From IMG/VR virus record IMGVR_UViG_3300042564_002819, positions 266,025 to 330,024 of that record: a stretch of 64,000 bases of DNA, one strand, 5' to 3'. Position 1 is the first letter of the stretch. Every line of letters starts with the position of its first letter. The position numbers were made by a program, and so were the translations under genes. The notes beneath the pieces are model-generated. The model saw only the letters and a list, made by a program, of their open reading frames with translations. It made no database searches and was not told the origin of the DNA. Positions 1 through 64,000 of the stretch are shown here, piece after piece. This DNA is from a virus.

Positions 1-159
1 GAGGATTTAAAAAATGATGTATCTGATAGACCTGATTATGAACAATCAGATAACAAAGATCTCAAAGCCACAACCACAACCCCAACCAGTGTTGCAGCCA
101 CAGCCACAACCACAGAGAAAACCGGGCCCAACAATGGCGGAACTGAAATTGATGATACC

Positions 160-552
160 TTGTCTAGAACAAGATCTCAAAACGGAGGACTAGACAATGA
201 TAGAATTATTCCGAAAACTAACACTGATGCAGATGCAATCGTGGGAGAACTTCGTACAGAAGACCTTGCTTCCGCCGCAGTTGAAGATGATGCAGGAGTG
301 GAACCGCGTGAAGTATCAGATGATGAAACTCGACAAAGAAGAATAAACGAGCTAGATGCAATAGAAAGTCACGCCGAAAACAAGCTTGCAAAAATACAGT
401 GGAAACAAGATCATCCAGATTTAACTATCAAAGAGTTTAAAGAAGCATATATAAATGGAGAGATTGATCGCCTTCCTTGGGAAGCGTATGTTCAAAACTC
501 CGAACAAAACCCTAACAGTATCTGGAATAAAATAAGATCTGACAATGAATAA
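160..552 (+). CDS. hypothetical acidic protein
   Basis: 130-aa ORF, D/E-rich, no recognisable motif. Confidence 0.35.
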   Translation: MSRTRSQNGGLDNDRIIPKTNTDADAIVGELRTEDLASAAVEDDAGVEPREVSDDETRQRRINELDAIESHAENKLAKIQWKQDHPDLTIKEFKEAYINGEIDRLPWEAYVQNSEQNPNSIWNKIRSDNE

Positions 553-934
553 TATTGTTATAATTACTCCGCCGGATATATTAAACAATGATGCATTTAG
601 TATTTGTTTAATACATCCTAGAAAAGAGTTAAAAGAAACTTTGCACGATATTTTAACTCGCGTTGAAATAAATGTAAATGTTTTTTTATACGAATTATTA
701 GCAGACTATGATATTGAATGGCTGTTAAATGTGGTAAAGTCATCCGATGTAGTTTTAATTGATGTTGATAATTGTGACGTACTTACAAAAGTTTTTTCTA
801 GTCATATTATTGCACAACCGAAAACATTTTACTTGACAAATGATAACTATACCCCTTATAATGTAATAAGCAAGAACAGAGTTTATGATCTGTCTTGGTT
901 AGAAAATATTCTTAATAGAGGAACAAATGAATAA
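545..934 (+). CDS. hypothetical protein
   Basis: 129-aa ORF, start overlaps upstream stop (ATGA coupling). Confidence 0.35.
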   Translation: MNNIVIITPPDILNNDAFSICLIHPRKELKETLHDILTRVEINVNVFLYELLADYDIEWLLNVVKSSDVVLIDVDNCDVLTKVFSSHIIAQPKTFYLTNDNYTPYNVISKNRVYDLSWLENILNRGTNE

Positions 935-1157
935 ATTTCACCAAACCGATAGCTATCCTAAAGGTTTAAGAGTTGAGGTCCATAATAACGATCTCACAAA
1001 GGCACTACGCAAACTTAAAAAGAAAATTGCAGACGACGGTATTATGCAAGATATTAAAAATAAAGAATTTTTTGAAAGCAAAAGTCTCAAGCGTCGTAAA
1101 GCAAAAGAAGCTGCAATTAGACGTTACAAGAAAACACAAAAAATGCAAGACCTCTAA
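927..1157 (+). CDS. rpsU: ribosomal protein bS21-like
   Basis: 76-aa basic protein; [43 protein letters not shown] parallels the E. coli S21 core [44 protein letters not shown]. Confidence 0.7.
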
Positions 1158-1165
1158 GGTTTAAA

Positions 1166-2299
1166 ATGCGTTTAGATTTAGATATAAAATTAGATTATAA
1201 AGACGTTCTTATACGTCCCAAAAGAAGTACATTAGGAAGTCGTGCAGAAGTAGATCTAATACGTAACTTTACGTTTAGAAACTATGTTCCTGGATTTCCT
1301 GAAAACACAGAAGATTATCATTATCGTGGTATTCCTATTATGGCAGCCAACATGGACGGTGTTGGCACATTTGAAGTAGCAGATGCTCTTGCGAAGCAAG
1401 GACTGTTTACATGCCTTGTAAAAACTTACACAGAAAAAGAATTAGTCGATTATTTTAATCAAGAACCGGGCGGCATTTATAGAACAGATCATGTTGCTAT
1501 GAGTATCGGAGTAAGCAATGCAGATTACGAAAAGTTCTGTAAAGTTTATTTAAGTCTCGGTGCTAGATTAAAATACCTCTGTATCGATGTTGCTAATGGA
1601 TATACAGAAACTTTTGTTAATCATGTAAGAAACATTCGCGAACGCTATCCGGAAATAGTTATTATTGCCGGTAACGTAGTAACAGGCGAAATGACGGAGG
1701 AACTTATTCTTGCTGGAGCAGATATCGTTAAAGTTGGCATTGGTCCTGGTAGTGTTTGTACTACTCGTATACAGACTGGTGTGGGTTATCCGCAATTATC
1801 AGCAGTTATCGAATGTGCAGATGCTGCTCATGGACTCGGTGGTCATATTATTGCTGACGGGGGTTGCACTTGTCCTGGCGACGTAGCCAAAGCATTTGCA
1901 GCCGGTGCTGACTTTGTAATGCTAGGTGGAATGTTAGCCGGGCATGATCAAGGCGGCGGCAACGTTATACACAAGGCTTTCAAGACTGGCGAAATACACT
2001 ATGATAACGGCGACGAAATACTTGATATAAAAAAGTTTGTGCAGTTTTATGGTATGAGTTCAAAAGCTGCTAACGATAAACACTTCGGTGGCTTAAAAGA
2101 TTACAGAGCATCCGAAGGTAGAGAAGTTCTTGTACCTTACAGAGGTGATGTACAAGTAACTGTGCAAGAAATACTAGGCGGGCTGCGTAGTACTTGCACG
2201 TATGCAGGTGCTAAGACATTAAAACAACTTAGCAAATGCACAACCTTTGTACGTGTAACACAGCAATTTAATGCTGTTTATGCGAACAATGGTAAATAA
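1166..2299 (+). CDS. guaC: IMPDH/GMP reductase family enzyme (GMP reductase-like, no CBS insert)
   Basis: 377 aa; catalytic loop [20 protein letters not shown] and GGxLAG glycine motifs of the IMPDH/GuaC TIM barrel. Confidence 0.8.
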
Positions 2300-2354
2300 A
2301 AGTGGAACGCCAAAACGGGTTCCGAAAGATCTTGCTTAAATAAGGAGATATAAA

Positions 2355-2789
2355 ATGACAAGACTTACAACATTAGACCTACCCTCATTTCATCGTGCCA
2401 CAGTTGGCTTTGACAGAATTTTTAATGAAATTGAACGTCAATTTGCCAATTCTCCAAATACCAACAACTATCCTCCATACAACGTTGCTGAAATCAACGA
2501 AAACGAATGGATGATCAGTATTGCAGTTGCTGGCTTTGGAATGGACAATCTCGATATTGTACACGATAAAAATATCTTGACTGTTGAGGGCACATCTCCA
2601 AAAGGAGACGAGGAAGTAAAGTATCTACACAAGGGACTCGGAAGACGCAGTTTCCGTAGAAGCTTTACACTAGCCGACTTTGTTGAAGTTGCAAACGCAA
2701 CCCTTGAGCTCGGTATGCTAAATATTCATCTAAAGCGTAATGTTCCAGAAGAACTACAGCCGAAGAGAATTGAAATTATTGCTAACTAA
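2355..2789 (+). CDS. small heat shock protein (Hsp20/alpha-crystallin)
   Basis: IbpA-like blocks PPYNV..NEW.ISIAVAGF and FRRSFTLADFVEV within a 144-aa protein. Confidence 0.8.
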   Translation: MTRLTTLDLPSFHRATVGFDRIFNEIERQFANSPNTNNYPPYNVAEINENEWMISIAVAGFGMDNLDIVHDKNILTVEGTSPKGDEEVKYLHKGLGRRSFRRSFTLADFVEVANATLELGMLNIHLKRNVPEELQPKRIEIIAN

Positions 2790-2795
2790 TGTCTA

Positions 2796-2824
2796 ATTGT
2801 TAGAGGGTGCAACACCCTCTAACA
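2796..2824 (+). terminator. perfect 13-bp inverted repeat (TTGTTAGAGGGTG CAA CACCCTCTAACAA), putative terminator/operator
   Basis: palindrome directly after the Hsp20 stop; no U tract. Confidence 0.35.
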
Positions 2825-2842
2825 AACCTTGGAGAAAAATAA

Positions 2843-3175
2843 ATGACAAATGATGTATATAAACAAAAAGAACAACTCGACATTGCTAAAGTTAATGAAA
2901 AAATAAAAGTTGATTATAAAGAACCGTCGAGATTTAAGGTTGTGTTTTTAAATGACGACCATACTCCAATGGAATTTGTAGTTATGTTATTAGTCAAACT
3001 TTTTAAACACTCTGAAGAAACTGCACACGCTCTTACTATGAAAATTCACGAAGAAGGTTCGGGAGTTGTTGGAGTTTACAGTTATGAAATTGCCGAAGAA
3101 AAGGCCATAGAAACAATTTCTGTTTGCAGAGATAACGGGTTTCCTTTAAGAATTAAGTTAGAGGAAGAAGCTTGA
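2843..3175 (+). CDS. clpS: ClpS protease adaptor
   Basis: VVFLNDDHTPMEFVVMLLVKLF..ALTMKIHEEG matches the ClpS core (ILVNDDYTPMEFV). Confidence 0.85.
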   Translation: MTNDVYKQKEQLDIAKVNEKIKVDYKEPSRFKVVFLNDDHTPMEFVVMLLVKLFKHSEETAHALTMKIHEEGSGVVGVYSYEIAEEKAIETISVCRDNGFPLRIKLEEEA

Positions 3176-3699
3176 AGTTAAAAGAACTAACATACGAAGT
3201 TCATCAACGTGCTGAACGTACCGAATTTGCACGAAATCTTCTTAAAGGGCTTTCTCCAGAAGAATACCATCGTTATCTGTATAATCAGTATATGATATAT
3301 TCTATACTTGAAGATGCTGCCAAGCATGTATTACCTGAACTAAAAGAAATCTATAGAGCAGAACGCATTTATGCAGATATCAGAGAACTCGAACGAGAAT
3401 ACGCTATAGGCACCACACCCAGTCTCTTAATGCCAGTTGTGCGTGAATATGAAAAGCATATTATAAATCTAAATCGAGAAGGTATACTTGCTCACATTTA
3501 CGTTCGTCATTTTGGCGATATGTATGGCGGCCAGATGATTAAGAAACGTAATCCAGGATCAGGAACTATGTATGATTTTGATAACGTTGAAGAACTTAAA
3601 ACTAAGGTTAGATCAATGCTGTCAGATGACATGGCAGAAGAAGCAAATCGTTGTTTTGAGTTTGCTATTCAATTGTTTACGGAATTAACCAATGAGTGA
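3172..3699 (+). CDS. ho1: heme oxygenase
   Basis: TTG start; YEVHQRAERTEFARNLLKG and HIYVRHFGDMYGGQMI resemble the HO family heme-binding helices. Confidence 0.7.
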   Translation: MKLKELTYEVHQRAERTEFARNLLKGLSPEEYHRYLYNQYMIYSILEDAAKHVLPELKEIYRAERIYADIRELEREYAIGTTPSLLMPVVREYEKHIINLNREGILAHIYVRHFGDMYGGQMIKKRNPGSGTMYDFDNVEELKTKVRSMLSDDMAEEANRCFEFAIQLFTELTNE

Positions 3700-4372
3700 A
3701 GTTTGGAATCAGTTAGTCAATCTTCAAGATAAAATTATATCTAAACTCAACTCGTGTGCCACAGAAGTATACGAGCCTGGCATGGATAGATTTAATCAGC
3801 CGGGCTGGGTGAATAGAGTTTGGCAAAACGACACAATTCGTCGTGCCCATGTTGATGTGGTTGATGCAAGATCAACTAAAGGACTGTGGATGATGCATGT
3901 TTGTTTATTTCCACATTGCACAGATACTGCACCAATTTACGGGCTAGACATAATAGCAGGTAAAAATAAAGTTACAGGATTTTTTCACGATTTTAGTCCA
4001 ACTGTAGCACCTAATCATACAATGATTATAAACTTTGGAAAAGTTGTATCTGAGTATGACTGGAAAAAAGAAAGAGAGCTTCCTGACTGGGCTAAAGCTA
4101 TTTTTAGTCAGTATATGGTTGCTGTTGGTAATGTAAATACCAACGAAGAATTAGAATCGTTAATAGACTTAAGTCTTAACAATCTTGATGACTGGCTTGG
4201 ATATTACAGATACACAAAATGCACTTACGAAGAAGGCGCGGCAGCACAAAATCGTTATGCATATTATCAAAAACAAAATCCGCATACACCAAGAACAATG
4301 ACAGCTCTTGGACTAAACGAAGAAGATGTACAAGTTTTTGTACAGGAATGCTTGTTTCCTGATATAAAATAA
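3692..4372 (+). CDS. pebS: ferredoxin-dependent bilin reductase (PebS/PebA-like)
   Basis: 226 aa; RRAHVDVVDARSTKGLWMMH and C-terminal NRYAYYQKQNPHT match FDBR motifs; adjacent to ho1 as in cyanomyophages. Confidence 0.6.
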   Translation: MSEVWNQLVNLQDKIISKLNSCATEVYEPGMDRFNQPGWVNRVWQNDTIRRAHVDVVDARSTKGLWMMHVCLFPHCTDTAPIYGLDIIAGKNKVTGFFHDFSPTVAPNHTMIINFGKVVSEYDWKKERELPDWAKAIFSQYMVAVGNVNTNEELESLIDLSLNNLDDWLGYYRYTKCTYEEGAAAQNRYAYYQKQNPHTPRTMTALGLNEEDVQVFVQECLFPDIK

Positions 4373-4427
4373 TATTAGCATACATAGAAATGACTCCGTT
4401 AGTTAAATAATAATGGAGGGCATTCCA

Positions 4428-4883
4428 ATGAAAAAAATAATAATAATCGCATGTTTGATTGCGAATCCGGCCCTAGCGGATATCGTGTTTGAATTTAATT
4501 CCCCTGCTTTTAGCGGCAATGGATATAGTACACACGTTCTTACTATTGAACAGTTAGAGCAACAACGCAGAGATAAAATTAAAGCAGACGAGCAAGCAGA
4601 ACTTGATCGCATTGAGCGTGAATATCGTAACAGTAACGCTTATAAATTTCAAAACAACTTAGAAAGTCGTATCTACGCACAACTGTCAAAACAAATAGCA
4701 GATGCACTATTTGGCGAAGGCGGCACCATTACAATAGGAGAATGGGCAGAAGCAGAAACTCCATTCGGCGATAATATTCGTTGGATGAGAGATGTTGATG
4801 ACAGAATTTATATAGAGGTATACGACTCAAATGGAGAGTTAGTATCTAGCTTTGATGTACCAGTAGGGGAGTTTGCGTTCTAA
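4428..4883 (+). CDS. csgF: CsgF-like curli assembly component
   Basis: signal peptide, then DIVFEFNSPAFSGNG (compare CsgF TMTFQFRNPNFGGNP); GGAGGG RBS 7 nt upstream. Confidence 0.65.
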   Translation: MKKIIIIACLIANPALADIVFEFNSPAFSGNGYSTHVLTIEQLEQQRRDKIKADEQAELDRIEREYRNSNAYKFQNNLESRIYAQLSKQIADALFGEGGTITIGEWAEAETPFGDNIRWMRDVDDRIYIEVYDSNGELVSSFDVPVGEFAF

Positions 4884-5656
4884 TGAAAATACTATTATCT
4901 ATATTGCTGGCCACATCTATATTAGCAAGTTGTTCATCTACAGTGAATAGAATTGAAAGTGAACCGCCGCAGGTTGTGATCACAGACGAAGAATACCTAA
5001 ATGCACTTCCTCCTCTAGCAGGACCTATGGTAGCAGCAGTGTATCAATTTGAAGATAAAACAGGGCAGCGTAAACCTAGTGAACGCCTTGCAAATATCAG
5101 CACAGCCGTTACACAAGGTGCAAGTGAATACGTAATTAAAGCACTACGCGAAGTAGGCAACGGTACATGGTTTAAAGTTGTTGAACGTGTGGGATTAGAA
5201 AACTTGTCTAAAGAGCGTCAGATTATTAGACAGACCAGAGAAAGTGTAGGAGACGAAACTCCTCTAGCACCAATGATGTTTGCAGGACTAATTGTAGAAG
5301 GTGCTATAGTTGGTTATGATTCAAATACTCTAACAGGCGGAGCGGGGGCACGCTATTTAGGTATAGGACCGAGCACTCAATACACAGAAGATGTTATAAC
5401 TGTAACAATGCGTTGTGTAAGTGTGCAGACCGGTGAAATATTAACCAGCACGGCGGTAACAAAAACAGTTGTAAGCACTAGCACAGATATGGGGGTATTT
5501 CGCTTTATTGAGTTAGGCACACAAGCAGTTGAATTAGAAGTGGGCAACAGTCAAAACGAAAGCGTAAATCATGCTGTAAGATTGGCAATTCAAGCAGCAA
5601 TAGTAGAAATGATAAAGGAAGGTGCGGATAACGGTATCTGGACCATCCAACAATAA
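4883..5656 (+). CDS. csgG: CsgG-like curli secretion channel lipoprotein
   Basis: lipobox LASC; long collinear identity with E. coli CsgG (AVYQFEDKTGQRKP; KERQIIR; IVEGAIVGYDSNTLTGGAGARYLGIGPSTQY; VQTGEILTST; GVFRFIE). Confidence 0.9.
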   Translation: MKILLSILLATSILASCSSTVNRIESEPPQVVITDEEYLNALPPLAGPMVAAVYQFEDKTGQRKPSERLANISTAVTQGASEYVIKALREVGNGTWFKVVERVGLENLSKERQIIRQTRESVGDETPLAPMMFAGLIVEGAIVGYDSNTLTGGAGARYLGIGPSTQYTEDVITVTMRCVSVQTGEILTSTAVTKTVVSTSTDMGVFRFIELGTQAVELEVGNSQNESVNHAVRLAIQAAIVEMIKEGADNGIWTIQQ

Positions 5657-5695
5657 ACAGAGTAAGATAAAACTTACCAATACGAGGGCAAAAAA

Positions 5696-6529
5696 ATGAA
5701 AAAGATTCTAACCACAGTGGCTTTCTCTATGTTGGCAACAACAGCGATAGCAAGTGAAGTATATATTGATCAAGCAGGTGGTGCATTGAATGTAGATGTG
5801 CTACAAGAAAATGGACTTAACCGTGTTAATAGAGAAGACAACCCTTTTGATATTGAAGGAAATGACATTGATATTAACATAACTCAAAACGGCGACGGCA
5901 ACGAAGCAGATTTTGAATTAGAATCAGGGGCAAATAATACTACACTGGTCTACAGTGCCGCTGGAGATTATAACACTATAATTGGACAAATATTTGGCGG
6001 AATTTCAAATACATTTGATACTACTATTACTGGTAGTTCGAACGCTATTACATACTGTAGAGATTATACAAACAGTAATTGTAATGGTGTAATTGTTAAC
6101 AATACCACAACTACAGTAGAACTAATAGGTAGTAATAACCAGTTGAACTTTGCATTAGACAGTGCAGATAGCACTAATAATATAAAAATAGGACAAACTA
6201 CTCCTAGCGATCAAAACGTGTTCAATCTTACACAAATTTCAACAGCAGGCTATGACTCTGTAACTGCTAACATTGATGGAGATTCAAACACTACCGATAT
6301 TACTCAAAATACCACAGGTGGAAACAATGTAGTAATTATGGACATCATTGGTGGAAACAACGTATTAGCATTTACTCAAACTGGAGCAGCAGGTTATAAC
6401 AATATCACAATGGACATAACCGGAAACTCCAATGCATTTACGTTTGATCAACAGACTGCTATAGGATATACTTATATCACTGGTGTAGTTGCTGGTAATT
6501 CAAATACTGTGAATATATTACAGAACTAA
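5696..6529 (+). CDS. secreted curlin-repeat-like protein
   Basis: signal peptide; N/T/Q-rich with degenerate repeats GNSNAFTFDQQTAIGY, GGNNVLAFTQTGAAGYNN, GDSNTTDITQNTTGGNN (S/G-N-x5-Q-x-G). Confidence 0.5.
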   Translation: MKKILTTVAFSMLATTAIASEVYIDQAGGALNVDVLQENGLNRVNREDNPFDIEGNDIDINITQNGDGNEADFELESGANNTTLVYSAAGDYNTIIGQIFGGISNTFDTTITGSSNAITYCRDYTNSNCNGVIVNNTTTTVELIGSNNQLNFALDSADSTNNIKIGQTTPSDQNVFNLTQISTAGYDSVTANIDGDSNTTDITQNTTGGNNVVIMDIIGGNNVLAFTQTGAAGYNNITMDITGNSNAFTFDQQTAIGYTYITGVVAGNSNTVNILQN

Positions 6530-6530
6530 T

Positions 6531-7625
6531 ATGTGGCGTTGGTTTGGAATAATGGTTATTATACCTAGCATAGCATTTGCTGAAGTGGGCAGTATCACAG
6601 AGTTTGATGGCAATCCTGCAGGTGCTGTTCGTAGCAAAGAAGAACTTGTTTTTGAACAAGCAGGGTTCGGTGTGGAAATGCTAGACAAGTTGATTACTGC
6701 TCAAACTAATTTAGAAATTACATTTGAAGACGATTCAAAAGTAAGAATTACTGAACAAAGTGAATTAGTGATAGACGATTTTGTATATGACCCAAACACC
6801 AGCACAGGAAGTATGAGTATGAAAGTTGCCCTCGGCACTGTACAAATGACCAGCGGTAAACTAGCTAAAACTAGCCGAGATCGTGTAAGTATAAACACGC
6901 CTACTGCTAGCATAACAGTTAGAGGTACTGATTTTTCAATGACTGTGGACGAGTTAGGTCGTAGTCTGATAATTCTGCTTCCAAGTTGCCCTGACGAAAC
7001 ACTCAACGAAGACGAATGTCCAGTGGGTGCTATTACAGTTAGTAACGCAGCAGGTAGTGTATCTCTTAACGAAGCATACCAAGGAACTATGGTAAGCAGT
7101 ATGGCAATGTTACCAAGCGATCCTCGTAGATTATTGTTACAAAGATCAAATATTAACAATGAATTAATCATTGTTCCTCCTAGTGAATTTCCAAACGGAT
7201 TTGCTACTGAAGACGAAGAAGAAGAAATTAGAACAGGCCTTGATGTAGACTTTTTAGAATATCAAGAACTTAGCGTAAATTTATTAAACGACGATCTTCT
7301 TAACTTTTCACAATTAGACGTAAACAGGCTTAATAACAAATACTTGGATAACTTTTTAGATTTCACACCAGGCTTAGACGACAACGAACTAGATGAAGAA
7401 GAAAATACAATTTTACCAAACATACACAAATATCCATGGATGACATGGATTGCAAACGAAGAAAGCATATTTATAGACAGTGATCGCCCTCCTCACATTG
7501 CTGTTCTAAATACCAGGGCAGACACACACGGAACTTACAGTCTTACACAAGACGACTACGTTGCAAACGTTCAAATACAAGACGGTGGCGACAACATCAA
7601 TATTAAGGTGGTACAAAAACAATGA
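6531..7625 (+). CDS. secreted protein with FecR-like beta domain
   Basis: signal peptide; segment VRSKEELVFEQAGFGVEMLDKLITAQTNLEITFEDDSKVRITEQSELVID resembles PF04773-type strands; acidic C-terminus. Confidence 0.3.
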   Translation: MWRWFGIMVIIPSIAFAEVGSITEFDGNPAGAVRSKEELVFEQAGFGVEMLDKLITAQTNLEITFEDDSKVRITEQSELVIDDFVYDPNTSTGSMSMKVALGTVQMTSGKLAKTSRDRVSINTPTASITVRGTDFSMTVDELGRSLIILLPSCPDETLNEDECPVGAITVSNAAGSVSLNEAYQGTMVSSMAMLPSDPRRLLLQRSNINNELIIVPPSEFPNGFATEDEEEEIRTGLDVDFLEYQELSVNLLNDDLLNFSQLDVNRLNNKYLDNFLDFTPGLDDNELDEEENTILPNIHKYPWMTWIANEESIFIDSDRPPHIAVLNTRADTHGTYSLTQDDYVANVQIQDGGDNINIKVVQKQ

Positions 7626-9271
7626 AAACAATAATAAAAATAATCGCAACATTTTTTGTACTAACATTTGCCACAGCAGCAAACGCTGCAATTACAGATG
7701 GTAAATTTGGTATAGCACAAATATTTGACGTTCAATATTATTGGAATGGAACAACGCTTAATGCAAGCAACTTTATTGCTCCATACGATAAGGACTTCAA
7801 CACAGTAACAGCAACCTCCGGGCAGTATTTTGAATTTTTTGATTCAACAGTGCAACCGGGAAAACAAGGTCTAAGATTAATGAATTCCAACGGAACACTG
7901 GATCGTATTATTCATGACTACGGAGACATTACAGCACTAGGCTCCGGCGCCATATTTTATATCGGCAGCGGATTCTTTGGTAATGTTATCTCGACAGCAC
8001 AAGGTTATAACTATGGATCTAGTGCTTCGTTTACAAATATGGATACAAGTGTAGATTCAAGTGATTTAACAAGTTACACTTTCGCAAGTTCGCAGCCGCT
8101 AGCAGCAGGACAAAGTGCTGCTCCAGCAGGTCCAACTTATACTAACCTAAACAGTACTATAACAACTGTTTATCCAACTAGTACTAATACACCTGCAGGT
8201 GAAGAAGCCATTAAAGCAGTCGACGGCAGCGGCAGCACCAAGTATCTTAACTTTGACAGAGAAACAGCAGGTTTCACTGTAAAATTAAGTGCAGGTCGTG
8301 TGGTAAAAGCATTGCAATTCACAACAGCAAACGATTTTGCATTGCGTGATCCAACTAAGTTTACACTTTATGGTTCAAACGATGGTGTTACTTGGACAGC
8401 AATTGTACAAGATCAACCTATTACACTGCCTAGCGGACGTGGTGTAACAATAGATCCTGTAGTTATTACAAACACAACAGCATATGTTTATTACTTTATT
8501 ACATTCCCTGAATTAAAGTCAACAACAGATCCTAGTTGTGCTAATCCAACTACACAACAACAGATACTTGCTTGCGACAGTGTTCAGATTGCAGAAGTAA
8601 TATTCTTGATGGAAGACGGCGATACCACTACCAGCACTGACCAAGGTTCAGGAAGTGTAAGCAACCCAGGTCCACAAGTACAAGTACCGTTAACCAGTAT
8701 CACAAGTGTACAACAAGCACAAGTTGCAACAGCATTTGCTATTACAAGTGGCAACAATGTTGACTTTACTATTATAGGTAGTTCAAACACAGTTGACATT
8801 GAACAACTAAGCAATGGTAACTATGTATTACTTTACTTAAACGGTAGTTCAAACACACTGGATATTTCACAGAGTGGATCAAATGCTGATAGAAACTTTG
8901 CTGACATTAACATTGTAGGCAGCAACAACACTATGACATTTGAACAAAGTGGTAACAGCAACAAAACAGCATTTTTAGATATTGACGGTAGTTACGGAAC
9001 ATACAACATTACTCAAACAGGAACTGGACTACATCATTTAGATCTTACCAACGTCGGCGATGATGCTACAGTTACAGTATTGCAAGAAGGTGCAGGTAAT
9101 CATCAAGCAATAGTAGAACTAGAAAATGCAGGCGGAAACTGGAACTTCAATCTTACACAGAGTGGAGATACAAGTCAGCTGTATAGTCTTCCAAATAACC
9201 TCAGTGACAATACTGTAGTAAATGGCGTTTGTACTAGCGGCACTTGCAATATGACAGTTAATCAACAATAA
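7622..9271 (+). CDS. secreted curlin-repeat protein with central discoidin (F5/8 type C)-like domain
   Basis: signal peptide; C-terminal repeats SNTVDIEQLSNGN, SNTLDISQSGSNA, NNTMTFEQSGNSNK, TVTVLQEGAGNHQA, NFNLTQSGDTSQ; middle AIKAVDGSGSTKYLNF..KFTLYGSNDGVTWTAI is discoidin-like. Confidence 0.55.
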   Translation: MKTIIKIIATFFVLTFATAANAAITDGKFGIAQIFDVQYYWNGTTLNASNFIAPYDKDFNTVTATSGQYFEFFDSTVQPGKQGLRLMNSNGTLDRIIHDYGDITALGSGAIFYIGSGFFGNVISTAQGYNYGSSASFTNMDTSVDSSDLTSYTFASSQPLAAGQSAAPAGPTYTNLNSTITTVYPTSTNTPAGEEAIKAVDGSGSTKYLNFDRETAGFTVKLSAGRVVKALQFTTANDFALRDPTKFTLYGSNDGVTWTAIVQDQPITLPSGRGVTIDPVVITNTTAYVYYFITFPELKSTTDPSCANPTTQQQILACDSVQIAEVIFLMEDGDTTTSTDQGSGSVSNPGPQVQVPLTSITSVQQAQVATAFAITSGNNVDFTIIGSSNTVDIEQLSNGNYVLLYLNGSSNTLDISQSGSNADRNFADINIVGSNNTMTFEQSGNSNKTAFLDIDGSYGTYNITQTGTGLHHLDLTNVGDDATVTVLQEGAGNHQAIVELENAGGNWNFNLTQSGDTSQLYSLPNNLSDNTVVNGVCTSGTCNMTVNQQ

Positions 9272-9287
9272 ATTTGTATACCACCTT

Positions 9288-9320
9288 AATGATAGGGCCT
9301 ACGGGCCCTATCATTTTAAA
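9288..9320 (+). terminator. rho-independent terminator
   Basis: AATGATAGGGCC-TACG-GGCCCTATCATT followed by TTTAAAT. Confidence 0.6.
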
Positions 9321-9344
9321 TAAATACGTTAGGGGGCAATAACA

Positions 9345-9683
9345 ATGGATTTAGTATACGGAATAGCATTGAGTTTTCATCTAGGAATGAACGAGGACTA
9401 CAATAATTTGCATCCACATATTCGTTTACAAAACGATGACTTTATTGCAGGTGCTTACTACAATAGCGAAGATGCATTAAGTGCTTATGCTGGGATTGAG
9501 CTAGGCAGCGGAAAATGGAATCACGAATTCGGTTTAGTATCTGGATACAATGAAAGCACTGTAATTCCTTTTGTTAGATCCACTTATGAATTAAATGATA
9601 ATACAATAGGTTATATATCGCCAGGGTTCGAAGATAACAACATTGGTGTAGTATTAGGCATAGAATTTCAAATTAAAAAATGA
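9345..9683 (+). CDS. hypothetical small protein (possible outer-membrane beta-strand protein)
   Basis: alternating aromatic/hydrophobic pattern, C-terminal GIEFQIKK. Confidence 0.3.
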   Translation: MDLVYGIALSFHLGMNEDYNNLHPHIRLQNDDFIAGAYYNSEDALSAYAGIELGSGKWNHEFGLVSGYNESTVIPFVRSTYELNDNTIGYISPGFEDNNIGVVLGIEFQIKK

Positions 9684-9919
9684 AGTGGCTGATCGATCTA
9701 TTTAAAGGAAAAGAAGATGAAGTACACAGTGGATCATCGGACCTCCATATTAGAATTGCTGAAATCCAGACCCGCATCGCCGCTGTTAGAAGCCGCAATG
9801 GCTGGGACAAAGAACCCTATAAAAATACTAAAATACAATCCCAACCAGTGGTGGCCCAGGAAAAACCTAAAGTAGGCAGCGAAGATTTAAAAGCTAAACT
9901 ACTTGCTATAAAAAAATAA
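9680..9919 (+). CDS. hypothetical protein
   Basis: 79-aa ORF. Confidence 0.3.
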   Translation: MKWLIDLFKGKEDEVHSGSSDLHIRIAEIQTRIAAVRSRNGWDKEPYKNTKIQSQPVVAQEKPKVGSEDLKAKLLAIKK

Positions 9920-9926
9920 ATACAGT

Positions 9927-11966
9927 ATGAAAAAATTACTGTTATCGCCTGTTTGGAGCATTTTAGTATTAGTATTGTTGGCTTGGCTACAGTTTGCTAA
10001 TCCTAGTTTTTTAGAAAGTCTACAGCTACGTTACTTTGACCAACTTATAGTAAATCAAGAACCTGTAGCTAACAACGTTTACACAGTAAACATAGACGAA
10101 GCAAGTTTAAAGGCAAACGGACAATGGCCGTGGCCAAGAGGCGAATACGCCAAACTCATCGAAGAACTATATGCACGTGGTGCAGGATTAGTTGTGTTCA
10201 ACGTTCTAATGAGTGAAACAGATCGTGCAGGACAAGATGGCGTATTATCTACCACAATGAGCAACTATCCTGTTATAGTTACAATGTTGGGTACAGAGGA
10301 AAACAAAAATGAACCAATCAATCCTGGTGCTAGTATTATTAATAGCGACTACATCGATCTTATTCCTTCCGTGCCTGGCATCACAGCAAACGTGTCAGAT
10401 ATTGAACGTGCGGCTGTTGGATCAGGAATTGTTAACACTTTTCCAGAAATAGACGGTGTTACAAGACGTGCTCCACTAATACTAGAAAGCGGTGGAATAC
10501 TGTATCCTAACGTTACTATGGAAGTGCTTCGTGTTCTTGCCGGCGATCCAAGTTTCCAAATTAAACTGTCACCAATTGGTATAGACAAACTTCGTATTCC
10601 ACAGTATGGTGTATTACAAACAGATGAAATCGGCAGAGTTTGGTTAGATTGGAGTCAAAATTTTTCCAGTTACAGTGCTGCTGAGTTGCCCGATGATTTT
10701 GCAGGCGGTATAGTTTTTGTAGGACCAACAGCAGCCGGCATTACACAACCAATTGCAACAGCCGCAGGCGGTATTTGGCCGCATGAACTACAAGCTATAA
10801 TGCTAGGTACAGTGTTTAATCAAAGCAATATAAAACGTCCAGCATGGGCAACAGGTGCTGAATTGCTAGGATTTGTAATTTCTGGCATAGCTTTAATAAT
10901 AGCAGCACGTTGGACCTATGCGGGCATAGGAATATTTTTAATACTAGTTGGAACATCAATCGGTGGCAGCATCTATATGTTCTCTGCTTATAACTTCTTA
11001 CTAGACGGTTTTGTTCCGGCAGCATTCTTGTTGTTGGTAGGATTAGTAAGATATACTGTTAAGTTTGTAAGTGAGTTCTTACAAAAGCAAAAGATCAAAA
11101 AACAATTTGGTGGTTATGTGTCGCCTAAGATTGTTGATTTACTGGCTAAAGATCCGAGTGTAATAGAACGTGGAGTAAAGAAAAACATCTCTATTACTAT
11201 GACTGATCTGCGTGGCTTTACTCCTCTTGGAGAAAGTTACGGTGCTGATGTTGAAGGATTGCGTCAAATCATGAATGACTACATGGAAGCAATTACACAG
11301 CCAGTATTACGCAACGAAGGCACTATTATCAAATATATCGGTGATGCAAGTTTACATATAAACGGTGCACCATTTGATCAAGATAATCATGAATGTGTTG
11401 CGGTAAAAACTGCAATTGAAATGATAGATGCTGTAGAGGTGTTTAATGAAGAACTTAAAGCAAAAGGTAAGCCACCCGTTGGCATGGGTGCTGGTATCAA
11501 TACTGGTCCTACAGTTATTGGTAATATTGGCAGTTATAAGCGTTATGGTTATGACGTTTTAGGTGATAGTGTAAGCACAGCCGCACGTCTTGAAGGACAA
11601 ACCAAGCCCTATGGTGTTTTATTAATACTAGGACCAAAAACTGCCGAAGTAGCACGTCATTTCTATCACGTTGTAGAATTAGATCTATTAGCAGTCAAAG
11701 GTAAAACCGAAGCACTTCCTATTTACACAGTAATTTGGAGAGAAACACCCAACACTGAGTTTTGGCATCATCATGAAACATTCTTATCAGAATACAGATT
11801 AGCAAATTGGAAATCAGCTCTGGAACAAATTCAGTGGTTAAAAATTAATGGTCCTGTCACACTAGTCAAGTACTACGAGATGATGGAAGAACGTATTGCT
11901 GATCTATCTAAGAAAAAAATACAGCCCGGAAAATGGGACGGAGTATTCAGAGCTACAAGTAAATAA
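9927..11966 (+). CDS. CHASE2-sensor class III adenylate/guanylate cyclase
   Basis: N-terminal TM, then periplasmic CHASE2-like segment (NGQWPWPR); three further TM helices; cyclase core ITMTDLRGFT, KYIGDASL, GINTGPTVIGNIGS, GYDVLGDSVSTAARLEG. Confidence 0.75.
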   Translation: MKKLLLSPVWSILVLVLLAWLQFANPSFLESLQLRYFDQLIVNQEPVANNVYTVNIDEASLKANGQWPWPRGEYAKLIEELYARGAGLVVFNVLMSETDRAGQDGVLSTTMSNYPVIVTMLGTEENKNEPINPGASIINSDYIDLIPSVPGITANVSDIERAAVGSGIVNTFPEIDGVTRRAPLILESGGILYPNVTMEVLRVLAGDPSFQIKLSPIGIDKLRIPQYGVLQTDEIGRVWLDWSQNFSSYSAAELPDDFAGGIVFVGPTAAGITQPIATAAGGIWPHELQAIMLGTVFNQSNIKRPAWATGAELLGFVISGIALIIAARWTYAGIGIFLILVGTSIGGSIYMFSAYNFLLDGFVPAAFLLLVGLVRYTVKFVSEFLQKQKIKKQFGGYVSPKIVDLLAKDPSVIERGVKKNISITMTDLRGFTPLGESYGADVEGLRQIMNDYMEAITQPVLRNEGTIIKYIGDASLHINGAPFDQDNHECVAVKTAIEMIDAVEVFNEELKAKGKPPVGMGAGINTGPTVIGNIGSYKRYGYDVLGDSVSTAARLEGQTKPYGVLLILGPKTAEVARHFYHVVELDLLAVKGKTEALPIYTVIWRETPNTEFWHHHETFLSEYRLANWKSALEQIQWLKINGPVTLVKYYEMMEERIADLSKKKIQPGKWDGVFRATSK

Positions 11967-11996
11967 GGAGCCAAAAGGCTCCTTATTTTTATTAAT
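11963..11996. terminator. bidirectional rho-independent terminator
   Basis: AATAAGGAGCC-AAAA-GGCTCCTTATT then TTTTATT; lies between converging genes. Confidence 0.75.
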
Positions 11997-12007
11997 GTAA
12001 AGTGTTA

Positions 12008-12343
12008 TTATGAACGACTCATATAAGCACTAGAACCAAAGAATGATGCTACTACACCAGCTTGTGCAATGTAGAACATACTTAAAATGTTGTCTAATGC
12101 TGCTAGTCTGTCAATACCGATAAAAGGTAAAAATAGTAAAACTGTAAATACAACCATACTAAGCATAGCAACCCATGCCATTCTTCTAAGTTGATCTTCT
12201 TTTTGATCTTTGTTTTCTAAGTCAACAATGCGTTCTGCTTTAGCAAGTTCTTCGTCGGAAACTACGCCATCGCCGTCGGTGTCAAACTTGTTAAATTGAC
12301 TGTCTTCTTGTAGTGTCTTTGGTGTTCTTGGTGTTCTTGCCAT
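12008..12343 (-). CDS. small membrane protein with EF-hand-like Ca-binding loop
   Basis: DTDGDGVVSDEE matches DxDxDGxxSxEE; two C-terminal TM helices. Confidence 0.5.
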   Translation of the reverse strand: MARTPRTPKTLQEDSQFNKFDTDGDGVVSDEELAKAERIVDLENKDQKEDQLRRMAWVAMLSMVVFTVLLFLPFIGIDRLAALDNILSMFYIAQAGVVASFFGSSAYMSRS

Positions 12344-12360
12344 TTCTGGATCTCCCTCTA

Positions 12361-12705
12361 TTATTTTTTTTTATCTTCTCTGCCGGTGCTGTTAAAAACT
12401 TGGCTACGGCTTTGATACTTGTTAATCAATTCGTCGAGTTCGTCTTTTTTGTCATCTGGAAGCGAATCTATGTGTTGTCGATATTCTAAAACCATTGTTA
12501 GCTTACTGTTTAAACGAATCATGTCGTTATCTAACATACGTACACGATCCACTAGTTTAATCAGCGTCCCCATTGTTTCACCAATCACAGGATCAATTTC
12601 TTCAGTTACCCATTTCCATATAAAGAAAACAAAGTAGCCCATTCCCATTGCTGCAATGATCGGAAATCCAAAGTCTTTAATAGCCTGTGCAATATCAAAT
12701 TCCAT
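12361..12705 (-). CDS. small single-pass membrane protein (paralog A)
   Basis: N-terminal TM DFGFPIIAAMGMGYFVFFIWKW then charged coiled-coil tail. Confidence 0.4.
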   Translation of the reverse strand: MEFDIAQAIKDFGFPIIAAMGMGYFVFFIWKWVTEEIDPVIGETMGTLIKLVDRVRMLDNDMIRLNSKLTMVLEYRQHIDSLPDDKKDELDELINKYQSRSQVFNSTGREDKKK

Positions 12706-12983
12706 TAGTCTCTCCTTGCATCGTTTTTGCCTTCGTTAGCAGCAATACGATCTATATTAGGTTTAACATTTAACGCATAACTTAATAGTGCATCTATCTT
12801 AACTAAATCATTATTCATAGTTTGAACACGATTATCTAACTGTGCAATAATATTTTTTAGAGTTGTAACAGATCCTGTTACTCCTGCTAGAATAAACTTC
12901 AATGTTAAGAAAACAAAACCGCCGGCTGCTAATGCACCGGCAATTGGAAACCCTACTTCGCTTACTAATTGCAAAAAATCCAT
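12705..12983 (-). CDS. small single-pass membrane protein (paralog B)
   Basis: N-terminal TM EVGFPIAGALAAGGFVFLTLKF; same architecture as 12361..12705. Confidence 0.4.
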   Translation of the reverse strand: MDFLQLVSEVGFPIAGALAAGGFVFLTLKFILAGVTGSVTTLKNIIAQLDNRVQTMNNDLVKIDALLSYALNVKPNIDRIAANEGKNDARRD

Positions 12984-13035
12984 TAAAACGCCCTCACGTT
13001 TTGCATAGTATTTAGCATAATGCGATTGTTTTTTA

Positions 13036-13066
13036 TTGACAAAATGCTTAAATATACTACTATATT
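13036..13066 (+). promoter_or_regulatory. sigma70-like promoter
   Basis: TTGACA at 13036, TACTAT/TATATT -10 candidates, AAGGAGA RBS, ATG at 13081. Confidence 0.5.
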
Positions 13067-13080
13067 ACAAAGGAGACTGC

Positions 13081-14214
13081 ATGAACAATTTTATAGAAGA
13101 TTTTATTAAAAAAAATACATTTCACAGACCGACTTTAGTGTTAGATATAAATGAAGTGGAAAAAAACTTCTATAATCTTAAACGTGGGATGCCCGATGCT
13201 CACATACACTATGCTGTTAAAAGCAATCCGCATCCTGAAATACTAAAATGCTTAGTGCAACAAGGTTGCAAGTTTGATGCAGCATCGATGGGAGAAATAG
13301 ATGCTTGTTTAGAAGCAGGTGCAAAGCCCGAACATATCAGTTTTGGCAATACTGTAAAGCGTTGGCAAGACATCAAATATGCACACTCTATAGGTATTGA
13401 CCTTTTTGCAGCAGATGCAAGTGAAGAACTTGAAAAGATTGCAAATTACGCACCTAACTCTCGCGTGTTTATTCGTGTATTGATTGGGCAAACTGAAGCA
13501 GAATGGCCGTTATCACGAAAGTTTGGTTGCGATCCCCAAATGGTTCTTGAGCTAATGGGATATGCTACAGACCTAGGTCTTAAGCCAGTTGGTATTAGTT
13601 GGCACATTGGTTCACAAACAAAACATCCTGAAATGTGGTTCGACACACTAGAAATGATGGCTAACCTTTGGGATGAAGCCTGCGGTTTTGGATACGATTT
13701 ATCGTTGGTAAACATCGGCGGCGGATTTCCTGCATACTACGGTGTTGATATAACTCCGCCAGAAGAATACGGTAGAAAATTAATGGATCGTGTTCGTAAG
13801 CAATTTCCAGGTGCAGACTACATTATGGTCGAACCGGGTCGCGGATTAGTAGGCAGTGCTGGTGCTATTGCTGCTGAAGTGTTATTGGTTAGCAAGAAGT
13901 CATCCTACGAAACAGTGCGTTGGGTTTATTTAAACATAGGAAGATTTAGTGGATTGGCTGAAACCGAAGGCGAAGCTATTAAATATCAATTTTCTATACC
14001 AGGTAAAGAAAACTCTACTACAGGACCATGTATTCTTGCAGGTCCTACTTGCGATAGTGCAGATGTACTATATGAAAAGAACAAGGTTCATTTGCCAGTT
14101 GACCTTTGCAGTGGCGATCGATTTATTATACGAAACTGCGGGGCTTACACCAGCACCTACAGCACTATTGCGTTTAACGGGTTTCCGCCGTTAGCTGTTG
14201 TAGTTTGCAAATGA
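13081..14214 (+). CDS. PLP-dependent ornithine/arginine/DAP decarboxylase (alanine-racemase fold, group IV)
   Basis: HYAVKSNPHPEILKCLVQQGCKFDAASMGEI (PLP lysine region), GGGFP, EPGR, C-terminal CGAYT motif. Confidence 0.8.
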   Translation: MNNFIEDFIKKNTFHRPTLVLDINEVEKNFYNLKRGMPDAHIHYAVKSNPHPEILKCLVQQGCKFDAASMGEIDACLEAGAKPEHISFGNTVKRWQDIKYAHSIGIDLFAADASEELEKIANYAPNSRVFIRVLIGQTEAEWPLSRKFGCDPQMVLELMGYATDLGLKPVGISWHIGSQTKHPEMWFDTLEMMANLWDEACGFGYDLSLVNIGGGFPAYYGVDITPPEEYGRKLMDRVRKQFPGADYIMVEPGRGLVGSAGAIAAEVLLVSKKSSYETVRWVYLNIGRFSGLAETEGEAIKYQFSIPGKENSTTGPCILAGPTCDSADVLYEKNKVHLPVDLCSGDRFIIRNCGAYTSTYSTIAFNGFPPLAVVVCK

Positions 14215-14216
14215 GG

Positions 14217-14244
14217 TTGACAATTTTTACAATTTATGTATAGT
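14217..14244 (+). promoter_or_regulatory. sigma70-like promoter P1 upstream of a long leader
   Basis: TTGACA-N16-TATAGT. Confidence 0.45.
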
Positions 14245-14308
14245 AAAGAGAATAGCAATGATTGTCGCTGTTGGCCCGTGGCGATACATTGCTATAAATC
14301 TATAAGTC

Positions 14309-14338
14309 TTGACAATGAACCGAGTAAGATGATATTAT
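14309..14338 (+). promoter_or_regulatory. sigma70-like promoter P2 (extended -10)
   Basis: TTGACA-N18-TGATATTAT. Confidence 0.45.
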
Positions 14339-14430
14339 CTGCGAAAGTCCGGCGAGAGCTTAAATTTGTCAAGGGTCACAAGCACTAGTCCAACAGTGTG
14401 TGGCTAACGGGCCGCCAATAGGAGGAAAGT

Positions 14431-14622
14431 TTGGTAAATAATAACATGAAAACGTATCCAGCTAATGAAATATTTCAAGACATTGAAAATGACAAAAACA
14501 ACGTCTTGATGAATATTCCTCCTGAAATTGCAGAAGAATTAGGATGGGTACCGGGAGACGTCTTGAAGATCGAAATATTAGAAAGTGGCGGCGTTTCTAT
14601 TTCCAAGGTAAAAAATGGCTAA
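14431..14622 (+). CDS. AbrB/MazE-like small DNA-binding protein
   Basis: 63 aa; [31 protein letters not shown] resembles a swapped-hairpin motif. Confidence 0.35.
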
Positions 14623-14830
14623 AGAAGATGTTATTGAAGTAGAAGGCGAAATTGTAGATGTTTTGCCTAACCAAACTTTTCGTGTAGAACTCGAAAACGG
14701 TCACAGGGTAACTTGTTACACTGGCGGAAAGATGAGACAATTTAAAATTAGACTCGTACAGGGCGACAAAGTTAAAGTAGAAATGACACCATACGATCTA
14801 CAAAAAGGTCGAATTATGTTTAGGATCTAA
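14615..14830 (+). CDS. infA: translation initiation factor IF-1
   Basis: 71 aa; [64 protein letters not shown] is near-colinear with bacterial IF-1. Confidence 0.85.
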
Positions 14831-14831
14831 A

Positions 14832-15221
14832 ATGATACAAGAGCTTTTGAGTTTAGAAAAAGCGTTTAATTGCAAACTTTCTCCAATTACTTTAGATTCG
14901 TGGAACAATTATAAAAGCATACCCAAAGGTCTGCGTGGTGTTTATATAATTTACGACGACGATAAATTCTACTATGTTGGAAAAGGATTTGTCAAAGATC
15001 GTCAACCGCATCACGAAGAAAAGTTTTCCGGTATTTTTAAAAAAGCTAGAGATACTGCTGGGTTTAGATGGCTTAGAGAAAGCGGAGTAGAATTCGACGT
15101 AACAAAAATGCGTATGACATACATTCCGTTAGAGCAAGAAACACTTATTTCTGCAATTGAAGGCAGTTTGATACACATGCTACAACCTATTGCAAACGAC
15201 GAAGTAGTAAAAAGTCTTTAA
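14832..15221 (+). CDS. GIY-YIG nuclease-domain protein
   Basis: GVYIIYDDDKFYYVGKG...R...HH matches the GIY-x10-YIG core. Confidence 0.55.
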   Translation: MIQELLSLEKAFNCKLSPITLDSWNNYKSIPKGLRGVYIIYDDDKFYYVGKGFVKDRQPHHEEKFSGIFKKARDTAGFRWLRESGVEFDVTKMRMTYIPLEQETLISAIEGSLIHMLQPIANDEVVKSL

Positions 15222-15227
15222 CAGGGC

Positions 15228-15256
15228 TTGACACGCCTTCTGCGATTTGCTATATT
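15228..15256 (+). promoter_or_regulatory. sigma70-like promoter
   Basis: TTGACA-N17-TATATT. Confidence 0.55.
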
Positions 15257-15287
15257 GCTACAAATGCAACAGCTAAAGGCTAGAAAA

Positions 15288-15983
15288 ATGTTTCCTACAG
15301 AACAACTGCTTGAATTTGCATATGCTGCATACCGTATCAATAACGGATATGTAAAATCAACAGTATATCATTCTGCAAATGATACTACAACTTATCCAAA
15401 CAAGGATATTGTTCTTTTTTCTGCATTGAAAAAATTTCGCCCCGATGATTATATTCCGTCATGGTTTGTTATGCCAGAAATTACAGACCGAGACCGTGAA
15501 AATGTAAAACTTGCCCTAGAGCATTATAAACGTTATACGTTGCTGCTTTTGGGGACAGACCTGTCAACGTTTCAAAAAGATGTCTTTGCTGTAATCAGTC
15601 AAGATACTGTTCCCGTTCACAAAATCGGTCTAGTTGCTGTTGTTCCAACTGTGGTAAAAAGCGAAAAAGCAGAAAGTGTATATCTACGCAAACTAAAGAA
15701 AGATTTTTCTGATAGCAAACATTATGTTTTAAAGACATCTGTGAGTGGAACAATCGAAATTCTTAAACGTATCCACCTCAGAGATTATTCCACTTATCTG
15801 TATTTTGCAGGATTAGGAGAAAACTTGATTTCTTTTACTAAACCGACTGAGTACAGTGTTGGTGCAGTATACGAATTAAATGGTAAGGTAAAATCTCTCG
15901 AAAAAGAAAGAGAGACTGGATTCAATATGACAAAACTAAACTATGTCAAGTTAAATGCTGTTGAGGTAACAAACAATGATTGA
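15288..15983 (+). CDS. hypothetical protein
   Basis: ORF; first ATG after the promoter (the longer ORF start lies inside the promoter). Confidence 0.35.
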   Translation: MFPTEQLLEFAYAAYRINNGYVKSTVYHSANDTTTYPNKDIVLFSALKKFRPDDYIPSWFVMPEITDRDRENVKLALEHYKRYTLLLLGTDLSTFQKDVFAVISQDTVPVHKIGLVAVVPTVVKSEKAESVYLRKLKKDFSDSKHYVLKTSVSGTIEILKRIHLRDYSTYLYFAGLGENLISFTKPTEYSVGAVYELNGKVKSLEKERETGFNMTKLNYVKLNAVEVTNND

Positions 15984-16188
15984 ACTGTGGTTTTTGGCTG
16001 TTGCTGTAATTTTTACAGTATTTGGATATATCATTGGCGTAAAAAAACAAGTAAAAGTATCTGCAGAGATGATTATTTCAACTACTATCGATACTCTTAT
16101 TGAAGATGGATATCTTAAAACTAGAGGCACTGGAAACAACTTAGAGATTTTAAAAGTAGATGACAAAGCCGATAGAACTCAGCCATAG
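15976..16188 (+). CDS. small membrane protein
   Basis: 70 aa with N-terminal TM helix. Confidence 0.3.
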   Translation: MIELWFLAVAVIFTVFGYIIGVKKQVKVSAEMIISTTIDTLIEDGYLKTRGTGNNLEILKVDDKADRTQP

Positions 16189-16441
16189 TCAGTGGAAAAA
16201 ACTTTTAGAACGTCTTAAGGAGGATTACCCTCCTAGTGTTATTCTTGTTCGCAGCAAGATGAAAACAAAGTTAGGATTCACATCTCGAGAATACAAAGAC
16301 TGGGATGACAGCATAGGTAAGTATGGCGGCTGGCGTAAAAACTGTATCATGCTTGATTTTTATTCGGAAAAGAAAAGAACCTTCTTTATCGTGAAATACA
16401 GCGAATTTGTAAAAAAGGAAGATCTTAATGACAACTTCTAA
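16160..16441 (+). CDS. hypothetical protein
   Basis: 93-aa ORF. Confidence 0.3.
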   Translation: MTKPIELSHSQWKKLLERLKEDYPPSVILVRSKMKTKLGFTSREYKDWDDSIGKYGGWRKNCIMLDFYSEKKRTFFIVKYSEFVKKEDLNDNF

Positions 16442-16760
16442 TAATGATCACATCTTTATTGCGTATTGGGATTGTTACGGATTTGAATGCGTTGTAGACT
16501 TAACTTCATATGAACGACATAAATTGTTGTCTGATATTAAAGGAGACCCTCTTAAATCTCCTGTTAATCTACATTATTTAACTATGCGAGCTCGGTTTAA
16601 TCCACAACGTGACCCTGAAATTTGGCTCTTTACTTCTGAAGTAGACGAAGCTACACTGCAAGAGTTAGCAGAAGAACAGCCGCAGATGTTGGCAGATCTT
16701 ATTCGCAGTCATGGAAAAAATCTATACAAAAGTAAAACACTGGAACCAAAAATAAAATGA
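16428..16760 (+). CDS. hypothetical protein
   Basis: 110-aa ORF. Confidence 0.3.
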   Translation: MTTSNNDHIFIAYWDCYGFECVVDLTSYERHKLLSDIKGDPLKSPVNLHYLTMRARFNPQRDPEIWLFTSEVDEATLQELAEEQPQMLADLIRSHGKNLYKSKTLEPKIK

Positions 16761-17113
16761 TACGTTATACTGACATCAACACCGGCAACAATCTACTAGA
16801 CGAAGCACTAGAAAACTATCTCATGCATGGGTTTCAGCCCGGCGGATTTCTAACCAGTGTTCTTGCTAACGACTTGCAGCTAGCTGTTGGAAGGGCAGAT
16901 CATTGGAATAAAACTCGTCTGCCTGAAATTGTAGATGCAGTAGTGTACAATGTCCCAGATCGTGCTTGGGGCAGTTATCAGCGTGTCAGAGATTGGTGTG
17001 TAGACAAAGACGGGCATCGTACCGCATATGCTCAACGTAAAGAAAAAGAATATACGTTTAACGTATTGAAAGGCAATGTACGTGCAAAAGAACCGCAAGA
17101 CCCCCCGTTTTGA
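16757..17113 (+). CDS. hypothetical protein
   Basis: 118-aa ORF. Confidence 0.3.
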   Translation: MIRYTDINTGNNLLDEALENYLMHGFQPGGFLTSVLANDLQLAVGRADHWNKTRLPEIVDAVVYNVPDRAWGSYQRVRDWCVDKDGHRTAYAQRKEKEYTFNVLKGNVRAKEPQDPPF

Positions 17114-17381
17114 AGTAGACTATAAAGAACGTCTTGAACAAAAACGAACAGCAATCAATGCTGTTCGCTTGCCTCGTCTTGGCTATTCTCAATATCGTGT
17201 ATATGATATTCGAGAGCGGTCCACTCGTCAATACAACAACGGCAACTGGCAGAACTGGATCTTGTGGGCAGTTGTTGATGAACTAGAATCTCGTACAGAA
17301 CCACCTCATCAAGTAAAATGGCTCAAACCTAAACAGGTGACATTGCTTAGACTACAAGGACATAGGGTAGAAGAAGTATGA
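17076..17381 (+). CDS. hypothetical protein
   Basis: 101-aa ORF. Confidence 0.3.
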   Translation: MYVQKNRKTPRFEVDYKERLEQKRTAINAVRLPRLGYSQYRVYDIRERSTRQYNNGNWQNWILWAVVDELESRTEPPHQVKWLKPKQVTLLRLQGHRVEEV

Positions 17382-17644
17382 ATTACGTTGATGTTTTAAC
17401 AGTTCGAGAGTATGTTGACTATTATAAGGCAAACGATCCTTATGTACACGCTGCTGTATTAGAACAAGCAGGATACACTCCAGTAAGTATTAACCCAAAA
17501 GTTTTTTGGGAATCTGCACACGAGTATATGACCAAACGTTATGGCGAGGACAATTACGTTTGGACTGGTGAAAAATTTTGGTTTGATAATATGGAAGAAG
17601 CAAGTCATTTTTATGCATACTACAGCAGTTGGTTAGAGGATTAA
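17378..17644 (+). CDS. hypothetical protein
   Basis: 88-aa ORF. Confidence 0.3.
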   Translation: MNYVDVLTVREYVDYYKANDPYVHAAVLEQAGYTPVSINPKVFWESAHEYMTKRYGEDNYVWTGEKFWFDNMEEASHFYAYYSSWLED

Positions 17645-17914
17645 ATGATTACTTTTGTTTGCGAAATTAATCCAACATATGCCAAGCAGAATGGACTTAA
17701 TAGATACTATCTTGCAAAGGCTAAAAATGCAAATTGGCAAAAAGAAACAAATCTTCCTCGTTCACTACTGTATGGCTCTGACCGTGTGTGGAGAATTTAC
17801 GAAAACGGAACAGTTGATTTTGTAAAAAATAGATTTACAGGTATTATGACTCCTGTCGATCAAAGAGAACTTACTGTTGCTCTCTTGAGTGCAGTATGCT
17901 ATAACAGTGTATGA
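17645..17914 (+). CDS. hypothetical protein
   Basis: 89-aa ORF. Confidence 0.3.
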   Translation: MITFVCEINPTYAKQNGLNRYYLAKAKNANWQKETNLPRSLLYGSDRVWRIYENGTVDFVKNRFTGIMTPVDQRELTVALLSAVCYNSV

Positions 17915-18519
17915 TCAAAGTACAAGGCAAACTCCCTCGCAGTGTTTACGTCGGATGTTCCGGCGGCTCGGATTCTATGGCTGTGGTCGATTTCTTGTCT
18001 CGTAGACATGATGTTGAAGTTATTTTCTTCCATCATGGCTCCGAACACGACACTGTTGCACAAGATCTTGTTTATAATTACTGTCATAAAAAGAACATCG
18101 AATGTATTCTCGGCGGCATGAACAAAGACGATACAATCAAGCCAGGAATGAGCAAAGAAGACTTTTGGAGATGGCGTCGCTATCGATTCTTTGAGCAATT
18201 CGCTAGGCCTGAAACTCCTGTTATTACTTGCCATCATCTAGATGACTGTGCTGAAACTTGGATTTGGAGTAGCTTGAACGGAAGTCCTTGTATTATTCCT
18301 TATCGTAGAAACAATGTGATTAGACCGTTTAGACTTAACAGAAAAAAAGACTTGGAGCTCTGGGCACAACTTAATGGCGTGCCCTACATCGACGATCCTA
18401 CTAACACCGATACTACTTTTACTCGAAATTATATTAGACACGAGCTAATGCCACATGCATTACGAGTTAATCCTGGACTGCACAAGGTTATTAAAAAGAA
18501 AGTTTTAGATGATGTTTAG
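17911..18519 (+). CDS. tilS: TilS-like PP-loop ATPase (tRNA(Ile)-lysidine synthetase N-domain-like)
   Basis: PP-loop VGCSGGSDSMAVV; FFHHGSEHD and CHHLDDCAETWIWSSLNGSP parallel TilS HVHHG and HLDDQCETFL motifs; only about 200 aa, so catalytic domain only. Confidence 0.6.
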   Translation: MIKVQGKLPRSVYVGCSGGSDSMAVVDFLSRRHDVEVIFFHHGSEHDTVAQDLVYNYCHKKNIECILGGMNKDDTIKPGMSKEDFWRWRRYRFFEQFARPETPVITCHHLDDCAETWIWSSLNGSPCIIPYRRNNVIRPFRLNRKKDLELWAQLNGVPYIDDPTNTDTTFTRNYIRHELMPHALRVNPGLHKVIKKKVLDDV

Positions 18520-18991
18520 TATTTTTAAAACACGCCATACTCACAGATGGGAATTGGTTGCGTGTAACGACAACTATCATACTGAATACACAGATACTGG
18601 TAAAAAAATATATTGGAAACAGCGTTTTTACAAATGCAGTTGCGGTGCTCGCAAACACGAAGACAATCGTAATCAGTATCAAACTCACGAAGGAATTGAT
18701 GCTGCTAAGAAAAACTGGATTGATGCTGGTGTTGTTCCGAACGGCAGTTATTACCCCGGAACACAAAATGGCTATGTCAAGATTGATGATGTTCCCCAGG
18801 ATACGTTAGATCCAATTGAAAAATTAAATAAAAATCTCGAAGAGTTGTTCAACATGATGAGTGTAATTAAAAGAGACTATGATCTTGAAAAAAAGTATCC
18901 TAAGTTAAAAACTCTTGCAGACAAATACAATCAAGAGCTAAGTAAGTATAGAACGTTTGAATCATTGAAAGGTAAAGACAATGTCACATGA
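18509..18991 (+). CDS. hypothetical protein
   Basis: 160-aa ORF. Confidence 0.35.
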   Translation: MMFSIFKTRHTHRWELVACNDNYHTEYTDTGKKIYWKQRFYKCSCGARKHEDNRNQYQTHEGIDAAKKNWIDAGVVPNGSYYPGTQNGYVKIDDVPQDTLDPIEKLNKNLEELFNMMSVIKRDYDLEKKYPKLKTLADKYNQELSKYRTFESLKGKDNVT

Positions 18992-19187
18992 TTTTATATA
19001 TTTTGAAAACAGCCTTGAAGACGACGACTACGGACTTGTTGTAGGAAAAGATGGAATGCTAAAAGGAATTTGGGTTCCGAAAGGTCTGGAAAACGAAGAA
19101 GACGTGCCATCTACTGTAGCTAGAGTATGTATAGAATATTTTGGACTAGATCCTAACGACGAAAGCAACTACGGAGTCATTCATTAA
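18981..19187 (+). CDS. hypothetical protein
   Basis: 68-aa ORF. Confidence 0.3.
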   Translation: MSHDFIYFENSLEDDDYGLVVGKDGMLKGIWVPKGLENEEDVPSTVARVCIEYFGLDPNDESNYGVIH

Positions 19188-19423
19188 TGACACCGTTAGA
19201 AATTGCTGAGTACAAAATGCGGTGGATGCGTGATGGCGGATACAGTATTCGCCTTCACAGTGACCTTGACGTAGCAGGTAAGGACTGGTGTCGTAAAAAT
19301 ATTGAACGCCATCAATGGAGTTTTGAAGCGTATACTGCTATCTATCAGCATACCTTTTATTTCGAAGATCAAGCGGTAAGCCAACAATTTGCACAAGAAT
19401 TTCACAATTGGGTGCAGCGTTGA
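19187..19423 (+). CDS. hypothetical protein
   Basis: 78-aa ORF. Confidence 0.3.
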   Translation: MTPLEIAEYKMRWMRDGGYSIRLHSDLDVAGKDWCRKNIERHQWSFEAYTAIYQHTFYFEDQAVSQQFAQEFHNWVQR

Positions 19424-19611
19424 AAGTGTTAATGATTGACCCACCAGAAGGATGGAAATACGGGTTTCCTAAACCAGTACATGAAGAATATTATACACTA
19501 GGCGAAGATTTTGATCTTGGGCGGTGGCTGGTTTCTGAAGGATATCCTGCCAAAGACGTCGAATTGGCACTAAAGTACAGTAGATATTTGGAGATAGACA
19601 ATGAAGGCTGA
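19408..19611 (+). CDS. hypothetical protein
   Basis: 67-aa ORF. Confidence 0.3.
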   Translation: MGAALKVLMIDPPEGWKYGFPKPVHEEYYTLGEDFDLGRWLVSEGYPAKDVELALKYSRYLEIDNEG

Positions 19612-19957
19612 AACACCAGCAGAAGGCATTCTAAAAACTACCGAATGGGGAGACAGCAAGTGGTATCACATTCGTTGTGAATGTGGCAGTGACGATTGCA
19701 GCCACGAACTAAATGTGGAAGCAGACGATGTTGAAGTTCAAGTTCACATCTATGTAAAGAATCGTACCAAGTGGTGGGAGCGGAATCGTTGGAAGCAAAT
19801 TTGGCAAATCCTTACTCGAGGATATGCAGAAATGCAAACAACAATTGTTTTGAAAGAACAAGTTGCCATCAATTATGCCGAGACTCTTAAGAGTGCAGTT
19901 GCAGATGTAAAACAATTCAAAGCCGATTACTGGGCAAAAAAGGAAGCGACAAAATGA
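19601..19957 (+). CDS. hypothetical protein
   Basis: 118-aa ORF. Confidence 0.3.
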   Translation: MKAETPAEGILKTTEWGDSKWYHIRCECGSDDCSHELNVEADDVEVQVHIYVKNRTKWWERNRWKQIWQILTRGYAEMQTTIVLKEQVAINYAETLKSAVADVKQFKADYWAKKEATK

Positions 19958-20163
19958 CCGAAGACGAAATACTTAAAAAAGCTGAAGAAATTAAAGCAGC
20001 TAGAGAAAAAGATAATAGAACTAAAAGTTTTAAAAATGGAACAAAGTTTTATGTTAGATGGGAGTGCAGATTTCAAGAATACGGTTGCTCTTCTGATCAA
20101 GTTGTAGTAAATTATAGTGATATTGAAGAACTTGTTCTTAGAAAATTAAAAGAACAAAATTAA
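19954..20163 (+). CDS. hypothetical protein
   Basis: 69-aa ORF. Confidence 0.3.
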   Translation: MTEDEILKKAEEIKAAREKDNRTKSFKNGTKFYVRWECRFQEYGCSSDQVVVNYSDIEELVLRKLKEQN

Positions 20164-20183
20164 ATTTCACATAGAGAAGAAAA

Positions 20184-20918
20184 ATGAAAATCAAGATCGG
20201 CCCGTATAAGAATTGGTTTGGCCCTTATCAGTTGGCTAAAATGATCATGTTTTGGGTTCCTGACGAAAAAGACGAGTACGGGTTTTCCCATACCGCTGAT
20301 CGTGTTCATAAGTTTGGTGAATGGCTTGCTCATGGTAGTATCCGCCCTGAGCCTGCTGTAGACGAAGTATATGACTTTGGCGACGAACGTCCTGACACTT
20401 GGATCTACCGACTGCTACTGTGGATTGATCGTAAGAAAAAGCGTAAGATCAAAGTTCATATCGATCGCTGGGATACCTGGGGCATGAGTGAGACTTTAGG
20501 CTACATTGTTCGTCCTATGCTTAAACAACTGAATGAAAATAAGCACGGTGCACCTTATGTTGACGACGAAGACGTTCCTGAGCATCTGCGTAGTACTGCG
20601 GCCCCTGAACTTTCGCAAGATAAAAAAGATACTGGTCACACCGATGACAATCATTTCAAGCGGTGGGATTGGGTCATGGACGAAATGATCTTTGCGTTTG
20701 AAAGTCTTGATGGCGGTGCTAATGCGGATTGGGAAGATCAGTTTACCACTGGAAAATATGATTATCGTCTTAAAAAACAAGACAACGGTACTAGTCTAAT
20801 GGTCCACGGTCCTAATCACACTGCTGAAACAGATTGGGAAGGTCGCAAAGCATATGCAGAACGTGTAGCAAATGGTTTCCGGCTGTTTGGTAAGTATTAC
20901 CAATCGCTTTGGGACTAA
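20184..20918 (+). CDS. hypothetical protein
   Basis: 244-aa ORF with RBS. Confidence 0.35.
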   Translation: MKIKIGPYKNWFGPYQLAKMIMFWVPDEKDEYGFSHTADRVHKFGEWLAHGSIRPEPAVDEVYDFGDERPDTWIYRLLLWIDRKKKRKIKVHIDRWDTWGMSETLGYIVRPMLKQLNENKHGAPYVDDEDVPEHLRSTAAPELSQDKKDTGHTDDNHFKRWDWVMDEMIFAFESLDGGANADWEDQFTTGKYDYRLKKQDNGTSLMVHGPNHTAETDWEGRKAYAERVANGFRLFGKYYQSLWD

Positions 20919-20950
20919 AATACACATATAAAAACTTATAGGATTAAAAG

Positions 20951-21652
20951 ATGCAAAACATCGCAGTTAGCTGGGATATAATGTTTAATGAAGATACATC
21001 GAAAAATAAGAAAGAAGAAACAAAACTTATTACGTTTCATCACGATCCGTTAGCCTTTACTATAAAAATGGACAGTGACGGGATGAGTTTAGGAGAGATT
21101 CACACTGCACTTTTGCTTGCTAATACCACCGAAGTTGAACAGTGTTTTATCGATGAAGCAAGTAAAATACGTAGCTTTTTCAACCACTCGATCCTTCTAA
21201 GACGTCTTAAAAATGAATTTATTAGTTCATTTATGGAAATTGTTGAAGCACTTAACAACAATGTATACGTTGTAGATGAATCACACCTAAAAGCATTGGT
21301 AAAATTACCCGACTTTTTTAAAGAGTCAACCGAAACTAACATGCTGTTTGCAGAACACGTATCTTTAAGTATTAACCAACCATCTGGCGATTTGTCTGAT
21401 ACATGGAATTTTGTTAAGAAAATAAAAAGATCAAGCAAACACGAAAATCAATATCGTTATTATTTTACCAATGACAAAAAGCAGTTGCTTAGTTTTTTTG
21501 TAAATGTTTCGGACAGATCTTTTCCTGTATGGAATTATATTGCAAGCAGCGGGCCTGTTGGTATAAAAGGATATGCCTATCCTAATAAACAACCAGGGCA
21601 CGACTTTATTTTTTACAAGATGAGTAACTATGAATTTTATCCCGTCCGTTGA
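20951..21652 (+). CDS. hypothetical protein
   Basis: 233-aa ORF. Confidence 0.35.
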   Translation: MQNIAVSWDIMFNEDTSKNKKEETKLITFHHDPLAFTIKMDSDGMSLGEIHTALLLANTTEVEQCFIDEASKIRSFFNHSILLRRLKNEFISSFMEIVEALNNNVYVVDESHLKALVKLPDFFKESTETNMLFAEHVSLSINQPSGDLSDTWNFVKKIKRSSKHENQYRYYFTNDKKQLLSFFVNVSDRSFPVWNYIASSGPVGIKGYAYPNKQPGHDFIFYKMSNYEFYPVR

Positions 21653-21872
21653 ACAACTTATAAGTTTAGCAAAAGAAGCAGAAATAACAGATCCGTTGAA
21701 CTGGGACTTGATCAAGGTTGACAAAGAAACAGTTTATAGTATTATGGCTTCAAATGTGCTAGAACAGTTTGCATCTTTAAAAGATGAAGAAAAATTAGTT
21801 ATAGCAATGGGAACTGTAACCAAGCTTTTGGTTGAAAATTTTTACTTACATATGAAAGAAAAACTAAAATGA
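21630..21872 (+). CDS. hypothetical protein
   Basis: 80-aa ORF. Confidence 0.3.
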   Translation: MNFIPSVEQLISLAKEAEITDPLNWDLIKVDKETVYSIMASNVLEQFASLKDEEKLVIAMGTVTKLLVENFYLHMKEKLK

Positions 21873-22276
21873 AAGTAGGATCTAGCCTTAGCCGGTGTGT
21901 GCGAGACATTTATGAAGGCACAGTTGACATTTATGATGTGCTAGTGATTGTTGCCCGTACAGATTTCGATCCCGAAGATGATCGTCATTGGAAATCGATC
22001 TGGAAAGGTTACGCTGGAGGCAACAGCACGGGCAGTCTGTATAGCCAGCCAGAATGGAGTGTTATTCCTGCAGAAGACGAATCTAAGGTTAGAGACATCT
22101 GTGTTCAACTTAAGAAGCTAGGCAAGTTGCATCAGCCTCGACAGTACGGTGCTCATCCTACAAGATTGAATCACTATTGGTATGATGTTATACTTACAGA
22201 TGACGTTGTAAATACAAATCCCGCAGCTAAGAAAGCATGGGATAATTATAAGACGATTGCTGGCCTTTCTAAATAA
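21869..22276 (+). CDS. hypothetical protein
   Basis: 135-aa ORF. Confidence 0.3.
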   Translation: MKVGSSLSRCVRDIYEGTVDIYDVLVIVARTDFDPEDDRHWKSIWKGYAGGNSTGSLYSQPEWSVIPAEDESKVRDICVQLKKLGKLHQPRQYGAHPTRLNHYWYDVILTDDVVNTNPAAKKAWDNYKTIAGLSK

Positions 22277-22304
22277 TTTTTTCAAAAAAGATAAATAAAA
22301 CTAG

Positions 22305-22333
22305 TTGACAGATAAATAAAGTTGTAGTAAGTT
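22305..22333 (+). promoter_or_regulatory. sigma70-like promoter preceding tRNA cluster 1
   Basis: TTGACA-N17-TAAGTT. Confidence 0.35.
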
Positions 22334-22493
22334 ACTACTATAAGTTTAAAACAACATAAGAAAGACACATTGTAATGAAACTCGCATATGAACATAAGTT
22401 TATGATTAGAAGCATTGAAAAATGCCGCGAGTATCGCTATGGCGTCTCGGAGGGTTCAGCTGTATGATGTGATTAACACACATATAGATTTAC

Positions 22494-22526
22494 AAACCCT
22501 CCAGTAGCAATACTAGGAGGGTTTTT
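22494..22526 (+). terminator. rho-independent terminator
   Basis: AAACCCTCC-N15-GGAGGGTTTTT. Confidence 0.55.
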
Positions 22527-22727
22527 CATTATGTGCATATAGGAAACGAGGTCCTACTCAAAGCACTTTAAAAAACAGAGAAACGGGCGGGCTAGTGGAT
22601 GAAATGACCGGAGATAACGGCAGAGTAAAATACTAGCAGGTAATAGTAAAGCACACTCGTTCTGCCGGGCTGCGAACCCGGAATTGGACTGCATAGCGGA
22701 GAGTGTGTTTCACTATTACAAATAATT

Positions 22728-22814
22728 GGTCGGTGGCCCGGATGGTAAGGGGATGGACTGCAACTCCATAGCACTGCACGACAGTAATCAGTTCGATTCT
22801 GATACCGACCTCCA
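22728..22814 (+). tRNA. tRNA-like, class II-type (long variable arm), apparent anticodon GCA
   Basis: perfect acceptor GGTCGGT/ACCGACC, T arm ATCAG-TTCGATT-CTGAT, anticodon stem ATGGA/TCCAT with loop CTGCAAC, 17-nt variable arm; unusual for Cys. Confidence 0.4.
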
Positions 22815-22818
22815 CAAT

Positions 22819-22895
22819 TGGTGCCGTAACTCAGTTGGTCAGAGTGCATCGCTCATAACGATGAAGTCGGTGGTTCAAATCCACCCGGCACCACC
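22819..22895 (+). tRNA. tRNA with CAT anticodon (Met or Ile2/lysidine type)
   Basis: GGTGCCG..CGGCACC acceptor, anticodon loop CTCATAA, TTCAAAT T loop, CCA encoded. Confidence 0.8.
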
Positions 22896-22900
22896 AAAAT

Positions 22901-22977
22901 TGGGACATTGGACTTCTTGGCGAAGGTCGCCGCCCTTTCAAGGCGGAGAAACGGGTTCGAAACCCGTATGTCCTACC
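22901..22977 (+). tRNA. tRNA-Glu(TTC)
   Basis: cloverleaf by eye; anticodon stem CCGCC/GGCGG, loop CTTTCAA. Confidence 0.7.
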
Positions 22978-23093
22978 AAAATAGATCAAGCCTAGTCGAT
23001 CTCGAAAATCACTAGGCCCGCTCCTGAGGATCAAGCCATCGGAAGGTTCGAGACTTCCTTTGCAGGGTCGTCACCTGCCAGGAGTAACATACA

Positions 23094-23178
23094 TGGGAGA
23101 GACGCCTCAAGGTGAGGCAGTGGATTGTAAATCCATCGCGGCAACGCACGGACGGGTTCGATTCCCTCCTCTCCCACC
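23094..23178 (+). tRNA. tRNA-Tyr(GTA)
   Basis: GGGAGAG..CTCTCCC acceptor; loop TTGTAAA; long variable arm as in bacterial Tyr. Confidence 0.75.
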
Positions 23179-23184
23179 AAAATT

Positions 23185-23260
23185 AGGGTCTCTGGTATAG
23201 CTGGTGCGTACGGCTGCCTGAAGAGCAGTAGGACACGGTTCGATTCCGTGGGGACCCGCC
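23185..23260 (+). tRNA. tRNA-Phe(GAA)
   Basis: anticodon loop CTGAAGA, T arm CACGG-TTCGATT-CCGTG. Confidence 0.7.
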
Positions 23261-23469
23261 AAGAATTATACTACCATAAACACGAAAGAAAATAAAATGA
23301 AACTTGATCCGGAAGAAAGAATCTTCTTGACTGAAGAAGAATTGAAGCGTATACATGATGCTTGTGCTAATCCACCGGAACCAACAGACTATGTAAGACG
23401 CTATATTAACGCATATAGGAGAAAAAATGAAACGAAAACGTAACGCAGAAGATTATGACAAACGCAACA

Positions 23470-23545
23470 TGGACCGGTAGCTGAGGTGGTTTTAGCACCC
23501 GACTTTTAATCGGAGTACGTGGGTTCGAGTCCCACCCGGTCCACC
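23470..23545 (+). tRNA. tRNA-Lys(TTT)
   Basis: perfect acceptor GGACCGG/CCGGTCC; loop CTTTTAA. Confidence 0.8.
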
Positions 23546-23665
23546 ATAGTTTTGATGATACACTGACGCCGCGTGGTTACGGCTATACAACTAGGCTTAT
23601 CGCAACCTAATAACCATAGAGGGTTGAGTCGAGGTTGAGCAGTGTATCTTTTAAACTATGAATAT

Positions 23666-23741
23666 TGTTCCATAGCACAACTGGTTAGTGCAGGCGACTG
23701 ATAATCGTCAGATCTGAGTTCGAGTCTCGGTGGAACAACCA
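23666..23741 (+). tRNA. tRNA-Ile(GAT)
   Basis: acceptor TGTTCCA/TGGAACA; loop CTGATAA. Confidence 0.75.
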
Positions 23742-23953
23742 AAATTAGTAGGAAGACAGCCAGTGGAAGAACAGGAATATTACGCACCGTGGGAATGGCA
23801 GCCGATCGAATTCATGCCTAACGGATGTAATGATGTTGTTGTAAGAGACCGTGAAGGCAACACTCGAGAATTGTGTTCATGCGATTACTGGTGGTTGTCA
23901 GCAGAAGATAAAAAGATTTACACATCTTTTAGATTTGTGTAATTTTAACATAA

Positions 23954-24029
23954 TGCCGTGCTTGGTGTAAGGGTAGCATACCGCACTGTGACTGCGTTGG
24001 AATAGGTTCAAATCCTATACACGGTACCA
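23954..24029 (+). tRNA. tRNA-His(GTG)
   Basis: anticodon arm CCTGCC-like CCGCA-CTGTGAC-TGCGT; TTCAAAT T loop; acceptor register and G-1 uncertain. Confidence 0.6.
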
Positions 24030-24041
24030 ATACAAATTTAA

Positions 24042-24635
24042 TTATTGTACTTTTTTACTTAATACTCTGTATATGTCGTTATAGTTATTTTTATATTTCG
24101 ACTCATTGACAATTTCGTAGTTATATAATTGGTTTAATACCTTTAAACCATGTATTCCATCTTTAGTATCTAATTGATTGCATGTACCTATTACATGATC
24201 TGACAATGACAAACTATAATCAAATAGTTCTTCCCAAGTATTATTATATGGATACAGTTCTATAATTACCATTTGATGTTTTTTAGTGTAATTAAAAAAA
24301 TCACATTTCATAGCTGTGATGTTTGGGTAGTTGTGCATTGTGTTAAACAGTGCTAGGGTGTTTTGTTTTTTTAAAAACTTATCCGCACAAGTCATCTTAT
24401 GAAGATCACGCAACTCTTCGTATGTTTCAATATAGTGAAACGTATCTATTGCAGTAACATGTGTCTTTGGAAATGAACGACAAATTGCCGCAGCAACTCT
24501 GCCGCCAAATGTGCCAGCACACAAAACGTCACGTATATCATTGTTTGATATATGATCGCAAATATTAACTATTTCCTCGTATCCAGTCCAATTTGGAAAG
24601 TCCATTAGTATATTATATTTGCTTTTATATGACAT
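24042..24635 (-). CDS. putative SAM-dependent methyltransferase
   Basis: glycine-rich motif I LCAGTFGGRVAAA followed by an acidic residue; AAGGAA RBS. Confidence 0.4.
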   Translation of the reverse strand: MSYKSKYNILMDFPNWTGYEEIVNICDHISNNDIRDVLCAGTFGGRVAAAICRSFPKTHVTAIDTFHYIETYEELRDLHKMTCADKFLKKQNTLALFNTMHNYPNITAMKCDFFNYTKKHQMVIIELYPYNNTWEELFDYSLSLSDHVIGTCNQLDTKDGIHGLKVLNQLYNYEIVNESKYKNNYNDIYRVLSKKVQ

Positions 24636-24691
24636 GTGATATTCCTTGTATAACTAAAACGTATTTATAAAACTTAAAATAAGAGAGATAA

Positions 24692-25123
24692 ATGATGAGC
24701 AAATATGACACATATAACAGATTAACCGAACCTGTAAAATCATTTGATGAACTACGCGGCCGTGCGTTAACTCGTGTTGAAAAAATCGGAAACGACGAAT
24801 TGCGTTTCTACTTAACAGATGAACATTATGTTCGTATGCATCACAATCAAGATTGTTGCGAATCAGTAACAATCGAGGATATTGTTGGTGATTTAGACGA
24901 TTTAGTCGGAACTCCGTTGCTGGTTGTCGAAGAACGTGTTTCTCGTAACGATGGCGGTACAGATGAACTGTATTGTGATTCATACACTTGGACATACTAC
25001 AGTTTTCGCACTATCAAAGGTAGTGTAGATATTCGTTGGTATGGAAGTAGCAATGGATACTATTCAGAAGGTGTTGACATTGACATTGTAACACCCGATG
25101 CAGAAAATCAAGTAGAAATCTAA
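24692..25123 (+). CDS. hypothetical acidic protein
   Basis: 143-aa ORF with AAGAGAG RBS. Confidence 0.4.
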   Translation: MMSKYDTYNRLTEPVKSFDELRGRALTRVEKIGNDELRFYLTDEHYVRMHHNQDCCESVTIEDIVGDLDDLVGTPLLVVEERVSRNDGGTDELYCDSYTWTYYSFRTIKGSVDIRWYGSSNGYYSEGVDIDIVTPDAENQVEI

Positions 25124-25192
25124 GGCCAAAGGCTTAGATCACATCAAGTTAAACTGTATTATTTCTATATACTGTCATTTTATAAATATTTT

Positions 25193-25705
25193 ATGAGGGT
25201 ATTACTAATAATAACGCTATTATTATCTCTTTCTGCTTGTGCTGATTTTAAGAAAATTCTTCGACCCGAACCTACACCAGAACCGATAAAAACAGCAATA
25301 GAAAAAGTAGGTTGGAACGAGCATCAAGACCGCAGAGAAATAAGAGAATTTACTGGTGTAGATCCAGTAAGTACACAATGGTGTGCTGCGTTTGTAAACG
25401 CAGTTCTTGAAGAAAATGGGTTACCTGGATCGGAGTTCTATAACGAAAATCCACTGTTAGCAAGAAGTTTTCTGTCCTGGGGTGTAGAGGTAGAAGAGCC
25501 CGAATACGGCGATATTGTAGTATTTGCTCGAGGCAATGAAGCTTGGAAGGGTCATGTTGGGTTTTATGTAACTTCGACATATTTAGAAGGTCAAAAACAC
25601 TACTTAGTTCTTGGCGGAAATCAAAACAACAGTGTCACATACAAAGCATATCCTACTCGTAGACTGCTTTCTGTAAGACGACTTACAACAGAAGATACTG
25701 AATAA
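25193..25705 (+). CDS. lipoprotein, CHAP/NlpC-P60-like (TIGR02594-type) putative peptidoglycan hydrolase
   Basis: lipobox LSAC; conserved Cys (TQWCAAFVNAV) and His (WKGHVGFYV) spaced as in Cys-His amidases. Confidence 0.5.
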   Translation: MRVLLIITLLLSLSACADFKKILRPEPTPEPIKTAIEKVGWNEHQDRREIREFTGVDPVSTQWCAAFVNAVLEENGLPGSEFYNENPLLARSFLSWGVEVEEPEYGDIVVFARGNEAWKGHVGFYVTSTYLEGQKHYLVLGGNQNNSVTYKAYPTRRLLSVRRLTTEDTE

Positions 25706-25718
25706 AATTTAGTTTAAT

Positions 25719-25795
25719 GCTCTCGTAGCTCAATGGATTAGAGCGTCGGTCTACGAAACCGAAGGTTAGAGGTTCGAGTCCTCTCGAGAGTGCCA
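25719..25795 (+). tRNA. tRNA-Arg(ACG)
   Basis: anticodon stem TCGGT/ACCGA, loop CTACGAA. Confidence 0.75.
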
Positions 25796-25804
25796 AAATA
25801 CTAG

Positions 25805-25833
25805 TTGACACTGGCATAGACAAGTGTTATTGT
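25805..25833 (+). promoter_or_regulatory. sigma70-like promoter
   Basis: TTGACA-N17-TATTGT. Confidence 0.45.
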
Positions 25834-25858
25834 GAGTGCAACAAGAAAGGAAATACAC

Positions 25859-26155
25859 ATGAATAAAATTCTAATTTCTGCACTTTTTGCCTTTGTTTCT
25901 ACTGCTGCTACTGCAAAAACAGTTTATTACCCCGAAGCTGCATGTAACGAAATTCTCAGCAGCGAATACAGCACTGGTGGGGGTGATTCCAGCTGGGAGA
26001 TGTACGAAATTCTTTGCCGTGACGCTAATGGAAAATACACTACCTTTGTTACCAGCTGGATGAGTGTTGCAGGGTTCTTTGGTATGGGTCGAGTTGCATA
26101 CGAAGAAACGATTGACCTTGTACCCTACAACGGTACTACATTGAAGGCTGAATAA
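25859..26155 (+). CDS. secreted small protein
   Basis: signal peptide MNKILISALFAFVSTAATA; AAGAAAGGAAA RBS. Confidence 0.4.
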   Translation: MNKILISALFAFVSTAATAKTVYYPEAACNEILSSEYSTGGGDSSWEMYEILCRDANGKYTTFVTSWMSVAGFFGMGRVAYEETIDLVPYNGTTLKAE

Positions 26156-26156
26156 A

Positions 26157-26600
26157 ATGAAAATCGAATATCGTAAAGGCAACATGTTTGAAACTGACAT
26201 CCTGCATATTGCACATGGCTGCAATGCACAAGGTGTTATGGGATCTGGCGTTGCTAAGATTGTAAAAGAAGATTACTTTGATGCATATCGTTTCTACGCA
26301 GAACAGTACGACGAGCATGGACTTAAATTAGGAGATGTGCAGTTTGTTCCTGCAAACGGCAAAGTAATCATCAATGCTGTTACGCAGAATCTGTACGGCA
26401 AAGACGGTCGTCGTTTTGTTAATTACGAAGCAGTTGCAGAGTGCATGAGAACTATTAATAGTGTACTTAAGCAAAGTGGCGAAACTCATGTTGCTATGCC
26501 GCAAATTGGTGCCGGCCTTGGTGGCGGCGATTGGCGTGTGATTGAAGCAATCATTGAAAGCGAAATGACAGACATTCAACCTGTGGTGTATGTACTGTGA
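26157..26600 (+). CDS. macro domain (ADP-ribose binding/hydrolase) protein
   Basis: GNMFETDILHIAHGCNAQGVMGSGVA and MPQIGAGLGGGDW match Macro-domain glycine-rich loops. Confidence 0.75.
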   Translation: MKIEYRKGNMFETDILHIAHGCNAQGVMGSGVAKIVKEDYFDAYRFYAEQYDEHGLKLGDVQFVPANGKVIINAVTQNLYGKDGRRFVNYEAVAECMRTINSVLKQSGETHVAMPQIGAGLGGGDWRVIEAIIESEMTDIQPVVYVL

Positions 26601-26773
26601 CAACACCCTTAGCAGATCAGAAGATATTCTCACTCAATGATCTCATTGAAATGGGTCTTATTACACGTAAACAGTTAGAAGATCACATCCGATACATGGA
26701 AGCAAAACAGTTAGTAAAAGAACTGTTTCCAGGAATGTTTTAAAAATAAAGAATAGGTAGCCGCGACTACCTT

Positions 26774-26905
26774 GGCTAGGAGACTATTTGCATTGTGCAT
26801 CGTGGGGCCTTTGTGTAGTAGACTGTTTCGTCTAACGGAGAGGACGCCGGTGGAGATCCGGAGATACAGGTTCGAGTCCTGTAGCAGTTTTGCTCCTAGC
26901 CAAAA
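26774..26905 (+). ncRNA. tRNA-like element with 9-bp terminal stem and canonical T arm (about 130 nt)
   Basis: GGCTAGGAG...CTCCTAGCC closing stem; ACAGG-TTCGAGT-CCTGT T arm; extra hairpin AGCA-GTTT-TGCT; too long for a tRNA. Confidence 0.3.
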
Positions 26906-26912
26906 TAATTTA

Positions 26913-26988
26913 GCCTTCGTAGCTCAACTGGAAGAGCAAGGGATTTCTACTCCCTAGGTTGTGGGTTCGACTCCTGCCGGGGGCACCA
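26913..26988 (+). tRNA. tRNA-Arg(TCT)
   Basis: anticodon stem AGGGA/TCCCT, loop TTTCTAC; acceptor GCCTTCG/CGGGGGC with two G-U pairs. Confidence 0.7.
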
Positions 26989-26997
26989 AAAAAGCTG

Positions 26998-27026
26998 TTG
27001 ACACAGACTTGGCACTATGCTACAAC
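26998..27026 (+). promoter_or_regulatory. island promoter unit 1
   Basis: GTTGACA ... TATGCT/TACAAC, GAGGAA RBS. Confidence 0.45.
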
Positions 27027-27058
27027 AAGTTATTGAATAACACATGAGGAACACTGAG

Positions 27059-27448
27059 ATGAAGACTGCTTACAAGAACCGTGACGGCGAATGGGTTGTG
27101 GCCGAGCAGATCAAGATGAGCCGGTATGACCTTGAAGGTTCGGTAGATTCGATTAAGGCTGCACTGGACGAGGTTCGCGACCGTGCTACCGCAATGGGTA
27201 TGGTGGGTGAAGGCACTGTTGACATCAGCCTGAACCGCGGCTTCTACTCGGACGACTACGAAATAGAAGTGGAATACTCCTTCACTCGGTATGAATACCC
27301 TGTGGAGATGGAGCGGCGTTTGGAGCGTGAGGCCAAGGATAAGGCTGCGGCTGCTGCCAAGCGTAAGGAAGCCGCCCAGAAGCGGAAACTCAAGAACGAT
27401 CCTGAGTATGTGGAGTTTGAACGGCTCCGGGCCAAGTTTGGTGGTTGA
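27059..27448 (+). CDS. hypothetical protein (GC-rich island gene 1)
   Basis: about 50% GC versus about 38% background; own promoter and RBS; Lys/Ala/Glu-rich C-terminus. Confidence 0.5.
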   Translation: MKTAYKNRDGEWVVAEQIKMSRYDLEGSVDSIKAALDEVRDRATAMGMVGEGTVDISLNRGFYSDDYEIEVEYSFTRYEYPVEMERRLEREAKDKAAAAAKRKEAAQKRKLKNDPEYVEFERLRAKFGG

Positions 27449-27504
27449 CAACACTCTCCTGCTGTGCTATAACAACAGCATAGGGCAACACGAGGAGAAA
27501 TCAA
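27445..27504 (+). promoter_or_regulatory. island promoter unit 2 with conserved leader
   Basis: GTTGACA-N17-TATAAC then CATAGGGCAACACGAGGAG leader. Confidence 0.55.
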
Positions 27505-27852
27505 ATGCCTTGTAGAGTCAACGACGAAGACTGGAAACCGCGTAAAGAAACCCGCCACGGGATGGATATCGAATCTTTCGAAGCTACACTTTGCGGCGTC
27601 TTCACTGCTGCAGAGGAAGGCGCCTTTGCGCCTACGGTTGTTGGCGGAGTTGATGGCTTGCTGGATGTGATCGACTGGAAAGAAGCCGGAGTGAAACGCA
27701 AGACCGTTGAAGCATGGTGGAAGCGGCATAAGGCAGAAGATGCTGCCCGCCTTGCTCGCGAATCTGCTGAACGGCGTAAGGCTGAACTCAAGCGGATTGC
27801 GATCGGCAAACTCACTGCAGAAGAACTGGAAGTGTTGGGGATCAAACTCTAA
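27505..27852 (+). CDS. hypothetical protein (island gene 2)
   Basis: 115-aa ORF, GC-rich, own promoter and SD. Confidence 0.5.
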   Translation: MPCRVNDEDWKPRKETRHGMDIESFEATLCGVFTAAEEGAFAPTVVGGVDGLLDVIDWKEAGVKRKTVEAWWKRHKAEDAARLARESAERRKAELKRIAIGKLTAEELEVLGIKL

Positions 27853-27862
27853 CACTTTCTGG

Positions 27863-27923
27863 TTGACATCCTACCTACACCGTGCTATGTATATTGTATA
27901 GGGCAACAAGAGGACAACCACAG
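27863..27923 (+). promoter_or_regulatory. island promoter unit 3 with conserved leader
   Basis: GTTGACA-N17-TATGTA then TATAGGGCAACAAGAGGA leader. Confidence 0.55.
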
Positions 27924-28175
27924 ATGCCGAATCCTGCTACTGCTCCCCGTGACGAATTGAACGAGTTTACTCGCTCTGTATGGCTGCTTGGTAACAGCAA
28001 CTGGGGTAATCACGGTGTACGTCTTCGGAACGGGTTGATTGTCAAACCGATCTACAAGCCCGCAGAAGACGAGACCAGTGAAGATGCATTCTTCACCGAA
28101 GACTATGAATACTGCTGGAACCTGGACGGCACTTCGGTAACCCGCAGGGACTTTGATATGATGGAGATCGTGTGA
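27924..28175 (+). CDS. hypothetical protein (island gene 3)
   Basis: 83-aa ORF from the ATG 8 nt after the GAGGA box. Confidence 0.45.
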   Translation: MPNPATAPRDELNEFTRSVWLLGNSNWGNHGVRLRNGLIVKPIYKPAEDETSEDAFFTEDYEYCWNLDGTSVTRRDFDMMEIV

Positions 28176-28176
28176 T

Positions 28177-28584
28177 ATGATCAGAGACCTATTCGTTCCT
28201 GTGGCTGAACTGCTGTTCTGGTTCACCGGCGGAGAACTACTGCTGAATACCTGGTGGTTCTTTGTGTGGGTTGTTGGTGGTGCGTTCCTTGTAACCTTGC
28301 CGCTGTGGTTAGGTATGCGTCTGGCCAGACGTGGTAGTAACCTCAAGTGGATACCTGGCACACTCTTCCTAGTCGGCTTCTTCCCTGCCTTACTGCTGAT
28401 CACCAGCCCAGGCATCATCCAAGCCGACTTGATGGAAGAATGCCTACCCGTCCAGACCGTAACAGTGGATACCGCACAGGTCAAAGGTATTGAAGTTCGA
28501 GTTCGCCAGTGTCGCTTCAAGGCCAACTACTATGACAAAAATTATGGTGAATGGCAAGCCTGGGCGGTTGACCGGCACCAATAA
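28177..28584 (+). CDS. membrane protein (island gene 4), about 4 TM segments
   Basis: translationally coupled to gene 3; hydrophobic N-terminal half. Confidence 0.45.
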   Translation: MIRDLFVPVAELLFWFTGGELLLNTWWFFVWVVGGAFLVTLPLWLGMRLARRGSNLKWIPGTLFLVGFFPALLLITSPGIIQADLMEECLPVQTVTVDTAQVKGIEVRVRQCRFKANYYDKNYGEWQAWAVDRHQ

Positions 28585-28869
28585 CTGTATTATAAGCTGC
28601 ATAAGGAGAGACCGGCAACTTGTGTAGTGCATGTAGTGACGACTTGCGGATAACAGGTGGGATCGTGACATGTTGTAAATCTTTATGTAAGGGGTCGACA
28701 CTTTATATAGAGAGAACGCTGCATACGCTGTGGGACCTCGGCGTATCATTAAGGTGATCAAATCACGCAGGGGTAAAAGCCCTAATGAGGGGTCCTAGGA
28801 ATTAAAGGAAATACTGTGAGATATAGAAAGTTTTACGACGACTTCTAGGCTATAACCTAGGAGAATCAA

Positions 28870-29076
28870 ATGGCAAAATCACCTGTTTACGGCAGAGGCC
28901 GTAATCGTAAACATAGAGGGCACCGCGGCCCTGTTCACGCTGCGGCTGCTAACATCAATATGCGTGGCAAAAAAAGCAAACCTGACCACTGCTGGTGCTG
29001 TATTTGTATTGACATGCGTGAAGATATCTTGTATCGTATACACAAGAAGGAGATGAGAGATGAAAGAGACACGTAA
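28870..29076 (+). CDS. small basic Cys-rich ORF (doubtful)
   Basis: GGAGAA RBS but odd composition. Confidence 0.25.
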   Translation: MAKSPVYGRGRNRKHRGHRGPVHAAAANINMRGKKSKPDHCWCCICIDMREDILYRIHKKEMRDERDT

Positions 29077-29584
29077 GTATCTAGTATTTTTAGACATTGA
29101 CGGCGTTTTTACTAGCTCTCGTGTTCACTTTGCACACGCTGCTGCTTATGAAATGTGGCACAGATTTGATCCTGTAGCAGTTGATTTTATGAACAAGATT
29201 CATGACAGATATCCTGTGGAGTTTGTGATCATGAGTACTTGGAAGGACAACCTTCGCAGTGACGATAACAACGTAAAACACTGGGTTCATGCTGCGTTTG
29301 GCAACAGTGGCTTTCGTGGGCAACTTGCTACACCTTGGAAAACAGATCCTGACAACGTCATCTGGCAGCGTAAAGGTGCAAATGATCGTGCCTACGAAGT
29401 AAAAGAATATTTAGAACTATACGCAACAGATATAAAAGATTACATTTTGTTTGATGATAATCGCTATCAATTCAAAGAAGTGCTAGGCGTTAATCGCCTA
29501 GTTCATACAGATCACGAAAATGGTCTGTTATACAAGCATATGCTAAATGCTCATAGTTTGATGGGACAGTGGCACGAGCGGTGA
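29060..29584 (+). CDS. HAD-superfamily phosphatase (paralog 1)
   Basis: motif I LVFLDIDGVF; 174 aa. Confidence 0.55.
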   Translation: MKETRKYLVFLDIDGVFTSSRVHFAHAAAYEMWHRFDPVAVDFMNKIHDRYPVEFVIMSTWKDNLRSDDNNVKHWVHAAFGNSGFRGQLATPWKTDPDNVIWQRKGANDRAYEVKEYLELYATDIKDYILFDDNRYQFKEVLGVNRLVHTDHENGLLYKHMLNAHSLMGQWHER

Positions 29585-29616
29585 CATCGCTCGGAATAAT
29601 AACAAAGGAAACAGAG

Positions 29617-29826
29617 ATGACTAAAGAACAAGTTTTAAAATCGCTACCCACGTTTAAATTGCTGGCATGGGGAGAAACCGCAGAAACCAGCGGCAATGGA
29701 AAATATGTGCATTTTGATGCAAAAGAATCTAGTACACGTATCTTTACTATTGAAGCAATTCTTGCAGAACTAGATAAGCGTGACGACAATCCTAACCGAG
29801 ATTCTAGAAAAAAGAAGAAAAAATGA
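29617..29826 (+). CDS. hypothetical protein
   Basis: AAAGGAAACAGAG RBS then ATG. Confidence 0.3.
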   Translation: MTKEQVLKSLPTFKLLAWGETAETSGNGKYVHFDAKESSTRIFTIEAILAELDKRDDNPNRDSRKKKKK

Positions 29827-29909
29827 TTAAGTTGCATATTGCTAATTTGGTTAATATTTTGTTATCCAAATTGCAAGAGATATTGTATAATAGATTAATA
29901 AATTAAAGT

Positions 29910-30482
29910 ATGTGTAAGTTAGTTTTTGTTTATAGTTCTATGAATTCCGGTAAAAGCCTAGCTGTTCTTACCAAAAATTATATGTTAAAAGAAAAAGGTT
30001 TTAAGACTGTGCTCATGAAGCCGGCAGTTGATACTAGGACTGCGGCAACTGTGGCTACACGCTTAGGCTTAGAAGAGCCCTGTGTTGTACTAGGAACAAC
30101 TGATTTGCCTAGTCATACTATACTAAAATCAGCACACGACAAGCCTGATTTTATTATTGTTGACGAAGCACAGTTTTTAACAAGCGAACAAGTTTGGGAC
30201 CTAGCTGGCTTAGTCGACAACTGGGGCATAAACGTGTATTGCTATGGTCTACGACTTAACTGGCAAGGAGAGTTTTTTACAGGATCGGAAGCACTGATGA
30301 AAATTGCTGATGTGCTAGAACCAATCGAAAACTTCTGTCAAATAAATAAAGGAGCACTAGCATTCTTTCATATTAAAAAAGCAGGTGGCGATAATCCTGT
30401 AGAAGTTGGAATGGAAGACATGTATGACACTGCGTCTAGAAAAGCCTGGAAGCAGTGGTATGACACAAAAAGGCCTCTGTAG
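29910..30482 (+). CDS. tdk: thymidine kinase
   Basis: VFVYSSMNSGKSLAVL P-loop plus FIIVDEAQFL; extended TGTATAAT promoter upstream. Confidence 0.85.
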   Translation: MCKLVFVYSSMNSGKSLAVLTKNYMLKEKGFKTVLMKPAVDTRTAATVATRLGLEEPCVVLGTTDLPSHTILKSAHDKPDFIIVDEAQFLTSEQVWDLAGLVDNWGINVYCYGLRLNWQGEFFTGSEALMKIADVLEPIENFCQINKGALAFFHIKKAGGDNPVEVGMEDMYDTASRKAWKQWYDTKRPL

Positions 30483-30548
30483 CTCAATGGATAGAGCAGC
30501 AGACTTCGAATCTGTAGGTTGGGCGTTCGAGTCGCTCCAGGGGTACCA
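30473..30548 (+). tRNA. tRNA-Arg(TCG)
   Basis: starts inside the tdk stop codon; loop CTTCGAA. Confidence 0.7.
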
Positions 30549-30610
30549 AAATAACACTTGATCTCTTACTTTGCATAGTGTAAGCTGTAAGTATAGTAAA
30601 GGAGAATCAA

Positions 30611-30790
30611 ATGTGGAAACTTTATATTATGGAATCTGAACGCGGTTGGGGTCAACGAGTTGACGAAATACTAAAGTTCGACACGTATGAAGAGGCCGAT
30701 AAATACAAAAAAGAATTTAACAGTAAAAACAATCTTCCTGAAGTGCCTGATTGGTACATGTATGCAGATGGACCTGTTAAAGTAGATTAA
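30611..30790 (+). CDS. hypothetical small protein
   Basis: 59 aa, strong AAAGGAGAA RBS, wedged between two tRNAs. Confidence 0.45.
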   Translation: MWKLYIMESERGWGQRVDEILKFDTYEEADKYKKEFNSKNNLPEVPDWYMYADGPVKVD

Positions 30791-30874
30791 GTCGCTGTGG
30801 TGTAATGGTAGCCACGACAGCTTGAGGTGCTGTTGCCGCAAGGCGTGGGAGTTCGAATCTCCCCAGCGACACCA
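30791..30874 (+). tRNA. tRNA-Leu(GAG)
   Basis: class II; acceptor GTCGCTG/CAGCGAC; loop TTGAGGT; variable arm TGCCGCAAGGCG. Confidence 0.75.
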
Positions 30875-30890
30875 ATTTTAAGGAATAAAA

Positions 30891-31541
30891 ATGGCTCTAA
30901 CTAGATTAATTGGCGACATTCATGGAATGGTAAATGACTACAAGGCCTATTCTATTGGGGATTTTAGTGGTCCTACAATTCAACTTGGCGACTTTGGAGT
31001 TGGGTTCGGTCAAAATGATTACTGGTATGAAAGCATTAATTCTTTTCATAAAGCAGGCAACCATCGGTTTATTCGTGGTAATCATGATAATCCTGCTCTG
31101 TGCAAAACTATGGACGGATACATTACAGACGGTAGCATTGAGAATGATGTAATGTTTATTGGTGGTGCTTGGAGCATCGATAATCCTAATGCACCTCCGG
31201 GTTGGTATAAGCGTACAAAGGACTATGACTGGTGGGAGGAAGAAGAACTCAGCAGTGACGAACTTGAACGTATGATTGATATCTATGCTGTAGTTAAACC
31301 ACGTGTGATGATTACACATGATTGTCCTAACATTATCAGCAGACAGATGTTTTTCAACAGTGGATTTCTAAAAGGTCCTGAATACCCCAACCGTACAAGT
31401 GCTGCGTTTACTCGTATGTTGGATATTCATCAACCCGACGAATGGTACTTTGGACACTGGCATTTTACAATGCAATACAAATACGGACGCACACTATTTC
31501 ACTGTCTTGGTGAACTAGATTACGTAGACGTAGAACTTTAA
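30891..31541 (+). CDS. calcineurin-like metallophosphoesterase
   Basis: GDIHG ... GDFG ... RGNHDNP motifs. Confidence 0.6.
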   Translation: MALTRLIGDIHGMVNDYKAYSIGDFSGPTIQLGDFGVGFGQNDYWYESINSFHKAGNHRFIRGNHDNPALCKTMDGYITDGSIENDVMFIGGAWSIDNPNAPPGWYKRTKDYDWWEEEELSSDELERMIDIYAVVKPRVMITHDCPNIISRQMFFNSGFLKGPEYPNRTSAAFTRMLDIHQPDEWYFGHWHFTMQYKYGRTLFHCLGELDYVDVEL

Positions 31542-31606
31542 GGTTGATGTTCTGTTGTGTACTTGCTATAATGCAAGTCACAACAGCACATTGAAAGAAT
31601 CTTAAA

Positions 31607-31930
31607 ATGTCGGAAACTACGTATAAATTTACTATCGGAGATGAAGGCATGGTTATTTCGGCTAGCTACGATACTGGTTGGAATGACAGTCTCAATTGTG
31701 GCGGCGTTGGCGGCTGGTCCGGAGTTATTAATAGTAACAGCGGAACATACGAATTTTACATGAAAAGTATTAAAAGTCTAAACGGCCTTGCTGTAAAAAG
31801 TAATGGAAAGGACTTTTGGACCGAGTATTACAATTCTAGCAGAGGTGTAGATGGATACACCGTGACTATCGAAGATAACACTATTACTGTTATTGCAAAT
31901 GAACCTCAATCTTTTCCATGGTGGAAATAA
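31607..31930 (+). CDS. hypothetical protein
   Basis: 107-aa ORF. Confidence 0.35.
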   Translation: MSETTYKFTIGDEGMVISASYDTGWNDSLNCGGVGGWSGVINSNSGTYEFYMKSIKSLNGLAVKSNGKDFWTEYYNSSRGVDGYTVTIEDNTITVIANEPQSFPWWK

Positions 31931-31942
31931 AGGAAAAACAAA

Positions 31943-32179
31943 ATGACTTATATGGCTACATTGTGGTATGCTGGTGCTGTGGTTATGCAACTAGGTTCGG
32001 AAGGACAAAATCTTAATGATTGTGAAATGTTAAAAACTATGATGATCACTGACATTGAACAAACATATTCCGATCCTAGTAAAATTGATGAACTTTCTAA
32101 ATCAATTTTTCCTACAAACCAGTTTGAAGTAACCTGTGAAACACAGTTGCTTGCAGTTGATGAGAAATACAAAAAATGA
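31943..32179 (+). CDS. hypothetical protein
   Basis: 78-aa ORF. Confidence 0.3.
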   Translation: MTYMATLWYAGAVVMQLGSEGQNLNDCEMLKTMMITDIEQTYSDPSKIDELSKSIFPTNQFEVTCETQLLAVDEKYKK

Positions 32180-32568
32180 CATCTAAACTTTATATTGTTA
32201 TGCGGCGTGATCTGTGGGATATGAACCCAGGCAAGGCTATGGCACAGGCTGCTCATGCTCAAGCAGACTTTGACCTGTATATGTTTGCTGATCCTAAAGC
32301 TGCAAAAAGCAAAGAAATTGCAGATGCTGTAATAGCATGGCGTGAAGATAGGCATTTTGGCACTACGCTAGTGCTGCACGAACCAGTGGATACATTTGAC
32401 AAGATTTCAATGAATGTAGCACATTGGGGCTACGTTACTGATCCTACATATCCGTACCGTAACTATTACGGTGAAGTGTTTCTTCGTAGCGAAGTTACCT
32501 GTATGTGGGTATTTGCCTACACTGAAGCAGAACTAAAATATATGAGTCAATTTGATCTTCACCGTTGA
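32176..32568 (+). CDS. PTH2-family peptidyl-tRNA hydrolase-like
   Basis: KLYIVMRRDLWDMNPGKAMAQAAHAQAD parallels the PTH2 motif [24 protein letters not shown]. Confidence 0.5.
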   Translation: MTSKLYIVMRRDLWDMNPGKAMAQAAHAQADFDLYMFADPKAAKSKEIADAVIAWREDRHFGTTLVLHEPVDTFDKISMNVAHWGYVTDPTYPYRNYYGEVFLRSEVTCMWVFAYTEAELKYMSQFDLHR

Positions 32569-32625
32569 CCTTAGGTCAGCTTGATGCTATGTTACATACA
32601 CAGAGAAACAACTTAGGCACAAAAC

Positions 32626-34764
32626 ATGATTATTAATTCAACTCCGGACAATATTGCAACTCTTGGCAACATTGATCAAGTCAGCGAATTTAAAATTCGC
32701 AACAGTGCAAAGGCATTTGGCATTCTTTCGAGTGGGCTTTATGCAAACAAAATTCGAGCAATCATTCGAGAACTAAGCTGCAATGCTGTTGATAGCCATG
32801 TTGCAGCTGGCATTCCTGATATTACTTTTGACGTGCATCTTCCTACTCCGCTTCGTCCGTACTTTTCTATTCGCGACTACGGAACCGGTTTGAGCCACGA
32901 TCAAGTCCTCAATATCTACACCACTTACTTCGAAAGCACCAAAACTAACAGCAACGACTTTATCGGTGCATTGGGTCTTGGATCAAAAAGTCCTTTTAGC
33001 TATACTGACAATTTTACTGTCATTGCAATTAAAGATGGCAAAAAAGGTGTTTACAGTGCATTTATCAACGACAACGGTGTTCCTGCTGTTGCTGTGATGG
33101 GCCAAGGAGATACCGAAGAACCTGCTGGTGTTGAAGTTAAATTTGCAGTTACTGACAGCGACGACTTTCACAAGTTTAAGTACGAAGCAGAACAAGTTTA
33201 TCGTTATTTTGCACTTAAGCCTAATTTTACTGGTGCAGAAGTTAAACTTACTGCCGTTGAGTACTCTGTTGAAAACGTTATTAATAATGTTCATCAACGT
33301 GCAGATGTTGACTATCGTAGCGGTCGTACAAATCGTGCAATTATGGGCAATATTGAGTATCCTATCGAGCTTCCACGTAAAAATACAGAACTCGGAGAAC
33401 TAAGCCACATTGATAACAATAGTCTTGATCTGTTTTTTGAAATCGGTGATTTGGATTTCCAAGCAAGCCGCGAAGGGTTGCAGTATACTGAAAAGACTAT
33501 TGCATCTATTTTGGCAAAATATCGCGAAATTTCAGATGTTCTTGCAGAAAAGTTTGCCAAGGAAACCGCAGGCATTAAAAATAAATGGGAACTTGCAAGG
33601 TTTGTAGTCAATCAATGCAATAGCCAATTGTGGTCTACTGCTGCAAGACAGTATGTTAGCAAACATAAAGTTCCGTTTGTTCACTGCTATTCACACGGTC
33701 ACGCATATCTAACTGCTGCCGATGTATCAATCAAGGTCATCGAAGAACAGTTCAATATTTCTGTACGAGCTTTCACAGTCGACGACGGATACAGCGTAGA
33801 TCGTACTTCTAGTGAAGTTAAGCCTAGCTATAGTCAGACTTTCTCAGTTTGCCCAAGCCAAAACATGAAATTTGTAAAAAACCCTGAGAATAAAAAAATC
33901 TGGGAACAAAGTAAGTATCACTTCAAGACGCAGACTGAGGGTAAACATCTTGTGTGGGTATTGTATGCCAAGGATCCTGCTAAGCCTGTGCTGTTTGACA
34001 AGTTTTTTAAGTTCATTTACGATCCTCCCGAAAACAGTATTTTTGAAGTAGAGAATCTTGTTAAGAAAGAAGTTAAACAACGGCAAAAACAAAACAGAAA
34101 GATTTCTACTCTGCGTCTTGCTTATCGTCAAAGTAGTTATAAGGACGAGTGTGTTTGGGAGCCTTATGTTCTCGATCAGACCCAACAACAGACTGAAACC
34201 AACTATTATGTTCCGATCAAAGGTTACCAGGCGTTTGACCGTAATAATCAACCTATTGACATCAAGCAGTATTATATGCAACTGATGAAAAGTAAGAAAA
34301 AGGAATTTCACAAGCTTCGAGTGTTTGGTGTTCGCCAGGACGACATTCCTGTTGTCGAAAGCCAAAGTAATTGGATTTTGCTGGATGACTTTCTTGCAGT
34401 TGAACTTGGACGGGTTACTAAAGAAGATTTCTTTGGAATGATTGTTGCTTCGGTTGACAAGAATAATTCAAGAATGTATACTTCAGAAAGGATCATGAAA
34501 AACTTAGATCCTAGCAGTCCGTTTGTACTGTTTGGTTCTAAGGCAACTACGGCAGAAAATAACACACTTCATTATCTTGCTGACTTGTGTAAAATTTATG
34601 CACCTGCGGTAGACGTAGAAAATCTTAAAAATGAGGCAAAAGCTGAAATGGAAAAGATTCAAACACGCTATCCTATGTTAAAACTTCTCCGCAACGGTTA
34701 TTACGACGACCCGGCTGTGGTAGAATATATCCAATTCGTCGATCAACACAAAGGATTGAACTAA
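32626..34764 (+). CDS. rIIA: rIIA-like protein (GHKL ATPase fold)
   Basis: 712 aa; N box IRELSCNAVDSH, G1 IRDYGTGLSHD, G2 GALGLGSKSPF; size and position next to rIIB. Confidence 0.75.
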   Translation: MIINSTPDNIATLGNIDQVSEFKIRNSAKAFGILSSGLYANKIRAIIRELSCNAVDSHVAAGIPDITFDVHLPTPLRPYFSIRDYGTGLSHDQVLNIYTTYFESTKTNSNDFIGALGLGSKSPFSYTDNFTVIAIKDGKKGVYSAFINDNGVPAVAVMGQGDTEEPAGVEVKFAVTDSDDFHKFKYEAEQVYRYFALKPNFTGAEVKLTAVEYSVENVINNVHQRADVDYRSGRTNRAIMGNIEYPIELPRKNTELGELSHIDNNSLDLFFEIGDLDFQASREGLQYTEKTIASILAKYREISDVLAEKFAKETAGIKNKWELARFVVNQCNSQLWSTAARQYVSKHKVPFVHCYSHGHAYLTAADVSIKVIEEQFNISVRAFTVDDGYSVDRTSSEVKPSYSQTFSVCPSQNMKFVKNPENKKIWEQSKYHFKTQTEGKHLVWVLYAKDPAKPVLFDKFFKFIYDPPENSIFEVENLVKKEVKQRQKQNRKISTLRLAYRQSSYKDECVWEPYVLDQTQQQTETNYYVPIKGYQAFDRNNQPIDIKQYYMQLMKSKKKEFHKLRVFGVRQDDIPVVESQSNWILLDDFLAVELGRVTKEDFFGMIVASVDKNNSRMYTSERIMKNLDPSSPFVLFGSKATTAENNTLHYLADLCKIYAPAVDVENLKNEAKAEMEKIQTRYPMLKLLRNGYYDDPAVVEYIQFVDQHKGLN

Positions 34765-35594
34765 TGTTTCCGTATATGATTCAAGGCAATAACATTGTTG
34801 TAGTTATCGGTACTCAACCGCATACTATCAACAAAACCCATGTTGCATACGAAAAGGTCAAAAACGCTATTCGTAATAACGACTGGGATACCGTAAAGAA
34901 AATTATCGACCCTGAGAAGGTTGTTCTCGATTATGGCAGCGGTCGTGTTGCTGTGCAAGGAGACAAGCTGTTCTGGGACGGTGTTGAAATGCACAACGCT
35001 CTGTCACGCCGCATGATTCAAATGCTGCAAGAAGACTTCCCGATTGAGCCGCTGGTTAAGTTTATGGAAAACCTCCACGAAAACCCGAGCTTCCGTGCAG
35101 TTAACGAACTGTATGGCTTCCTTGAAAAGAACAGCCTGCCGATTACTCCGGACGGTCACTTCCTTGCTTACAAGAAGGTGCGTGACGACTTTATGGACGT
35201 ACACTCGGGCACTGTGTCTAACAAGCCTGCTTATGCGTTTACGGACGAAGAAAAAGCTGCTATGCCGTTAACTTCGGGTAAGAAAAAAGAAGTTTCTGTT
35301 GCACTCGAAAATGGTGTAACTGTTATCTCGATGCCGCGTAACATGGTCAATGACGATAAGAATCAGACTTGCAGCGAAGGTTTGCACTTCTGCTCTAAAG
35401 AGTACTTGGGTCACTTCGGTGGTGAACGAATCGTGATCCTTAAAATTAACCCGCGTGATGTTGTTAGTATTCCTTCGGATTACAACAACAGCAAGGGTCG
35501 TGCTTGCCGTTACGAGATTGCTGGCGAACTTGGCGTTGATCCTGATACTGCATTTACTGCTGCTGTACAGGAAAATGCTAACACAGAAGCATAA
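34764..35594 (+). CDS. rIIB: rIIB-like protein
   Basis: C-terminal block QTCSEGLHFCSKEYLGHFGGERIVILKINPRDVVSIPSDYNNSKGRACRYEI closely parallels T4 rIIB (QTCSRGLHVCS...HPRDVVSIP.DYND). Confidence 0.75.
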   Translation: MFPYMIQGNNIVVVIGTQPHTINKTHVAYEKVKNAIRNNDWDTVKKIIDPEKVVLDYGSGRVAVQGDKLFWDGVEMHNALSRRMIQMLQEDFPIEPLVKFMENLHENPSFRAVNELYGFLEKNSLPITPDGHFLAYKKVRDDFMDVHSGTVSNKPAYAFTDEEKAAMPLTSGKKKEVSVALENGVTVISMPRNMVNDDKNQTCSEGLHFCSKEYLGHFGGERIVILKINPRDVVSIPSDYNNSKGRACRYEIAGELGVDPDTAFTAAVQENANTEA

Positions 35595-35717
35595 TATGAA
35601 ATTAGCTATTGTAATGATAGTCTCGTACATCCCGTTTTTTTACGGGATGTACAAAATGTATAAAGAAGAACAAGCCGAAAAAAATAGCCATCGTCCTAAG
35701 TCTTCTTCTAAAAATAC

Positions 35718-35746
35718 TTGACAAGCTTATTGTAGTTATATAGTGT
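35718..35746 (+). promoter_or_regulatory. sigma70-like promoter
   Basis: TTGACA with TATAGT/TATATA -10 candidates. Confidence 0.4.
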
Positions 35747-35776
35747 ATAAACAACGTAACACATAGAGGATTTAAA

Positions 35777-36220
35777 ATGTTAATCGTATTTGATATTGAT
35801 GGAACACTGGCTAACATCGAGCATCGTTTGGACTATGTTCGTAGCAAGCCCAAGAACTGGGCTGCGTTTGATGCTGGCATTCCGAATGATAAAGTAAACG
35901 AGCCTGTAGCAGAAGCATTCCGCTCGCTGTCTGCATTTAACACTATCATTCTTGCGAGTGGGCGGAATGAGCGTAGTCGCTCTGCTACTGAAAAGTGGCT
36001 ACAGAGCAATGGGTTTTATGAATACGAAAAACTCTACATGCGTAAGGCAGACGACTTTCGCGGTGACGACATTGTGAAGCAGGAAATCCTGGATCAAATC
36101 GTTGCTGACTACGGTAAGAAGCCGGACATGGTGTTCGACGACAGGCCTCGCGTGGTTCGCATGTGGCGTGATAACGGTATCTTTGTGTTTAACGTATACC
36201 AAGGTGAGGAGGACTTCTAA
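35777..36220 (+). CDS. HAD-superfamily phosphatase (paralog 2)
   Basis: motif I LIVFDIDGTL, motif IV VFDDR. Confidence 0.55.
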   Translation: MLIVFDIDGTLANIEHRLDYVRSKPKNWAAFDAGIPNDKVNEPVAEAFRSLSAFNTIILASGRNERSRSATEKWLQSNGFYEYEKLYMRKADDFRGDDIVKQEILDQIVADYGKKPDMVFDDRPRVVRMWRDNGIFVFNVYQGEEDF

Positions 36221-36517
36221 ATGACCGAAAAAACTGTAGATGAACGTATTCGTCAGCATTACCAAGTAAATAAAGGCGAATGGCTTGTTGAAAAAGGCAA
36301 AGTGAAAGAGGCAAAGCTGCTGAAAGAAGCTTGCGAAACAATTGAACGTCTGCGTAATCAAGCTGCTAATTCTGAGCGTCTTTATTGGGAAATGCTTAGA
36401 AAAACAGAGGCAAAACAGTCTGAGCTTTCAAAGCGTGAAAAGGATATTGCAGAGCGTGAAGAAAAGTTTGAGGCTCGCAAGGCTTCTTTCATTCGAGATT
36501 TTGAAAAATGGGTGTAA
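36221..36517 (+). CDS. coiled-coil protein
   Basis: 98 aa, K/E-rich heptads. Confidence 0.35.
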   Translation: MTEKTVDERIRQHYQVNKGEWLVEKGKVKEAKLLKEACETIERLRNQAANSERLYWEMLRKTEAKQSELSKREKDIAEREEKFEARKASFIRDFEKWV

Positions 36518-36559
36518 GCTAAAGCATATACTATGATTGCATAGCATTAATGCTATTTT

Positions 36560-36592
36560 AAAGCCTGGTTAAACTCCAGGCTTTTCTTTTGG
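36560..36592. terminator. bidirectional rho-independent terminator
   Basis: AAAGCCTGG-TTAAACT-CCAGGCTTT then TCTTTT; between converging genes. Confidence 0.7.
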
Positions 36593-37300
36593 TTCTAGCG
36601 TGGTTTGTTGAGGCGGCGGAGCAGGTTGTTGTGCTGCTCGGTCTCTTGAACGATTTCTTGCTTGTAGTTCGTTATCAATCCATGCTTGTGCAGTAGGATT
36701 CTTAACTGGTGTATTAAGCCATCTGCGTATAGGACGTTCGACTCTATTAAAATTAGGCTGTTCGCCGTTGTTATCTACTACAAAAAATCTATCGCCGAAT
36801 AAAGTTTTTAATTGTTCAGCACCTTGCTGTATTCTATCATATGTCGTTTTTATGAAATTGTGATCTATTTCTCTACCGTAGTCCGGACCAGGCACTTGAG
36901 CTCTTCTTTCAGCTCGTTCGATACTGGTTTCTAGTGTAACATCAACAAACACCATTATGGTTTCGTAACCTCTAGACTCTAATGTTTCTTTGATTTCCTT
37001 AATTACATTTGGATTTTTTGCTGTTCCGTTAACGATTAAGCCCATTCTACCTTTTTGTGATAATTCGTCTTCTTTTCTATAATGCTGCCAAAATTTTTCG
37101 TAATCTTGTGGTTGGCCTTTTTTCTGGTAAAGTGTCCAAAATTTATCTACATTTAGTTCTTTTAAGCCACTGCCTCTAAATAAACGACTAACTACTGTGC
37201 TTTTACCTGCGCCGGGAGCACCGGCCATAAAAACAGCCTTGAAAATGTTAGGATCGTACACGCCCTCTTTTGTAATTTGGGTGATTTCGTTAATCTTCAT
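36569..37300 (-). CDS. P-loop kinase (zeta-toxin/AAA_33-like)
   Basis: Walker A FMAGAPGAGKSTV; isolated minus-strand gene. Confidence 0.5.
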   Translation of the reverse strand: MKINEITQITKEGVYDPNIFKAVFMAGAPGAGKSTVVSRLFRGSGLKELNVDKFWTLYQKKGQPQDYEKFWQHYRKEDELSQKGRMGLIVNGTAKNPNVIKEIKETLESRGYETIMVFVDVTLETSIERAERRAQVPGPDYGREIDHNFIKTTYDRIQQGAEQLKTLFGDRFFVVDNNGEQPNFNRVERPIRRWLNTPVKNPTAQAWIDNELQARNRSRDRAAQQPAPPPQQTTLEPKEKPGV

Positions 37301-37329
37301 ACTATATTTATGTTTGAAATAAATATAAT

Positions 37330-40300
37330 ATGAGATTAAGAAACCTTTTTGAAGTACAAGTGCAACCAGGTGAACGCAGAGGATTTTCGCTGCGGTTGAA
37401 GCGTCTTGAAGATTTGCAAGTAAAAATTGCAGAAATACAAAATACTATAAGCGAACTTGGTAATGTTAGCGTTCCAGAAAACTTAAAAAAACAAATGGAA
37501 GATCTTATCGATGCTGCTAAAATAGAAAAAGAAAAAATCTATGCAGAAGTATCTGACGCAGAAGTAAAAAATCCAAGAATTCAAGGAATACCTGGATCTG
37601 TCATGAAGTTACTTAGAGGCATAGAAAAAAATGCTTCAACTATAATGAACGCATACAGAAAAACTGGAAAATATCTCTATAGAGGAATCAAATCTTCCGA
37701 AGACGCACTTTATGGAAAACCTTTTGACATCAGAAAAGCCAAGGATAGTAATGTAGATTTAAGTAATGCATTAAATCAATCCTTAGCAGACCAAGGATTT
37801 AATGCTAGAAGAGACAACACTACTTTTACTTCTGGTTCTTATAATCAGGCTAGTAATTACGGTACTGTGTATATAATATTTCCTAGAGATGGGTTCTCAT
37901 TCCATTACAGTAAAAAGATAAGAGACCTTGTTTTAGATACCGGCAAGATTGATATGTTACTGGATCCCGAAATAACAGGTTATATCGAAAGTGCTATACG
38001 TTCTAACTGGAGCAATCTCAAAAACTATTTTTCTTATAAATTTAGTGGAGATAAATTCTTTACAGGTTATGAATATCAAAAAGATTTAGATGGGTTACAA
38101 CGTGCAGTAGCAGACGGTGTGCTTCCACAAGAATTTGCAAAATATAAGACTTTTTATGATCTAGTTGATCCTGCAAAAGTTATAGCTAATTTTCAATACA
38201 ATCAAACTGATCTCGACAGTGCTATAACTTCCGAACATGAAGTCATGATTACAGGACCGTATTATGCTGTTAAAACAGAGTCCTTTCAAGATTATATTGA
38301 CAAATATATTAAAATGACAGCAAATGGTGAATTTGATGTCACTCCAGATAACAAAAAAGAAAAAACTACTTTAAATCAAAAAATACAATCTATAGTAGGC
38401 GGTTCCGCGCCTGAGTTTGCAATAGGAGATTGGGTGCAGCATAAGTACGAAGGATTTAAAGGTGAAGTTGTTGACTATTACCATACCAATGACTTTGTTC
38501 AAATTAAAGATTATGCCGGAAAACTAAAATTAGTCAATAAGAAAAATATTGATAAAATTAAAACTCCTGAGATGCCCGACTACCAGCCCGGCGATAAAGT
38601 TTATCTAAGAACAAAAGACACAGAATGGGAATATTATAATAATAAAAAATACAAGGTAGTAGACTCTGATAAGTTTACCGTAACAGTTCAAAAAGGCAGT
38701 TACGACACCACAATTACATTACCTAAATTGTTAACCGAACCTGCTCCTAAATTTGATACCAAAGATCCAAGTGTAGGAGACACAGTTCATGTTACCAAGG
38801 GCGATTTTGAAAACATGTACGGAACTATTACATATGTTTCTAGTTACAGTAAAGATATTGATGTTGACTTCGGAGACAGCGATTCGCACACTGTTCAAAA
38901 AGGATCTTACGAAGTTATTGATCCTGCAACAAAACCTGCAGATGCAAACTCTATTGCATCAAAGTTTAAAGAAGGTGATTACGTTAGAATCTCTGACGAC
39001 GGGTTTGATTACAGTGGTCTTGTAGCGGTAATTAATAAACCTGGTTTATCAAAATCAAGAGTATATCCGTTCGGCGAAAAAAGTTATGCTTTAAGTATAA
39101 AAAATTCTAGATTAAAAGCTATTGATGAAGATGAATTTAAAAAACAATCGTTTAGCATAACAGATCAAGTAGTTGTATCTGGCGGCAAGCATGATGGAAA
39201 GAGTGGAAAACTTAATTATGTAAGCTTTGATGGAACTATGGAAATAGTTGTCAGTAGTGGTAACACCATAGAAGTACCCGGAAAATATGTTTTTAATCAA
39301 AACGTAAATGGTTCTCCTGAAAATAACGAGAATAAAGAAACAATTAAAAAAGGTGATTTTGTAAAAATCTCAGACGACTCGGACTTGTTCCCAGGTTCTG
39401 TAGCAAAAGTAGTTGTAAAGAATTCCGGCGAAAAATCTACAATATTAGTAAACAACGACAACAATCTCGATTATATTATTGATACAAAATATCTAACCAA
39501 GATTGATGAAAATGAATTTAACAATAAAAAGCTGTCAACCGGCGACGAAGTCAATGTCACAGACGGATATTATAAAGGAAAAACTGGAAAAATAAAATCG
39601 TTTGGGACTGATGGTCCTGTAAGAGTTGATATAACTTCGCCGTCCACAGGGGATACATTTACAATTAAGGTACTTCCACAATACTTGGAAAAAATAAATC
39701 AAAGCAGTGACGACTTAATTGATTTAATGGATCTTGAGTTTGAACCGATGGACGAGCCTACTGATTTTAAAAATAATGAAACTAAAAAATTTAAAGTCGG
39801 CGACAGCGTAAAAGTAATTAATGGTAAACACAAAGGAAAAACTGGAAAAATAAATTACCTATATACGTATACAAAAGAAGCGTATGTTGACTTCGACGGT
39901 GAATATCACGACATTGAGTTAAAAGACTTAGAGTTAGACAAAGAAGAATCAAAAACTGATAGCAATTTTAACAAAGACGAATTAAAAAAGCTAATCAGTC
40001 AAGGAAAAGAAAAAGGTTTTATAACCTATAATCAACTAAACGATGTAGTGCCTTCGGACAAAGTTACTTCTGAAGAAATTGAAGATATAATGGATATGTT
40101 AAATGAATTAGGAATCAATTTAGTTGATGCTGAAAAAGACTCGGCTCCATCAGGTGAAACTCCACAGGAATTACAAGCAAGAATAAACGATCCAGATACA
40201 AAAGCGTTCCTTAAACAAGCATTTGCAGATCCTGATGTAAAAGAACTAGTGAGTAATATAATCAAAAAGAAAATTATAACAACCGACGACATTGATAATA

Positions 40301-40389
40301 TATCTGTTCTAGTAGGATATGACAAGTATTTGTTTGGCATAAAACCATATATCGAACTTAAAGGCGTTGTATACCAACCTACTACTTGA
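37330..40389 (+). CDS. multidomain protein: Alt-like ADP-ribosyltransferase candidate, about 8 KOW-like repeats, C-terminal sigma70 region 1.1-like domain
   Basis: ART R-S-E candidates YLYRGIK / TFTSGSY / SEHEVMITG; repeats GDxVxVxxGxxKGKxG (e.g. GDEVNVTDGYYKGKTGKI, GDSVKVINGKHKGKTGKI); C-terminus ELKKLISQGKEKGFITYNQLNDVVPSDKVTSEEIEDIMDMLNELGINLVD versus E. coli RpoD QLKLLVTRGKEQGYLTYAEVNDHLPEDIVDSDQIEDIIQMINDMGIQVME. Confidence 0.55.
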   Translation: MRLRNLFEVQVQPGERRGFSLRLKRLEDLQVKIAEIQNTISELGNVSVPENLKKQMEDLIDAAKIEKEKIYAEVSDAEVKNPRIQGIPGSVMKLLRGIEKNASTIMNAYRKTGKYLYRGIKSSEDALYGKPFDIRKAKDSNVDLSNALNQSLADQGFNARRDNTTFTSGSYNQASNYGTVYIIFPRDGFSFHYSKKIRDLVLDTGKIDMLLDPEITGYIESAIRSNWSNLKNYFSYKFSGDKFFTGYEYQKDLDGLQRAVADGVLPQEFAKYKTFYDLVDPAKVIANFQYNQTDLDSAITSEHEVMITGPYYAVKTESFQDYIDKYIKMTANGEFDVTPDNKKEKTTLNQKIQSIVGGSAPEFAIGDWVQHKYEGFKGEVVDYYHTNDFVQIKDYAGKLKLVNKKNIDKIKTPEMPDYQPGDKVYLRTKDTEWEYYNNKKYKVVDSDKFTVTVQKGSYDTTITLPKLLTEPAPKFDTKDPSVGDTVHVTKGDFENMYGTITYVSSYSKDIDVDFGDSDSHTVQKGSYEVIDPATKPADANSIASKFKEGDYVRISDDGFDYSGLVAVINKPGLSKSRVYPFGEKSYALSIKNSRLKAIDEDEFKKQSFSITDQVVVSGGKHDGKSGKLNYVSFDGTMEIVVSSGNTIEVPGKYVFNQNVNGSPENNENKETIKKGDFVKISDDSDLFPGSVAKVVVKNSGEKSTILVNNDNNLDYIIDTKYLTKIDENEFNNKKLSTGDEVNVTDGYYKGKTGKIKSFGTDGPVRVDITSPSTGDTFTIKVLPQYLEKINQSSDDLIDLMDLEFEPMDEPTDFKNNETKKFKVGDSVKVINGKHKGKTGKINYLYTYTKEAYVDFDGEYHDIELKDLELDKEESKTDSNFNKDELKKLISQGKEKGFITYNQLNDVVPSDKVTSEEIEDIMDMLNELGINLVDAEKDSAPSGETPQELQARINDPDTKAFLKQAFADPDVKELVSNIIKKKIITTDDIDNISVLVGYDKYLFGIKPYIELKGVVYQPTT

Positions 40390-40413
40390 CATCTTTGATA
40401 AAAAGTGTATACT
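40386..40413 (+). promoter_or_regulatory. sigma70-like promoter giving a leaderless or near-leaderless mRNA
   Basis: TTGACA-N16-TATACT; ATG 10 nt after the -10, no SD. Confidence 0.5.
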
Positions 40414-40422
40414 ACAAACACT

Positions 40423-41316
40423 ATGAATCAAAAATTACAAGATCATTTAATCGGGTCACTTGTTGGCCTTGCCGTCGGTGATGCAGTAGGCACTACTGTT
40501 GAATTTAAACCGCGTGGCTCATTTCCTAAGATTGTTGACATGATCGGCGGCGGCCCTTTTAGATTGCCAGTAGGGTATTGGACAGATGATACATCTATGG
40601 CATTGTGCCTAGCAGAAAGTCTTATAGCATATCCACTGCTTGATAAAAAAGATTTGTTAACTCGTTTTTGTAACTGGTATAAGAATGGACATAATTCTTC
40701 TACCGGTCGTTGCTTTGACATTGGTAATACAACTGTCTCTGCACTAGAAGAATTTATTCACAGTGGTCAAACGAATAACAATCCTGAAGACTTTTATGCA
40801 GGTAATGGATCTATTATGCGATTGTCTCCTGTGGCAATTGCAAATTATAAAGACTTACACAAAGCAATTAAAATTGCACGTGAACAAAGTGAAACAACTC
40901 ATGAAACTATTAAAGCAACTGCTTCTTGTGAGTTGCTTGCAGAAATTTTAGTTAGAGCATACACTGCTGAAACTAAACAGCAAGTAATGGATATTGAATG
41001 TCCGTTACATTGGCCCGAACCTGTTTGCGATATTGTTGCATCTAGCGTTGTTAAAAAAACTGAAGCAGAAATTAAGTCTTCGGGTTACGTTATTGACACA
41101 TTAGAAGCAGCCGTCTGGGCATTTTTAAATACAGACAACTTTGAGGATGCAGTTTTAATAGCAGTTAATCTTGGACACGATGCTGATACAGTCGGTGCTG
41201 TAACAGGACAAATTGCCGGAGCATACTATGGAGAAACCGGAATTCCTAAACATTGGCTAGAAAAGCTTTATAACCATGAACACATCAGAAACCTTGCAAT
41301 CAAACTTTCCGAATAA
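40423..41316 (+). CDS. ADP-ribosylglycohydrolase (DraG/ARH family)
   Basis: LIGSLVGLAVGDAVGTTVEF and GYWTDDTSMALCLAESL match the ARH di-metal site region. Confidence 0.8.
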   Translation: MNQKLQDHLIGSLVGLAVGDAVGTTVEFKPRGSFPKIVDMIGGGPFRLPVGYWTDDTSMALCLAESLIAYPLLDKKDLLTRFCNWYKNGHNSSTGRCFDIGNTTVSALEEFIHSGQTNNNPEDFYAGNGSIMRLSPVAIANYKDLHKAIKIAREQSETTHETIKATASCELLAEILVRAYTAETKQQVMDIECPLHWPEPVCDIVASSVVKKTEAEIKSSGYVIDTLEAAVWAFLNTDNFEDAVLIAVNLGHDADTVGAVTGQIAGAYYGETGIPKHWLEKLYNHEHIRNLAIKLSE

Positions 41317-41797
41317 AGTAGTAGTTTTCTTAGACCTCGACGGTCCTATCATTGATCTTAAAACTTACAAGACCAACCCGATTGTGTCTTATTATAGAAC
41401 TGGTGGAAATTCAAAGGCTATCGAAAATCTTGTAAAGTTGTGCGACGAGTTTGGTCTTGAAATCGTCACTAATTCTATGCACAACTATTACCAGTTAGGA
41501 GATGATACTCTTCAGGACGATTTAGTATCCTGGGGTATTCCTGTAGATCTTTTTCACAGTGACTGGAGAACTATTTTTCCTAAAGTTAATTACAAGGAAA
41601 TAAAAAGCACTGTTCGGGGAATTGGTAGACTTTACGCTATTGAACAATGGATCAAAGAACATCCTGGGTATAACTGGATTTGTTTTGATGATCGAAAGTT
41701 TACAGAAGATCCGAGACTGATACATATTTCTAGAGAAAACGGAATCGACCAAGGATATTACGAGCAGGCAAGAAAAATTCTAAAAACACTTGCTTGA
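41276..41797 (+). CDS. HAD-superfamily phosphatase (paralog 3)
   Basis: motif I VVFLDLDGPI; ends CFDDRKF. Confidence 0.5.
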   Translation: MNTSETLQSNFPNKVVVFLDLDGPIIDLKTYKTNPIVSYYRTGGNSKAIENLVKLCDEFGLEIVTNSMHNYYQLGDDTLQDDLVSWGIPVDLFHSDWRTIFPKVNYKEIKSTVRGIGRLYAIEQWIKEHPGYNWICFDDRKFTEDPRLIHISRENGIDQGYYEQARKILKTLA

Positions 41798-41823
41798 CAG
41801 CAGTGTCGATTCCTGTTACTTTG
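41795..41823 (+). promoter_or_regulatory. sigma70-like promoter
   Basis: TTGACA-N16-TACTTT. Confidence 0.4.
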
Positions 41824-41843
41824 TTGCAAACATGGAGATCTAA

Positions 41844-42377
41844 ATGAGCGAACCCGTCTGCACTGTAATGGTTGGCTTGCCTGCTATGGGCAAGTCCACT
41901 CTTGTTAAAGGCATGTGGAAAGATGAAAGCACTTTCATCTACAGCACTGACGATCTTCTTGAGGCCGCTGCTAAAGAACTTGGCAGCACTTACAATGAAG
42001 TGTTTGAAACGCTAATCAAGTCAGTTACTGAGGCAGCAAACGGATCTCTCGATGTTGCCGTCAAGAACCGTCAAGACATCATCTGGGATCAAACCAACTT
42101 GGGTGCAGGCAAGCGTCGTAAAATTATTAATCGTATGCGTCAGGCAGGTTATCAAGTTCGTTGTGTTTGTATCGTTCCTCCTGAAGCAGGACACATCAGT
42201 AATCTCAAGGACTGGAAGTATCGTTTGGCTAACCGCCCTGGTAAAACTATTCCAGATGAGGTGTTGACAAACATGTATCGTTCGTTTACACTGCCTACAG
42301 TAGAGGAAGGGTTTGATATGATTACCTTCTATAACATGCACGGTGCCCTGTTGGGTGTTGACTATGGAGAAGAATAA
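41844..42377 (+). CDS. P-loop polynucleotide kinase-like (Pnk kinase domain-like)
   Basis: Walker A VGLPAMGKSTLV, 177 aa, directly upstream of the RNA ligase. Confidence 0.5.
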   Translation: MSEPVCTVMVGLPAMGKSTLVKGMWKDESTFIYSTDDLLEAAAKELGSTYNEVFETLIKSVTEAANGSLDVAVKNRQDIIWDQTNLGAGKRRKIINRMRQAGYQVRCVCIVPPEAGHISNLKDWKYRLANRPGKTIPDEVLTNMYRSFTLPTVEEGFDMITFYNMHGALLGVDYGEE

Positions 42378-43534
42378 TGCACTACCGTTTTCCTGAGATC
42401 CGTCACATTAGTGATGTGCTTCCGCACATCGAAGGTCGTGAGGAATTTGTTGTAGCAGAGCGTGAAGGCTACACTGTGATCAACTACGTGGTTGCAATGG
42501 CCGACACCTTTGACATGACTGGAGCAGATGACTTGGGCGGTGCAATCCGTCGTGAATGTCGTGGCTTGATTTTTGACCGTGATGGTAACATCATGAGCCG
42601 TCCGTTTCACAAGTTCTTCAACATCAACGAGCGTGAAGAAACTCAAGCACATCGGTTGGATCTCAGTGTTTTGTTTGACCATGTGATCATGGAAAAGATG
42701 GATGGTTCGATGATCCGTCCTATCTTAGTCGATGGACACTTGCGTCTTGCTACCAAGATGGGTGTAACTGAAGTGGCCATGCAGGCCGAAACTTGGCTAG
42801 CTGCTCAGGACCCTATGTTGAAGAAGTGGATGGCTATCATGATGGCACAGGGTATTACTCCGATCTTCGAGTGGGTAAGCCCGTTCAATCAGATTGTGTT
42901 GGCGTATGAAACCGCTGATCTTGTGCTATTGGCACTGCGTAACAACATCACTGGCGAATACCTTGATGTCGGCGATCCAAAAGACGACAAACTGTGGACT
43001 GTGGTTCCGCAGTATGGTTCAGTAGAAGGCAACCTTGGTGACTATATTGCTCGTCAGCGTGGTGCAGAAGGTCGCGAAGGTGACATCATTCGCTTTGCGG
43101 ATGGGCATATGGTCAAGGTCAAGAACGACTGGTATGTGCGTATTCACAAGACTGTGGATCGCATCGTGTTCGACCGTAACATTGTTGCTCTTATCCTCAA
43201 CGAGGAAGTGGACGACGTGTTGCCGATGTTGCCGCAGGTTCAAGCAGATCGTGTTCGTGTATTCGAGCGTCGATTCGCCGAACGGCTTCACGCTGTGGTT
43301 GAAAACTACGAACGCTACTGGAACACTGTAGTAGCATCGGGTCTTGACCGCAAGCGTTATGCTCAAGAGTGGATGCCTACTATTAAGGGCAACGATCCGT
43401 TTGCTACTAACTACGTGTTTGGTCGCTTTGCTGGTCGAGATGGTCGTCAAATGATTCTTGATCATATCGAAAAGAGCATCACTACCAACGTTCGTTGGGA
43501 TGAATGTGCAGCGTGGATGGGGATGGGTCCGTGA
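42377..43534 (+). CDS. rnlA: RNA ligase 1
   Basis: ECRGLIFDRDGN..RPFHKFFNINE..MEKMDGSMI (KxDG nucleotidyl-transferase lysine) and DGHMVKVKNDWYVRIHKT parallel T4 Rnl1 ECRGIMFEMDGE..KEDGSLV..DGSHFKIKSDWYVSLHST. Confidence 0.8.
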   Translation: MHYRFPEIRHISDVLPHIEGREEFVVAEREGYTVINYVVAMADTFDMTGADDLGGAIRRECRGLIFDRDGNIMSRPFHKFFNINEREETQAHRLDLSVLFDHVIMEKMDGSMIRPILVDGHLRLATKMGVTEVAMQAETWLAAQDPMLKKWMAIMMAQGITPIFEWVSPFNQIVLAYETADLVLLALRNNITGEYLDVGDPKDDKLWTVVPQYGSVEGNLGDYIARQRGAEGREGDIIRFADGHMVKVKNDWYVRIHKTVDRIVFDRNIVALILNEEVDDVLPMLPQVQADRVRVFERRFAERLHAVVENYERYWNTVVASGLDRKRYAQEWMPTIKGNDPFATNYVFGRFAGRDGRQMILDHIEKSITTNVRWDECAAWMGMGP

Positions 43535-43773
43535 CCGATCCCCTCTTTTCTATCTGTAAACGTCTTCCTACAGACTACAGTGATTATGGCGGAGAGATCA
43601 AGCGTTGGGACTACGAAGGCGTAGACTATCCTGACTGTAGTTGTGGTTGTCGCTGGTTTTTGCCACTTGAAGGCGACTTAGGTTCTGACTGGGGTGTTTG
43701 CAGTAAATTAGATGGCCCAAGAGCAGGATTGCTAACTTTTGAACATCAAGCAGGAAAGGGCTGCTTTGAATAA
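43504..43773 (+). CDS. small Cys-rich protein
   Basis: CSCGC...C cluster. Confidence 0.3.
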   Translation: MCSVDGDGSVTDPLFSICKRLPTDYSDYGGEIKRWDYEGVDYPDCSCGCRWFLPLEGDLGSDWGVCSKLDGPRAGLLTFEHQAGKGCFE

Positions 43774-43921
43774 CTATTATGAACTTTGACGAATGGTTTG
43801 AACAACACCGAGACATTTTAGCAGGTCTGCTACGCAATGATCAACTAGAAGCACTATGGATTGCGTGGTATGCTGGCTACCAAAAAGGTCTTGACGACAG
43901 AATTAAAATTGATAAAGAATT

Positions 43922-44296
43922 TTGGACACTAAAATGAAATACTGGTCACTGTTTTTAGACGACATTCGGTTTCCGGAAGATGTAAAATTCTTCTATGGCC
44001 CCTATGAGAATCTGCGTATTTGCCGCAGCATGGATGATGCTGTGTGGGCAGTCAAGCAGTATGGTTTGCCTACATTTATTAGTTTCGACCATGACCTTGC
44101 TGACGTTCACTACATCATCGGCGATGGCGAAAAGACTGGCTACACCTTTGCTAAATGGTTCTGTGATTATGTGATGGATAACGATTTGATTTTGCCTGTG
44201 GGCTTTGGATATCATGTTCACAGCATGAATCCAGTTGGTGCTGTGAACATTAGAACTTACATGGAAAACTTTTTAAAGGCATATGACCGTGACTAA
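43922..44296 (+). CDS. hypothetical protein
   Basis: 124-aa ORF. Confidence 0.35.
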   Translation: MDTKMKYWSLFLDDIRFPEDVKFFYGPYENLRICRSMDDAVWAVKQYGLPTFISFDHDLADVHYIIGDGEKTGYTFAKWFCDYVMDNDLILPVGFGYHVHSMNPVGAVNIRTYMENFLKAYDRD

Positions 44297-44516
44297 TGAA
44301 GAACGCTGGGCCAAACTGCTCGAACCTTGTAAGTGTGAACCACGATACACTATTGAACCGCACGGTACGGGTTATGCGTTGTATCACGGTCGTTGCGTTC
44401 ACCGTCACGGATACAATTTGGTTTATTTGAATGAACCTGCTGCTAACTGTGATCTAAAACACATTGAACGCTTGCTTAATGTAGGCGATGCATTTGTCAA
44501 GGAAGGCTTGTTATGA
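44283..44516 (+). CDS. hypothetical protein
   Basis: 77-aa ORF. Confidence 0.3.
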   Translation: MTVTNEERWAKLLEPCKCEPRYTIEPHGTGYALYHGRCVHRHGYNLVYLNEPAANCDLKHIERLLNVGDAFVKEGLL

Positions 44517-44953
44517 ACTACGCAGAAAATCCAATTACAGATTTAGCAGACTGCATCGCTCACGCTCAGTATGTGGGCTTCTCAGACATTGAATACGAAC
44601 GAATGGACTACGATGCTGTTCGCAATGCTAGAACCGCCGAAGAAAAGCGAGCAAGCATGAGTGCTACAGTAAAAGCACTTCGTCGTCCAACTACACGAGA
44701 CTTTGGGGTCTATGCAATGTTTCCGCAAACTTGGGGCAGCACTGCTCTAGGACACGGCGGAATGGGCGGAGCAGCCATGACTAAAGCATATACTGTTGTG
44801 TTGGAATGTTATGCCACGCAGGAGTTTTTGGTTTACTTTGGCAGTGAGTTCTGTTATAAAGTAGATAGACGCAGCAAGAATCTTGATGTGTTTATCGAAG
44901 ACTGTCGTAACCACTGCTTGGCAAGCAAACGAGATAGCGAGAAATATCAATGA
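44513..44953 (+). CDS. hypothetical protein
   Basis: 146-aa ORF. Confidence 0.35.
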   Translation: MNYAENPITDLADCIAHAQYVGFSDIEYERMDYDAVRNARTAEEKRASMSATVKALRRPTTRDFGVYAMFPQTWGSTALGHGGMGGAAMTKAYTVVLECYATQEFLVYFGSEFCYKVDRRSKNLDVFIEDCRNHCLASKRDSEKYQ

Positions 44954-45315
44954 TCGACTTTGAGAATCTAAATTTTGGTGATCGAATATATGTCGTTTCT
45001 GAAAGAAACAATGCGTTTACCAAAAAGAAAATTGAAAAGACAGACGAAAACGGAATCACTTGGTTTCGTTATGACAGAGATCACTGGGAGTATTCAATCA
45101 GCGAAATTGTATACTGCGGTAAAGTAACATATGTAGAAGAAGGCGAAGTTCGTTTTAGCGAAGACCGTTTAACTGAATATCACTTTCTGTATCCAGATGG
45201 TCAAATCTATCACGAAAATGAACCTGGATACAACGATGATTTTGATGACTGGTTTCTTACCAAAGAAGAAGCAGAAGCATACATAGACTTTAAAAAACAA
45301 ACAAAAAATTCTTAA
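44950..45315 (+). CDS. hypothetical protein
   Basis: 121-aa ORF. Confidence 0.35.
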   Translation: MIDFENLNFGDRIYVVSERNNAFTKKKIEKTDENGITWFRYDRDHWEYSISEIVYCGKVTYVEEGEVRFSEDRLTEYHFLYPDGQIYHENEPGYNDDFDDWFLTKEEAEAYIDFKKQTKNS

Positions 45316-45319
45316 GGCA

Positions 45320-45812
45320 AGTTAGGAAAGTAAAGGCTATATACGACACAGTTTAGCCGTGAGGTCACCTTGAGCCCGCAATGCGGTCGGATCTGGTGGT
45401 GTTCCTGGCGTGGTTCTTGCACGCCTTGTAGTCCGTTATCGTGGCTCCTTGACCGGAGCGAATGAGTAGGCTCTCCTGACACTTGGATCCTACAGACGAC
45501 GAGACAGTTGGTCATATTATTGTCTCGTGAGTCCGCGTTGTAATTAAGCACAAAATAAAAAGGTACAGCACAACCGCCTTTCCCTTACCAAGTAGGTTTT
45601 TGAATATGACTGTGATGAAAGAACTCAGATAGAGTCTTTTTTGCCTTAGCCTGTAAGAAGGCTAAGTGTGAATCCAAATCTAGATAGAATCTCTCATAAA
45701 AAACAATATGTTAAGTATTGAATGAGACAAGTGTCGAAATGAAAAACTTAACTGATCAACGTTAGTTGATCACACTACGATAATTCAAAATAGATTTAAG
45801 GTGAATTATGAC
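45320..45812 (+). ncRNA. about 500-nt non-coding interval, candidate structured RNA
   Basis: no credible ORF on + strand; locally GC-rich hairpins (TTGCCTTAGCC-TGTAAGAA-GGCTAAG); ends at the promoter 45813..45841. Confidence 0.3.
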
Positions 45813-45841
45813 TTGACAGAACACCGGTTGAGTTGTATGTT
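45813..45841 (+). promoter_or_regulatory. sigma70-like promoter
   Basis: TTGACA-N17-TATGTT. Confidence 0.5.
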
Positions 45842-45862
45842 GAACTATAGAGGAGAAGATTT

Positions 45863-46108
45863 ATGATCAATAAAGAACCTAAGCAATACCTTTGGGTCAA
45901 GCAGGGCCGTGCTCCGATTTTTGTTACAGATTTAGTAGCACTATACAAGGATCACGACTTTGATCCTGCTGAGGATAAGATTTACGAAATTGGTCCAGAA
46001 GTTAAACTGGAACTGAATGTCAAAGTAACACCTGCTAAGCCTGTGTATCGTGATAACACTACTGATAGTGTCACAGGCTATCGTGTGCCTTTTGAAAATA
46101 GGGACTAA
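45863..46108 (+). CDS. hypothetical protein
   Basis: 81-aa ORF with GGAGAAG RBS. Confidence 0.35.
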   Translation: MINKEPKQYLWVKQGRAPIFVTDLVALYKDHDFDPAEDKIYEIGPEVKLELNVKVTPAKPVYRDNTTDSVTGYRVPFENRD

Positions 46109-46110
46109 CA

Positions 46111-46461
46111 ATGTCCTGTAAAGTATTTCTGTTCGACGACAATAACTGGCTCTACTGTAGTGATGTAACTTTTGAAGATGGTGTATATCACGGTTGGGTA
46201 GAAAACGGTGCTTGGCATCTGATGTATGACACCAAACTGGAAGGATGGTTTGCTTGTGAGAGTAGAGCCGCAGCAAACAGTCTTGTAGCAGTTACCAAAG
46301 GTTATAAAAAACTCGTTTGGGCTTGTGATCCTGGAAAAGGTGGTGATTATAACACTGTTATTGCGGACGCACAAGAACGCTATGCTGCGGGCGAACCTGC
46401 CGACTTTGAACTCAAACCCAAACCTGTGCGTAAAGATAAAGAAGATGAGGTGGCATTCTAA
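46111..46461 (+). CDS. hypothetical protein
   Basis: 116-aa ORF. Confidence 0.35.
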   Translation: MSCKVFLFDDNNWLYCSDVTFEDGVYHGWVENGAWHLMYDTKLEGWFACESRAAANSLVAVTKGYKKLVWACDPGKGGDYNTVIADAQERYAAGEPADFELKPKPVRKDKEDEVAF

Positions 46462-46838
46462 TGGGAATCAATGTTCACGTGTATAGTTATTGGGGTGTTC
46501 GCACTGAGTGGAACCGAGAGTTCTACGATGCTTATGAGGCTGTAGAAGAAGCCAACATCGATACCTATGGCTACAACAAAGAACCCGCAGACGCTCAAGC
46601 ACACGTTCTCATGGACGGTATGAGCGGTGAGTATATGGTGTTTGGAGAACGTCTGTATGACTCCGGTGACAGCCGTTGGGGCGAAATGGTCAATTCAAAC
46701 GAAGTCGACATCAGTCATAATGTGCTGGATCAAATGCGTTGGGACTATATGTCAAAGTTTAAACGACTGTATCCTGAACACTTTGAATGGCTTAACTCAA
46801 AGCCATGGCGTTTGGTAAATTTGGTACACTACTCGTGA
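46461..46838 (+). CDS. hypothetical protein
   Basis: 125-aa ORF. Confidence 0.35.
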   Translation: MGINVHVYSYWGVRTEWNREFYDAYEAVEEANIDTYGYNKEPADAQAHVLMDGMSGEYMVFGERLYDSGDSRWGEMVNSNEVDISHNVLDQMRWDYMSKFKRLYPEHFEWLNSKPWRLVNLVHYS

Positions 46839-47155
46839 CACGCTACGTTGAATACTACGAAGTAAAAACACGTGGCGGGTATGAATACTATTTTATGCCT
46901 GTTGATGCAGATGCTAAAAACAAAGAAAACCTTGATATTCACTGTCACAGGATTTGGAAGTTCGACACTAAGACTAATCGTATTCAAGAAATACGCAATA
47001 TTCGAGAGCACAAGCCTCAAGTAAATCGTGCAGAGTTTATGAAAATACAACTAATGGCAAAACCTGTGCCATATAATGAATACTACCTTAGATTAGAAGA
47101 AGTGAAACGACGTCGTGAACAGCGTGAAGCCGAAAAATCCTCTACTGAGGATTAA
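46805..47155 (+). CDS. hypothetical protein
   Basis: 116-aa ORF. Confidence 0.3.
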   Translation: MAFGKFGTLLVTRYVEYYEVKTRGGYEYYFMPVDADAKNKENLDIHCHRIWKFDTKTNRIQEIRNIREHKPQVNRAEFMKIQLMAKPVPYNEYYLRLEEVKRRREQREAEKSSTED

Positions 47156-47546
47156 GTATAGATTCCTTGAGTGGCGTTGGGACAAGGTTCTTAAGAAAAG
47201 TGGTCACACTCACTGGGAAAGTTATCTGCGTTATAACGATCCTGACTTCGATATCCGCGGCCGCACAGTAAAAGATCAATTTTGTGGTTACCCTTACGTA
47301 GTAATAGTCAACTACAAACATTTAGAAGCTAGAGTTGATGCTATGTGGGGAGAAATATGGAACGGCAGCACGGTAGAGGATTGGTGTAAACAATATTGTA
47401 AGGGCAAGTATCGTTGGCATTGGGAGCGTGTTATTATGGATCACAACGGACAATATCTACCCAATGGTATCGGCGACACAGACGAACTGTTCTTTGGATT
47501 TAAAGACGAAAGAGATTATACAATGTTTTTGTTGAGGTGGAGTTAA
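47115..47546 (+). CDS. hypothetical protein
   Basis: 143-aa ORF, Trp-rich. Confidence 0.3.
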   Translation: MNSVKPKNPLLRIKYRFLEWRWDKVLKKSGHTHWESYLRYNDPDFDIRGRTVKDQFCGYPYVVIVNYKHLEARVDAMWGEIWNGSTVEDWCKQYCKGKYRWHWERVIMDHNGQYLPNGIGDTDELFFGFKDERDYTMFLLRWS

Positions 47547-48205
47547 TGGTAAGTTGGGCAGATGATTATGTAGATAATATTCTTGACAACTGTTGGGAAG
47601 GCAATTATACTAGCAGATACAAGAAAGAAAATCAAAAGGCAAAGAAAATGGCACAAACTTTTCAACGAGGCGATATTGTTCGCAAAATTAACGGTAGAAC
47701 ACATATTGAAGTTACTGACAGCTACGGTAACTGCATCTATGGCAAGTATCTGCACACTGGTCTAAGCACTGGTAGAATTGACACTAGAAATCTTGTAAAA
47801 GTTGATGAAGAAATTGAACAAAAAGGAAACGGATCAATGAAAGGCAAACTATTTAAAGTTAAAGCAGACGGCGTCTATGGCATCGGTCTTGCTGTAGACA
47901 GCACTGGTCAATACGTGCTGGAAATGAAAGACGGCAGCGGAGTTCGCTCTTTTGCAAAAAAAGAAGTTGAAGTTGTTATGCCTTTCACTTTTAGCGTCCA
48001 GTTTAACGGTGTTGGTACTGAATACAGCTACCTTGGCAAAGAAGGTACCGTAAAGGTTGGCGATTTGCTACTAAAGCAAGACGGCACAAAAGGTATTACT
48101 ATTGCTAAGGTTACTGCTGTTAACACTAAGAGCGACAAGGCTACTAAGTATTTTGACGGCGTTAAGATCGTAACTGAAAGCATTGATAATGAGGTTATCG
48201 AGTAA
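47537..48205 (+). CDS. hypothetical protein
   Basis: 222-aa ORF. Confidence 0.35.
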   Translation: MELMVSWADDYVDNILDNCWEGNYTSRYKKENQKAKKMAQTFQRGDIVRKINGRTHIEVTDSYGNCIYGKYLHTGLSTGRIDTRNLVKVDEEIEQKGNGSMKGKLFKVKADGVYGIGLAVDSTGQYVLEMKDGSGVRSFAKKEVEVVMPFTFSVQFNGVGTEYSYLGKEGTVKVGDLLLKQDGTKGITIAKVTAVNTKSDKATKYFDGVKIVTESIDNEVIE

Positions 48206-48786
48206 TGAGCGATATTTGGGTTATCTCGGATACCCATTTCAATCATGCTAACATCTTAACTTTTAAGGACGGCGCCACGGGTAAACTTGTCCGTGGCGAT
48301 CGTTTTTCGTCTGTAAAAGAAATGGACGAATTTATGATTGAAAGGTGGAATAGCGTTGTAAAGCCTGGAGACAAAGTTTACCATCTTGGTGATGTTATGT
48401 TTGGTGACAGAGAATACTTCCAAAAACTATGGCCTAAACTGCACGGACAAAAGCGTCTAATTGTTGGTAATCACGACGACATTAAATATTTGAGCAGCGG
48501 CGGCTTTTTTGCTAAAGTTCACATGTGGCGTATGTTTCCTGAATTTGGTTTGGTGTTTAGCCATGTTCCTTTGCACAAAAGTTCACTAAAACGTCACTGG
48601 ATTAGAAAAGAAGATCATACATTTCTTGGCTACTGGTGGAACCGATATAAAGTAAGAAATAAGACTATGTTAAATGTGCATGGGCATATTCATCAGAATC
48701 CAAGTCCCTGTGGTCCCTATCGTAATATGAGTGTAGAAGCAATTGACTATACTCCTGTTAATATTGAAGATTTGAGAATCATCTAG
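48205..48786 (+). CDS. metallophosphoesterase
   Basis: ISDTHFNH ... GDVMFGD ... VGNHDD motifs. Confidence 0.55.
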   Translation: MSDIWVISDTHFNHANILTFKDGATGKLVRGDRFSSVKEMDEFMIERWNSVVKPGDKVYHLGDVMFGDREYFQKLWPKLHGQKRLIVGNHDDIKYLSSGGFFAKVHMWRMFPEFGLVFSHVPLHKSSLKRHWIRKEDHTFLGYWWNRYKVRNKTMLNVHGHIHQNPSPCGPYRNMSVEAIDYTPVNIEDLRII

Positions 48787-48808
48787 TATAGAATCAACAA
48801 ATAAAATC

Positions 48809-48838
48809 TTGACAGATAAAACGTTTTATAGTATAAAT
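48809..48838 (+). promoter_or_regulatory. sigma70-like promoter
   Basis: TTGACA-N18-TATAAA. Confidence 0.5.
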
Positions 48839-48890
48839 ACTGTGTAAGCCAGAGAGGCTCACACTTAACCGCAAAAGGAGTTTTTGCAAA

Positions 48891-49967
48891 ATGAAATATG
48901 ACGCTCTAGTCTTTATCGGCCGGTTCCAGCCGTTTCACAATGGACACAAGGCAATTGTTGATGCCGCCCTTGAACGAGCAAAAGAAGTAATCATTGTAGT
49001 TGGTTCTAGCTTTTCTTCAAGGAATATCCGAAATCCTTTTACATTTGATGAACGCAGACAGATGATTAAAGCTGTGTTCCCGCAGGAGAACGTTAAAGTC
49101 GTTCCTGTTAGCGATTACCCGTATGATGATAATAAATGGGTTCATGCTGTGCAAAACGTAGTTCGCGGTGCGATGCGTTGGAGTGCTGATCCGATTCGAG
49201 TTGGCCTTATCGGCCATGAAAAGGACGGATCTAGCTACTACTTGAAAATCTTCAAGCCGCTAGGTTGGGGTAACGTTAGCGTAAACAACGTCGACGGCGT
49301 TAATGCAACAGACATTCGCAATATGTTGTTTGCATCTGCTCCGGATAGTTCAACTATTCTTCCAACTATTGTCCATAAAATTTATGAACAATTTGTTCAT
49401 AAAACTATGAATAAACAGGCAGTAGAAACTATGCACTCACTGATTATAAAAGATGGAGTTGTATCACCATGGTTTGAAACGCTGTTCCAAGAATACCAAA
49501 TGATCAAGAAGTACAAGGAAGCATGGAAAGCTGCTCCATTCCCTCCTACTTTCATGACTGTTGATGCTGTTGTTGTTCAAAGCGGACACATCCTTCTTGT
49601 GAAACGTGGCGACATGCCTGGTAAAGGTCTTTGGGCTTTGCCCGGTGGGTTCCTTAATCAAGGTGAAACAATGCTTGACGGTGCCATTCGTGAACTCAAA
49701 GAAGAAACTAAAATCAAAGTTGCTGTGCCTGTACTAAAGGGTTCTATTAAAGCGTTTAACACTTTTGATGCACCTAACCGCAGCCAGCGTGGACGTACTA
49801 TTACACAGGCGTTCTACATTGACCTTGGCTTTGCAGAAGAACTTCCTAAAGTAAAAGGCAGCGACGATGCAGAAAAAGCGTTTTGGGTTCCGTTTCACAA
49901 AGTGAAACAAGAACTTATGTTCGAAGATCACTTTCATATTATCGACCATTTTGTTAACATTGGGTAA
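48891..49967 (+). CDS. natV: bifunctional NMN adenylyltransferase / Nudix hydrolase (NatV-like)
   Basis: N-terminal cytidylyltransferase FIGRFQPFHNGH; C-terminal Nudix box GGFLNQGETMLDGAIRELKEETKI. Confidence 0.75.
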   Translation: MKYDALVFIGRFQPFHNGHKAIVDAALERAKEVIIVVGSSFSSRNIRNPFTFDERRQMIKAVFPQENVKVVPVSDYPYDDNKWVHAVQNVVRGAMRWSADPIRVGLIGHEKDGSSYYLKIFKPLGWGNVSVNNVDGVNATDIRNMLFASAPDSSTILPTIVHKIYEQFVHKTMNKQAVETMHSLIIKDGVVSPWFETLFQEYQMIKKYKEAWKAAPFPPTFMTVDAVVVQSGHILLVKRGDMPGKGLWALPGGFLNQGETMLDGAIRELKEETKIKVAVPVLKGSIKAFNTFDAPNRSQRGRTITQAFYIDLGFAEELPKVKGSDDAEKAFWVPFHKVKQELMFEDHFHIIDHFVNIG

Positions 49968-49971
49968 AACT

Positions 49972-50265
49972 ATGAGAATTATTGAACCTGGTAAAGTCGG
50001 CAAAACGTGGACCATTAAACACCGTTGCACCGGTTGGGGGAATAGCGACAATGGTTGCGAAGCACTTCTTGAACTGGAATTCGACGATCTTAGATTTTAC
50101 GAAGGTCAAGAATTTCCTTGGCGAGTTAGCGAACCTGCTGTATGTTTTAAGTGTCCGTGCTGCGGAAAAATTACTGACCTTGGGCTAAATGATTGGCCCA
50201 CAGGTTACCGAAATCTTGAACGGTGGTCTAGTGAATGGTGTGATGCCAGACCTGACGCTGCTTAA
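49972..50265 (+). CDS. small zinc-ribbon-like protein
   Basis: CTGWGNSDNGC ... CFKCPCCGK. Confidence 0.35.
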   Translation: MRIIEPGKVGKTWTIKHRCTGWGNSDNGCEALLELEFDDLRFYEGQEFPWRVSEPAVCFKCPCCGKITDLGLNDWPTGYRNLERWSSEWCDARPDAA

Positions 50266-50317
50266 GAAAAAGTCCAACTCAGAGAGAGTTGGCATTAACG
50301 TTTAGAGGAGTTCTAAA

Positions 50318-51772
50318 ATGACAAACGTACTAAATCTACTAACTGCTATTATTCGCACTGACAGCTATAAGCTGAGCCAGTGGCTACAATATCCAAAGGA
50401 CACTGTCCGTATTAGTTCATACATCGAAAGTCGTGGTGGCGAAGACGAATCGGTATTCTTTGGTCTACAAGCGTTCATTAAACAGTATATGATGACACCG
50501 ATTACTGTAGCAGATATCAATCGTGCTGAACTTATTGTAAAAGCACACGGACTGCCTTTCAACAGAGAAGGTTGGGAAATCATCGTCAAAGAATACGGCG
50601 GCATTCTGCCGTTGGAAATCGAAGCTGTTCCTGAAGGTACCGTTATGGAGACCCATAACGTGCAAGTGCAGATTGTTAATACCGATCCACGCTTGTTCTG
50701 GTTGACCTCATATGTTGAAACTGCAATGCTTCGCGGCATTTGGTATCCTTCAACTGTTGCTACAAAGAGCCGTAAAATGAAGAAACTCATTGCTGCTGCT
50801 CTTGAACTAACTAGCGACGTTCCTGTTAACGATCAAATCATGTTCAAGCTACACGACTTTGGTGCTCGTGGTGCAAGTTCTTCTGAAACTGCAATGCTTG
50901 GTGGTATGGGTCACCTTGTTAACTTTATGGGTACTGACACTGTGGAAGCACTTGTTGGTGCAATGGAATATTACAACACAGACTCTGTACCTGGGTTTAG
51001 TATTCCTGCTAGTGAACACTCAACAATCACTAGCTGGGGTGGTCCTGCTGGAGAAGTTGTAGCATTTGAAAACATGATCAATACATTTGCCGGTCCCGGT
51101 AAACTGTATGCTTGTGTTAGCGACAGCTACGACATTTACTCTGCCGCACGTGACTTGTGGGGCGGCGTTCTAAAAGAAAAAGTCATTGCTGCCGGCGGCA
51201 CCTTGGTGGTACGTCCGGACTCAGGTGATCCTACTACAGTTCCGATTGAAGTTATTGGCATCCTTATGGATCGCTTTGGATACACTGTTAACAGCAAAGG
51301 CTACCGAGTACTTCCTCCTTACATCCGTCTAATCCAAGGAGATGGTATCAACGAAAAAACTTTGCCTAAGATCTTGTCAAACATGGTTGAAGCAGGTTAC
51401 AGCATTGATAACATTGCATTTGGTATGGGCGGTGGCTTGCTACAAGCGTGGAACCGTGATACACTCAAGTATGCTATGAAAGCTAGTGCTAGACAGGATA
51501 CTGAGGGTGTATGGCACGATGTCTTTAAAGATCCGATCTCAGACCGCGGCAAAGTGTCTAAAAAAGGTCGTCTTGGATTAGTTTATGAGTGCGGGATTGG
51601 AAACTGCGGTTATAGAACTCTTCCAAAGTCGGTTGCTGACAAAAAAGGCAACCTACTGAGAACTGTATATCGCAACGGTGAACTCTTAATTGAGGACACT
51701 TTTGAAAATATTCGCAATCGTGCAAAACTTAAAGTGGAGGAATACACTCATGATGTCGTTGAAAGATATTGA
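50318..51772 (+). CDS. nadV: nicotinamide phosphoribosyltransferase (NadV-like)
   Basis: 484 aa; type II PRTase features (FGARGASS, GMGGGLLQ); adjacent to natV as in KVP40-type phages. Confidence 0.75.
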   Translation: MTNVLNLLTAIIRTDSYKLSQWLQYPKDTVRISSYIESRGGEDESVFFGLQAFIKQYMMTPITVADINRAELIVKAHGLPFNREGWEIIVKEYGGILPLEIEAVPEGTVMETHNVQVQIVNTDPRLFWLTSYVETAMLRGIWYPSTVATKSRKMKKLIAAALELTSDVPVNDQIMFKLHDFGARGASSSETAMLGGMGHLVNFMGTDTVEALVGAMEYYNTDSVPGFSIPASEHSTITSWGGPAGEVVAFENMINTFAGPGKLYACVSDSYDIYSAARDLWGGVLKEKVIAAGGTLVVRPDSGDPTTVPIEVIGILMDRFGYTVNSKGYRVLPPYIRLIQGDGINEKTLPKILSNMVEAGYSIDNIAFGMGGGLLQAWNRDTLKYAMKASARQDTEGVWHDVFKDPISDRGKVSKKGRLGLVYECGIGNCGYRTLPKSVADKKGNLLRTVYRNGELLIEDTFENIRNRAKLKVEEYTHDVVERY

Positions 51773-51898
51773 AATTGTCCAAATGATGGCAATGGCGTGG
51801 AAAATGAACGATGAGCGTAACAAACGCTTAGAAGCAGAAAAACGCCTCAATAACACAGACTATCGTGTTAAAATCATCGACGATGCAGTACAAGAATA

Positions 51899-51926
51899 AA
51901 AAGGGCCTTCGGGCCCTTTTTTACTG
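51899..51926 (+). terminator. rho-independent terminator
   Basis: AAAGGGCC-TTCG-GGCCCTTT then TTTACT. Confidence 0.8.
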
Positions 51927-51927
51927 G

Positions 51928-51956
51928 TTGACTCTGCTCTCAAGAGTCGCTATATT
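51928..51956 (+). promoter_or_regulatory. sigma70-like promoter
   Basis: TTGACT-N17-TATATT. Confidence 0.55.
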
Positions 51957-51982
51957 CTAATACATAGAGCAAGGAGATACAA

Positions 51983-52132
51983 ATGCTTGATATTCTAGTT
52001 TACTACGTACTTCCTAACGTTGCTATGTTTGGCGGACTTTATCTTATTGCCAAATACATTGAAAACTCTGCTTGGTATTTTATTGAAAACTACGAAGAGA
52101 TTCAACAAAAGCTTAAATCTTATCTTAACTAA
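51983..52132 (+). CDS. small membrane protein
   Basis: 49 aa, strong AGCAAGGAGAT RBS, one TM helix. Confidence 0.4.
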   Translation: MLDILVYYVLPNVAMFGGLYLIAKYIENSAWYFIENYEEIQQKLKSYLN

Positions 52133-52154
52133 ACCGTAACAAAAGGAGAAATAT

Positions 52155-53573
52155 ATGTTCGGTATTTTTGTAGGAGTTCTACTTCTGCTTGGTGCATCTG
52201 CACTAATGTTTGTTCCTCTAGATCCAGCACTTAGTAAATTGAAGATGATTGGTTCTACAGTGATGATTGTTCTAGCTGGTATTTTTAGCCTCGGTGGTGC
52301 CGTTGGTTATAACGATGCTGGCTTCTGCCAACACGTTCGTACTATCTTTGGTAATGAAACTGCAACCTGTGAGACCGGTTGGTATTTTGCCGGTTGGGGA
52401 ACCAGCACTGCATGGCCGCACTATATCACTGTAGCACACACACTTGATGCAACTGGTGAAAATGCAGGCACTGTGTTCCAGGGATCGATTGCAGAACCTT
52501 ACCGTGTTCGACTTGCAGACAACTGGACCGGTGATGTAACTCAAACTACTCGCTTTGGTATTCCGCAAGATACTGCACAGTTTCTTGAAATGGCACGAAC
52601 TTTCCGCACACCTGAGCGACTGATCAATACTACTCTAAAGCCTGCTGTTACTGCTAGTCTTGACTCAGTGAGTAACATGTTTACTATGGAAGAATACTAC
52701 AGTGGCGGTAAGCGTGACCAATTCAAGAGCGAGTTTAAGGATGCTATTGAAAAAGGTCGTGCCCAAGTTCGCCAAATTAGCCTTAACCAAGCAGGTGGCG
52801 TAATTCGAAATCGTGTTGCTGCTAGTGATAGTGATGCTGCACAAGACACCAGTGAAGTCGGTGACACTGAAGTTCGCAAAGTGCTAATGGAAAAAATTAC
52901 AGATGCCAGTGGCAATGATGTTCGCACACCGCATGACTTTACTGAAATTGGCGTTACTGTAGCAAGTGCTATTCTTGAAAACATCGATCCCGATGACGAA
53001 TACGAACGTCAAATCGGCGAACGTAAAAAAGCCGCAAGCCGTCGAGTTGTAGCACGTGAACAGCGACTTGAACAGGAAGAACAGCGTCTACTTGCTATCC
53101 AACAAGGTGAAACCGACATTGCCAAGCGTCAAGCAGAAGCAAAGGTTAACCAAATTGAACAAACTACCAATGCCGAAACAACCAAGAAACTGGCTCTGAT
53201 TGAAGCAGAACGTGTAAAGGAAGAAGCTGAAATTGCTCGCCAGACTGCCGCAATTAACCTTGAACGAGCTCGTATTGATGCTGAGGCTGTAACTGTTGCT
53301 GCTGATGCTGAAGCCTACGCAAAAGAAGCAATTCTTACTGCTGACGGTGCTCTTGCACAGAAGCTAGAAGCGTGGGTTGCTGCACAACGAGTTTGGGCTG
53401 ATGCTGCAAGTAAGATCAATGTTCCTGCTACTGTGATTGCAGGCGGTGGTGACGGTGGTACTGCTGGTAATGCTCTTGGCACTGTAGACCAGTTCATGCA
53501 GATGCTGATGATCAAGACTGCAAAAGATCTGCAAGTTGATCCAACTATTGCTGCTACTCCTGTAAAGCAGTAA
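52155..53573 (+). CDS. SPFH/band-7 (stomatin/prohibitin/HflKC-like) membrane protein
   Basis: N-terminal TM pair, then long Ala/Glu/Gln/Arg-rich helical region (EQRLEQEEQRLLAIQQGETDIAKRQAEAKV) typical of SPFH tails. Confidence 0.6.
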   Translation: MFGIFVGVLLLLGASALMFVPLDPALSKLKMIGSTVMIVLAGIFSLGGAVGYNDAGFCQHVRTIFGNETATCETGWYFAGWGTSTAWPHYITVAHTLDATGENAGTVFQGSIAEPYRVRLADNWTGDVTQTTRFGIPQDTAQFLEMARTFRTPERLINTTLKPAVTASLDSVSNMFTMEEYYSGGKRDQFKSEFKDAIEKGRAQVRQISLNQAGGVIRNRVAASDSDAAQDTSEVGDTEVRKVLMEKITDASGNDVRTPHDFTEIGVTVASAILENIDPDDEYERQIGERKKAASRRVVAREQRLEQEEQRLLAIQQGETDIAKRQAEAKVNQIEQTTNAETTKKLALIEAERVKEEAEIARQTAAINLERARIDAEAVTVAADAEAYAKEAILTADGALAQKLEAWVAAQRVWADAASKINVPATVIAGGGDGGTAGNALGTVDQFMQMLMIKTAKDLQVDPTIAATPVKQ

Positions 53574-53585
53574 AACGAAACATTA

Positions 53586-53608
53586 AAAGGGCCCATTGGG
53601 CCCTTTTA
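53586..53608 (+). terminator. rho-independent terminator
   Basis: AAAGGGCCC-ATTG-GGCCCTTTT. Confidence 0.75.
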
Positions 53609-53610
53609 GT

Positions 53611-53639
53611 TTGACTACTCAAGCCAAGTATGCTACAGT
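53611..53639 (+). promoter_or_regulatory. sigma70-like promoter
   Basis: TTGACT-N17-TACAGT. Confidence 0.5.
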
Positions 53640-53657
53640 TAATTATAGGAGGATGCT

Positions 53658-54011
53658 ATGGCTAAAAGAAGACTTATTATTAGAGAATCAGACTTTGAAA
53701 AGTTTTCAAAGTCTTTAAAAAAAGACTATCAGTCTGTTTCTTTTACTCCATTGACTAAACAATATTTTGAAAAAAGAGCAACATACTTTGCACTAAAGTC
53801 TAAACAGTATCTTGCAGATCAGTATGCACATTACGAATATCCTGCAAATATGCTAGGAAGGCTAACTGGATTTAATTTGCATAACAGACAATACCCTTTT
53901 TGGCTGGTCAAATACAATGAAGCAGGACACATGGTTATACGTGCAGGACTTAGACAGCCAGAATCGAACCTTGGATTTGTTACGCTTGTTGATAAAGAGA
54001 AAAGTAAATGA
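53658..54011 (+). CDS. hypothetical protein
   Basis: 117-aa ORF with AGGAGGAT RBS. Confidence 0.4.
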   Translation: MAKRRLIIRESDFEKFSKSLKKDYQSVSFTPLTKQYFEKRATYFALKSKQYLADQYAHYEYPANMLGRLTGFNLHNRQYPFWLVKYNEAGHMVIRAGLRQPESNLGFVTLVDKEKSK

Positions 54012-54232
54012 GAGAATACAGACTTAGGAAATTTCAAGCAACAGATGATGAAACGCAATCTCGTATGGTTTTTTCTAAGTTTTATAAAGCAACAGAGATT
54101 GCTATGAAAGTAGCACAAGAAGATGCCGGAAACGATACTGTTTTGCAATGGACAGAAACTTCAAAAGATTTTCTCGAAAGCCAAACAACTTCTACTACAT
54201 ACGATATAAAAACTATTACACTTGAGGAATGA
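54008..54232 (+). CDS. hypothetical protein
   Basis: 74-aa ORF. Confidence 0.3.
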   Translation: MREYRLRKFQATDDETQSRMVFSKFYKATEIAMKVAQEDAGNDTVLQWTETSKDFLESQTTSTTYDIKTITLEE

Positions 54233-54233
54233 C

Positions 54234-54620
54234 ATGAAATTTTCTTCTGAACTAATCTACTCTGCTGTTAACTTTGTGCAAATTGCTAACAAGGAACTTG
54301 GCAACATTGCAGATGAAAAGATCGAAGCAATGTTTGATGCGTTTGACCCTGCACTGCGTAGGCAGATTCTTATGCACATGATCAAAGGAGATATTACAGG
54401 TCCTATCAGTATTCGTTTTGATCATTCAGCTAAAATGCCAAACAAGATTCAAGCAATCAAAGCAGTTCGTTGGATTTCGGGCATGGGACTCAAAGAAGCT
54501 AAAGAGTTTGTCGAAGAAGCAGAAGCCGGAAAGGTTGCTACTATTGTTGGTAACTTCGATGTTAAACAACGTAGGCAGTTTTCTCTTGAACTTGCTAACA
54601 CAGGCTACGAGGTAGTATGA
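54234..54620 (+). CDS. hypothetical protein
   Basis: ORF with GAGGAA RBS. Confidence 0.35.
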   Translation: MKFSSELIYSAVNFVQIANKELGNIADEKIEAMFDAFDPALRRQILMHMIKGDITGPISIRFDHSAKMPNKIQAIKAVRWISGMGLKEAKEFVEEAEAGKVATIVGNFDVKQRRQFSLELANTGYEVV

Positions 54621-54859
54621 GTATGAAGTGGAAAACCAAGCACGAACCGAGACAATGGGAAAAACGCATAGTAACATACTTTGCATTTCTTCCTACTAAA
54701 CTAGACGACGGTTATACTGTGTGGCTACAATCGTATTGGGCAGTTGAGTCATGGGATGATGGCACTACCAGCATAGGGTTTGGATACTGGAAAACAAAGC
54801 ACACTAGTTCAACACACCCTGACCGACCTAACACTGGCTCACCTGTAAGACGACCATAA
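54617..54859 (+). CDS. hypothetical protein
   Basis: 80-aa ORF. Confidence 0.3.
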   Translation: MSMKWKTKHEPRQWEKRIVTYFAFLPTKLDDGYTVWLQSYWAVESWDDGTTSIGFGYWKTKHTSSTHPDRPNTGSPVRRP

Positions 54860-54897
54860 AATGATTAAACTACAAATTCAAACAAAGGAAAAAAGAA

Positions 54898-55095
54898 TTG
54901 TCTGAACAAACTATGAGCGAATTAGAAGAAATGATCGTGGAAGACATGCGTGAATGGGTAACTGTTAAGTTACTAAACGGTGAAGACATGTTTGTACACC
55001 TTGACGAAATTAGTATTAACGAAGGCGAAGATGCCTATCAAAAAAAACTAAAAGAATTTACCGATATTTACTGGCGTGATCATTTGTGGCCATAA
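54898..55095 (+). CDS. hypothetical acidic protein (TTG start)
   Basis: AAAGGAA RBS 7 nt upstream of TTG. Confidence 0.3.
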   Translation: MSEQTMSELEEMIVEDMREWVTVKLLNGEDMFVHLDEISINEGEDAYQKKLKEFTDIYWRDHLWP

Positions 55096-55104
55096 ATATC
55101 AGAC

Positions 55105-55194
55105 GGAGAGTTGGTTGAGCGGCCGATAACACTCGTCTACTAAACGAGCAGGGGGTAATGCCCCTCGTGGGTTCGAATCCCACACTCTCCGCCA
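55105..55194 (+). tRNA. tRNA-Ser, class II, anticodon reads ACT (A34)
   Basis: colinear with E. coli tRNA-Ser; anticodon stem CTCGT/ACGAG with loop CTACTAA; variable arm CAGGGGGTAATGCCCCTCG. Confidence 0.65.
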
Positions 55195-55211
55195 AAAATA
55201 TAAATACTTAC

Positions 55212-55583
55212 ATGCTAATAAATGAAATTTTTACCGGGTATACATTAAAAGACTGGACAACTGTTGAATTGCTGGAAAGTTCTGGTAATTGGATGACCAC
55301 TCAAACGACTGCATATAAAAAAGGATTAAAATTCTATTCAAAAAATGCAGTCGTTATGAACAGTTTAAGTGAATTGCTTGGGTTTATACAGCAACATACG
55401 TCACCACCGCCAACTGATTCTTATCCTCCAAAATTTAATGTACACATGATTCCAAAACATAAATATTATTCCAGAGAACTTTGGTCACATCTAAAAGGAC
55501 AAAATATTGGACTATTGTTTAGTGTTGAACCAGGAGTTATAAATTTAAGATGTATAGGAACACATGACGGATGCGGTATTTAA
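55212..55583 (+). CDS. hypothetical protein
   Basis: ORF from the first ATG after the tRNA. Confidence 0.3.
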   Translation: MLINEIFTGYTLKDWTTVELLESSGNWMTTQTTAYKKGLKFYSKNAVVMNSLSELLGFIQQHTSPPPTDSYPPKFNVHMIPKHKYYSRELWSHLKGQNIGLLFSVEPGVINLRCIGTHDGCGI

Positions 55584-55771
55584 AAAATATATTGACACAC
55601 ATCTCTAACTATGTTACTACAGTAATAACAAAACTAGTAGGAGCAAAGACAGTGTACAACGAAAGTGATATGACTAACATTGAAACTGTTCAATCGCTTG
55701 AAAAGCATCTCGAAGAAATTGCAGTTGAAAAACCAAAACCGAGACGCGGCAGACCGAAAAAAGATAAATAA
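55571..55771 (+). CDS. hypothetical protein
   Basis: 66 aa with basic C-terminus. Confidence 0.3.
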   Translation: MRYLKNILTHISNYVTTVITKLVGAKTVYNESDMTNIETVQSLEKHLEEIAVEKPKPRRGRPKKDK

Positions 55772-55920
55772 AAGATAAATAAAATAAAGAGGAAAAGACT
55801 TTCTATGAACTTAACGAGTGCATCATCGCTAGTATGGACAAACGGATTACAAAATCCGGGCAATGATCTATGCTCGGAGGGTTATGGAAACGGTTAACAA
55901 TGAGTTAACAAAAAATTCCA

Positions 55921-55957
55921 AAAACCCTCCAAGCAAGAAGCTTAGGAGGGTTTTTTA
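55921..55957 (+). terminator. rho-independent terminator
   Basis: AAAACCCTCC-N13-GGAGGGTTTTTT. Confidence 0.65.
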
Positions 55958-56103
55958 ATATGAACACGAAAGTTTTAAGAGACTATAAGGCACTACTAAA
56001 AGACTACAACGAAGGCAAAATTAGTTACAAAGAATTTGTTGATCAAACACTTCCGCTGTGGAATAAATTAAACAACTTGTTCGAAAAAGATTAAAAAAGC
56101 AGT

Positions 56104-56131
56104 TGACATAGAGTAAAACATACACTATATT
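56104..56131 (+). promoter_or_regulatory. sigma70-like promoter of the tRNA operon
   Basis: TTGACA-N16-TATATT. Confidence 0.55.
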
Positions 56132-56149
56132 AACTAAACAAACAAAAAA

Positions 56150-56188
56150 TAAAACGTAACGCAAGTTACACGCTCTTTGACAATTTAG
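56150..56188 (+). promoter_or_regulatory. boxB-hairpin plus boxA-like antitermination motif
   Basis: GTAAC-GCAA-GTTAC hairpin then CGCTCTTTGACAATTTAG (E. coli rrn boxA is GCTCTTTAACAATTTA). Confidence 0.5.
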
Positions 56189-56677
56189 ATTTGTTGTTTA
56201 CATCGTAAGATGTAGTAAACAACGCTCACTTAGACGCAAGTCGATAATAGTGGGGGTAAGTAGAGAATGACTCTACTTACACGTATTAACTGGTAGCTGG
56301 TTCGATTCCGGCGTAGAGTCTAGGTGACTATGAAAGGTTTGATTCCTTTGTACTACTGGTGTAGCAAATTGGACGACAGTCCGCCAAGTTAGTACGTGTA
56401 AGTAGAGTCGAGCAATTGAATTATTCGATGCTGTGAAGTATTTCTAACAGCATTTGATGATTGTGCCATGTGGTAAAAAGATTGCTTACAGCTAGAAAAA
56501 AGCTGACTACAATAATACACGGTAATAGAAAAGACCAAATCTTTTTTAACATCGTGTATTTATAGAAAAAACTAGTGCAGGAGGATAACTCTGTAAGTCA
56601 CAAGAACAACGGTGCCGCATGACTCAATTGCGGTTAAATTACCCGAGTAGTGCCGGGCAGAGCCAAACACACAATGT
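56189..56677 (+). ncRNA. about 490-nt structured leader/ncRNA preceding the tRNA array
   Basis: no ORF; direct repeat GTAAGTAGAG x2; tRNA-like mini-helix GACTCTAC..GCTGG-TTCGATT-CCGGC-GTAGAGTC. Confidence 0.35.
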
Positions 56678-56753
56678 TCCTCGTTAGCTCAGTTGGTAGA
56701 GTATTTGACTGTTAATCAAAGTGTCGCTGGTTCGAGCCCAGCACGAGGAGCCA
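56678..56753 (+). tRNA. tRNA-Asn(GTT)
   Basis: perfect acceptor TCCTCGT/ACGAGGA; loop CTGTTAA. Confidence 0.8.
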
Positions 56754-56822
56754 AAATTGAGAAGGGGATAAACACGGCAGTCTCATTGCGTAGCAACGGT
56801 GCCCTTTCTTTTAGAATAATGC

Positions 56823-56898
56823 ATCGGTATAGCTCAGCTGGTAGAGCAGCGGTCTCCAAAACCGCGTGTCCTGGGTTCGAATCCTAGTGCCGGTGCCA
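56823..56898 (+). tRNA. tRNA-Trp(CCA)
   Basis: GGTCTCCAAAACC anticodon arm as in E. coli Trp. Confidence 0.75.
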
Positions 56899-56905
56899 AA
56901 AATAC

Positions 56906-56997
56906 GGATTGATGGGTGAGAGGCTTAAACCAGCAGATTGCTAATCTGTCGTACCTTGTAAAGGGTACCGAGGGTTCGAATCCCTCTCGATCCGCCA
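56906..56997 (+). tRNA. tRNA-Ser(GCT)
   Basis: class II; loop TTGCTAA; variable arm CGTACCTTGTAAAGGGTACCG. Confidence 0.75.
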
Positions 56998-57008
56998 GAA
57001 TAAGATAC

Positions 57009-57083
57009 GGGCTGTTGGTATAGTTGGGAACACAGTAGCTTTGCAAGCTTCAATCACCGGTTCGAACCCGGTACGGTCCACCA
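57009..57083 (+). tRNA. tRNA-Ala(TGC)
   Basis: anticodon arm GTAGC-TTTGCAA-GCTTC (one mismatch); T arm ACCGG-TTCGAAC-CCGGT. Confidence 0.6.
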
Positions 57084-57090
57084 AAATAAT

Positions 57091-57112
57091 GCGGGATTAA
57101 CTCAGTGGTAGA
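57091..57112 (+). pseudogene. duplicated 5' fragment of tRNA-Val (acceptor plus D arm)
   Basis: GCGGGATTAACTCAGTGGTAGA versus GCGGAATTAGCTCAGTGGTAGA at 57547. Confidence 0.5.
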
Positions 57113-57142
57113 TAAATACTTTAAATAGGAGATACTCTACCA

Positions 57143-57556
57143 ATGGCTAAAACGTTCAACTGTTTAAATTGTAGTAAAGAAAGTAAATGGAGTTATAGCA
57201 GCACTAACAAGTATTGCAGCGGCGATTGCTTTCAAGAACACAAATGGAAAACTGTAAAAAAACTTGAAGTAGAAGCAGGGTTAGTCAATGACGGAAGCCC
57301 TGCGTTAAAAAAATACCTTGTTGAAACAAAAGGTGAATGCTGTGAAGAGTGCAAAGTTGGCACTGTTTACAACGGAAAGCCATTAACACTAACTGTTGAT
57401 CATATTGATGGTAATAGTGATAATAACTTTCCAGGCAACCTTAGACTTTTATGTCCTAATTGTCACAGTCAAACTGAAACATACAAAGGACGAAACAAAA
57501 AGAATAGTGCTCGTTCTCGATATATGAGAAAGTATAGAGATAATTTGCGGAATTAG
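57143..57556 (+). CDS. HNH homing endonuclease with N-terminal zinc finger
   Basis: CLNCSK..CSGDC finger; HNH core DHIDGNSDNNFPGNLRLLCPNCH; stop codon lies inside the tRNA-Val 5' end. Confidence 0.7.
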   Translation: MAKTFNCLNCSKESKWSYSSTNKYCSGDCFQEHKWKTVKKLEVEAGLVNDGSPALKKYLVETKGECCEECKVGTVYNGKPLTLTVDHIDGNSDNNFPGNLRLLCPNCHSQTETYKGRNKKNSARSRYMRKYRDNLRN

Positions 57557-57621
57557 CTCAGTGGTAGAGCAGGGGTTTTACACACCTCAGGCCGGGAGTT
57601 CGACCCTCTCATTCCGCACCA
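57547..57621 (+). tRNA. tRNA-Val(TAC)
   Basis: perfect acceptor GCGGAAT/ATTCCGC; loop TTTACAC. Confidence 0.75.
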
Positions 57622-57732
57622 AGTTTAGACTGGATATAATCACCCCTTGTGAGGGTGGCCCAAGGACTCAGTAACGAGATACAGCGAAGGGTTGTTGGTC
57701 AAGGCTGCAAACAGCCCAGTCTAAAGCAATAC
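57622..57732 (+). ncRNA. about 110-nt structured spacer RNA
   Basis: closing helix TTTAGACTGG/CCAGTCTAAA; internal hairpins CACCC-CTTGTGA-GGGTG and GGCTG-CAAA-CAGCC. Confidence 0.3.
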
Positions 57733-57821
57733 GGACACTTGGCAGAGATGGATTATTGCACCGGTCTTGAAAACCGACGAACCGCAAGGTTCCCAGGGTT
57801 CGAATCCCTGAGTGTCCGCCA
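57733..57821 (+). tRNA. tRNA-Ser(TGA)
   Basis: class II; perfect acceptor GGACACT/AGTGTCC; loop CTTGAAA. Confidence 0.8.
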
Positions 57822-57897
57822 TAAGCACACTAGCATCAGGCTAGTCCAGACCGTAAGGTTAACGGTGACAAGCGGGGAGAGACCCGCACAAAAATAC

Positions 57898-57974
57898 GGC
57901 CTGTTAGTCGAGTGGTTTAAGATGCCTGCCTGTCACGCAGGAGATGATGGGTTCAATTCCCATACAGGTCGCCA
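57898..57974 (+). tRNA. tRNA-Asp(GTC)
   Basis: anticodon arm CCTGCCTGTCACGCAGG identical to E. coli tRNA-Asp. Confidence 0.8.
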
Positions 57975-58126
57975 AATTGAAAGGAAGGCTCATAGTTTAC
58001 GTTTAGCCCGTTACGACGGTTTGGGCGGAAAATGGTTGAGTCACGGCACGGGCGGGTCGGGGGCTGCGTGACGGCATTGAACTATGAAGCAGTTGTCGGT
58101 CTGCGTTAACAAACACCGTCAAAATT

Positions 58127-58200
58127 GCGGGTATGGTGTAGCGGTAACATGCGAGCCTTCCAAGCTCTTGTCACGAGTTCGAATCTCGTTACCCGCTCCA
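58127..58200 (+). tRNA. tRNA-Gly(TCC)
   Basis: GCCTTCCAAGCT arm as in E. coli Gly2; perfect acceptor GCGGGTA/TACCCGC. Confidence 0.75.
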
Positions 58201-58225
58201 ATTTATCCGTATGTGAGAGGACAAT

Positions 58226-58492
58226 ATGAAAACAGAAGATGAAAAGAGAGAATTTTACGAGCGTTGCTCCTCTATGTTAGGAATAGCTCACGTTTACAAC
58301 ACGCCAGTTCCACGACGCAATAGATGGAACGCAAGACGACTGGGCAACGGACGTTATCCAGGATTTGGACTAATACAGTGCTACGGAAACGGAGCAAGAG
58401 TAGTTAGTCGACAAGGAACACGTATGTTTTATACATACGAAGCAGTTTATGAATATTTGCAGATTGTGCTTGACGCAACTGCAAAAGCGTAG
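58226..58492 (+). CDS. hypothetical basic protein
   Basis: 88-aa ORF inside the tRNA array; GAGAGG RBS. Confidence 0.35.
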   Translation: MKTEDEKREFYERCSSMLGIAHVYNTPVPRRNRWNARRLGNGRYPGFGLIQCYGNGARVVSRQGTRMFYTYEAVYEYLQIVLDATAKA

Positions 58493-58507
58493 TATAAAAA
58501 CTATAAC

Positions 58508-58583
58508 GCCCTTATAGCTCAGCTGGTAGAGCATCTGATTTGTAATCAGAGGGTCGGCGGTTCAAGTCCGTCTGGGGGCACCA
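58508..58583 (+). tRNA. tRNA-Thr(TGT)
   Basis: anticodon arm TCTGA-TTTGTAA-TCAGA. Confidence 0.8.
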
Positions 58584-58590
58584 AAATTAT

Positions 58591-58666
58591 GTCGCGTTAG
58601 CAAAAGGTTAATGCGTGTCCTGTGCAAAGGACAAGGACGGTGGTTAAACTCCCCGACGCGACTCCA
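58591..58666 (+). tRNA. tRNA-Cys(GCA)
   Basis: perfect acceptor GTCGCGT/ACGCGAC; arm GTCCT-GTGCAAA-AGGAC. Confidence 0.7.
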
Positions 58667-58672
58667 AATAAT

Positions 58673-58754
58673 GCGGATGTGGTGTAATGGTAGCCACGCT
58701 GGTCTTAGAAGCCAGTGCGTAAGCGTGAGAGTTCGAGTCTCTCCATCCGCACCA
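58673..58754 (+). tRNA. tRNA-Leu(TAG)
   Basis: class II; loop CTTAGAA; paralogous to the Leu(GAG) at 30791. Confidence 0.75.
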
Positions 58755-58798
58755 AAATATTTCTTATCTTAAAAAGTTTTAAATTTAGAAAGATTAAC

Positions 58799-59242
58799 AT
58801 GCAATTTTATGAAAAAGTAACTTTTTTACCAAGCATTCCAGAAGGTTTAATAAAACCTTTAGATATAATCGAATCGATGCCGAATGTTTTTCCAGATCCG
58901 GATTACGCTCATACTTATGCCAGCTATAAGGCAAATGACGATTTACAAGCTTGGGCACAAAGTTATTTTGACTTTCCTGTACTTGCAAGATATCAGGTAA
59001 TTAAACAACAATTGCCTATTCATGTTGACGTTGGAATTGTAGGAATAAAATATAACTACCTTATTAGCAGGGGTGGTGACGATGTAAAAACAAGATGGTG
59101 GGATAGTGTAGAAAATCCTTCAAAAATACTTTTTGAAACTACTTCGCCATTACGTGTGTGGCACAGCTTAAACATCGAAGTGCCACACGATATAACAGAA
59201 ATTAGTTATCCTAGAATTAGTGTAACTATAAGAAAAAAATAG
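58799..59242 (+). CDS. hypothetical protein
   Basis: ORF from the first ATG after tRNA-Leu. Confidence 0.35.
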   Translation: MQFYEKVTFLPSIPEGLIKPLDIIESMPNVFPDPDYAHTYASYKANDDLQAWAQSYFDFPVLARYQVIKQQLPIHVDVGIVGIKYNYLISRGGDDVKTRWWDSVENPSKILFETTSPLRVWHSLNIEVPHDITEISYPRISVTIRKK

Positions 59243-59270
59243 TAATAACTTTTTTAAAGAAAAATACTGT

Positions 59271-59346
59271 TGGGAAGTAGCTCAATTGGTAGAGTAGCGG
59301 ACTTTGAATCCGTTGGTTGGTGGTTCGAATCCACCCTTCCCAGCCA
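59271..59346 (+). tRNA. tRNA-Gln(TTG)
   Basis: U1-A72 start TGGGAAG/CTTCCCA as in bacterial Gln; loop CTTTGAA. Confidence 0.75.
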
Positions 59347-59352
59347 AGATAT

Positions 59353-59429
59353 CGGAGTATAGCACAGCCTGGTAGTGCGATGGTTTTGGGTACCATAGGT
59401 CGAGGGTTCGAATCCTTCTACTCCGACCA
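59353..59429 (+). tRNA. tRNA-Pro(TGG)
   Basis: C1-G72 acceptor CGGAGTA/TACTCCG; D arm GCACAGCCTGGTAGTGC; loop TTTGGGT. Confidence 0.75.
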
Positions 59430-59646
59430 CGATTAAACTGTTGATCTAACCTCGGACTCGAACAAATAGCCATAGGCTTAGGCAGGTAGTACGGCGGATT
59501 AGTGTTAGACAACATTCGGACCAAGTAATCCGTGAGGTCCAGCTATTAGTGATGGCGGGGACGAACAAGCGGCTGATTTGGTATCAGTCGTGAGGCGGTA
59601 AGCTGCACCATAGGTGTCGTAGGCCGGGACTTGTTCAATTTATTAT
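59430..59646 (+). ncRNA. about 215-nt structured spacer within the tRNA array
   Basis: no ORF; GC-rich paired segments (GGCGGATTAGTG..CCAAGTAATCCGTG). Confidence 0.25.
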
Positions 59647-59724
59647 CTGGGTATAGCTCAGTCTGTGAAGAGTGCTCGCCTTGGAAGCGAGAGGTCGCTG
59701 GTTCAAATCCAGTTACCCAGACCA
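59647..59724 (+). tRNA. tRNA-Pro-like(TGG), second copy
   Basis: C1-G72 acceptor CTGGGTA/TACCCAG; arm CTCGC-CTTGGAA-GCGAG. Confidence 0.6.
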
Positions 59725-59731
59725 AAATAAC

Positions 59732-59816
59732 GCGGTGTTGGACAAGATGGATTGTCAGAGGATTCTAAACCTTAGTAGGCAGGATCGTTACCTGTACGCC
59801 GCACCAATACACACAT
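59732..59816 (+). tRNA. non-canonical tRNA-like (possible pseudogene or suppressor)
   Basis: acceptor GCGGTGT/ACGCCGC and CCA present, but T loop ATCGTTA and anticodon arm irregular (loop region ATTCTAAA, could present TCT or CTA). Confidence 0.3.
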
Positions 59817-59919
59817 ATGATGCCGTAGCCCGACGCTGGTATGTGTGAAACCTAAATATCGGGCATGTAATTTAATAAAGGAAAGAAAAATGTCGTAGAT
59901 TGAATATGCTTGTAAAGAT

Positions 59920-60456
59920 GTGGTGTTCCACTTTAACAAAAAACACTTGGAAGATGAAACTATTCCGATGTGGGTGATTAAGTTTCGAGGCGAAACCTAT
60001 TATGTAAATCATGTCGAATGTAGTGTTCCGTGGAGTACAAAAGAAACGCCTGATAACAATCACACTAAAGGCAGTATCAAAGTCAAGGATTGTTTAGTTA
60101 TTATTGATGATGAGAACTGTGCTAACATTCGTGTGTTAACTCCAGCAGATCGTTTGCGTCTTACTAAAGAACAAACTGTAAGAGTTATTACCGAGCAAGG
60201 AGCAAAACTGCGTACTGCACTACAGAACATGGCACATGGTCCGATTAAGTTAGCAGGTGGAGGATGTGGCACTACTTGGTATATCACAGATATTCCCAGT
60301 AAGAAACATTTAACAATACTACAACTACAGATTCCTTATATTAGGCAATTGATGCCCAATGAGGATTATTACAAGAAATATGATCAAACATCTTCAGATA
60401 CTGAATGGTTAGATGATGATGACGACTACGAGTGGGAAGACCTTTATGAAAATTGA
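59920..60456 (+). CDS. hypothetical protein
   Basis: 178-aa ORF with acidic C-terminus. Confidence 0.4.
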   Translation: MVFHFNKKHLEDETIPMWVIKFRGETYYVNHVECSVPWSTKETPDNNHTKGSIKVKDCLVIIDDENCANIRVLTPADRLRLTKEQTVRVITEQGAKLRTALQNMAHGPIKLAGGGCGTTWYITDIPSKKHLTILQLQIPYIRQLMPNEDYYKKYDQTSSDTEWLDDDDDYEWEDLYEN

Positions 60457-60625
60457 AGTGCCTCACTCGTTACTAAAAGAAGTCTGTGCTACAATTCGTC
60501 AATTCAAATTAAGGCACGGGCCATTCTACAAACTGTTAAATAGCTATAGGATATATTTGTATCCAAGTAGTAAATTAAGTTTGTTTTTGATTAAACATTC
60601 TAGCACTGTTACAGTGCTAGAATAA
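60413..60625 (+). CDS. hypothetical small protein (doubtful)
   Basis: 70-aa overlapping ORF. Confidence 0.2.
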   Translation: MMMTTTSGKTFMKIEVPHSLLKEVCATIRQFKLRHGPFYKLLNSYRIYLYPSSKLSLFLIKHSSTVTVLE

Positions 60626-60626
60626 T

Positions 60627-60701
60627 GCGGGCGTAGCTCAGGGGTAGAGCGTCACCTTGCCAAGGTGAATGTCGTGGGTTCGAATCCCATCGCCCGCTCC
60701 A
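60627..60701 (+). tRNA. tRNA-Gly(GCC)
   Basis: perfect acceptor GCGGGCG/CGCCCGC; arm TCACC-TTGCCAA-GGTGA. Confidence 0.8.
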
Positions 60702-60719
60702 ATTGTTGAAAGATATTGT

Positions 60720-61301
60720 ATGAGTAAAATAGAGCACTTTTATCATCTTCCGCACTTCGAAGAAGAATGGTTTACATATTCGGCTTTATATTCTGATATG
60801 GTAGCTAAATTTCCATCCGGAAGTAAGTTTGTTGAAGTCGGTTGTTGGAAGGGAAGATCTGCTGCTTATATGTGTGTAGAAATTGCTAATTCAAAAAAAG
60901 ACATTGATTTTTATTGTGTTGACTTTTGGCATGTATCAGCAGAGCATGAAATAGAAGAACCCCATCTAAAAAATTTGTATGAAATTTTTCTTTCTAATAT
61001 GAAACCAGTTGAAGCTTTTTATAAGCCAATGAAAATACCGTCGTCTGATGCTGCAAAAAAATTTAAAGACGAAAGTTTAGATTTTGTTTTTATTGATGCT
61101 GGACATCAATACGATGAAGTAAAAGATGATATTCTTGCATGGTATCCAAAAATTAAAAAAGGTGGCATACTAGCAGGACATGATTTTTATCCAACTGAGC
61201 CAACTTGGGGAGATGTTTCTAAAGTAGTAAACGAACTTTTTCCAAATAATTATGAAGTTTTAATAGAACAAAGTTGCTTTCTAGTAAATAAGCCGGTATA
61301 G
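60720..61301 (+). CDS. class I SAM-dependent methyltransferase-like
   Basis: KFVEVGCWKGRSAAYM (motif I-like) and FVFIDAGHQYDEV (motif IV-like). Confidence 0.5.
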   Translation: MSKIEHFYHLPHFEEEWFTYSALYSDMVAKFPSGSKFVEVGCWKGRSAAYMCVEIANSKKDIDFYCVDFWHVSAEHEIEEPHLKNLYEIFLSNMKPVEAFYKPMKIPSSDAAKKFKDESLDFVFIDAGHQYDEVKDDILAWYPKIKKGGILAGHDFYPTEPTWGDVSKVVNELFPNNYEVLIEQSCFLVNKPV

Positions 61302-61365
61302 CTGAGTGGTTTAGCAGCTGATTAGTAATCAGCTGACGGGAGTTCGATTCTCTCTACCGGCACCA
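61292..61365 (+). tRNA. tRNA-Thr-like, anticodon reads AGT (A34)
   Basis: acceptor GCCGGTA/TACCGGC (Thr-like); perfect anticodon stem GCTGA/TCAGC with loop TTAGTAA. Confidence 0.6.
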
Positions 61366-61400
61366 AATCTAAATTTTTTATTAATTAATAGGTATCCAAG

Positions 61401-62156
61401 TTGAAAATAGTCGACGAAAGAAAAGATCCAAATTTTGGAACAGTAATGAATTTTGAACATATTAGTTTGCCTCCTCAAGGGTATAACGGTAAACTGTTTT
61501 TAGATTTTTCTAAGTATGCTAATTTTGATTTTGAAAAAATGGATACAGAAATATGTTTAGCATTATCAAAAATTGATTTAAATAAATATCCTATTGTTTC
61601 GGGGGTTATGCCTCCAAAATTAAAATACGGAATATTTGAAAATGAAGTAATGTACAACTTTACTGGAGATAGAGAAAATTTAAAAAATCTTTCTCCAATG
61701 GAGATGCGTAAATTTTTGTTTTTTAAACACAAAACTCTTTTACCTTGGTTCTTTGTTGTAGACTTAAAACCGAGTCTCTTTTTTGAAAGATCGGAAGATA
61801 AACATCCGTGGAGCGAAGTTAGTAAACTTACTCCATATACAAGACAGTGCATTGAGAGTCTTCCTTTCAAATCAATAGGCAGAGTAGTTATATATGGATC
61901 TTGGCCACAAGCTGAAGTACCATGCCACAGAGATTGGATACCCGACGGTGTTTTCCATCATCATATAAATCTTAATCCTGGTGGATACAGACCAGTCTAC
62001 ATTTATGATCCTGAAACAGATACAAAGAATTATTTACCGGAAAGCTATAAGTTGTATGCTTATCAAACAACCGATTACCACGGCGTAGATGCTCTTACGC
62101 ATTTTAGTTATACAATACGCATAGACGGAATTTATAATGACGACGTAGAATTGTAA
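61401..62156 (+). CDS. hypothetical protein (possible His-rich metal-binding/oxygenase fold)
   Basis: 251 aa; PCHRDW...HHHINL cluster. Confidence 0.3.
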   Translation: MKIVDERKDPNFGTVMNFEHISLPPQGYNGKLFLDFSKYANFDFEKMDTEICLALSKIDLNKYPIVSGVMPPKLKYGIFENEVMYNFTGDRENLKNLSPMEMRKFLFFKHKTLLPWFFVVDLKPSLFFERSEDKHPWSEVSKLTPYTRQCIESLPFKSIGRVVIYGSWPQAEVPCHRDWIPDGVFHHHINLNPGGYRPVYIYDPETDTKNYLPESYKLYAYQTTDYHGVDALTHFSYTIRIDGIYNDDVEL

Positions 62157-62230
62157 TTTACAAATTTGAAAACGTTAAAAAACGATAATATAAATACTGT
62201 AAATTATTAACAAATAGTGAAATATATAAA

Positions 62231-62992
62231 ATGAATTATCACATAAAAAACTTTATTATCCCTATACATGTCTTATTTTTAGTATCACTAATTGGTATGT
62301 ATTTAAATATAATCGATTTTCATATTTGGTTATTTTTAATAGGGTGGACTTTGATCTATGGGCTAGGTCTTGTTGTAGGATTTCATAAATTGTTATCCCA
62401 TAGCTCTTTTAAAACAAACAAATACATATCTTATGTGTTAGCTTACTTAGGATGCTTAGGAATTAGCGGATCACCTATATGGTGGGCTGCTATACATAGA
62501 GGACATCATCATGCTCATACTGAGACTGAAAAAGACCTTCAAAGTCCACGTCGTGGATGGCTTACATCTTACATAGGTTGGCAGTTTGGTGAAGAAACAA
62601 GTAAAATAAGTTTAAAGTATGCATCTGATTTAATAAAAGATCCTTTTTATCTTTTTTTACACAAGAATTATAGATTAGTTGTTTGGAGTACAGTGATTAT
62701 TGTTGGTATGTTGTCACCATCTGTTGCAGTTTCATTATTAATATTTCCGATGATTGCAGCACACCATGGAGAAAATATTACCAATTCATTTGGTCATAGC
62801 AGGTTTGCTGGTTACAGAAATTTTAATACCAACGACGACACTATAAATAACCCATTGTTAGCATTTATAACTTGGGGTCAGCTTTTGCATAACAATCATC
62901 ATGCTAAGCCAAATAACGATAGTTTTGCCATTAAATGGTTTGAATTTGATCCAACTTCTCCTTTTGTATGGATTTTAAAAAAACTAAAATAG
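62231..62992 (+). CDS. membrane fatty-acid desaturase (acyl-lipid/acyl-CoA Delta9-type)
   Basis: three His boxes HKLLSH, HRGHHHAH, HNNHHAKP and four TM segments. Confidence 0.7.
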   Translation: MNYHIKNFIIPIHVLFLVSLIGMYLNIIDFHIWLFLIGWTLIYGLGLVVGFHKLLSHSSFKTNKYISYVLAYLGCLGISGSPIWWAAIHRGHHHAHTETEKDLQSPRRGWLTSYIGWQFGEETSKISLKYASDLIKDPFYLFLHKNYRLVVWSTVIIVGMLSPSVAVSLLIFPMIAAHHGENITNSFGHSRFAGYRNFNTNDDTINNPLLAFITWGQLLHNNHHAKPNNDSFAIKWFEFDPTSPFVWILKKLK

Positions 62993-63049
62993 TTACAATA
63001 TAAACATTTTTCTGTAACAGAAAAAAAATAAAAAAGTTGAAAAAAGTGG

Positions 63050-63079
63050 TTGACCTTTGAGGCAACATGCACTATATTA
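63050..63079 (+). promoter_or_regulatory. sigma70-like promoter
   Basis: TTGACC-N18-TATATT; shares CACTATATTAAC with the promoter at 56104. Confidence 0.5.
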
Positions 63080-63083
63080 ACTA

Positions 63084-63127
63084 CATAAGCAGCAAATGTG
63101 TTGCTTACACGCTCTTTGAAAATTTAG
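63084..63127 (+). promoter_or_regulatory. boxB-like hairpin plus boxA-like motif
   Basis: AAGCAGCA-AATG-TGTTGCTT hairpin then CGCTCTTTGAAAATTTAG. Confidence 0.5.
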
Positions 63128-64000
63128 TAACTTAACTGCAATAATCAACAGTTTAGCGAAAGGCTAAAGATTGTGGTTGTGCTGAGTAATTAACAGTTTA
63201 AATCAGCAAGTGATGCGTGATTAGGTAAACTGTTGTTTATTGCAGTTTTTAAGATGGGCGGCTTAGCGTCCACGTAAGGGTAAGTGCGGTAACGCACCCA
63301 AAGGCAGGTTTCCTATAAACTGCCGCCAGCAATGGTCCACCTAAGCAAGCCTGAACTAAGGTTGACTCGGTTTAACCCGAAAGCAACCTCCGTCCTTAGG
63401 CGGGCGGTAGGCAGTAAGTTAGAGTTGTAGTCCGAAAGGATAGGCACAGAGCCGGTCGGTGAGTGCTAAGAGGCTGTGGTGGCTGAACTGCAACATACCA
63501 AACTAACGAATGCTGAAGGTTAACAGGTAGCTACACTGTCTGAGCCCGCAAGCAAAGGCATGGTAGCATCACAAGAGTGGAAGGGTTAGGCCCCGGATAC
63601 TTGAAGTGACGTTGAGTAGCTCGCAAGGCAAAAGACAGTCGGTGTGTTGTATACTGTATCTAACAAGGTATGGTGCAACTGGGACAGCACATCGAAGTAG
63701 GTTCGCAATATTGCATAACGGTAATGCAATCGTCTTATGAAACGATGGATTGTAGGTTCAACTCCTACTATTGAAACAAAAGCGAAAGACTGTCCCGGTA
63801 CGTTGTGAAAGGTGGTTAATGCCACACTCGCAAGAGAATGTGGTCTACGGATGCTCGCAAGGCTGATGTAGTTGTTCGGAAAGATAGCGTAAGGGTTTAG
63901 CGACTCTGAACTGCTCGCAAGGCAGACGAAGGATAGAAGGACGAGTAGCAACGTGCGACGAGAGAAACGCCACTCTCCAAAAAAGGCACCACTGGGAGAT
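63128..64000 (+). ncRNA. large structured ncRNA (partial, runs off window end)
   Basis: more than 870 nt with no credible ORF; many GNRA/GAAA-type loops (CCGAAAGG, CCCGAAAGCAACC, CGCAAG); 10-mer CTCGCAAGGC repeated 3 times plus CCCGCAAGCA. Confidence 0.5.

Follow-up and report, generated by a model that had tools for sequence, protein, structure and literature searches.

The window analysed here, a 64,000-nucleotide stretch of DNA, comes from the genome of a large, uncultivated phage, of which it forms an auxiliary-gene region. The best explanation of its content, to which we give a probability of roughly 60%, is that this region holds a real set of translation-support genes, with the roles set out in the closing section. 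The components listed in the earlier note (bS21, IF-1, a PTH2-like protein, a TilS-like protein and tRNAs) were each confirmed when taken element by element, and the interpretation built on them is partly supported.

Phage context and the translation-related genes

The source contig measures 136.6 kb, and the region examined came to 83 kb. Contigs with homologues of the window's TilS and PTH2-like proteins reach up to 350-380 kb. Several observations speak for viral origin: this short form of TilS turns up on 476 IMG/VR contigs, the source contig and flanks carry typical phage auxiliary genes, uncultured phages with genomes of 635-642 kb and PA5oct-like jumbo phages also have TilS homologues, and Lak megaphages carry IF-1 homologues. 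All window features located below are on the plus strand.

The bS21 homologue (76 aa, 927..1157) matches PF01165 (E 1.3e-15) and exceeds the TIGR00030 cut-off (52 bits against 28.95); the nearest deposited phage copies are those of Methylophilales Melnitz phages. IF-1 (71 aa, 14615..14830) scores 103.5 bits against a TIGR00008 cut-off of 61.15 and matches PF01176 (E 2.1e-23). For the 130-aa candidate peptidyl-tRNA hydrolase (32176..32568), the match to PF01981 is weak and N-terminal, covering residues 4-32 only (24.5 bits against 23), and all 20 family members tested match the same profile. An AlphaFold2 model made from 90 sequences (pLDDT 87.6), among which K20 and D89 are invariant, returned archaeal Pth2 structures as its top four Foldseek matches (1rlk, 2zv3 and two chains of 3erj), at probability 1.00 and over the full length. 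The protein shares with archaeal and eukaryotic Pth2 a full-length fold (TM 0.58-0.70) and the N-terminal motif R-x-DL-x-M-x-x-GK-x-x-AQ-x-x-HA, but identity is only 18-24% and profiles match the first ~30 residues alone. A tblastn search among deposited phage genomes gave no match to it.

Three elements add to the gene list of the earlier note. A ribosomal L7/L12 C-terminal-domain-like segment is encoded at 54234..54620 (PF00542, residues 69-97, 37.4 bits against 25.9), and this Pfam match is also precomputed for the source contig. An RNA-repair gene run (41276..43534) consists of a HAD_SAK_2 protein (41276-41797; PF18143, E 5.4e-9), a P-loop kinase (41844-42377; PF13671, E 2.6e-18) and a T4-type RNA ligase 1 (42377-43534; PF09511, E 1.5e-27, with a sub-threshold T4_Rnl1_C match of 25.4 bits, cut-off 27); a further HAD phosphatase of RNA-repair type (HAD_SAK_2, 29060..29584; PF18143, E 3.6e-16) and a protein with a PNKP-type phosphatase domain (35777..36220; PF25109, E 4.7e-30) lie elsewhere in the window. 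The third is a GOLLD RNA at 63639..64000, cut by the window end, which scores 136 bits against RF02032 with its 3' end truncated and 191.8 bits on the source contig (gathering score 150).

ARAGORN finds 30 tRNAs in the window; Rfam brings the number to 31 by adding a class II tRNA-Tyr(GTA) with a weak T stem (23095..23176; Rfam tRNA, 35 bits), whose anticodon loop, TTGTAAA, was read from the sequence and which aligns with tRNA-Tyr genes of the related locus L001. The earlier count of at least 28 tRNAs therefore holds for the whole window, but only 13 lie within 927-32568, the interval to which it had been assigned. The tRNAs found by the two programs fall into two clusters. The 13 tRNAs of cluster 1 (22728..30874) are a class-II-like GCA tRNA, the CAT tRNA, Glu, Tyr, Phe, Lys, Ile(GAT) (23666..23741), His, Arg(ACG), a 72-nt GAG tRNA, Arg(TCT), Arg(TCG) and Leu(GAG); the opening order Cys-CAT-Glu is shared by L001, L014, L033 and L057. 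The 17 of cluster 2 (55105..61365) are Ser(ACT), Asn, Trp, Ser(GCT), Ala, Val, Ser(TGA), Asp, Gly(TCC), Thr(TGT), a GCA-loop variant, Leu(TAG), Gln, two Pro, Gly(GCC) and Thr(AGT). One of the 31 has an anticodon loop of 6 or 8 nt, and one is a tRNA-like element (63704-63777) embedded in the GOLLD RNA, with which the second group spans 55105-63777. Past GOLLD on the source contig come a second CAT tRNA, of initiator type and 327 nt beyond the window end, and then Leu(CAA) and Leu(TAA); the 83 kb hold at least 34 tRNA genes.

A one-domain TilS homologue and its neighbourhood

The 202-aa TilS homologue (17911..18519) comprises the N-terminal catalytic (PP-loop) domain only, as had been proposed: it matches TIGR02432 (lysidine_TilS_N; 103 bits, cut-off 93.6) and PF01171 (E 4.5e-27), and the C-terminal domains are absent. 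Its best PDB match is Aquifex aeolicus TilS, where the alignment covers the N-terminal domain (residues 25-228; E 9e-26). The catalytic residues, whose loss on alignment would have spoken against a TilS assignment, are kept. SGGxDS, HHLDD..ET, RPF, DxSN and RNxIRH are all present, align with their counterparts in A. aeolicus, G. kaustophilus and E. coli TilS, and are invariant or nearly so across 20 diverse members of a family of 1879 homologues of about 200 aa.

Among 83 TilS loci, IF-1 occurs in 48 (median 4.3 kb upstream of TilS, mean identity 73%) and a conserved 251-aa protein, ORF251 (15228..15983 in the window), in 56; in at least nine loci the latter directly adjoins TilS, 0-3 nt away, and it has no match in Pfam, PHROG or PDB. 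In most loci, tRNA clusters follow TilS at a distance of 2-8 kb. In the distant relatives L004, L005 and L006, TilS is preceded by two CAT tRNAs, which end 16-17 nt and 97-350 nt before it and have G3-C70 or A3-T70, pairs that are Ile-type discriminators (PMC1635315). No CAT tRNA lies within 10 kb of TilS in about 80% of the TilS loci, so that the enzyme does not depend on a phage substrate close by.

The claim that AUA is frequent in phage genes agrees with the codon counts (14.9 per 1000 codons, 23% of Ile codons). Phage tRNAs cover 13 of the 14 A-ending codons, AUA alone being without an unambiguous one.

The CAT tRNA and competing readings

The CAT tRNA, previously placed one base off at 22819..22895, lies at 22820-22896 and is of elongator type, Ile2 or Met to judge from base pairs, profile scores and difference ratio. 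An initiator was considered and excluded by G1-C72, C11-G24 and the anticodon stem CAUCG/CGAUG; the fMet profile score is 1.7 bits. Coverage of all 20 amino acids, as the earlier note had it, holds by anticodon if this tRNA counts as Met and is otherwise incomplete; because the window has a single CAT tRNA, it provides either the full set or a tRNA-Ile2, never both.

We see about an even chance that it is an elongator tRNA-Met completing the 20-amino-acid set, with TilS acting on the tRNA-Ile2 of the host or on one that the phage encodes beyond the 83 kb. The Met profile scores 36.8 bits against 33.1 for Ile2, and the difference ratio is 1.00, as for E. coli tRNA-Met, with Ile2 references spanning 0.53-0.91. 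G3-C70 and C4-G69, hallmarks of bacterial Ile2, are absent, while G4-C69 and a Watson-Crick 27-43 pair (C27-G43) are Met-like; the T3-A70 pair belongs to neither class, and could have arisen from C3-G70, the Met-type pair, in two transitions with a G-U pair as intermediate. A near-twin in L006 (position 18619) scores 40.6 bits as Met against 21.6 as Ile2, in a locus where separate Ile2-type CAT tRNAs adjoin TilS, and the scarcity of CAT tRNAs near TilS in most loci points the same way. Against this, C5-G68 is Ile2-like and found in only 2% of Met references, the three nearest bacterial references are Ile2, and the CAT tRNAs at the same gene-order position in L001, L014 and L057 have ratios of 0.89-0.90, within the Ile2 range. 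A CAT tRNA with T3-A70 in the 635-kb phage LR745206.1 also scores as Ile2, and a Met identity would leave AUA as the sole A-ending codon with no phage decoder despite the phage-borne TilS. The base pairs of the window's tRNA-Ile(GAT) differ from those of the CAT tRNA at 4-69, 12-23 and 29-41. The odds that the CAT tRNA is the TilS substrate appear somewhat short of even, the rest falling to the host tRNA-Ile2 or to a phage tRNA-Ile2 elsewhere in the genome.

The enzyme itself might not be a lysidine synthetase but a PP-loop enzyme with another substrate, or a catalytically idle binder of host TilS or tRNA-Ile2. To our knowledge, every characterised TilS bears at least one appended tRNA-binding domain. 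Known TilS use their C-terminal domains for tRNA recognition and efficient catalysis, and removal of CTD2 from type I TilS strongly reduces activity (PMC11947777); the phage protein lacks both domains, has no PHROG family match, and is of a kind whose function the MIJ3 authors call unknown (PMC6892783). We nevertheless consider this improbable, given that the TilS-specific NCBIfam cut-off is passed, whereas TtcA, the next PP-loop family, reaches only 15.5 bits, that all TilS motifs are strongly conserved over about 1900 homologues, and that Ile2-type CAT tRNAs lie directly upstream in L004-L006 and co-occur in MIJ3. Less remote, though still unlikely, is independent acquisition of the translation genes, and no coordinated toolkit, in a hypervariable auxiliary region that accumulates host-like genes. 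The genes for bS21, IF-1, TilS, PTH2 and the bL12-like protein are 4-22 kb apart, interspersed with curli, bilin, polyamine, cyclase and NAD-salvage genes, and only part of the TilS neighbours are conserved across loci. Opposing this, the order of IF-1, ORF251, TilS and the tRNA cluster that follows is maintained in 48-56 of the 83 loci at a TilS identity of only about 55%, and nearly all window genes share one strand. Because auxiliary genes of unrelated function lie between the translation genes, a single coordinated module can only be proposed.

Known systems and implications for phage translation

Translation genes with a near-complete tRNA set are a known pattern in big phages, and both such gene sets and the TilS/AUA argument have been published before; less described are the one-domain TilS architecture and the conserved 251-aa TilS neighbour. 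The Pseudomonas jumbo phages vB_PaeM_MIJ3 and PA5oct (Wroclawvirus; PMC6892783) have the same short TilS, 45.5% identical over 93% of the query; the MIJ3 gene, 612 nt for about 203 aa, bears the annotation tRNA(Ile)-lysidine synthase. MIJ3, like the window phage, has CAT tRNAs of its own and an AT-rich genome. Its 12 tRNAs include two Ile2-like CAT tRNAs, with an anticodon arm almost that of E. coli tRNA-Ile2, and one of initiator type, whereas the window phage has at least 34 and, in the part examined, a single elongator CAT tRNA of ambiguous class; tilS lies about 6-10 kb downstream of the tRNAs in MIJ3 but upstream of them in the window phage. Huge phages and Lak megaphages (including LR745206.1, LR756502.1 and LR756511.1) likewise combine many tRNAs, an initiation factor and tRNA-modifying genes, with TilS homologues 43-44.5% and IF-1 homologues about 56% identical to those of the window, and no nucleotide-level similarity to it was found in their genomes. 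Beyond their set, the window phage has bS21, the PTH2-fold and bL12 C-terminal-domain-like proteins, the Rnl1 repair set and GOLLD RNA. The best solved relative of the enzyme is the type II TilS of A. aeolicus (1wy5/2e21/2e89), whose residues 25-228 contain the PP-loop domain and all shared motifs; that protein has 317 residues and a CTD1 thought to read the anticodon stem, while the phage protein stops at the domain boundary. AT-rich chloroviruses use AUA far more than their host and carry a putative TilS next to tRNA clusters (bioRxiv 10.1101/2020.07.06.190819), a likeness in functional argument; they infect eukaryotic algae.

The sequences themselves show which genes are present, the conserved catalytic motifs of TilS, the codon usage, the synteny of IF-1, TilS and tRNA cluster, and the Ile2-type CAT tRNAs beside TilS in relatives; the activities of TilS and the other enzymes, and all effects on translation, are inferred. 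The near-complete tRNA set would supply decoders for the A/U-rich codon usage of the phage. The one-domain TilS would adenylate C34 of a CAU-anticodon tRNA-Ile2 and then add lysine, and the lysidine would turn that tRNA from Met/AUG to Ile/AUA, making the frequent AUA codons of the phage readable. Phage IF-1 and bS21 may join host 30S subunits at initiation, the PTH2-fold hydrolase would free tRNA from dropped-off peptidyl-tRNA, and the Rnl1, kinase and phosphatase set could mend cleaved tRNAs. The "deliberate remodelling of initiation and decoding" that the earlier note saw here can reasonably be inferred, as has been proposed before for large phages.

Viral setting and translation genes

The viral assignment of the window rests on four lines of comparison, two from relatives of its TilS-like protein, one from relatives of IF-1 and one from auxiliary gene content; virion genes were not found in the window, which has a G+C content of 37-45% and carries about 95 of its 115 candidate ORFs on the + strand. 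Short TilS relatives occur on 476 IMG/VR viral contigs, as well as in two uncultured phage genomes of 635-642 kb and in the PA5oct/MIJ3 jumbo phages, and relatives of IF-1 are found in Lak megaphages. The auxiliary cargo (IMPDH/GMP reductase, Hsp20, ClpS, heme oxygenase and bilin reductase, ornithine decarboxylase, NAMPT, NMNAT-Nudix, thymidine kinase, RNR, PAAR, DNA ligase and ClpP) is typical of large phages. Contigs with homologues of TilS and of the PTH2-like protein are 311-374 kb long, which makes a jumbo-sized genome probable. Exact protein matches locate the window at about 50,262-114,261 of the 136,559-bp JGI metagenome contig Ga0453230_0000022 (the source contig), of which a further 10 kb on either side was covered (L011 upstream, L007 downstream). 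Megablast of positions 14000-22000 against deposited phages returned no match.

Several other genes were noted. At 3172-4372, heme oxygenase adjoins a ferredoxin-dependent bilin reductase, with Hsp20 and ClpS directly upstream (heme oxygenase, Hsp20 and ClpS were taken from the precomputed Pfam annotation of the contig). Curli-type secretion and fibre genes lie on this phage contig at 4413-9271, encoding CsgF (its Pfam match likewise precomputed), CsgG, two curlin-repeat proteins and a FecR-domain protein, and are followed by a CHASE2-adenylate/guanylate cyclase at 9927-11966. A 1019-aa protein (37330-40389) has KOW motifs and a segment like sigma-70 region 1.1 close to its C-terminus, and the 10-kb upstream flank (L011) encodes a PstS-like protein.

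Among the translation genes proposed in the earlier note, bS21 (927-1157; equivalog TIGR00030, 52 bits against a cut-off of 28.95) and IF-1 (14615-14830; equivalog TIGR00008, 103.5 bits against 61.15) are secure, the latter with a full-length S1-like OB domain spanning positions 1-68 of the 69-position model. Before structure modeling, the peptidyl-tRNA hydrolase-like protein at 32176-32568 was the weakest-supported of the genes listed: it scores 24.5 bits against PF01981 (gathering score 23) over residues 4-32, that is, 29 N-terminal residues, and its family profile gave only a marginal N-terminal match to a Pth2 chain among PDB sequences. An AlphaFold2 model from a 20-sequence input was too poor for use (pLDDT 57.9), and one built with a 90-sequence alignment reached a pLDDT of 87.6. 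The best four Foldseek matches of the model in the PDB all come from archaeal Pth2 (1rlk, 2zv3 and 3erj, the last with two chains), each with a probability of 1.00 and aligned over the whole length (132-135 columns). The PTH2 assignment stands as a predicted fold joined to an N-terminal sequence match, and the hydrolase activity is putative. A large representative search, with 948 relatives returned, gave the assignment no additional support. K20 and D89 are invariant across 90 homologues and lie in motifs that we take to resemble GK..AQ..HA and D-x-x-x-T of Pth2, making them candidate catalytic residues.

Two further groups were absent from the earlier list: a segment resembling the L7/L12 C-terminal domain in the protein at 54234-54620, and an RNA-repair set of T4-type RNA ligase 1, P-loop kinase, two HAD_SAK_2 phosphatases and a PNKP-type phosphatase. 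Near the repair genes, a macro-domain protein (26157-26600) and an ADP-ribosylglycohydrolase (40405-41316) suggest handling of ADP-ribosylation. The translation genes are genuinely present and may plausibly support translation of the phage, as has been proposed before in large phages. Translation genes carried by phages are well known, and the present set is one more example. The earlier note's observation is thus confirmed and extended, and its interpretation supported in part.

tRNA clusters and GOLLD RNA

ARAGORN detects 30 tRNAs in the window and Rfam 31, the extra one being a class II tRNA-Tyr(GTA) whose T stem is weak. The previous count of at least 28 therefore holds; their placement within 927-32568 fits only the first of two clusters (22.7-30.9 kb, 13 genes), the second lying at 55.1-63.8 kb. 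The upstream flank (L011, 10 kb) contains no tRNAs. The second cluster is closed by a GOLLD RNA (RF02032) at 63639-64000, cut by the window end and reaching, on the source contig, as far as about 64102 (11409-11872 of the downstream flank, L007). It scores 191.8 bits when complete on the source contig, against a gathering score of 150, and 136 bits as the truncated window copy. The last "tRNA" of the window, at 63704-63777, is a tRNA-like element inside this RNA; it has an 8-nt anticodon loop, CUUAUGAA, that contains UAU, and mismatches at 1-72 and 2-71. Past the window end, the GOLLD RNA is followed by a CAT tRNA of initiator type (A11-T24, G12-C23; nearest neighbours all fMet), Leu(CAA) and Leu(TAA).

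The clusters hold several unusual tRNAs. Besides the usual Arg(ACG), A34 occurs in Ser(ACT) at 55105-55194 and Thr(AGT) at 61292-61365; in the window genes, Ser is most often encoded by AGU and Thr by ACU. A34 tRNAs are also present in relatives' TilS loci (L003, L005, L006, L016, L026, L040 and others), with Ser(ACT) recurring in at least 14 and Phe(AAA) in L005 and L006. A conserved Cys-CAT-Glu cluster, found also in L001, L014, L033 and L057, is headed by an 87-nt tRNA (22728-22814) whose anticodon is GCA (Cys) and whose variable arm is long. A second GCA-containing tRNA, at 58591-58666, combines a weak T stem with an anticodon loop of 6 or 8 nt. The 72-nt GAG (Leu) tRNA at 26820-26891 has no long variable arm, although a bacterial tRNA-Leu would be expected to have one; Leu(GAG) of normal form, 84 nt in length, is present at 30791-30874.

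Identity of the CAT tRNA and the AUA codon

The earlier note proposed that, if the CAT tRNA at 22820-22896 is an Ile2 species, its modification to lysidine by the TilS-like enzyme would let the phage read AUA, and named initiator features in the tRNA or missing catalytic residues in the enzyme as findings that would speak against it. None of the fMet features looked for (a 1-72 mismatch, three G-C pairs at 29-31/39-41, A11-U24) is present in this tRNA: it has G1-C72, C11-G24 and the anticodon stem CAUCG/CGAUG, and its CAU anticodon sits in an elongator-type body with an fMet profile score of 1.7 bits. The choice accordingly lies between Ile2 and elongator Met.

For comparison, a pattern scan of bacterial genomes gave 123 CAT tRNAs from 120 diverse genome loci, reduced to 101 unique bacterial references (56 fMet, 25 Ile2, 19 Met, 1 other) when archaeal, odd and duplicate sequences were dropped; the pattern demands a CTCATAA loop, and tRNA-Met, with 19 sequences, is under-sampled. 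Labels were assigned from the published 3-70 and D-stem discriminators (PMC1635315), and a position-weight classifier using the remaining positions recovered them in 98 of 100 leave-one-out trials on these bacterial references. Pairs 3-70, 4-69 and 5-68 discriminate Ile2 from Met most strongly among the references, and the Ile2 acceptor elements applied were G3/A3 with C70/T70, C4-G69 and C5-G68 (PMC1635315 and the 25 bacterial references). Identity elements of E. coli IleRS (C4-G69, U12-A23, C29-G41) were dropped as a test, not being general among bacterial Ile2 references.

By these measures the phage tRNA falls between the classes. Its pair 3-70 is T-A, typical of neither class, 4-69 is Met-like (G-C) and 5-68 is Ile2-like (C-G); the bacterial profiles give a near-tie (Met 36.8 bits, Ile2 33.1 bits), and the three nearest reference neighbours are all Ile2. 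On the mean-difference ratio it stands at 1.00, where Ile2 references span 0.53-0.91 and Met references 1.00-1.55; E. coli tRNA-Met likewise ties at 1.00 (both E. coli reference sequences were checked against annotated genomes). CAT tRNAs in the same gene order in relatives straddle the boundary, with ratios of 0.89-0.90 in L001, L014 and L057 and of 1.07-1.13 in L033 and L006. Although both methods work on bacterial references, the position-weight classifier and the ratio disagree on other phage CAT tRNAs, and phage tRNAs appear to have drifted too far for bacterial profiles.

AUA is indeed frequent, as had been claimed: in 69 window genes it accounts for 23% of Ile codons and for 14.9 of every 1000 codons overall. 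Of the 14 A-ending codons, 13 have a phage tRNA in the 83 kb seen; the exception is AUA unless the CAT tRNA is Ile2, which argues for that identity. The same codon logic predicts an elongator tRNA-Met as well, with 83 kb of the genome visible. Moreover, the window's anticodons cover all 20 amino acids, as previously stated, only if its single CAT tRNA is Met, so that the pairing of TilS with an Ile2 tRNA conflicts with the claim of a complete set. We put the probability that the tRNA at 22820-22896 would be Ile2 at roughly 0.4-0.45.

TilS homologues with a catalytic domain only

The TilS homologue at 17911-18519 is well founded (TIGR02432, 103 bits against a cut-off of 93.6; PF01171, E 4.5e-27), and so is its description as a catalytic domain only. 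The PP-loop ATP-binding motif is SGGSDS (residues 17-22), and the catalytic motifs SGGxDS, HHLDD..ET, RPF, DxSN and RNxIRH show no or almost no variation across 20 diverse homologues and align with those of 1wy5, 3a2k and 1ni5. The 202-aa protein has no appended C-terminal tRNA-binding domain: it matches residues 25-228 of the 317-residue Aquifex aeolicus TilS and then ends (residue 202 corresponding to about 228), and scores 55 bits against the full-length model NF007942 (cut-off 606). It has 1879 detectable homologues, and since the best 120 are all 193-221 aa long, the one-domain form is, as judged by sequence, a real architecture and not a truncation. The ORF immediately downstream (18509-18991) was considered as a detached C-terminal domain and rejected, having no Pfam match and being kept in only 5 loci.

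This family is already present in the phage literature: the MIJ3/PA5oct TilS was reported in 2019 with its function given as unknown (PMC6892783), a TilS annotation exists in a jumbo Ralstonia phage, and the AUA argument has been made for chloroviruses (bioRxiv 10.1101/2020.07.06.190819). On phage contigs, it is nonetheless a very large, almost wholly uncultivated and under-described family. Recent enzymology describes TilS as always carrying an appended tRNA-binding domain, a 2025 paper recognizing only type I (NTD+CTD1+CTD2) and type II (NTD+CTD1), and does not settle how tRNA-Met is rejected where CTD2 is missing.

The surroundings of TilS are conserved among 83 loci of relatives. IF-1 is present in 48 of them (73% identity), a median of 4.3 kb upstream of TilS, and small ORFs lie directly downstream in 53. 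The gene for a 251-aa protein, ORF251 (15228-15983), occurs in 56 and adjoins TilS with a gap of 0-3 nt in at least nine; searches of Pfam, PHROG and the PDB gave it no informative match, nor any family or structural relative. ORF251 is a candidate partner of TilS.

The tRNAs near TilS bear on its possible substrate. In L004, L005 and L006, whose TilS is 49-52% identical to that of the window, two CAT tRNAs (G3-C70 or A3-T70) lie upstream of TilS, their ends 16-17 nt and 97-350 nt from its start; L006 has, elsewhere in the locus, a near-twin of the window CAT tRNA and initiator types. MIJ3 (L211, LR588166.1) has two CAT tRNAs, at 10151-10227 and 10632-10708, with identical D, anticodon and T arms and an anticodon arm (CGCGA-CTCATAA-TCGCT) near that of E. 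coli tRNA-Ile2; they differ only in the acceptor stem (CCCTCGG with C3-G70 vs. GGGACTT with G3-C70). Each is followed by Leu(TAA), a separate initiator type is also present, and the MIJ3 TilS does not have the domain that reads acceptor stems. These cases link the TilS family to CAU tRNAs. On the other hand, CAT tRNAs are absent within 10 kb in about 80% of the 83 loci, and a host tRNA is therefore an equally plausible substrate in many phages. Within 20 kb of its TilS, a 635-kb phage (L212, LR745206.1) has two tRNA-Ile(TAT) genes and a T3-A70 CAT tRNA that scores as Ile2, and so may have two separate routes for AUA decoding.

A further reading, which we consider rather unlikely, is that the phage proteins of about 200 aa are a third TilS class, active as a catalytic domain without the C-terminal domains that read the tRNA. 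They would owe their specificity either to a loose recognition that accepts any elongator CAU tRNA or to the ORF251 protein acting in trans, and could convert phage CAU tRNAs that host type I TilS would refuse, including Met-like bodies such as that at 22820-22896.

The narrower useful point of the window is that a one-domain TilS keeps its position relative to IF-1, ORF251 and tRNA clusters. Together with CAT tRNA pairs of the MIJ3 type, which differ only in the acceptor stem, the minimal enzymes provide a natural system for the question of tRNA-Met rejection. They also offer a way to learn if AUA decoding comes under a phage's own control; if the third-class reading were true, the phage would gain AUA decoding independent of its host.

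Follow-up and report, generated by a model that had tools for sequence, protein, structure and literature searches.

A candidate curli-type (type VIII) secretion module in a large T4-like marine phage

The stretch of viral DNA analysed here (the window, 64,000 nucleotides, positions 266,025 to 330,024 of IMG/VR record IMGVR_UViG_3300042564_002819) carries on its plus strand, at 4,413–9,271, consecutive genes for a CsgF-like protein, lipoprotein CsgG, a first curlin-repeat protein (curlin 1), a secreted FecR-domain protein and a second curlin-repeat protein (curlin 2) (Table 1). On balance, they appear to belong to a type VIII (curli) secretion module of a large T4-like marine phage, exporting fibres and altering the surface of the infected cell. 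Its most likely function would be the formation of adhesive curli-like fibres on infected cells, combined with a cAMP-producing sensor pair. The gene identities proposed in a preliminary description, including a discoidin-like insert, were borne out: the five ORFs lie where it had placed them, each begins with an export signal, as read from the translations, and the Pfam profiles CsgF, CsgG, Curlin_rpt (two proteins) and FecR matched, with F5_F8_type_C slightly below its cut-off.

Table 1. Features of the curli-type locus and its surroundings in the window.
Feature	Position	Strand	Evidence
csgF-like gene	4413..4883	+	Pfam CsgF PF10614 E=5.5e-12, 46.4 bits (cut-off 25.8)
csgG-like gene, outer-membrane lipoprotein channel	4883..5656	+	Pfam CsgG PF03783 E=1.1e-51, 175.6 bits
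Curlin-repeat protein 1, 277 aa	5696..6529	+	Curlin_rpt PF07012 E=8e-5, 22.9 bits (cut-off 20.7)
Secreted FecR-domain protein, 364 aa	6531..7625	+	Pfam FecR PF04773 E=3.9e-10, residues 57-141
Curlin-repeat protein 2, 549 aa	7622..9271	+	Curlin_rpt E=5.5e-8, 33.1 bits; F5_F8_type_C 26.9 bits
Hairpin after curlin gene 2	9288..9315	+	dG -21.5 kcal/mol, z=-5.9; 0/200 shuffles fold as well
Small ORF, 112 aa, no signal peptide	9345..9683	+	phrog_3600 (annotated PagP) E=3e-9
Lysine-rich small ORF, 79 aa	9680..9919	+	Close relatives only
CHASE2 sensor and class III adenylate cyclase, 679 aa	9927..11966	+	Pfam CHASE2 E=1e-37, Guanylate_cyc E=2.5e-16
Intrinsic terminator-like hairpin with U tail	11961..11988	+	12-bp stem; dG -17.6 kcal/mol, z=-6.1
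Two tandem paralogues, 114 and 92 aa	12361..12983	-	Both match phrog_18771

The csgF gene probably starts at the ATG at position 4,428, behind a GGAGGG ribosome-binding site (4,416–4,421), and its translation shows a signal peptide and cleavage context, MKKIIIIACLIANPALA followed by DIV. The family profile aligned with E. coli CsgF (PDB 6l7a_J, E=1.3e-3; hhalign probability 90%), and the N-terminal plug motif F-x-x-P-x-F-x-G, already noticed in the preliminary description, follows the signal peptide and is invariant in 19 orthologues. The claimed colinearity of the next product with E. coli CsgG was also confirmed, by full-length alignment with the E. coli chains (E=3e-49); this protein scores 176–178 bits with the CsgG models and carries the lipobox LASC, whose Cys is kept in all 20 orthologues. 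The colinear lipoprotein channel, CsgF with its plug motif and secreted subunits of Q/N/G-rich strand-turn-strand repeats are shared with the curli system of E. coli and Salmonella (csgBAC-csgDEFG). Unlike that system, the window module lacks CsgD, CsgE and CsgC, no homologue of CsgH being identified for it either, and includes a FecR-domain protein and a CHASE2 cyclase. Its larger subunits contain 24-residue rungs, extra domains and conserved Cys pairs, and at 20–30 bits they score far below the NCBIfam CsgA/CsgB equivalog cut-offs of 160–165. In the CsgG constriction loop the Tyr of E. coli is lost, the Asn position varies but remains polar, and a hydrophobic residue is retained at the Phe position. 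In the holdfast anchor of Caulobacter (HfaA/HfaB/HfaD), HfaB is a CsgG-like outer-membrane protein working with amyloid-like anchor proteins. The NCBIfam HfaB model matches the window CsgG weakly (32.9 bits), far from its cut-off of 300 bits, and neither HfaA nor HfaD was matched.

Curlin 1, the candidate major fibre subunit, has a signal peptide (TTAIA before SEV) and is N/T/G-rich, with 24-residue rungs. The motif N-x-x-x-h-x-Q recurs at residues 174, 198, 222, 246 and 270, an exact 24-residue period; it occurs five times, against an expectation of 0.15, and never more than twice in 1000 shuffles. Among relatives, the length of the protein differs by 24- or 48-residue steps. Three results for curlin 1 count against a fibre: its Pfam score is only marginally higher than the cut-off, sequence comparison did not match it to any solved CsgA chain, and a Foldseek search with it returned nothing significant.

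Curlin 2 comprises a signal peptide (ATAANA before AIT in the translation), an N-terminal beta domain (residues 23–145), a CBM32/F5-8C lectin-type domain (about 170–335) and a C-terminal solenoid of seven rungs (378–548). The discoidin/F5-8 type C-like domain proposed initially scores just under the Pfam cut-off of 28.2 bits; the assignment stands because orthologues reach 37.8–47.2 bits and the best Foldseek matches of the AF2 model of curlin 2 are CBM32 domains. The sugar-binding domain of the second subunit differs by lineage, a PA14 domain occupying the same place in Pelagibacter phage HTVC008M. Matches of curlin 2 to NCBIfam CsgB/CsgA are weak. Curlin 1 and curlin 2 have homologous repeats (hhalign 97%), and the earlier proposal of two curlin-repeat proteins holds, given the Curlin_rpt scores of both and the periodicity of curlin 1. 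With its three domains, curlin 2 is far larger than CsgA, an observation that counts against a secreted fibre. Conserved Cys pairs occur in both curlin proteins and in the FecR-domain protein, while E. coli CsgA has no Cys; loops closed by disulfides might obstruct transit through the roughly 1-nm channel.

Alternatively, the exported repeat proteins could be non-amyloid, remaining monomeric or surface-anchored beta-solenoid adhesins or making up a coat, with CsgG and CsgF acting only as translocon and anchor. We regard this as rather unlikely: structural comparison ranks a true CsgA first, which also has the top sequence identity among the matches, the curlin signature is present in both repeat proteins and, in orthologues, strong (as much as 69 bits for those of curlin 2), and copy-number variation by whole rungs fits a stackable unit.

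In the FecR-domain protein, the FecR domain lies directly behind the signal peptide (SIAFA before EVG). An alignment of 17 orthologues shows acidic D/L-rich repeats in the C-terminal half and a curlin-like strand at the end; the likeness of this part to curlin is not significant. Weak NCBIfam matches point to the FecR-domain lipoproteins LipL45 and Lsa33. The label "FecR-like" used earlier is valid for a secreted FecR domain but not in the sense of an iron or anti-sigma regulator, a role that was rejected, the protein having the periplasmic domain alone and no anti-sigma or transmembrane part. The cyclase, whose best PDB matches are adenylate cyclases, retains both metal-binding Asp residues, the ATP-specifying Lys and Asp, and the Arg, and has Ser for the transition-state Asn in the window subclade. 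Judging from these residues, the catalytic set appears mostly intact and ATP-specifying. A FecR gene adjoins a CHASE2 cyclase in 13 further bacterial loci of the fetched set. The FecR/CHASE2 pair formed by CyaD1 and SMc02177 in S. meliloti, with a class III adenylate cyclase output (PMC5498481), and the LysM-FecR protein and CHASE2 histidine kinase of the Burkholderia biofilm operon "BiofilmReg" (PMC5192318) resemble the window pair in that a secreted FecR-domain protein is encoded beside a membrane sensor with periplasmic CHASE2, but they are not linked to CsgG/CsgF. By analogy, this comparison would provide an architecture for the window pair, and no ligand.

The genes are tightly packed, with ATGA overlaps at 4,883, between the csgF stop and csgG start, and at 7,622, and a 1-nt gap at 6,530. 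Ending the module at 9,271, as in the preliminary description, proved too narrow: the cyclase gene is linked to it in every complete relative fetched and the strong terminator is found after the cyclase, so the unit extends past curlin 2. Linkage of the six genes from csgF to the cyclase was seen in 26 viral loci, in 2 isolate genomes and in 10 MAG contigs; it persists although protein identities drop to 25–50%, indicating selection on the whole set. The terminator-like hairpin straddles the cyclase stop codon (ORF end at 11,966); the hairpin behind curlin 2, terminator-like with a weak U tail, may be an attenuator. These strong hairpins agree with the typical phage terminators reported earlier, while the promoters reported with them do not exceed chance level (39 sigma-70-like matches versus 35.3 ± 6.5 expected).

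The first small ORF ahead of the cyclase has no match in Pfam or NCBIfam; it looks like a portion of a PagP-like barrel, and some relatives (loci L007, L008, L013, L014 and L033) have a homologue of it in the same interval, between the genes for curlin 2 and the cyclase. Homologues of the lysine-rich ORF, which matches no family in Pfam, NCBIfam or PHROGs, are found in L006 and L007 (81–84% identity) and, weakly, in L015 and L016. The translations of the two paralogues downstream both show a membrane helix at the N-terminus and a coiled coil. These are probably the genes called "HK" in PMC9599517; a kinase domain was not detectable in either, and the 114-aa protein lacks a Pfam or NCBIfam match. 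In the majority of viral loci, homologues of the paralogues adjoin the module; the bacterial locus described below has none.

The arrangement, initially thought to be undescribed, is known. The order CsgF, CsgG, curlin, FecR-domain/hypothetical, curlin/hypothetical and cyclase is annotated in HTVC008M (KC465899) and Methylophilales phage Melnitz (MZ577097). A "curli operon" was reported across pelagimyophages in 2020 (PMC7029224), and the gene set of Melnitz was discussed in 2022 (PMC9004378). The full set (HK, CsgF, CsgG, CsgA/B, FecR, second CsgA/B and adenylate cyclase) was described the same year in myo- and podoviruses from all 65 GOV2.0 stations, with transcripts detected (PMC9599517). 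The window module is thus a divergent member of a kind known from SAR11 and OM43 phages and described in 2013–2022. It shares with these modules the genes and their order, one or two small membrane-protein genes nearby, and T4-like marine phages as carriers. Its proteins are 49–53% (CsgG), 41–44% (CsgF), 40% (FecR-domain protein) and 35% (cyclase) identical to those of HTVC008M. Unlike HTVC008M and Melnitz, the window phage represents a separate lineage with rIIA, rIIB and 30 tRNA genes, and contigs of its cluster reach 330 kb according to the metadata, versus 141–147 kb. Its second curlin protein contains CBM32/F5-8C instead of the PA14 of HTVC008M, its small membrane-protein genes follow the module on the opposite strand instead of preceding it, and two extra small ORFs precede the cyclase.

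A chromosomal CsgF-CsgG-curlin-FecR-CHASE2 cyclase locus was found in marine Hyphomonadaceae, in Henriciella/Hyphomonas MAGs (NHBW01000006.1 and CBFICP010000001.1), in the interior of 396–705 kb contigs, flanked by TonB-dependent receptor and metabolic genes. It has five core genes in the same order as the window, with identities of 49% for CsgG, 37% for CsgF, 33% for the FecR-domain protein and 36% for the cyclase. Unlike the window, it encodes one 504-aa repeat protein (Curlin_rpt sub-threshold, 14.9 bits) instead of two, a cyclase with the canonical Asn and no small membrane proteins. Among the matches, the next bacterial relatives of its FecR-domain protein are 39–47% identical and there are no other close ones, so transfer between phage and bacterium could have gone in either direction.

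The fibre and signalling reading is favoured by family matches for all parts, export signals on five proteins, the conserved lipobox, the ATGA overlaps and six-gene linkage, the rung-sized variation of curlin 1 and the homology of its repeats to those of curlin 2. The CBM32 fold (PA14 in HTVC008M), the cyclase catalytic set, the published transcripts (PMC9599517), the recurrent bacterial FecR/CHASE2 pairs and the Hyphomonadaceae locus point the same way. Upon infection, the co-directional genes would be transcribed and five products exported by Sec. Lipidated CsgG would form an outer-membrane channel, with the CsgF N-terminus inserted in it and the CsgF C-domain on the cell surface. Curlin 1 would be secreted unfolded and polymerise into a beta-solenoid fibre; curlin 2 could join it via its homologous C-terminal rungs and display its N-terminal and lectin-type domains, making the fibre glycan-sticky. 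The FecR-domain protein and the cyclase may act as a periplasm-to-cytoplasm signalling pair making cAMP. The phage could benefit from adhesion or aggregation of infected cells, or from a shield against other phages. Against fibres, no clumping of Melnitz-infected cells was seen in cytograms or TEM by Buchholz et al. (PMC9004378); that no CsgE, CsgC or CsgH homologue was found, the absent constriction Tyr and the cyclase Ser also count against the reading as a whole.

For Melnitz, structure modelling and gene neighbourhood led to the proposal of a lysis-timing pore (PMC9004378): CsgG, with or without CsgF, would be a gated secretin- or pinholin-like channel whose opening depolarises or permeabilises the envelope, the other genes being accessory or vestigial. 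The absence of an encoded CsgE gate, the constriction loop unlike that of E. coli and the presence of rIIA and rIIB (lysis inhibitors in the PHROGs annotation) elsewhere in the window are consistent with it. We consider it improbable: CsgG in the outer membrane cannot depolarise the inner one, the retention of curlin, FecR-domain and cyclase genes with CsgG/CsgF across all lineages at low identity is left unexplained, and a bacterial chromosome, for which lysis timing has no relevance, carries the same set. Very doubtful, too, is an ungated CsgG admitting nutrients or cofactors to the periplasm of the infected cell, with the FecR-domain protein sensing the cargo (PMC7029224, PMC9599517). The missing CsgE would suit such uptake, and the FecR-domain protein with the CHASE2 sensor could report periplasmic ligands, but channel-narrowing CsgF is never missing and its plug motif does not vary, the secreted solenoid proteins are left without a role, and the FecR-domain protein has neither the anti-sigma nor the transmembrane part found in the iron-citrate regulator.

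The phage context given in the preliminary description is supported by rIIA, rIIB, an RnlA-like ligase and 30 tRNA genes in the window and by T4-like Kyanoviridae as the nearest isolates; its statement that composition does not break is likewise correct, GC being 0.34–0.43 within the curli block and outside. Although curli genes are normally bacterial and several related loci carry bacterial MAG names, misassembly of a bacterial locus onto phage sequence, or a bacterial contig taken for phage, can be dismissed in view of these features, of at least 10 contigs, obtained from independent samples with independent assemblers, that share an identical curlin 2 protein and keep the gene order across both junctions, and of the module in cultured HTVC008M and Melnitz; the locus is not an assembly artefact.

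Aggregation and superinfection exclusion are hypotheses already in the literature for such modules. Added here are the rung-step lengths of curlin 1, the lineage-specific sugar-binding domains and a chromosomal counterpart in marine Hyphomonadaceae.

The window encodes a divergent member of the curli modules already published from phages. Searched as nucleotides, the block matched no phage genome, and a search at the protein level succeeded: its CsgG protein is 53% identical to that of Pelagibacter phage HTVC008M and 48% identical to those of four genomes of the Methylophilales phage Melnitz. In these isolates the genes annotated in GenBank follow the order CsgF, CsgG, curlin, FecR-domain or hypothetical protein, curlin or hypothetical protein, and adenylate/guanylate cyclase. 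The full set reported for myo- and podoviruses comprises HK, CsgF, CsgG, CsgA/B, FecR, a second CsgA/B and adenylate cyclase (PMC9599517, 2022), and from CsgF to the cyclase the window matches it in both gene content and order. While the gene-level reading of the preliminary description was real, its claim of an undescribed arrangement is refuted by the HTVC008M and Melnitz annotation and by three publications (PMC7029224, PMC9004378, PMC9599517). A "curli operon" was reported for nearly all pelagimyophage groups, and "sibling capture" was proposed (PMC7029224, 2020). The module was subsequently detected at all 65 GOV2.0 stations, accounting for about 0.1% of assembled viral proteins; its transcripts were detected and an alphaproteobacterial origin was inferred (PMC9599517).

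For comparison, the window proteins were mapped onto 26 IMG/VR loci containing CsgG and 80 genome loci containing the FecR-domain profile. All complete loci encode CsgF, CsgG, a curlin protein of 205–330 aa, a FecR-domain protein of 361–382 aa and a CHASE2 cyclase of about 610–700 aa. A second repeat protein of 228–592 aa is present in most complete loci, with none detected in locus L023, and the cyclase gene is inverted or located upstream in a few loci. The protein identities, down to 25–50%, indicate selection acting on the complete set as one unit. The unit originally drawn at 4413–9271 is thus too small, since the CHASE2 cyclase occurs in every complete locus compared. The features of the region are listed in the table.

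Features of the curli module and of its surroundings in the window
Feature	Position	Strand	Remarks
Auxiliary genes	927-1157, 1166-2299, 2355-2789, 13036-14214, 14615-14830, 40405-41316, 48891-51772		
ClpS, heme oxygenase, ferredoxin-dependent bilin reductase	2843-4372		Directly upstream of csgF
csgF	4413-4883	plus	True start probably ATG 4428, with GGAGGG in front
csgG	4883-5656	plus	
Curlin 1 gene	5696-6529	plus	
FecR-domain gene	6531-7625	plus	
Antisense ORFs in the block, for example	6701-7171	minus	Inside well-supported genes
Curlin 2 gene	7622-9271	plus	
Stable hairpin	9288-9315		3' of curlin 2 gene; very stable
112-aa ORF	9345-9683		No signal peptide; alternating beta-strand pattern; matches C-terminal part of phrog_3600 (PagP, lipid A acylation), E=3e-9
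CHASE2 adenylate cyclase gene	9927-11966	plus	
Stable hairpin	11961-11988		3' of cyclase gene; very stable
EF-hand protein, 111 aa	12008-12343	minus	One calcium-binding EF-hand (PF13202, E=4e-6); C-terminal hydrophobic segment
Tandem phrog_18771 paralogues	12361-12983	minus	92-114 aa; membrane helix and coiled coil
tRNA cluster	22728-30874	plus	
tRNA cluster	55105-63777	plus	
tRNA call	58591-58666		Anticodon undetermined
tRNA call	63704-63777		Four-base anticodon loop call

The source is a large T4-like phage. The window contains genes for rIIA, rIIB, an RnlA-like ligase, NAMPT, a NadR-like enzyme and thymidine kinase, and the longest contig in the cluster metadata reaches 330 kb. The two tRNA clusters comprise 30 genes according to ARAGORN and 31 according to Rfam, a very large set compared with that of HTVC008M-type phages. 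The auxiliary genes are densely set and code for GMP reductase/IMPDH-like protein, Hsp20, ornithine/DAP decarboxylase, ADP-ribosylglycohydrolase, NadR-like NMNAT/Nudix and NAMPT; Pfam labels on contig L109, which is nearly identical, add ribosomal protein S21 and an IF1/eIF-1a-like protein. At least 10 contigs, independent in sample and assembler, carry the exact curlin 2 protein, with identical neighbouring genes at either end of the block. As the preliminary description held, there is no composition break, the GC content being unchanged across the block. Assembly chimerism or bacterial contamination is ruled out by this uniform GC and by the recurrence on at least 10 contigs, and chimerism can for practical purposes be regarded as excluded. 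Ten contigs, L029–L038, which carry the phage-type module and mostly also the phage-specific small genes, are deposited under the names of bacterial MAGs (Pelagibacter TMED203, Luteolibacter, Legionellales, Caulobacteraceae, Polynucleobacter, Pirellulales and Bacteroidetes); these are probably phage contigs mis-binned into MAGs.

The product of csgG matches PF03783 with E=1.1e-51 (175.6 bits against a cut-off of 20.8), and its residues 47–256 span profile positions 8–209 of 210, that is, the whole domain. Its alignment with the E. coli CsgG chains 3x2r and 6l7a runs over the full length (E=3e-49). The N terminus, MKILLSILLATSILAS-C, reads by eye as a lipoprotein signal with the lipobox LASC, whose cysteine is kept in 20/20 aligned orthologues. 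The constriction differs in part from that of E. coli: the position of Asn55 is occupied by Asn in the window and by polar N, H, Q or S among orthologues, and that of Phe56 by hydrophobic Ile, Leu or Phe, while Tyr51 is absent from the loop, where one residue is inserted. Membership in the holdfast family HfaB was rejected, the score of 32.9 bits lying far below the cut-off of 300.

The csgF product matches PF10614 (E=5.5e-12, 46.4 bits against a cut-off of 25.8), so both identities first read from the sequence, with their ORFs, are borne out by profile matches. Comparison with E. coli CsgF gave an hhalign probability of 90% over 120 columns, and the family profile retrieved 6l7a_J, the E. coli CsgF chain in PDB, with E=1.3e-3. 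The family profile and hhalign were needed for this match because phmmer with the single window sequence did not retrieve E. coli CsgF from PDB; what it did retrieve, a designed Kelch-like repeat protein, was a chance match. The N-terminal plug motif F-x-x-P-x-F-x-G, recognized in the preliminary description, is confirmed by the invariance of F23, P26, F28 and G30 across 19 CsgF sequences.

The presence of two curlin-repeat proteins was also correctly recognized. Both exceed the Curlin_rpt (PF07012) cut-off of 20.7 bits, curlin 1 with 22.9 and curlin 2 with 33.1 bits, and the orthologues of curlin 2 score 62.8–69.1 bits. Both are predicted to form stacked strand-turn-strand beta-solenoids of repeated rungs. 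Curlin 1 yields a confident solenoid model whose best structural match is a solved CsgA, and its length varies among relatives in rung-sized steps. In the curlin 2 model, a beta domain at the N terminus and a CBM32-like sandwich are followed by a solenoid of seven rungs; metagenomes contain at least 961 members of the curlin 2 family. The rungs of the two proteins are homologous (hhalign 97%, E=1e-10). Against one E. coli CsgA sequence, the two families gave weak in-register hhalign matches with probabilities of 20% and 40%, which are consistent with curlin relationship and not proof of it. No match of curlin 1 to the NCBIfam CsgA/CsgB equivalog models was found, and curlin 2 scores 29.7 bits for CsgB (cut-off 165) and 20.0 bits for CsgA (cut-off 160). 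Since both proteins miss these cut-offs, neither is assigned as major subunit or nucleator. Unlike E. coli CsgA, which has no cysteines, the window proteins contain conserved pairs, invariant C121/C129 in curlin 1 and C537/C542 in curlin 2.

The insert of curlin 2 is modelled as a galactose-binding-like beta-sandwich of the F5/8 type C/CBM32 fold and is a putative lectin-type domain. The F5_F8_type_C profile reaches 26.9 bits in the window protein, just below the cut-off of 28.2, and 37.8–47.2 bits in orthologues, and the top Foldseek matches are CBM32 modules (target TM-score 0.7–0.79, E down to 1.8e-9). The discoidin-like domain proposed initially is thus sub-threshold in the window itself and backed by the orthologue scores and the CBM32 matches. 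The region N-terminal to the solenoid is variable: F5/8C is present in the window and three other loci (L006, L007 and L021), and the shortest orthologues (228–229 aa, in L014 and L022) have no N-terminal extension. The second curlin-repeat protein of HTVC008M (10477–11802 in its locus, annotated as hypothetical) has PA14 (27.7 bits, cut-off 24) in the place taken by F5/8C in the window protein. The predicted sugar-binding head therefore differs between lineages.

The sole domain matched in the FecR-domain protein is PF04773 (E=3.9e-10, residues 57–141), preceded by a cleavable-looking signal peptide, without an N-terminal cytoplasmic part. The initial reading as a secreted protein with a FecR-like domain holds to this extent. 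An anti-sigma regulator of the E. coli FecR type was rejected, as the protein is secreted, carries PF04773 alone and lacks the cytoplasmic anti-sigma part. Its closest named relatives are Leptospira LipL45 and Lsa33. The C-terminal half (residues ~230–364) contains acidic Leu/Asp-rich repeats LDxDFLxxDxL, and a cysteine pair is present at C153 and C163. The terminus, ...GGDNINIKVVQKQ, resembles the last rung and the ...Q-x(-x) ending of both curlin proteins, and hhalign aligns it to the last curlin 1 rung at a probability of 3%. The likeness is not significant, and a curlin rung at this end, which would turn the protein into a third fibre component, is retained as a lead and not as evidence.

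In the cyclase both the CHASE2 and the cyclase domains were matched by Pfam, and the conserved catalytic residues are both metal-binding Asp, the ATP-specifying Lys and Asp, and the Arg. At the position of the transition-state Asn, the subclade of the window cyclase has Ser, and the HTVC008M and Henriciella types keep Asn. The motif is VSTAAR in this subclade versus VNLAxR, and the second specificity position is Asp, not Ser/Thr; Ser-type cyclases occur in the window (11127–11966) and in nine other loci (L002, L003, L008, L012, L014, L016, L021, L022 and L028). A pairing of FecR and CHASE2 is documented for CyaD1/SMc02177 of S. meliloti, and a Burkholderia biofilm operon has the same pairing with kinase output.

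A bacterial counterpart of the module was found on a 396-kb contig of a Henriciella MAG; besides CsgF and CsgG it encodes a repeat protein of 504 aa, a FecR-domain protein and a CHASE2 cyclase. An equivalent locus occurs independently in the interior of a 705-kb contig of a Hyphomonadaceae assembly. With flanking TonB-dependent receptors and metabolic genes and uniform GC, the locus is clearly chromosomal. It is a small correction to the statement that FecR and cyclase are absent from bacterial T8SS operons (PMC9599517). The next bacterial relatives of the Hyphomonadaceae FecR-domain protein among the matches are 39–47% identical; since no closer ones were among them, transfer in either direction between phage and bacterium is possible. 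In 13 further bacterial loci a FecR-domain gene lies within 9 kb of a CHASE2 cyclase gene, without curli genes.

All five proteins encoded at 4413–9271 have signal-peptide-like N termini, bearing out the export signals noted previously. ATGA overlaps at 4883 and 7622 reflect tight gene packing. The "typical phage promoters" of the preliminary description find no support: sigma-70-like matches are no more frequent than expected by chance, and in front of the module the plus strand contains no T4 late-promoter motif TATAAATA. The phrog_18771 pair adjoins the module in most phage loci and is missing from the bacterial locus L039. In the window it lies downstream of the module, on the minus strand and not in front of csgF; such genes are located upstream of csgF in L001 (HTVC008M), L002, L009–L011, L019–L020, L022 and L025–L026, and also in L029–L030 and L037–L038. 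This position suggests that they are probably the "HK" of PMC9599517; no kinase domain was detected in either copy in the window, and for the 114-aa copy neither Pfam nor NCBIfam gave a match. The trio encoding ClpS, heme oxygenase and bilin reductase also precedes the module in L003–L005, L008, L013, L014, L021, L027, L028 and L033, indicating that several lineages keep these two accessory blocks together. The 112-aa ORF is shared by a subset of relatives, where it separates the second curlin gene from that of the cyclase; it could be an outer-membrane barrel fragment or a new small protein. HTVC008M, Melnitz and L022 encode homologues of the EF-hand protein close to the module.

The module is most economically read as a curli system that works without CsgE. 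CsgG and CsgF would form the outer-membrane channel and surface platform, curlin 1 would build the fibre, and curlin 2 would join through its homologous rungs and display the lectin-type head, while the FecR-domain protein and the CHASE2 cyclase may act as a cAMP-producing signalling pair. Gene identities, signals, predicted folds and synteny are shown by the analysis; secretion, polymerisation, sugar binding, signalling and any benefit to the phage are what we infer from them. The conserved Cys pairs and large domains of the substrates count against a curli system. In the one culture study neither fibres nor clumping of infected cells were observed, which likewise counts against it; the same study proposed a pore timing lysis (PMC9004378, 2022). 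Further points against it are the altered CsgG constriction, the Asn-to-Ser change in the cyclase, and searches for CsgE, CsgC and CsgH that found no homologue. The less likely rivals are the lysis pore, an uptake pore and a role of the two repeat proteins as non-amyloid adhesins.

A more specific form of the curli reading is tentative and rather doubtful: the module would be an adhesion device complete in itself, which the phages either acquired as a whole from marine Hyphomonadaceae or have in common with them. The fibre would be built from a plain curlin subunit, and the second would dock to it with a sugar-binding head, CBM32 here, PA14 in HTVC008M and none in some lineages, so that the glycan target to which an infected host adheres, for example particles, algae or sibling cells, would differ from lineage to lineage. 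FecR and the CHASE2 cyclase would then be native to this curli variant and not phage add-ons.

The discovery value is little, since phage-borne curli modules are published, widespread and annotated in cultured phages. The increments are minor: wider boundaries of the unit, a CsgA-like model of curlin 1 with rung-sized length variation, predicted sugar-binding heads on curlin 2 that vary between lineages, and the chromosomal Hyphomonadaceae counterpart. The module is nevertheless shown outside the classic ~145-kb pelagimyophages, and the lineage-variable lectin-type head on curlin 2 predicts glycan-specific adhesion. The Hyphomonadaceae counterpart belongs to relatives of cultivable genera, and the link of FecR and CHASE2 cyclase to curli would, in principle, be genetically testable there.

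Follow-up and report, generated by a model that had tools for sequence, protein, structure and literature searches.

A CHASE2-sensor nucleotidyl cyclase as the proposed signalling arm of a viral type VIII (curli) gene module

The window (the 64,000-nucleotide stretch of viral DNA analysed here) encodes a CHASE2-sensor nucleotidyl cyclase whose gene closes the CsgF-CsgG-curlin-FecR-curlin-cyclase cluster already known from the pelagimyophages HTVC008M and Melnitz. Judged by its residues, the protein appears to be a genuine membrane sensor enzyme, and its product is probably cyclic AMP. The reading that we favour, at a probability of roughly 0.6, is that it is an inner-membrane receptor adenylate cyclase and the signalling arm of the type VIII (curli) module of pelagimyophages, which are marine T4-like phages. 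The basis for this is the architecture, predicted topology and retained catalytic residues of the protein together with synteny and co-occurrence; from these we infer enzyme activity, its product, contact between the FecR and CHASE2 domains, a signal and a target for cAMP.

Results

Genes of the module

The phage setting of the window is apparent from 30 tRNA genes, an RNA ligase like T4 Rnl1 and IMG/VR contigs that match it. Genes of the module and adjacent features are listed in Table 1. From position 4413 to 11966 the genes lie on one strand with spacings of -4 to +73 nt. The CsgG shares 48-53% identity with CsgG of Melnitz and HTVC008M. In the 277-aa curlin-repeat protein the N-terminus looks like a signal peptide by eye, and no segment exceeds the hydropathy threshold. 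The 549-aa protein has a discoidin-like region (F5_F8_type_C, 26.9 bits, under its cut-off of 28.2) and weak matches to the CsgB/CsgA NCBIfam models. The 112-aa gene follows the curlin gene and precedes the cyclase in only some viral loci, and the 79-aa protein has no family match in Pfam or PHROG.

Table 1: Coordinates of the module genes and adjacent features in the window.
Feature	Position	Strand	Evidence
CsgF-like protein, signal peptide, first plus-strand module gene	4413..4883	+	Pfam CsgF E 5.5e-12; N-terminal hydrophobic segment
CsgG-like outer-membrane lipoprotein channel, lipobox LASC	4883..5656	+	Pfam CsgG E 1.1e-51
Secreted curlin-repeat protein, 277 aa	5696..6529	+	Pfam Curlin_rpt 22.9 bits (cut-off 20.7)
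Periplasmic FecR-domain protein, signal peptide, without TM anchor	6531..7625	+	Pfam FecR E 3.9e-10; phrog_37870
Secreted 549-aa protein, discoidin-like region and curlin repeats	7622..9271	+	Pfam Curlin_rpt 33 bits
112-aa protein, between curlin gene and cyclase	9345..9683	+	phrog_3600 (PagP-like) E 3e-9
79-aa protein, 4-nt overlap with 112-aa gene	9680..9919	+	conserved in closest relatives
CHASE2-sensor class III nucleotidyl cyclase, 679 aa	9927..11966	+	ORF, Pfam, hydropathy
Cyclase TM1	~aa 4-27		
Cyclase periplasmic CHASE2 domain	aa 16-320 (nt 9972-10886)		
Cyclase TM2-4	~aa 308-380		
Cyclase catalytic domain	aa 418-595 (nt 11178-11711)		
Cyclase conserved C-terminal extension	aa 601-679		
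Ser550 codon, in place of the canonical transition-state Asn	11574..11576	+	homologue alignment
Two-way intrinsic-terminator-like hairpin common to the convergent units	11961..11988	.	folding
111-aa membrane protein, single EF-hand, at least 1 TM helix (aa 59-77), closing gene of the minus-strand unit	12008..12343	-	phrog_27150, Pfam
p114, single-TM, long helix, p92 paralogue	12361..12705	-	BLASTP, PHROG, hydropathy
p92, single-TM, long helix, p114 paralogue	12705..12983	-	BLASTP, PHROG, hydropathy, AlphaFold
Divergent sigma-70-like promoter matches, between p92 and decarboxylase gene	13014..13063	.	consensus matches only

A preliminary description of this region, made from the sequence alone, had recognized a CHASE2-like domain, four transmembrane helices and a class III cyclase in the 679-aa open reading frame, and had suggested a Pfam check. 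Both domains score well above their cut-offs: CHASE2 (PF05226) with 130.4 bits against 26.3 (E 1e-37) and Guanylate_cyc (PF00211) with 60.2 bits against 21.9 (E 2.5e-16). One N-terminal and three later helices are predicted from hydropathy, the usual topology around CHASE2, and the domain sits between TM1 and the three-helix bundle, as a CHASE2 sensor requires. The GQWPWPR motif is conserved, and the catalytic domain has PDB relatives down to E 2e-26. The gene had been called unusual for a phage, a view that does not hold: the cyclase matches more than 6,000 metagenomic clusters at E<=1e-10, the family owns a PHROG (phrog_35576), and the cyclase is annotated in phages Melnitz and HTVC008M and treated in PMC9599517.

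The anticipated shared bidirectional terminator was recovered as a strong 12-bp hairpin (-18.5 and -18.7 kcal/mol on the two strands, z -5.4 and -5.7). It overlaps with the stop codon of the cyclase gene, and on either strand a U-rich run comes after it. The T4-type late promoter TATAAATA is not enriched, and none occurs near the module.

Synteny and co-occurrence across viruses

The proposed link between the cyclase and the neighbouring curli genes is borne out by a constant gene order. CsgF-CsgG-curlin-FecR-curlin-cyclase is shared by Melnitz, HTVC008M, a 329-kb contig and IMG/VR loci. The cyclase is present in 50/50 viral loci that have FecR and at least 6 kb of room downstream. Where at least 9 kb is available on both sides of p92, the cyclase occurs in 27/27 loci and CsgG in 26/27.

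Among 50,697 isolate phage records, Melnitz (x4) and HTVC008M (x2) are the only sources of p92 matches and of cyclase matches that span most of the protein; CsgG matches come from these and from one 1.5-kb Salmonella fragment. Identity between the window cyclase and its HTVC008M and Melnitz counterparts is 35-39%. Relatives of the region emerged solely from protein-level searches; against isolate phages, megablast found no match for the region or for a further 20 kb taken from elsewhere.

Curli genes of pelagiphages were first noted by Zaragoza-Solas et al. (2020; PMC7029224) and Buchholz et al. (2022; PMC9004378). Wittmers et al. (2022; PMC9599517) described the curli module of pelagiphages including the adenylate cyclase, and reported its expression in ocean metatranscriptomes. 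They also detected curli genes of viruses at every one of the 65 stations of the global ocean virome survey that they examined. From CsgF through the cyclase, the genes and their order in the pelagiphage type VIII secretion module (PMC9599517) are the same as in the window. The window differs in that it has two added small genes (112 and 79 aa) ahead of the cyclase, in that p92/p114 are downstream and convergent rather than upstream of csgF, and in that an EF-hand gene is joined into the p92/p114 unit. Wittmers et al. (PMC9599517) took FecR as an iron regulator and placed "histidine kinase(s)" before csgF. CHASE2 is nowhere mentioned in the published accounts of the pelagiphage module, and we found no account in them of a FecR and CHASE2 cyclase cassette, of flanking by p92/p114 or of the EF-hand linkage described below.

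Small membrane proteins

Two paralogous single-TM proteins had been noted on the minus strand, and both the paralogy and the topology are supported: p114 (114 aa) and p92 (92 aa) match each other by BLASTP (E 3e-14), both match phrog_18771 (1e-29 to 1e-30), and each has one predicted TM helix. Of the module's proteins p92 is the most conserved, with 80-97% identity in the 80 best-matching loci and 82% identity to Melnitz. The pair flanks the module in 160/160 viral loci examined, in three layouts, so these are real module partners, as their earlier grouping with the cyclase had suggested.

In Melnitz and HTVC008M the position before csgF is occupied by p92/p114, which are putative counterparts of the "histidine kinase(s)" of PMC9599517; the supplement of that paper does not list the "HK" genes of HTVC008M. 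We rejected an assignment of p92/p114 as histidine kinases, as the proteins are only 92 and 114 aa long, p92 contains no His, and AlphaFold predicts one long helix. HisKA and HATPase have no match even at E<=1 in 19 members of the family, and a PDB profile search with p92/p114 gave coiled-coil noise only. For an assignment as holins there is a single non-significant match of p92 to phrog_4898 (E 0.0055), and no match for p114. Fused p92-p114 proteins (P0271-P0274) were set aside as interaction evidence because each is a single-contig sequence with a frameshift-like junction.

The small protein with a canonical EF-hand loop was also as described, with the loop DTDGDGVVSDEE at 12248-12283 (minus strand). 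Ligands D21, D23, D25 and E32 occupy positions 1, 3, 5 and 12, G26 provides the Gly at position 6, and EF-hand_5 scores 26.3 bits (Pfam cut-off 25.9). The loop is retained in 16/16 distinct homologues aligned. It is the only one within the 111 aa, and thus pairing of EF-hands, absent within one chain, would need dimerisation. Linkage of this gene to the module is loose only.

Active site

A complete catalytic core had been proposed for the cyclase. This is correct for D427, K469, D473, R539, D543 and R554, but not for the transition-state Asn-Arg pair, in which Arg554 is kept and Asn is replaced by Ser550. Yan et al. reportedly found in 1997 that an Asn-to-Ser change in a mammalian cyclase strongly lowers kcat. 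The metal-binding D427 and D473 are both invariant in two alignments of homologues (123/123 and 141/141), and the metal-binding Asp pair, the Lys and both Arg residues are invariant across all homologues examined. Inspection of the substrate-specifying residues, which the preliminary description had recommended for telling ATP from GTP, made use of an alignment with CyaC and Cya2 and identified them as K469 and D543. Lys with Asp is the ATP-specifying pair, and the residues point to the cAMP-making kind of the membrane-sensor class III cyclase that had been suggested.

Class IIIb cyclases are partly defined by Thr replacing the substrate-binding Asp (PMC2613629). This hallmark (Thr or Ser) is absent from the window cyclase, which has Asp543. 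Ser or Thr at position 543 is found in all 77 loci of the genome_contigs set and in 13/73 phage-linked copies compared, and the combination of Asp543 and Ser550 occurs in 0/77 bacterial loci and in only 6/141 aligned 50%-identity representatives. Position 550 is Ser in 60/60 members of the Asp543 clade and Asn in 88/88 other homologues. S/T543D and N550S are strictly coupled: 59 viral copies carry both, 11 carry neither and none is mixed. About 10-11 further catalytic-domain positions are fixed unlike all bacterial relatives, always with Asp543/Ser550 and in phage copies only, and changes near the catalytic motifs include D468I, I475S, A477H and L551T. Given Asn550Ser and 11 other fixed differences, the activity or product could differ from cAMP. 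A single origin of the Asp/Ser active site was not recovered in a neighbour-joining tree, where the clade is not cleanly monophyletic; the tree is unreliable for this question because of intragenic mosaicism.

The preliminary description held that loss of a catalytic residue would make this a pseudo-cyclase. The Asn is indeed missing, yet that rule is too strict because Ma1120 of M. avium, with Lys, Asp, Ala for Asn, and Arg, is an active cyclase, and its activity is destroyed when Asn is put back (PMC4215837). Since an active Asn-less enzyme exists, Ser550 counts against a canonical site and not against a functional one. Ma1120 resembles the window cyclase in its Lys/Asp pair, in its retained Arg and in having a small residue for the transition-state Asn; it differs in that this residue is Ala, not Ser, and it is a purely catalytic model with no reported link to CHASE2 or to phages (PMC4215837).

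Bacterial relatives and the FecR-CHASE2 pairing

A FecR-like open reading frame lies within 3 kb of the cyclase homologue in 19/54 bacterial cases, so that the FecR protein and CHASE2 cyclase form a cassette that recurs in bacteria. Bacterial CHASE2 cyclases, including S. meliloti CyaD1/CyaD2/CyaK (PMC5498481) and those of Campylobacterota, which have a CHASE2-cyclase/FecR/TPR/phosphodiesterase cluster (PMC9239204), often have a FecR-domain protein near, as in the window. Proteins of Alphaproteobacteria resemble the window cyclase over its full length, including the C-terminal extension, at ~28-33% identity. Their active-site signature differs, with the class IIIb-type Lys, Ser/Thr, Asn and Arg of bacterial copies in place of Lys, Asp, Ser and Arg. 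Also different are the neighbours, which are HlyD, TolC-like, RTX, MBL-fold hydrolase and Slam/TPR proteins in bacteria and CsgG/CsgF in the window. As the nearest bacterial homologues adjoin genes for type I secretion and RTX proteins and not those for curli, there is no bacterial precedent for the curli link.

A LysM-FecR and CHASE2 histidine kinase operon of Burkholderia (PMC5192318) likewise places a periplasmic FecR-domain protein beside a CHASE2 membrane sensor, and it affects biofilm formation. Unlike in the window, the output domain is that of a histidine kinase, which works with a response regulator, and the operon is without secretion genes. We propose that the FecR protein is the sensory partner of the CHASE2 domain; pairing with a CHASE2 sensor would recast it as a sensor partner, not an iron regulator.

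Discussion

If the cyclase is the signalling arm of the module, the phage would make, during infection, an outer-membrane channel of CsgG and CsgF, a pair of secreted proteins with curlin repeats and, for the periplasm, the protein with the FecR domain. The cyclase would be made as well, its CHASE2 domain directed towards the periplasm. The FecR protein and CHASE2 may jointly sense an envelope or periplasmic cue, either the state of curlin export or something entering via the pore. The signal would pass through TM2-4 and the linker to a dimeric catalytic domain, which would convert ATP to cAMP with Lys469 and Asp543. The membrane-anchored, long-helix pair p92/p114 may be part of the same apparatus. 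With the E. coli CRP as query, neither the window nor Melnitz/HTVC008M yielded a cAMP receptor, a weak negative because this was a single-sequence search, and a search of the literature on such receptors in Pelagibacter gave nothing useful.

The altered active site invites two other explanations. The protein may be an attenuated or pseudo-cyclase that cyclizes nucleotides inefficiently and serves as receptor or scaffold, as the Ser at position 550 and the accompanying substitutions near the catalytic motifs could indicate. However, the two metal-binding Asp, Lys469 and both Arg (539 and 554) do not vary among the 60/60 members of the clade, even though overall identity ranges over 35-88%, and this indicates that catalysis is under purifying selection; with the precedent of Ma1120 also against it, we consider this explanation improbable. 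Neofunctionalisation is improbable to a similar degree. Here the remodelled site would yield a different cyclic nucleotide or would alter the regulation, for instance through loss of a class IIIb-type response to CO2/bicarbonate. The strict coupling of S/T543D and N550S in phage copies only, and the part that Thr at the substrate-binding position plays in defining class IIIb, are in its favour. Against a changed product stands the ordinary ATP signature of Lys and Asp. Identity as a pyrimidine cyclase was rejected, as the specificity residues of those enzymes are different (PMC11224242).

Other explanations draw on the neighbourhood of the gene. That the cyclase joins the EF-hand protein, p92 and p114 in a single second-messenger unit coupled to calcium seems quite improbable. 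The three minus-strand genes of the window do form a tight unit, convergent on the cyclase and with the hairpin in common, every homologue keeps the EF-hand loop, and the EF-hand gene is within ~3 kb of the module, in several layouts, in 8/12 complete-module loci with enough flank. Direct adjacency is nevertheless limited to few lineages, the closest relatives of the window, so the specific coupling to the cyclase put forward earlier is not sustained. A 2-kb tape-measure-like gene intervenes in Melnitz and HTVC008M, several unrelated small genes do so in other loci, and the EF-hand gene lies beyond the cyclase 3' end in only 2/38 loci with 5 kb there; it may simply mark the edge of a variable region. 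A device in which the pore, holin-like p92/p114 and the cyclase set the moment of lysis is very doubtful. A role for the CsgGF pore in the timing of lysis was proposed by Buchholz et al. (PMC9004378), and p92 and p114 are both single-TM proteins, one with the weak holin match noted above. That match is not significant, though, the module has genuine curlin-repeat cargo genes, and no endolysin or spanin was noticed beside it in an unsystematic look. Most improbable is the suggestion that the cyclase antagonizes Pycsar-, CBASS- or Thoeris-type immunity by flooding the cell with a cyclic nucleotide or mimicking one. Its sole evidence is that PADLOC PycC models match the catalytic domain, the best with 42 bits (E 1.2e-11); this match reflects generic class III homology and scores below Pfam Guanylate_cyc, and the neighbours of the cyclase have no PADLOC match. 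The cyclase has a periplasmic sensor and is always among secretion genes, and its bacterial homologues are in type I secretion/RTX/FecR settings, not defence islands.

A broader version of the signalling-arm reading is unlikely, although we consider it worth stating. The CsgG/CsgF pore, FecR, the CHASE2 cyclase and p92/p114 might together form an envelope-spanning phage sensory pathway through which an infected SAR11- or OM43-type cell could read a cue from outside or from the periplasm, for instance the assembly of fibres, the presence of neighbouring cells, or superinfection. The resulting cyclic-nucleotide signal would set host physiology or lysis timing, and the phage-only remodelling (Asp543, Ser550, His477 and others) would have made the product or the control of the enzyme differ from those of all bacterial CHASE2 cyclases. 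The strictly coupled phage-only active-site changes provide a defined mutant set, and the two invariant small membrane proteins are further components. Phages of this type infect some of the ocean's most abundant bacteria, hosts without curli genes of their own, and the CHASE2-FecR pairing suggests that the module they carry is a signalling device besides a secretion device.

Gene cluster and distribution in phages

The cyclase gene closes a cluster of curli (type VIII secretion) genes, and two paralogous single-TM proteins, p92 and p114, are encoded beyond it together with an EF-hand membrane protein. From CsgF through the cyclase the genes are on one strand, with intergenic gaps of -4 to +73 nt. 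The same gene order was identified in Methylophilales phage Melnitz, in Pelagibacter phage HTVC008M, and in a 329-kb contig, which encodes a cyclase with 80% identity to that of the window. A 136.6-kb JGI contig is identical to the window over the region. The window is from a phage, as indicated by its 30 tRNA genes, T4-type RNA ligase, NAD-salvage genes and other typical accessory genes.

The preliminary description correctly spotted a real feature, most of which was already described in the literature. Curli genes of pelagimyophages were described by Zaragoza-Solas et al. (2020) and Buchholz et al. (2022); the cyclase is absent from both papers. Wittmers et al. (2022) reported the order 'HK(s), CsgF, CsgG, CsgA/B, FecR, CsgA/B, AC' in pelagiphages of both morphotypes, with expression of the module in metatranscriptomes and an alphaproteobacterial affinity. 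The present analysis adds strictly coupled, phage-only changes in the active site, the invariant p92/p114 pair, a CHASE2/FecR reading of the module, and the weak status of the EF-hand link.

The gene was initially considered unusual for a phage, yet it is not so in phages of this kind. More than 6,000 metagenomic relatives were found at E ≤ 1e-10, the family forms its own PHROG, and homologues are annotated in Melnitz and HTVC008M. In a set of 50,697 isolate phage records, only four Melnitz and two HTVC008M records match the cyclase over most of its length, and three further records match it in part of the catalytic domain alone. In this set CsgG matches the same Melnitz and HTVC008M records plus a 1.5-kb Salmonella fragment, and p92 matches only the four Melnitz and two HTVC008M records.

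Genes of the curli module and adjacent minus-strand genes
Feature	Position	Strand	Remark
CsgF	4413-4883	+	
CsgG	4883-5656	+	
Curlin-repeat protein, first	5696-6529	+	
FecR-domain protein	6531-7625	+	signal peptide
Curlin-repeat protein, second	7622-9271	+	
Two small ORFs	between second curlin-repeat gene and cyclase	+	
Cyclase	9927-11966	+	679 aa
EF-hand protein	12008-12343	-	111 aa
p114	12361-12705	-	one base in common with p92
p92	12705-12983	-	

Just upstream of the cyclase, a 112-aa protein (9345-9683) has similarity to a PagP-like PHROG over the C-terminal part of the latter (E 3e-9). It lacks a signal peptide, and there is no space for one; many viral loci have this protein in the interval from curlin gene to cyclase. 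A discoidin (F5/8 type C)-like match lies in the N-terminal half of the second and larger of the curlin-repeat proteins, at 26.9 bits, under the 28.2 cut-off. If real, this match suggests a carbohydrate-binding head on an amyloid-type repeat.

Immediately upstream of csgF are adjacent genes for heme oxygenase and a ferredoxin-dependent bilin reductase (3172-4372), a pair better known from cyanophages, preceded by ClpS, Hsp20 and an IMPDH/GMP-reductase-like gene (1166-3175). Following the module (13036-14830, plus strand) are genes for a PLP-dependent ornithine/DAP-type decarboxylase, a MazE/AbrB-like 63-aa protein and a homologue of translation initiation factor IF-1. The tRNA genes, all on the plus strand, form two arrays (22728-30874 and 55105-63777) that cover most amino acids; ARAGORN reported abnormal anticodon loops in two of them (58591-58666 and 63704-63777). 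In a 1019-aa protein (37330-40389), KOW motifs occur together with a match to sigma-70 region 1.1, an odd pairing for a phage protein. An accessory run (40405-53573) encodes an ADP-ribosylglycohydrolase, a T4 Rnl1-like RNA ligase, a cytidylyltransferase-like/Nudix fusion, nicotinamide phosphoribosyltransferase and an SPFH/Band 7 protein.

Architecture and active site of the cyclase

Residues 16-320 of the cyclase are a CHASE2 domain (Pfam; E 1.1e-37; 130 bits, cut-off 26) and residues 418-595 a class III cyclase domain (E 2.5e-16; 60 bits, cut-off 22), the latter with a best match of E 2e-26 to solved cyclases. By hydropathy, a single helix lies at the N-terminus (about 4-27) and three more fall within about 308-380. 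This arrangement puts CHASE2 on the extracytoplasmic side and the cyclase domain in the cytoplasm, so the predicted topology is the usual one for CHASE2 proteins. The cyclase stop codon lies within a perfect 12-bp hairpin (11961-11988) with fold energies of -18.5 and -18.7 kcal/mol on the two strands, matched by 0 of 200 shuffles. U-rich runs flank the hairpin on both sides, and the tightly packed minus-strand trio converges on it; the gene layout first described is thus borne out.

Catalytic residues were assigned by alignment to CyaC and Cya2, together with 123 close and 141 distant homologues. Metal-binding residues D427 and D473, substrate-specifying residues K469 and D543, and R539 and R554 are present. 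The core was nevertheless not complete as initially stated, in that Ser550 occupies the position of the transition-state Asn. We compared positions 543 and 550 in 77 loci of the genome_contigs set and 73 phage-linked copies. All 77 of the former have Ser/Thr at 543 with Asn at 550, whereas 60 of the 73 phage-linked copies have Asp543 with Ser550 and the other 13 have Ser/Thr with Asn; no mixed state occurs in either set. About ten more catalytic-domain differences are fixed in the Asp/Ser group. Fixed differences include D468I, which adjoins the substrate Lys, I475S and A477H directly after the second metal Asp, and L551T. Class IIIb, by definition, includes Thr instead of the substrate-binding Asp (PMC2613629). 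Based on residue 543, the bacterial CHASE2-cyclase relatives look like the class IIIb kind, and the clade of the window has departed from this pattern.

The catalytic Asp, Lys and Arg residues are invariant across cyclases only 35-88% identical overall. Thus, the changes in the phage clade look like selected remodelling rather than decay. Ma1120 of M. avium, which has Lys, Asp, Ala replacing Asn, and Arg, is active as an adenylate cyclase, and its activity is destroyed when Asn is restored (PMC4215837). It is a precedent for activity without the transition-state Asn, although the replacement there is Ala rather than Ser.

The gene is also mosaic. Compared with the window protein, one homologue (P0057) has 80% identity in CHASE2 but falls to 58% over the catalytic domain and to 25% over the C-terminal extension, a pattern that points to within-gene recombination between phage lineages.

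The p92/p114 pair

The paralogues p92 and p114 (E 3e-14) are members of phrog_18771, a family without an assigned function. Searches with the window proteins placed them directly before csgF in Melnitz and HTVC008M. In 160 p92 loci from two IMG/VR scans (queries, window p92 and HTVC008M p92), p114 directly follows p92 in 158, and the module is always bordered by the pair. There are three layouts: 43 loci have the pair upstream and 5 have it downstream, in both cases on the same strand, and in 39 it converges with the cyclase, which is the arrangement of the window. Where at least 9 kb was available either side of p92, the cyclase was found in 27/27 loci and CsgG in 26/27; loci with FecR and enough downstream room have the cyclase in 50/50. 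The pair belongs to the module. In loci retrieved with window p92, p92 is 80-97% identical and the cyclase 35-88%, a comparison biased because these loci are the best p92 matches; between the window and Melnitz, independent of that selection, the values are 82% and 39%.

The acidic N-termini of both proteins, with Lys just past the hydrophobic stretch, suggest an N-out, C-in orientation. Features of a histidine kinase are lacking: p92 contains no histidine, no HisKA or HATPase match was found in 19 members even at E ≤ 1, a profile search of PDB returned only coiled-coil noise, and the AlphaFold model consists of one long helix (residues 3-71) and a short one at the C-terminus (pLDDT 76). If these are the genes that Wittmers et al. 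labelled 'histidine kinases', the label is unsupported. Four metagenomic proteins of 153-181 aa (P0271-P0274) read as p92-p114 fusions; each is from a single contig and the junctions are frameshift-like, so they may be assembly errors.

The EF-hand protein

The loop of the 111-aa protein (DTDGDGVVSDEE) is a textbook EF-hand, just above the Pfam cut-off, and is kept in every homologue aligned. The family (phrog_27150) is present in Melnitz and HTVC008M, where a tape-measure-like gene separates it from the cyclase; no tape-measure or hub homologue was found near the module in the window. Direct adjacency to the module is limited to close relatives of the window and a few other lineages, and other loci have two to three kb of unrelated small genes in between. 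Twelve loci have a complete module flanked on either side by 3 kb or more, and in 8 of these the EF-hand gene is within about 3 kb. Thus, the linkage is real but loose, and could reflect a common position at the edge of a variable region. The protein is at most a candidate partner.

FecR and the bacterial relatives

The 75 closest bacterial homologues are mostly from Alphaproteobacteria and about 30% identical over their full length. A FecR-like ORF lies within 3 kb, mostly less than 1 kb, in 19 of the 54 with enough flank. CHASE2 cyclases occur together with FecR, TPR and phosphodiesterase genes in Campylobacterota (PMC9239204), a CHASE2 histidine kinase is paired with a LysM-FecR protein in Burkholderia (PMC5192318), and the CHASE2-cyclase/Clr pathway of S. 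meliloti has a FecR-domain target (PMC5498481). The FecR protein of the phage carries a signal peptide but lacks a membrane anchor, so that a role as periplasmic CHASE2 partner fits better than one as iron regulator.

Recurrent bacterial neighbours are HlyD, TolC-like, RTX-repeat, MBL-fold hydrolase and Slam/TPR genes; tblastn found no CsgG or CsgF near these homologues. The FecR/CHASE2-cyclase cassette adjoins export machinery for extracellular repeat proteins in phage and bacteria alike, and within the sample compared its combination with curli is confined to phage-linked loci. The closest bacterial CHASE2 cyclases (L010-L086) often have type I secretion genes at their flanks, with HlyD in 34 loci, TolC-like genes in 13 and RTX calcium-binding repeat proteins in 35; an MBL-fold hydrolase, which could be a phosphodiesterase, is present in 10. 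Five loci binned as Chitinophagaceae, Bacteroidetes, Rhizobiaceae or Rickettsiales (L007, L008, L009, L012, L080) are apparently mis-binned phage contigs. L007-L009 and L080 carry p92/p114, CsgG/CsgF or FecR next to the cyclase; L012, a 2.2-kb contig with the cyclase only, falls within the viral clade of the tree.

Proposed function

A pseudo-cyclase, as Ser550 might suggest, sits poorly with the invariance of the other catalytic residues, and a calcium-coupled unit built on the EF-hand protein is doubtful given its loose linkage. A neofunctionalised cyclase, an anti-defence enzyme and a lysis-timing device are likewise weakly supported.

From the architecture, topology, residues and synteny of the cyclase, we infer its activity, product, contacts, cue and target as follows. 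CsgF, CsgG and the curlin and FecR proteins would reach the envelope by Sec export, and the cyclase would enter the inner membrane. The FecR protein and CHASE2 domain may read an envelope or periplasmic cue, and the signal would pass via TM2-4 and a conserved linker (KQxIKKQF) to a dimeric catalytic domain that would make cAMP, which would then act on a target. As a search with E. coli CRP as the single query found no CRP-like protein in the window, Melnitz or HTVC008M, this target is probably a host protein or one that is not CRP-like.
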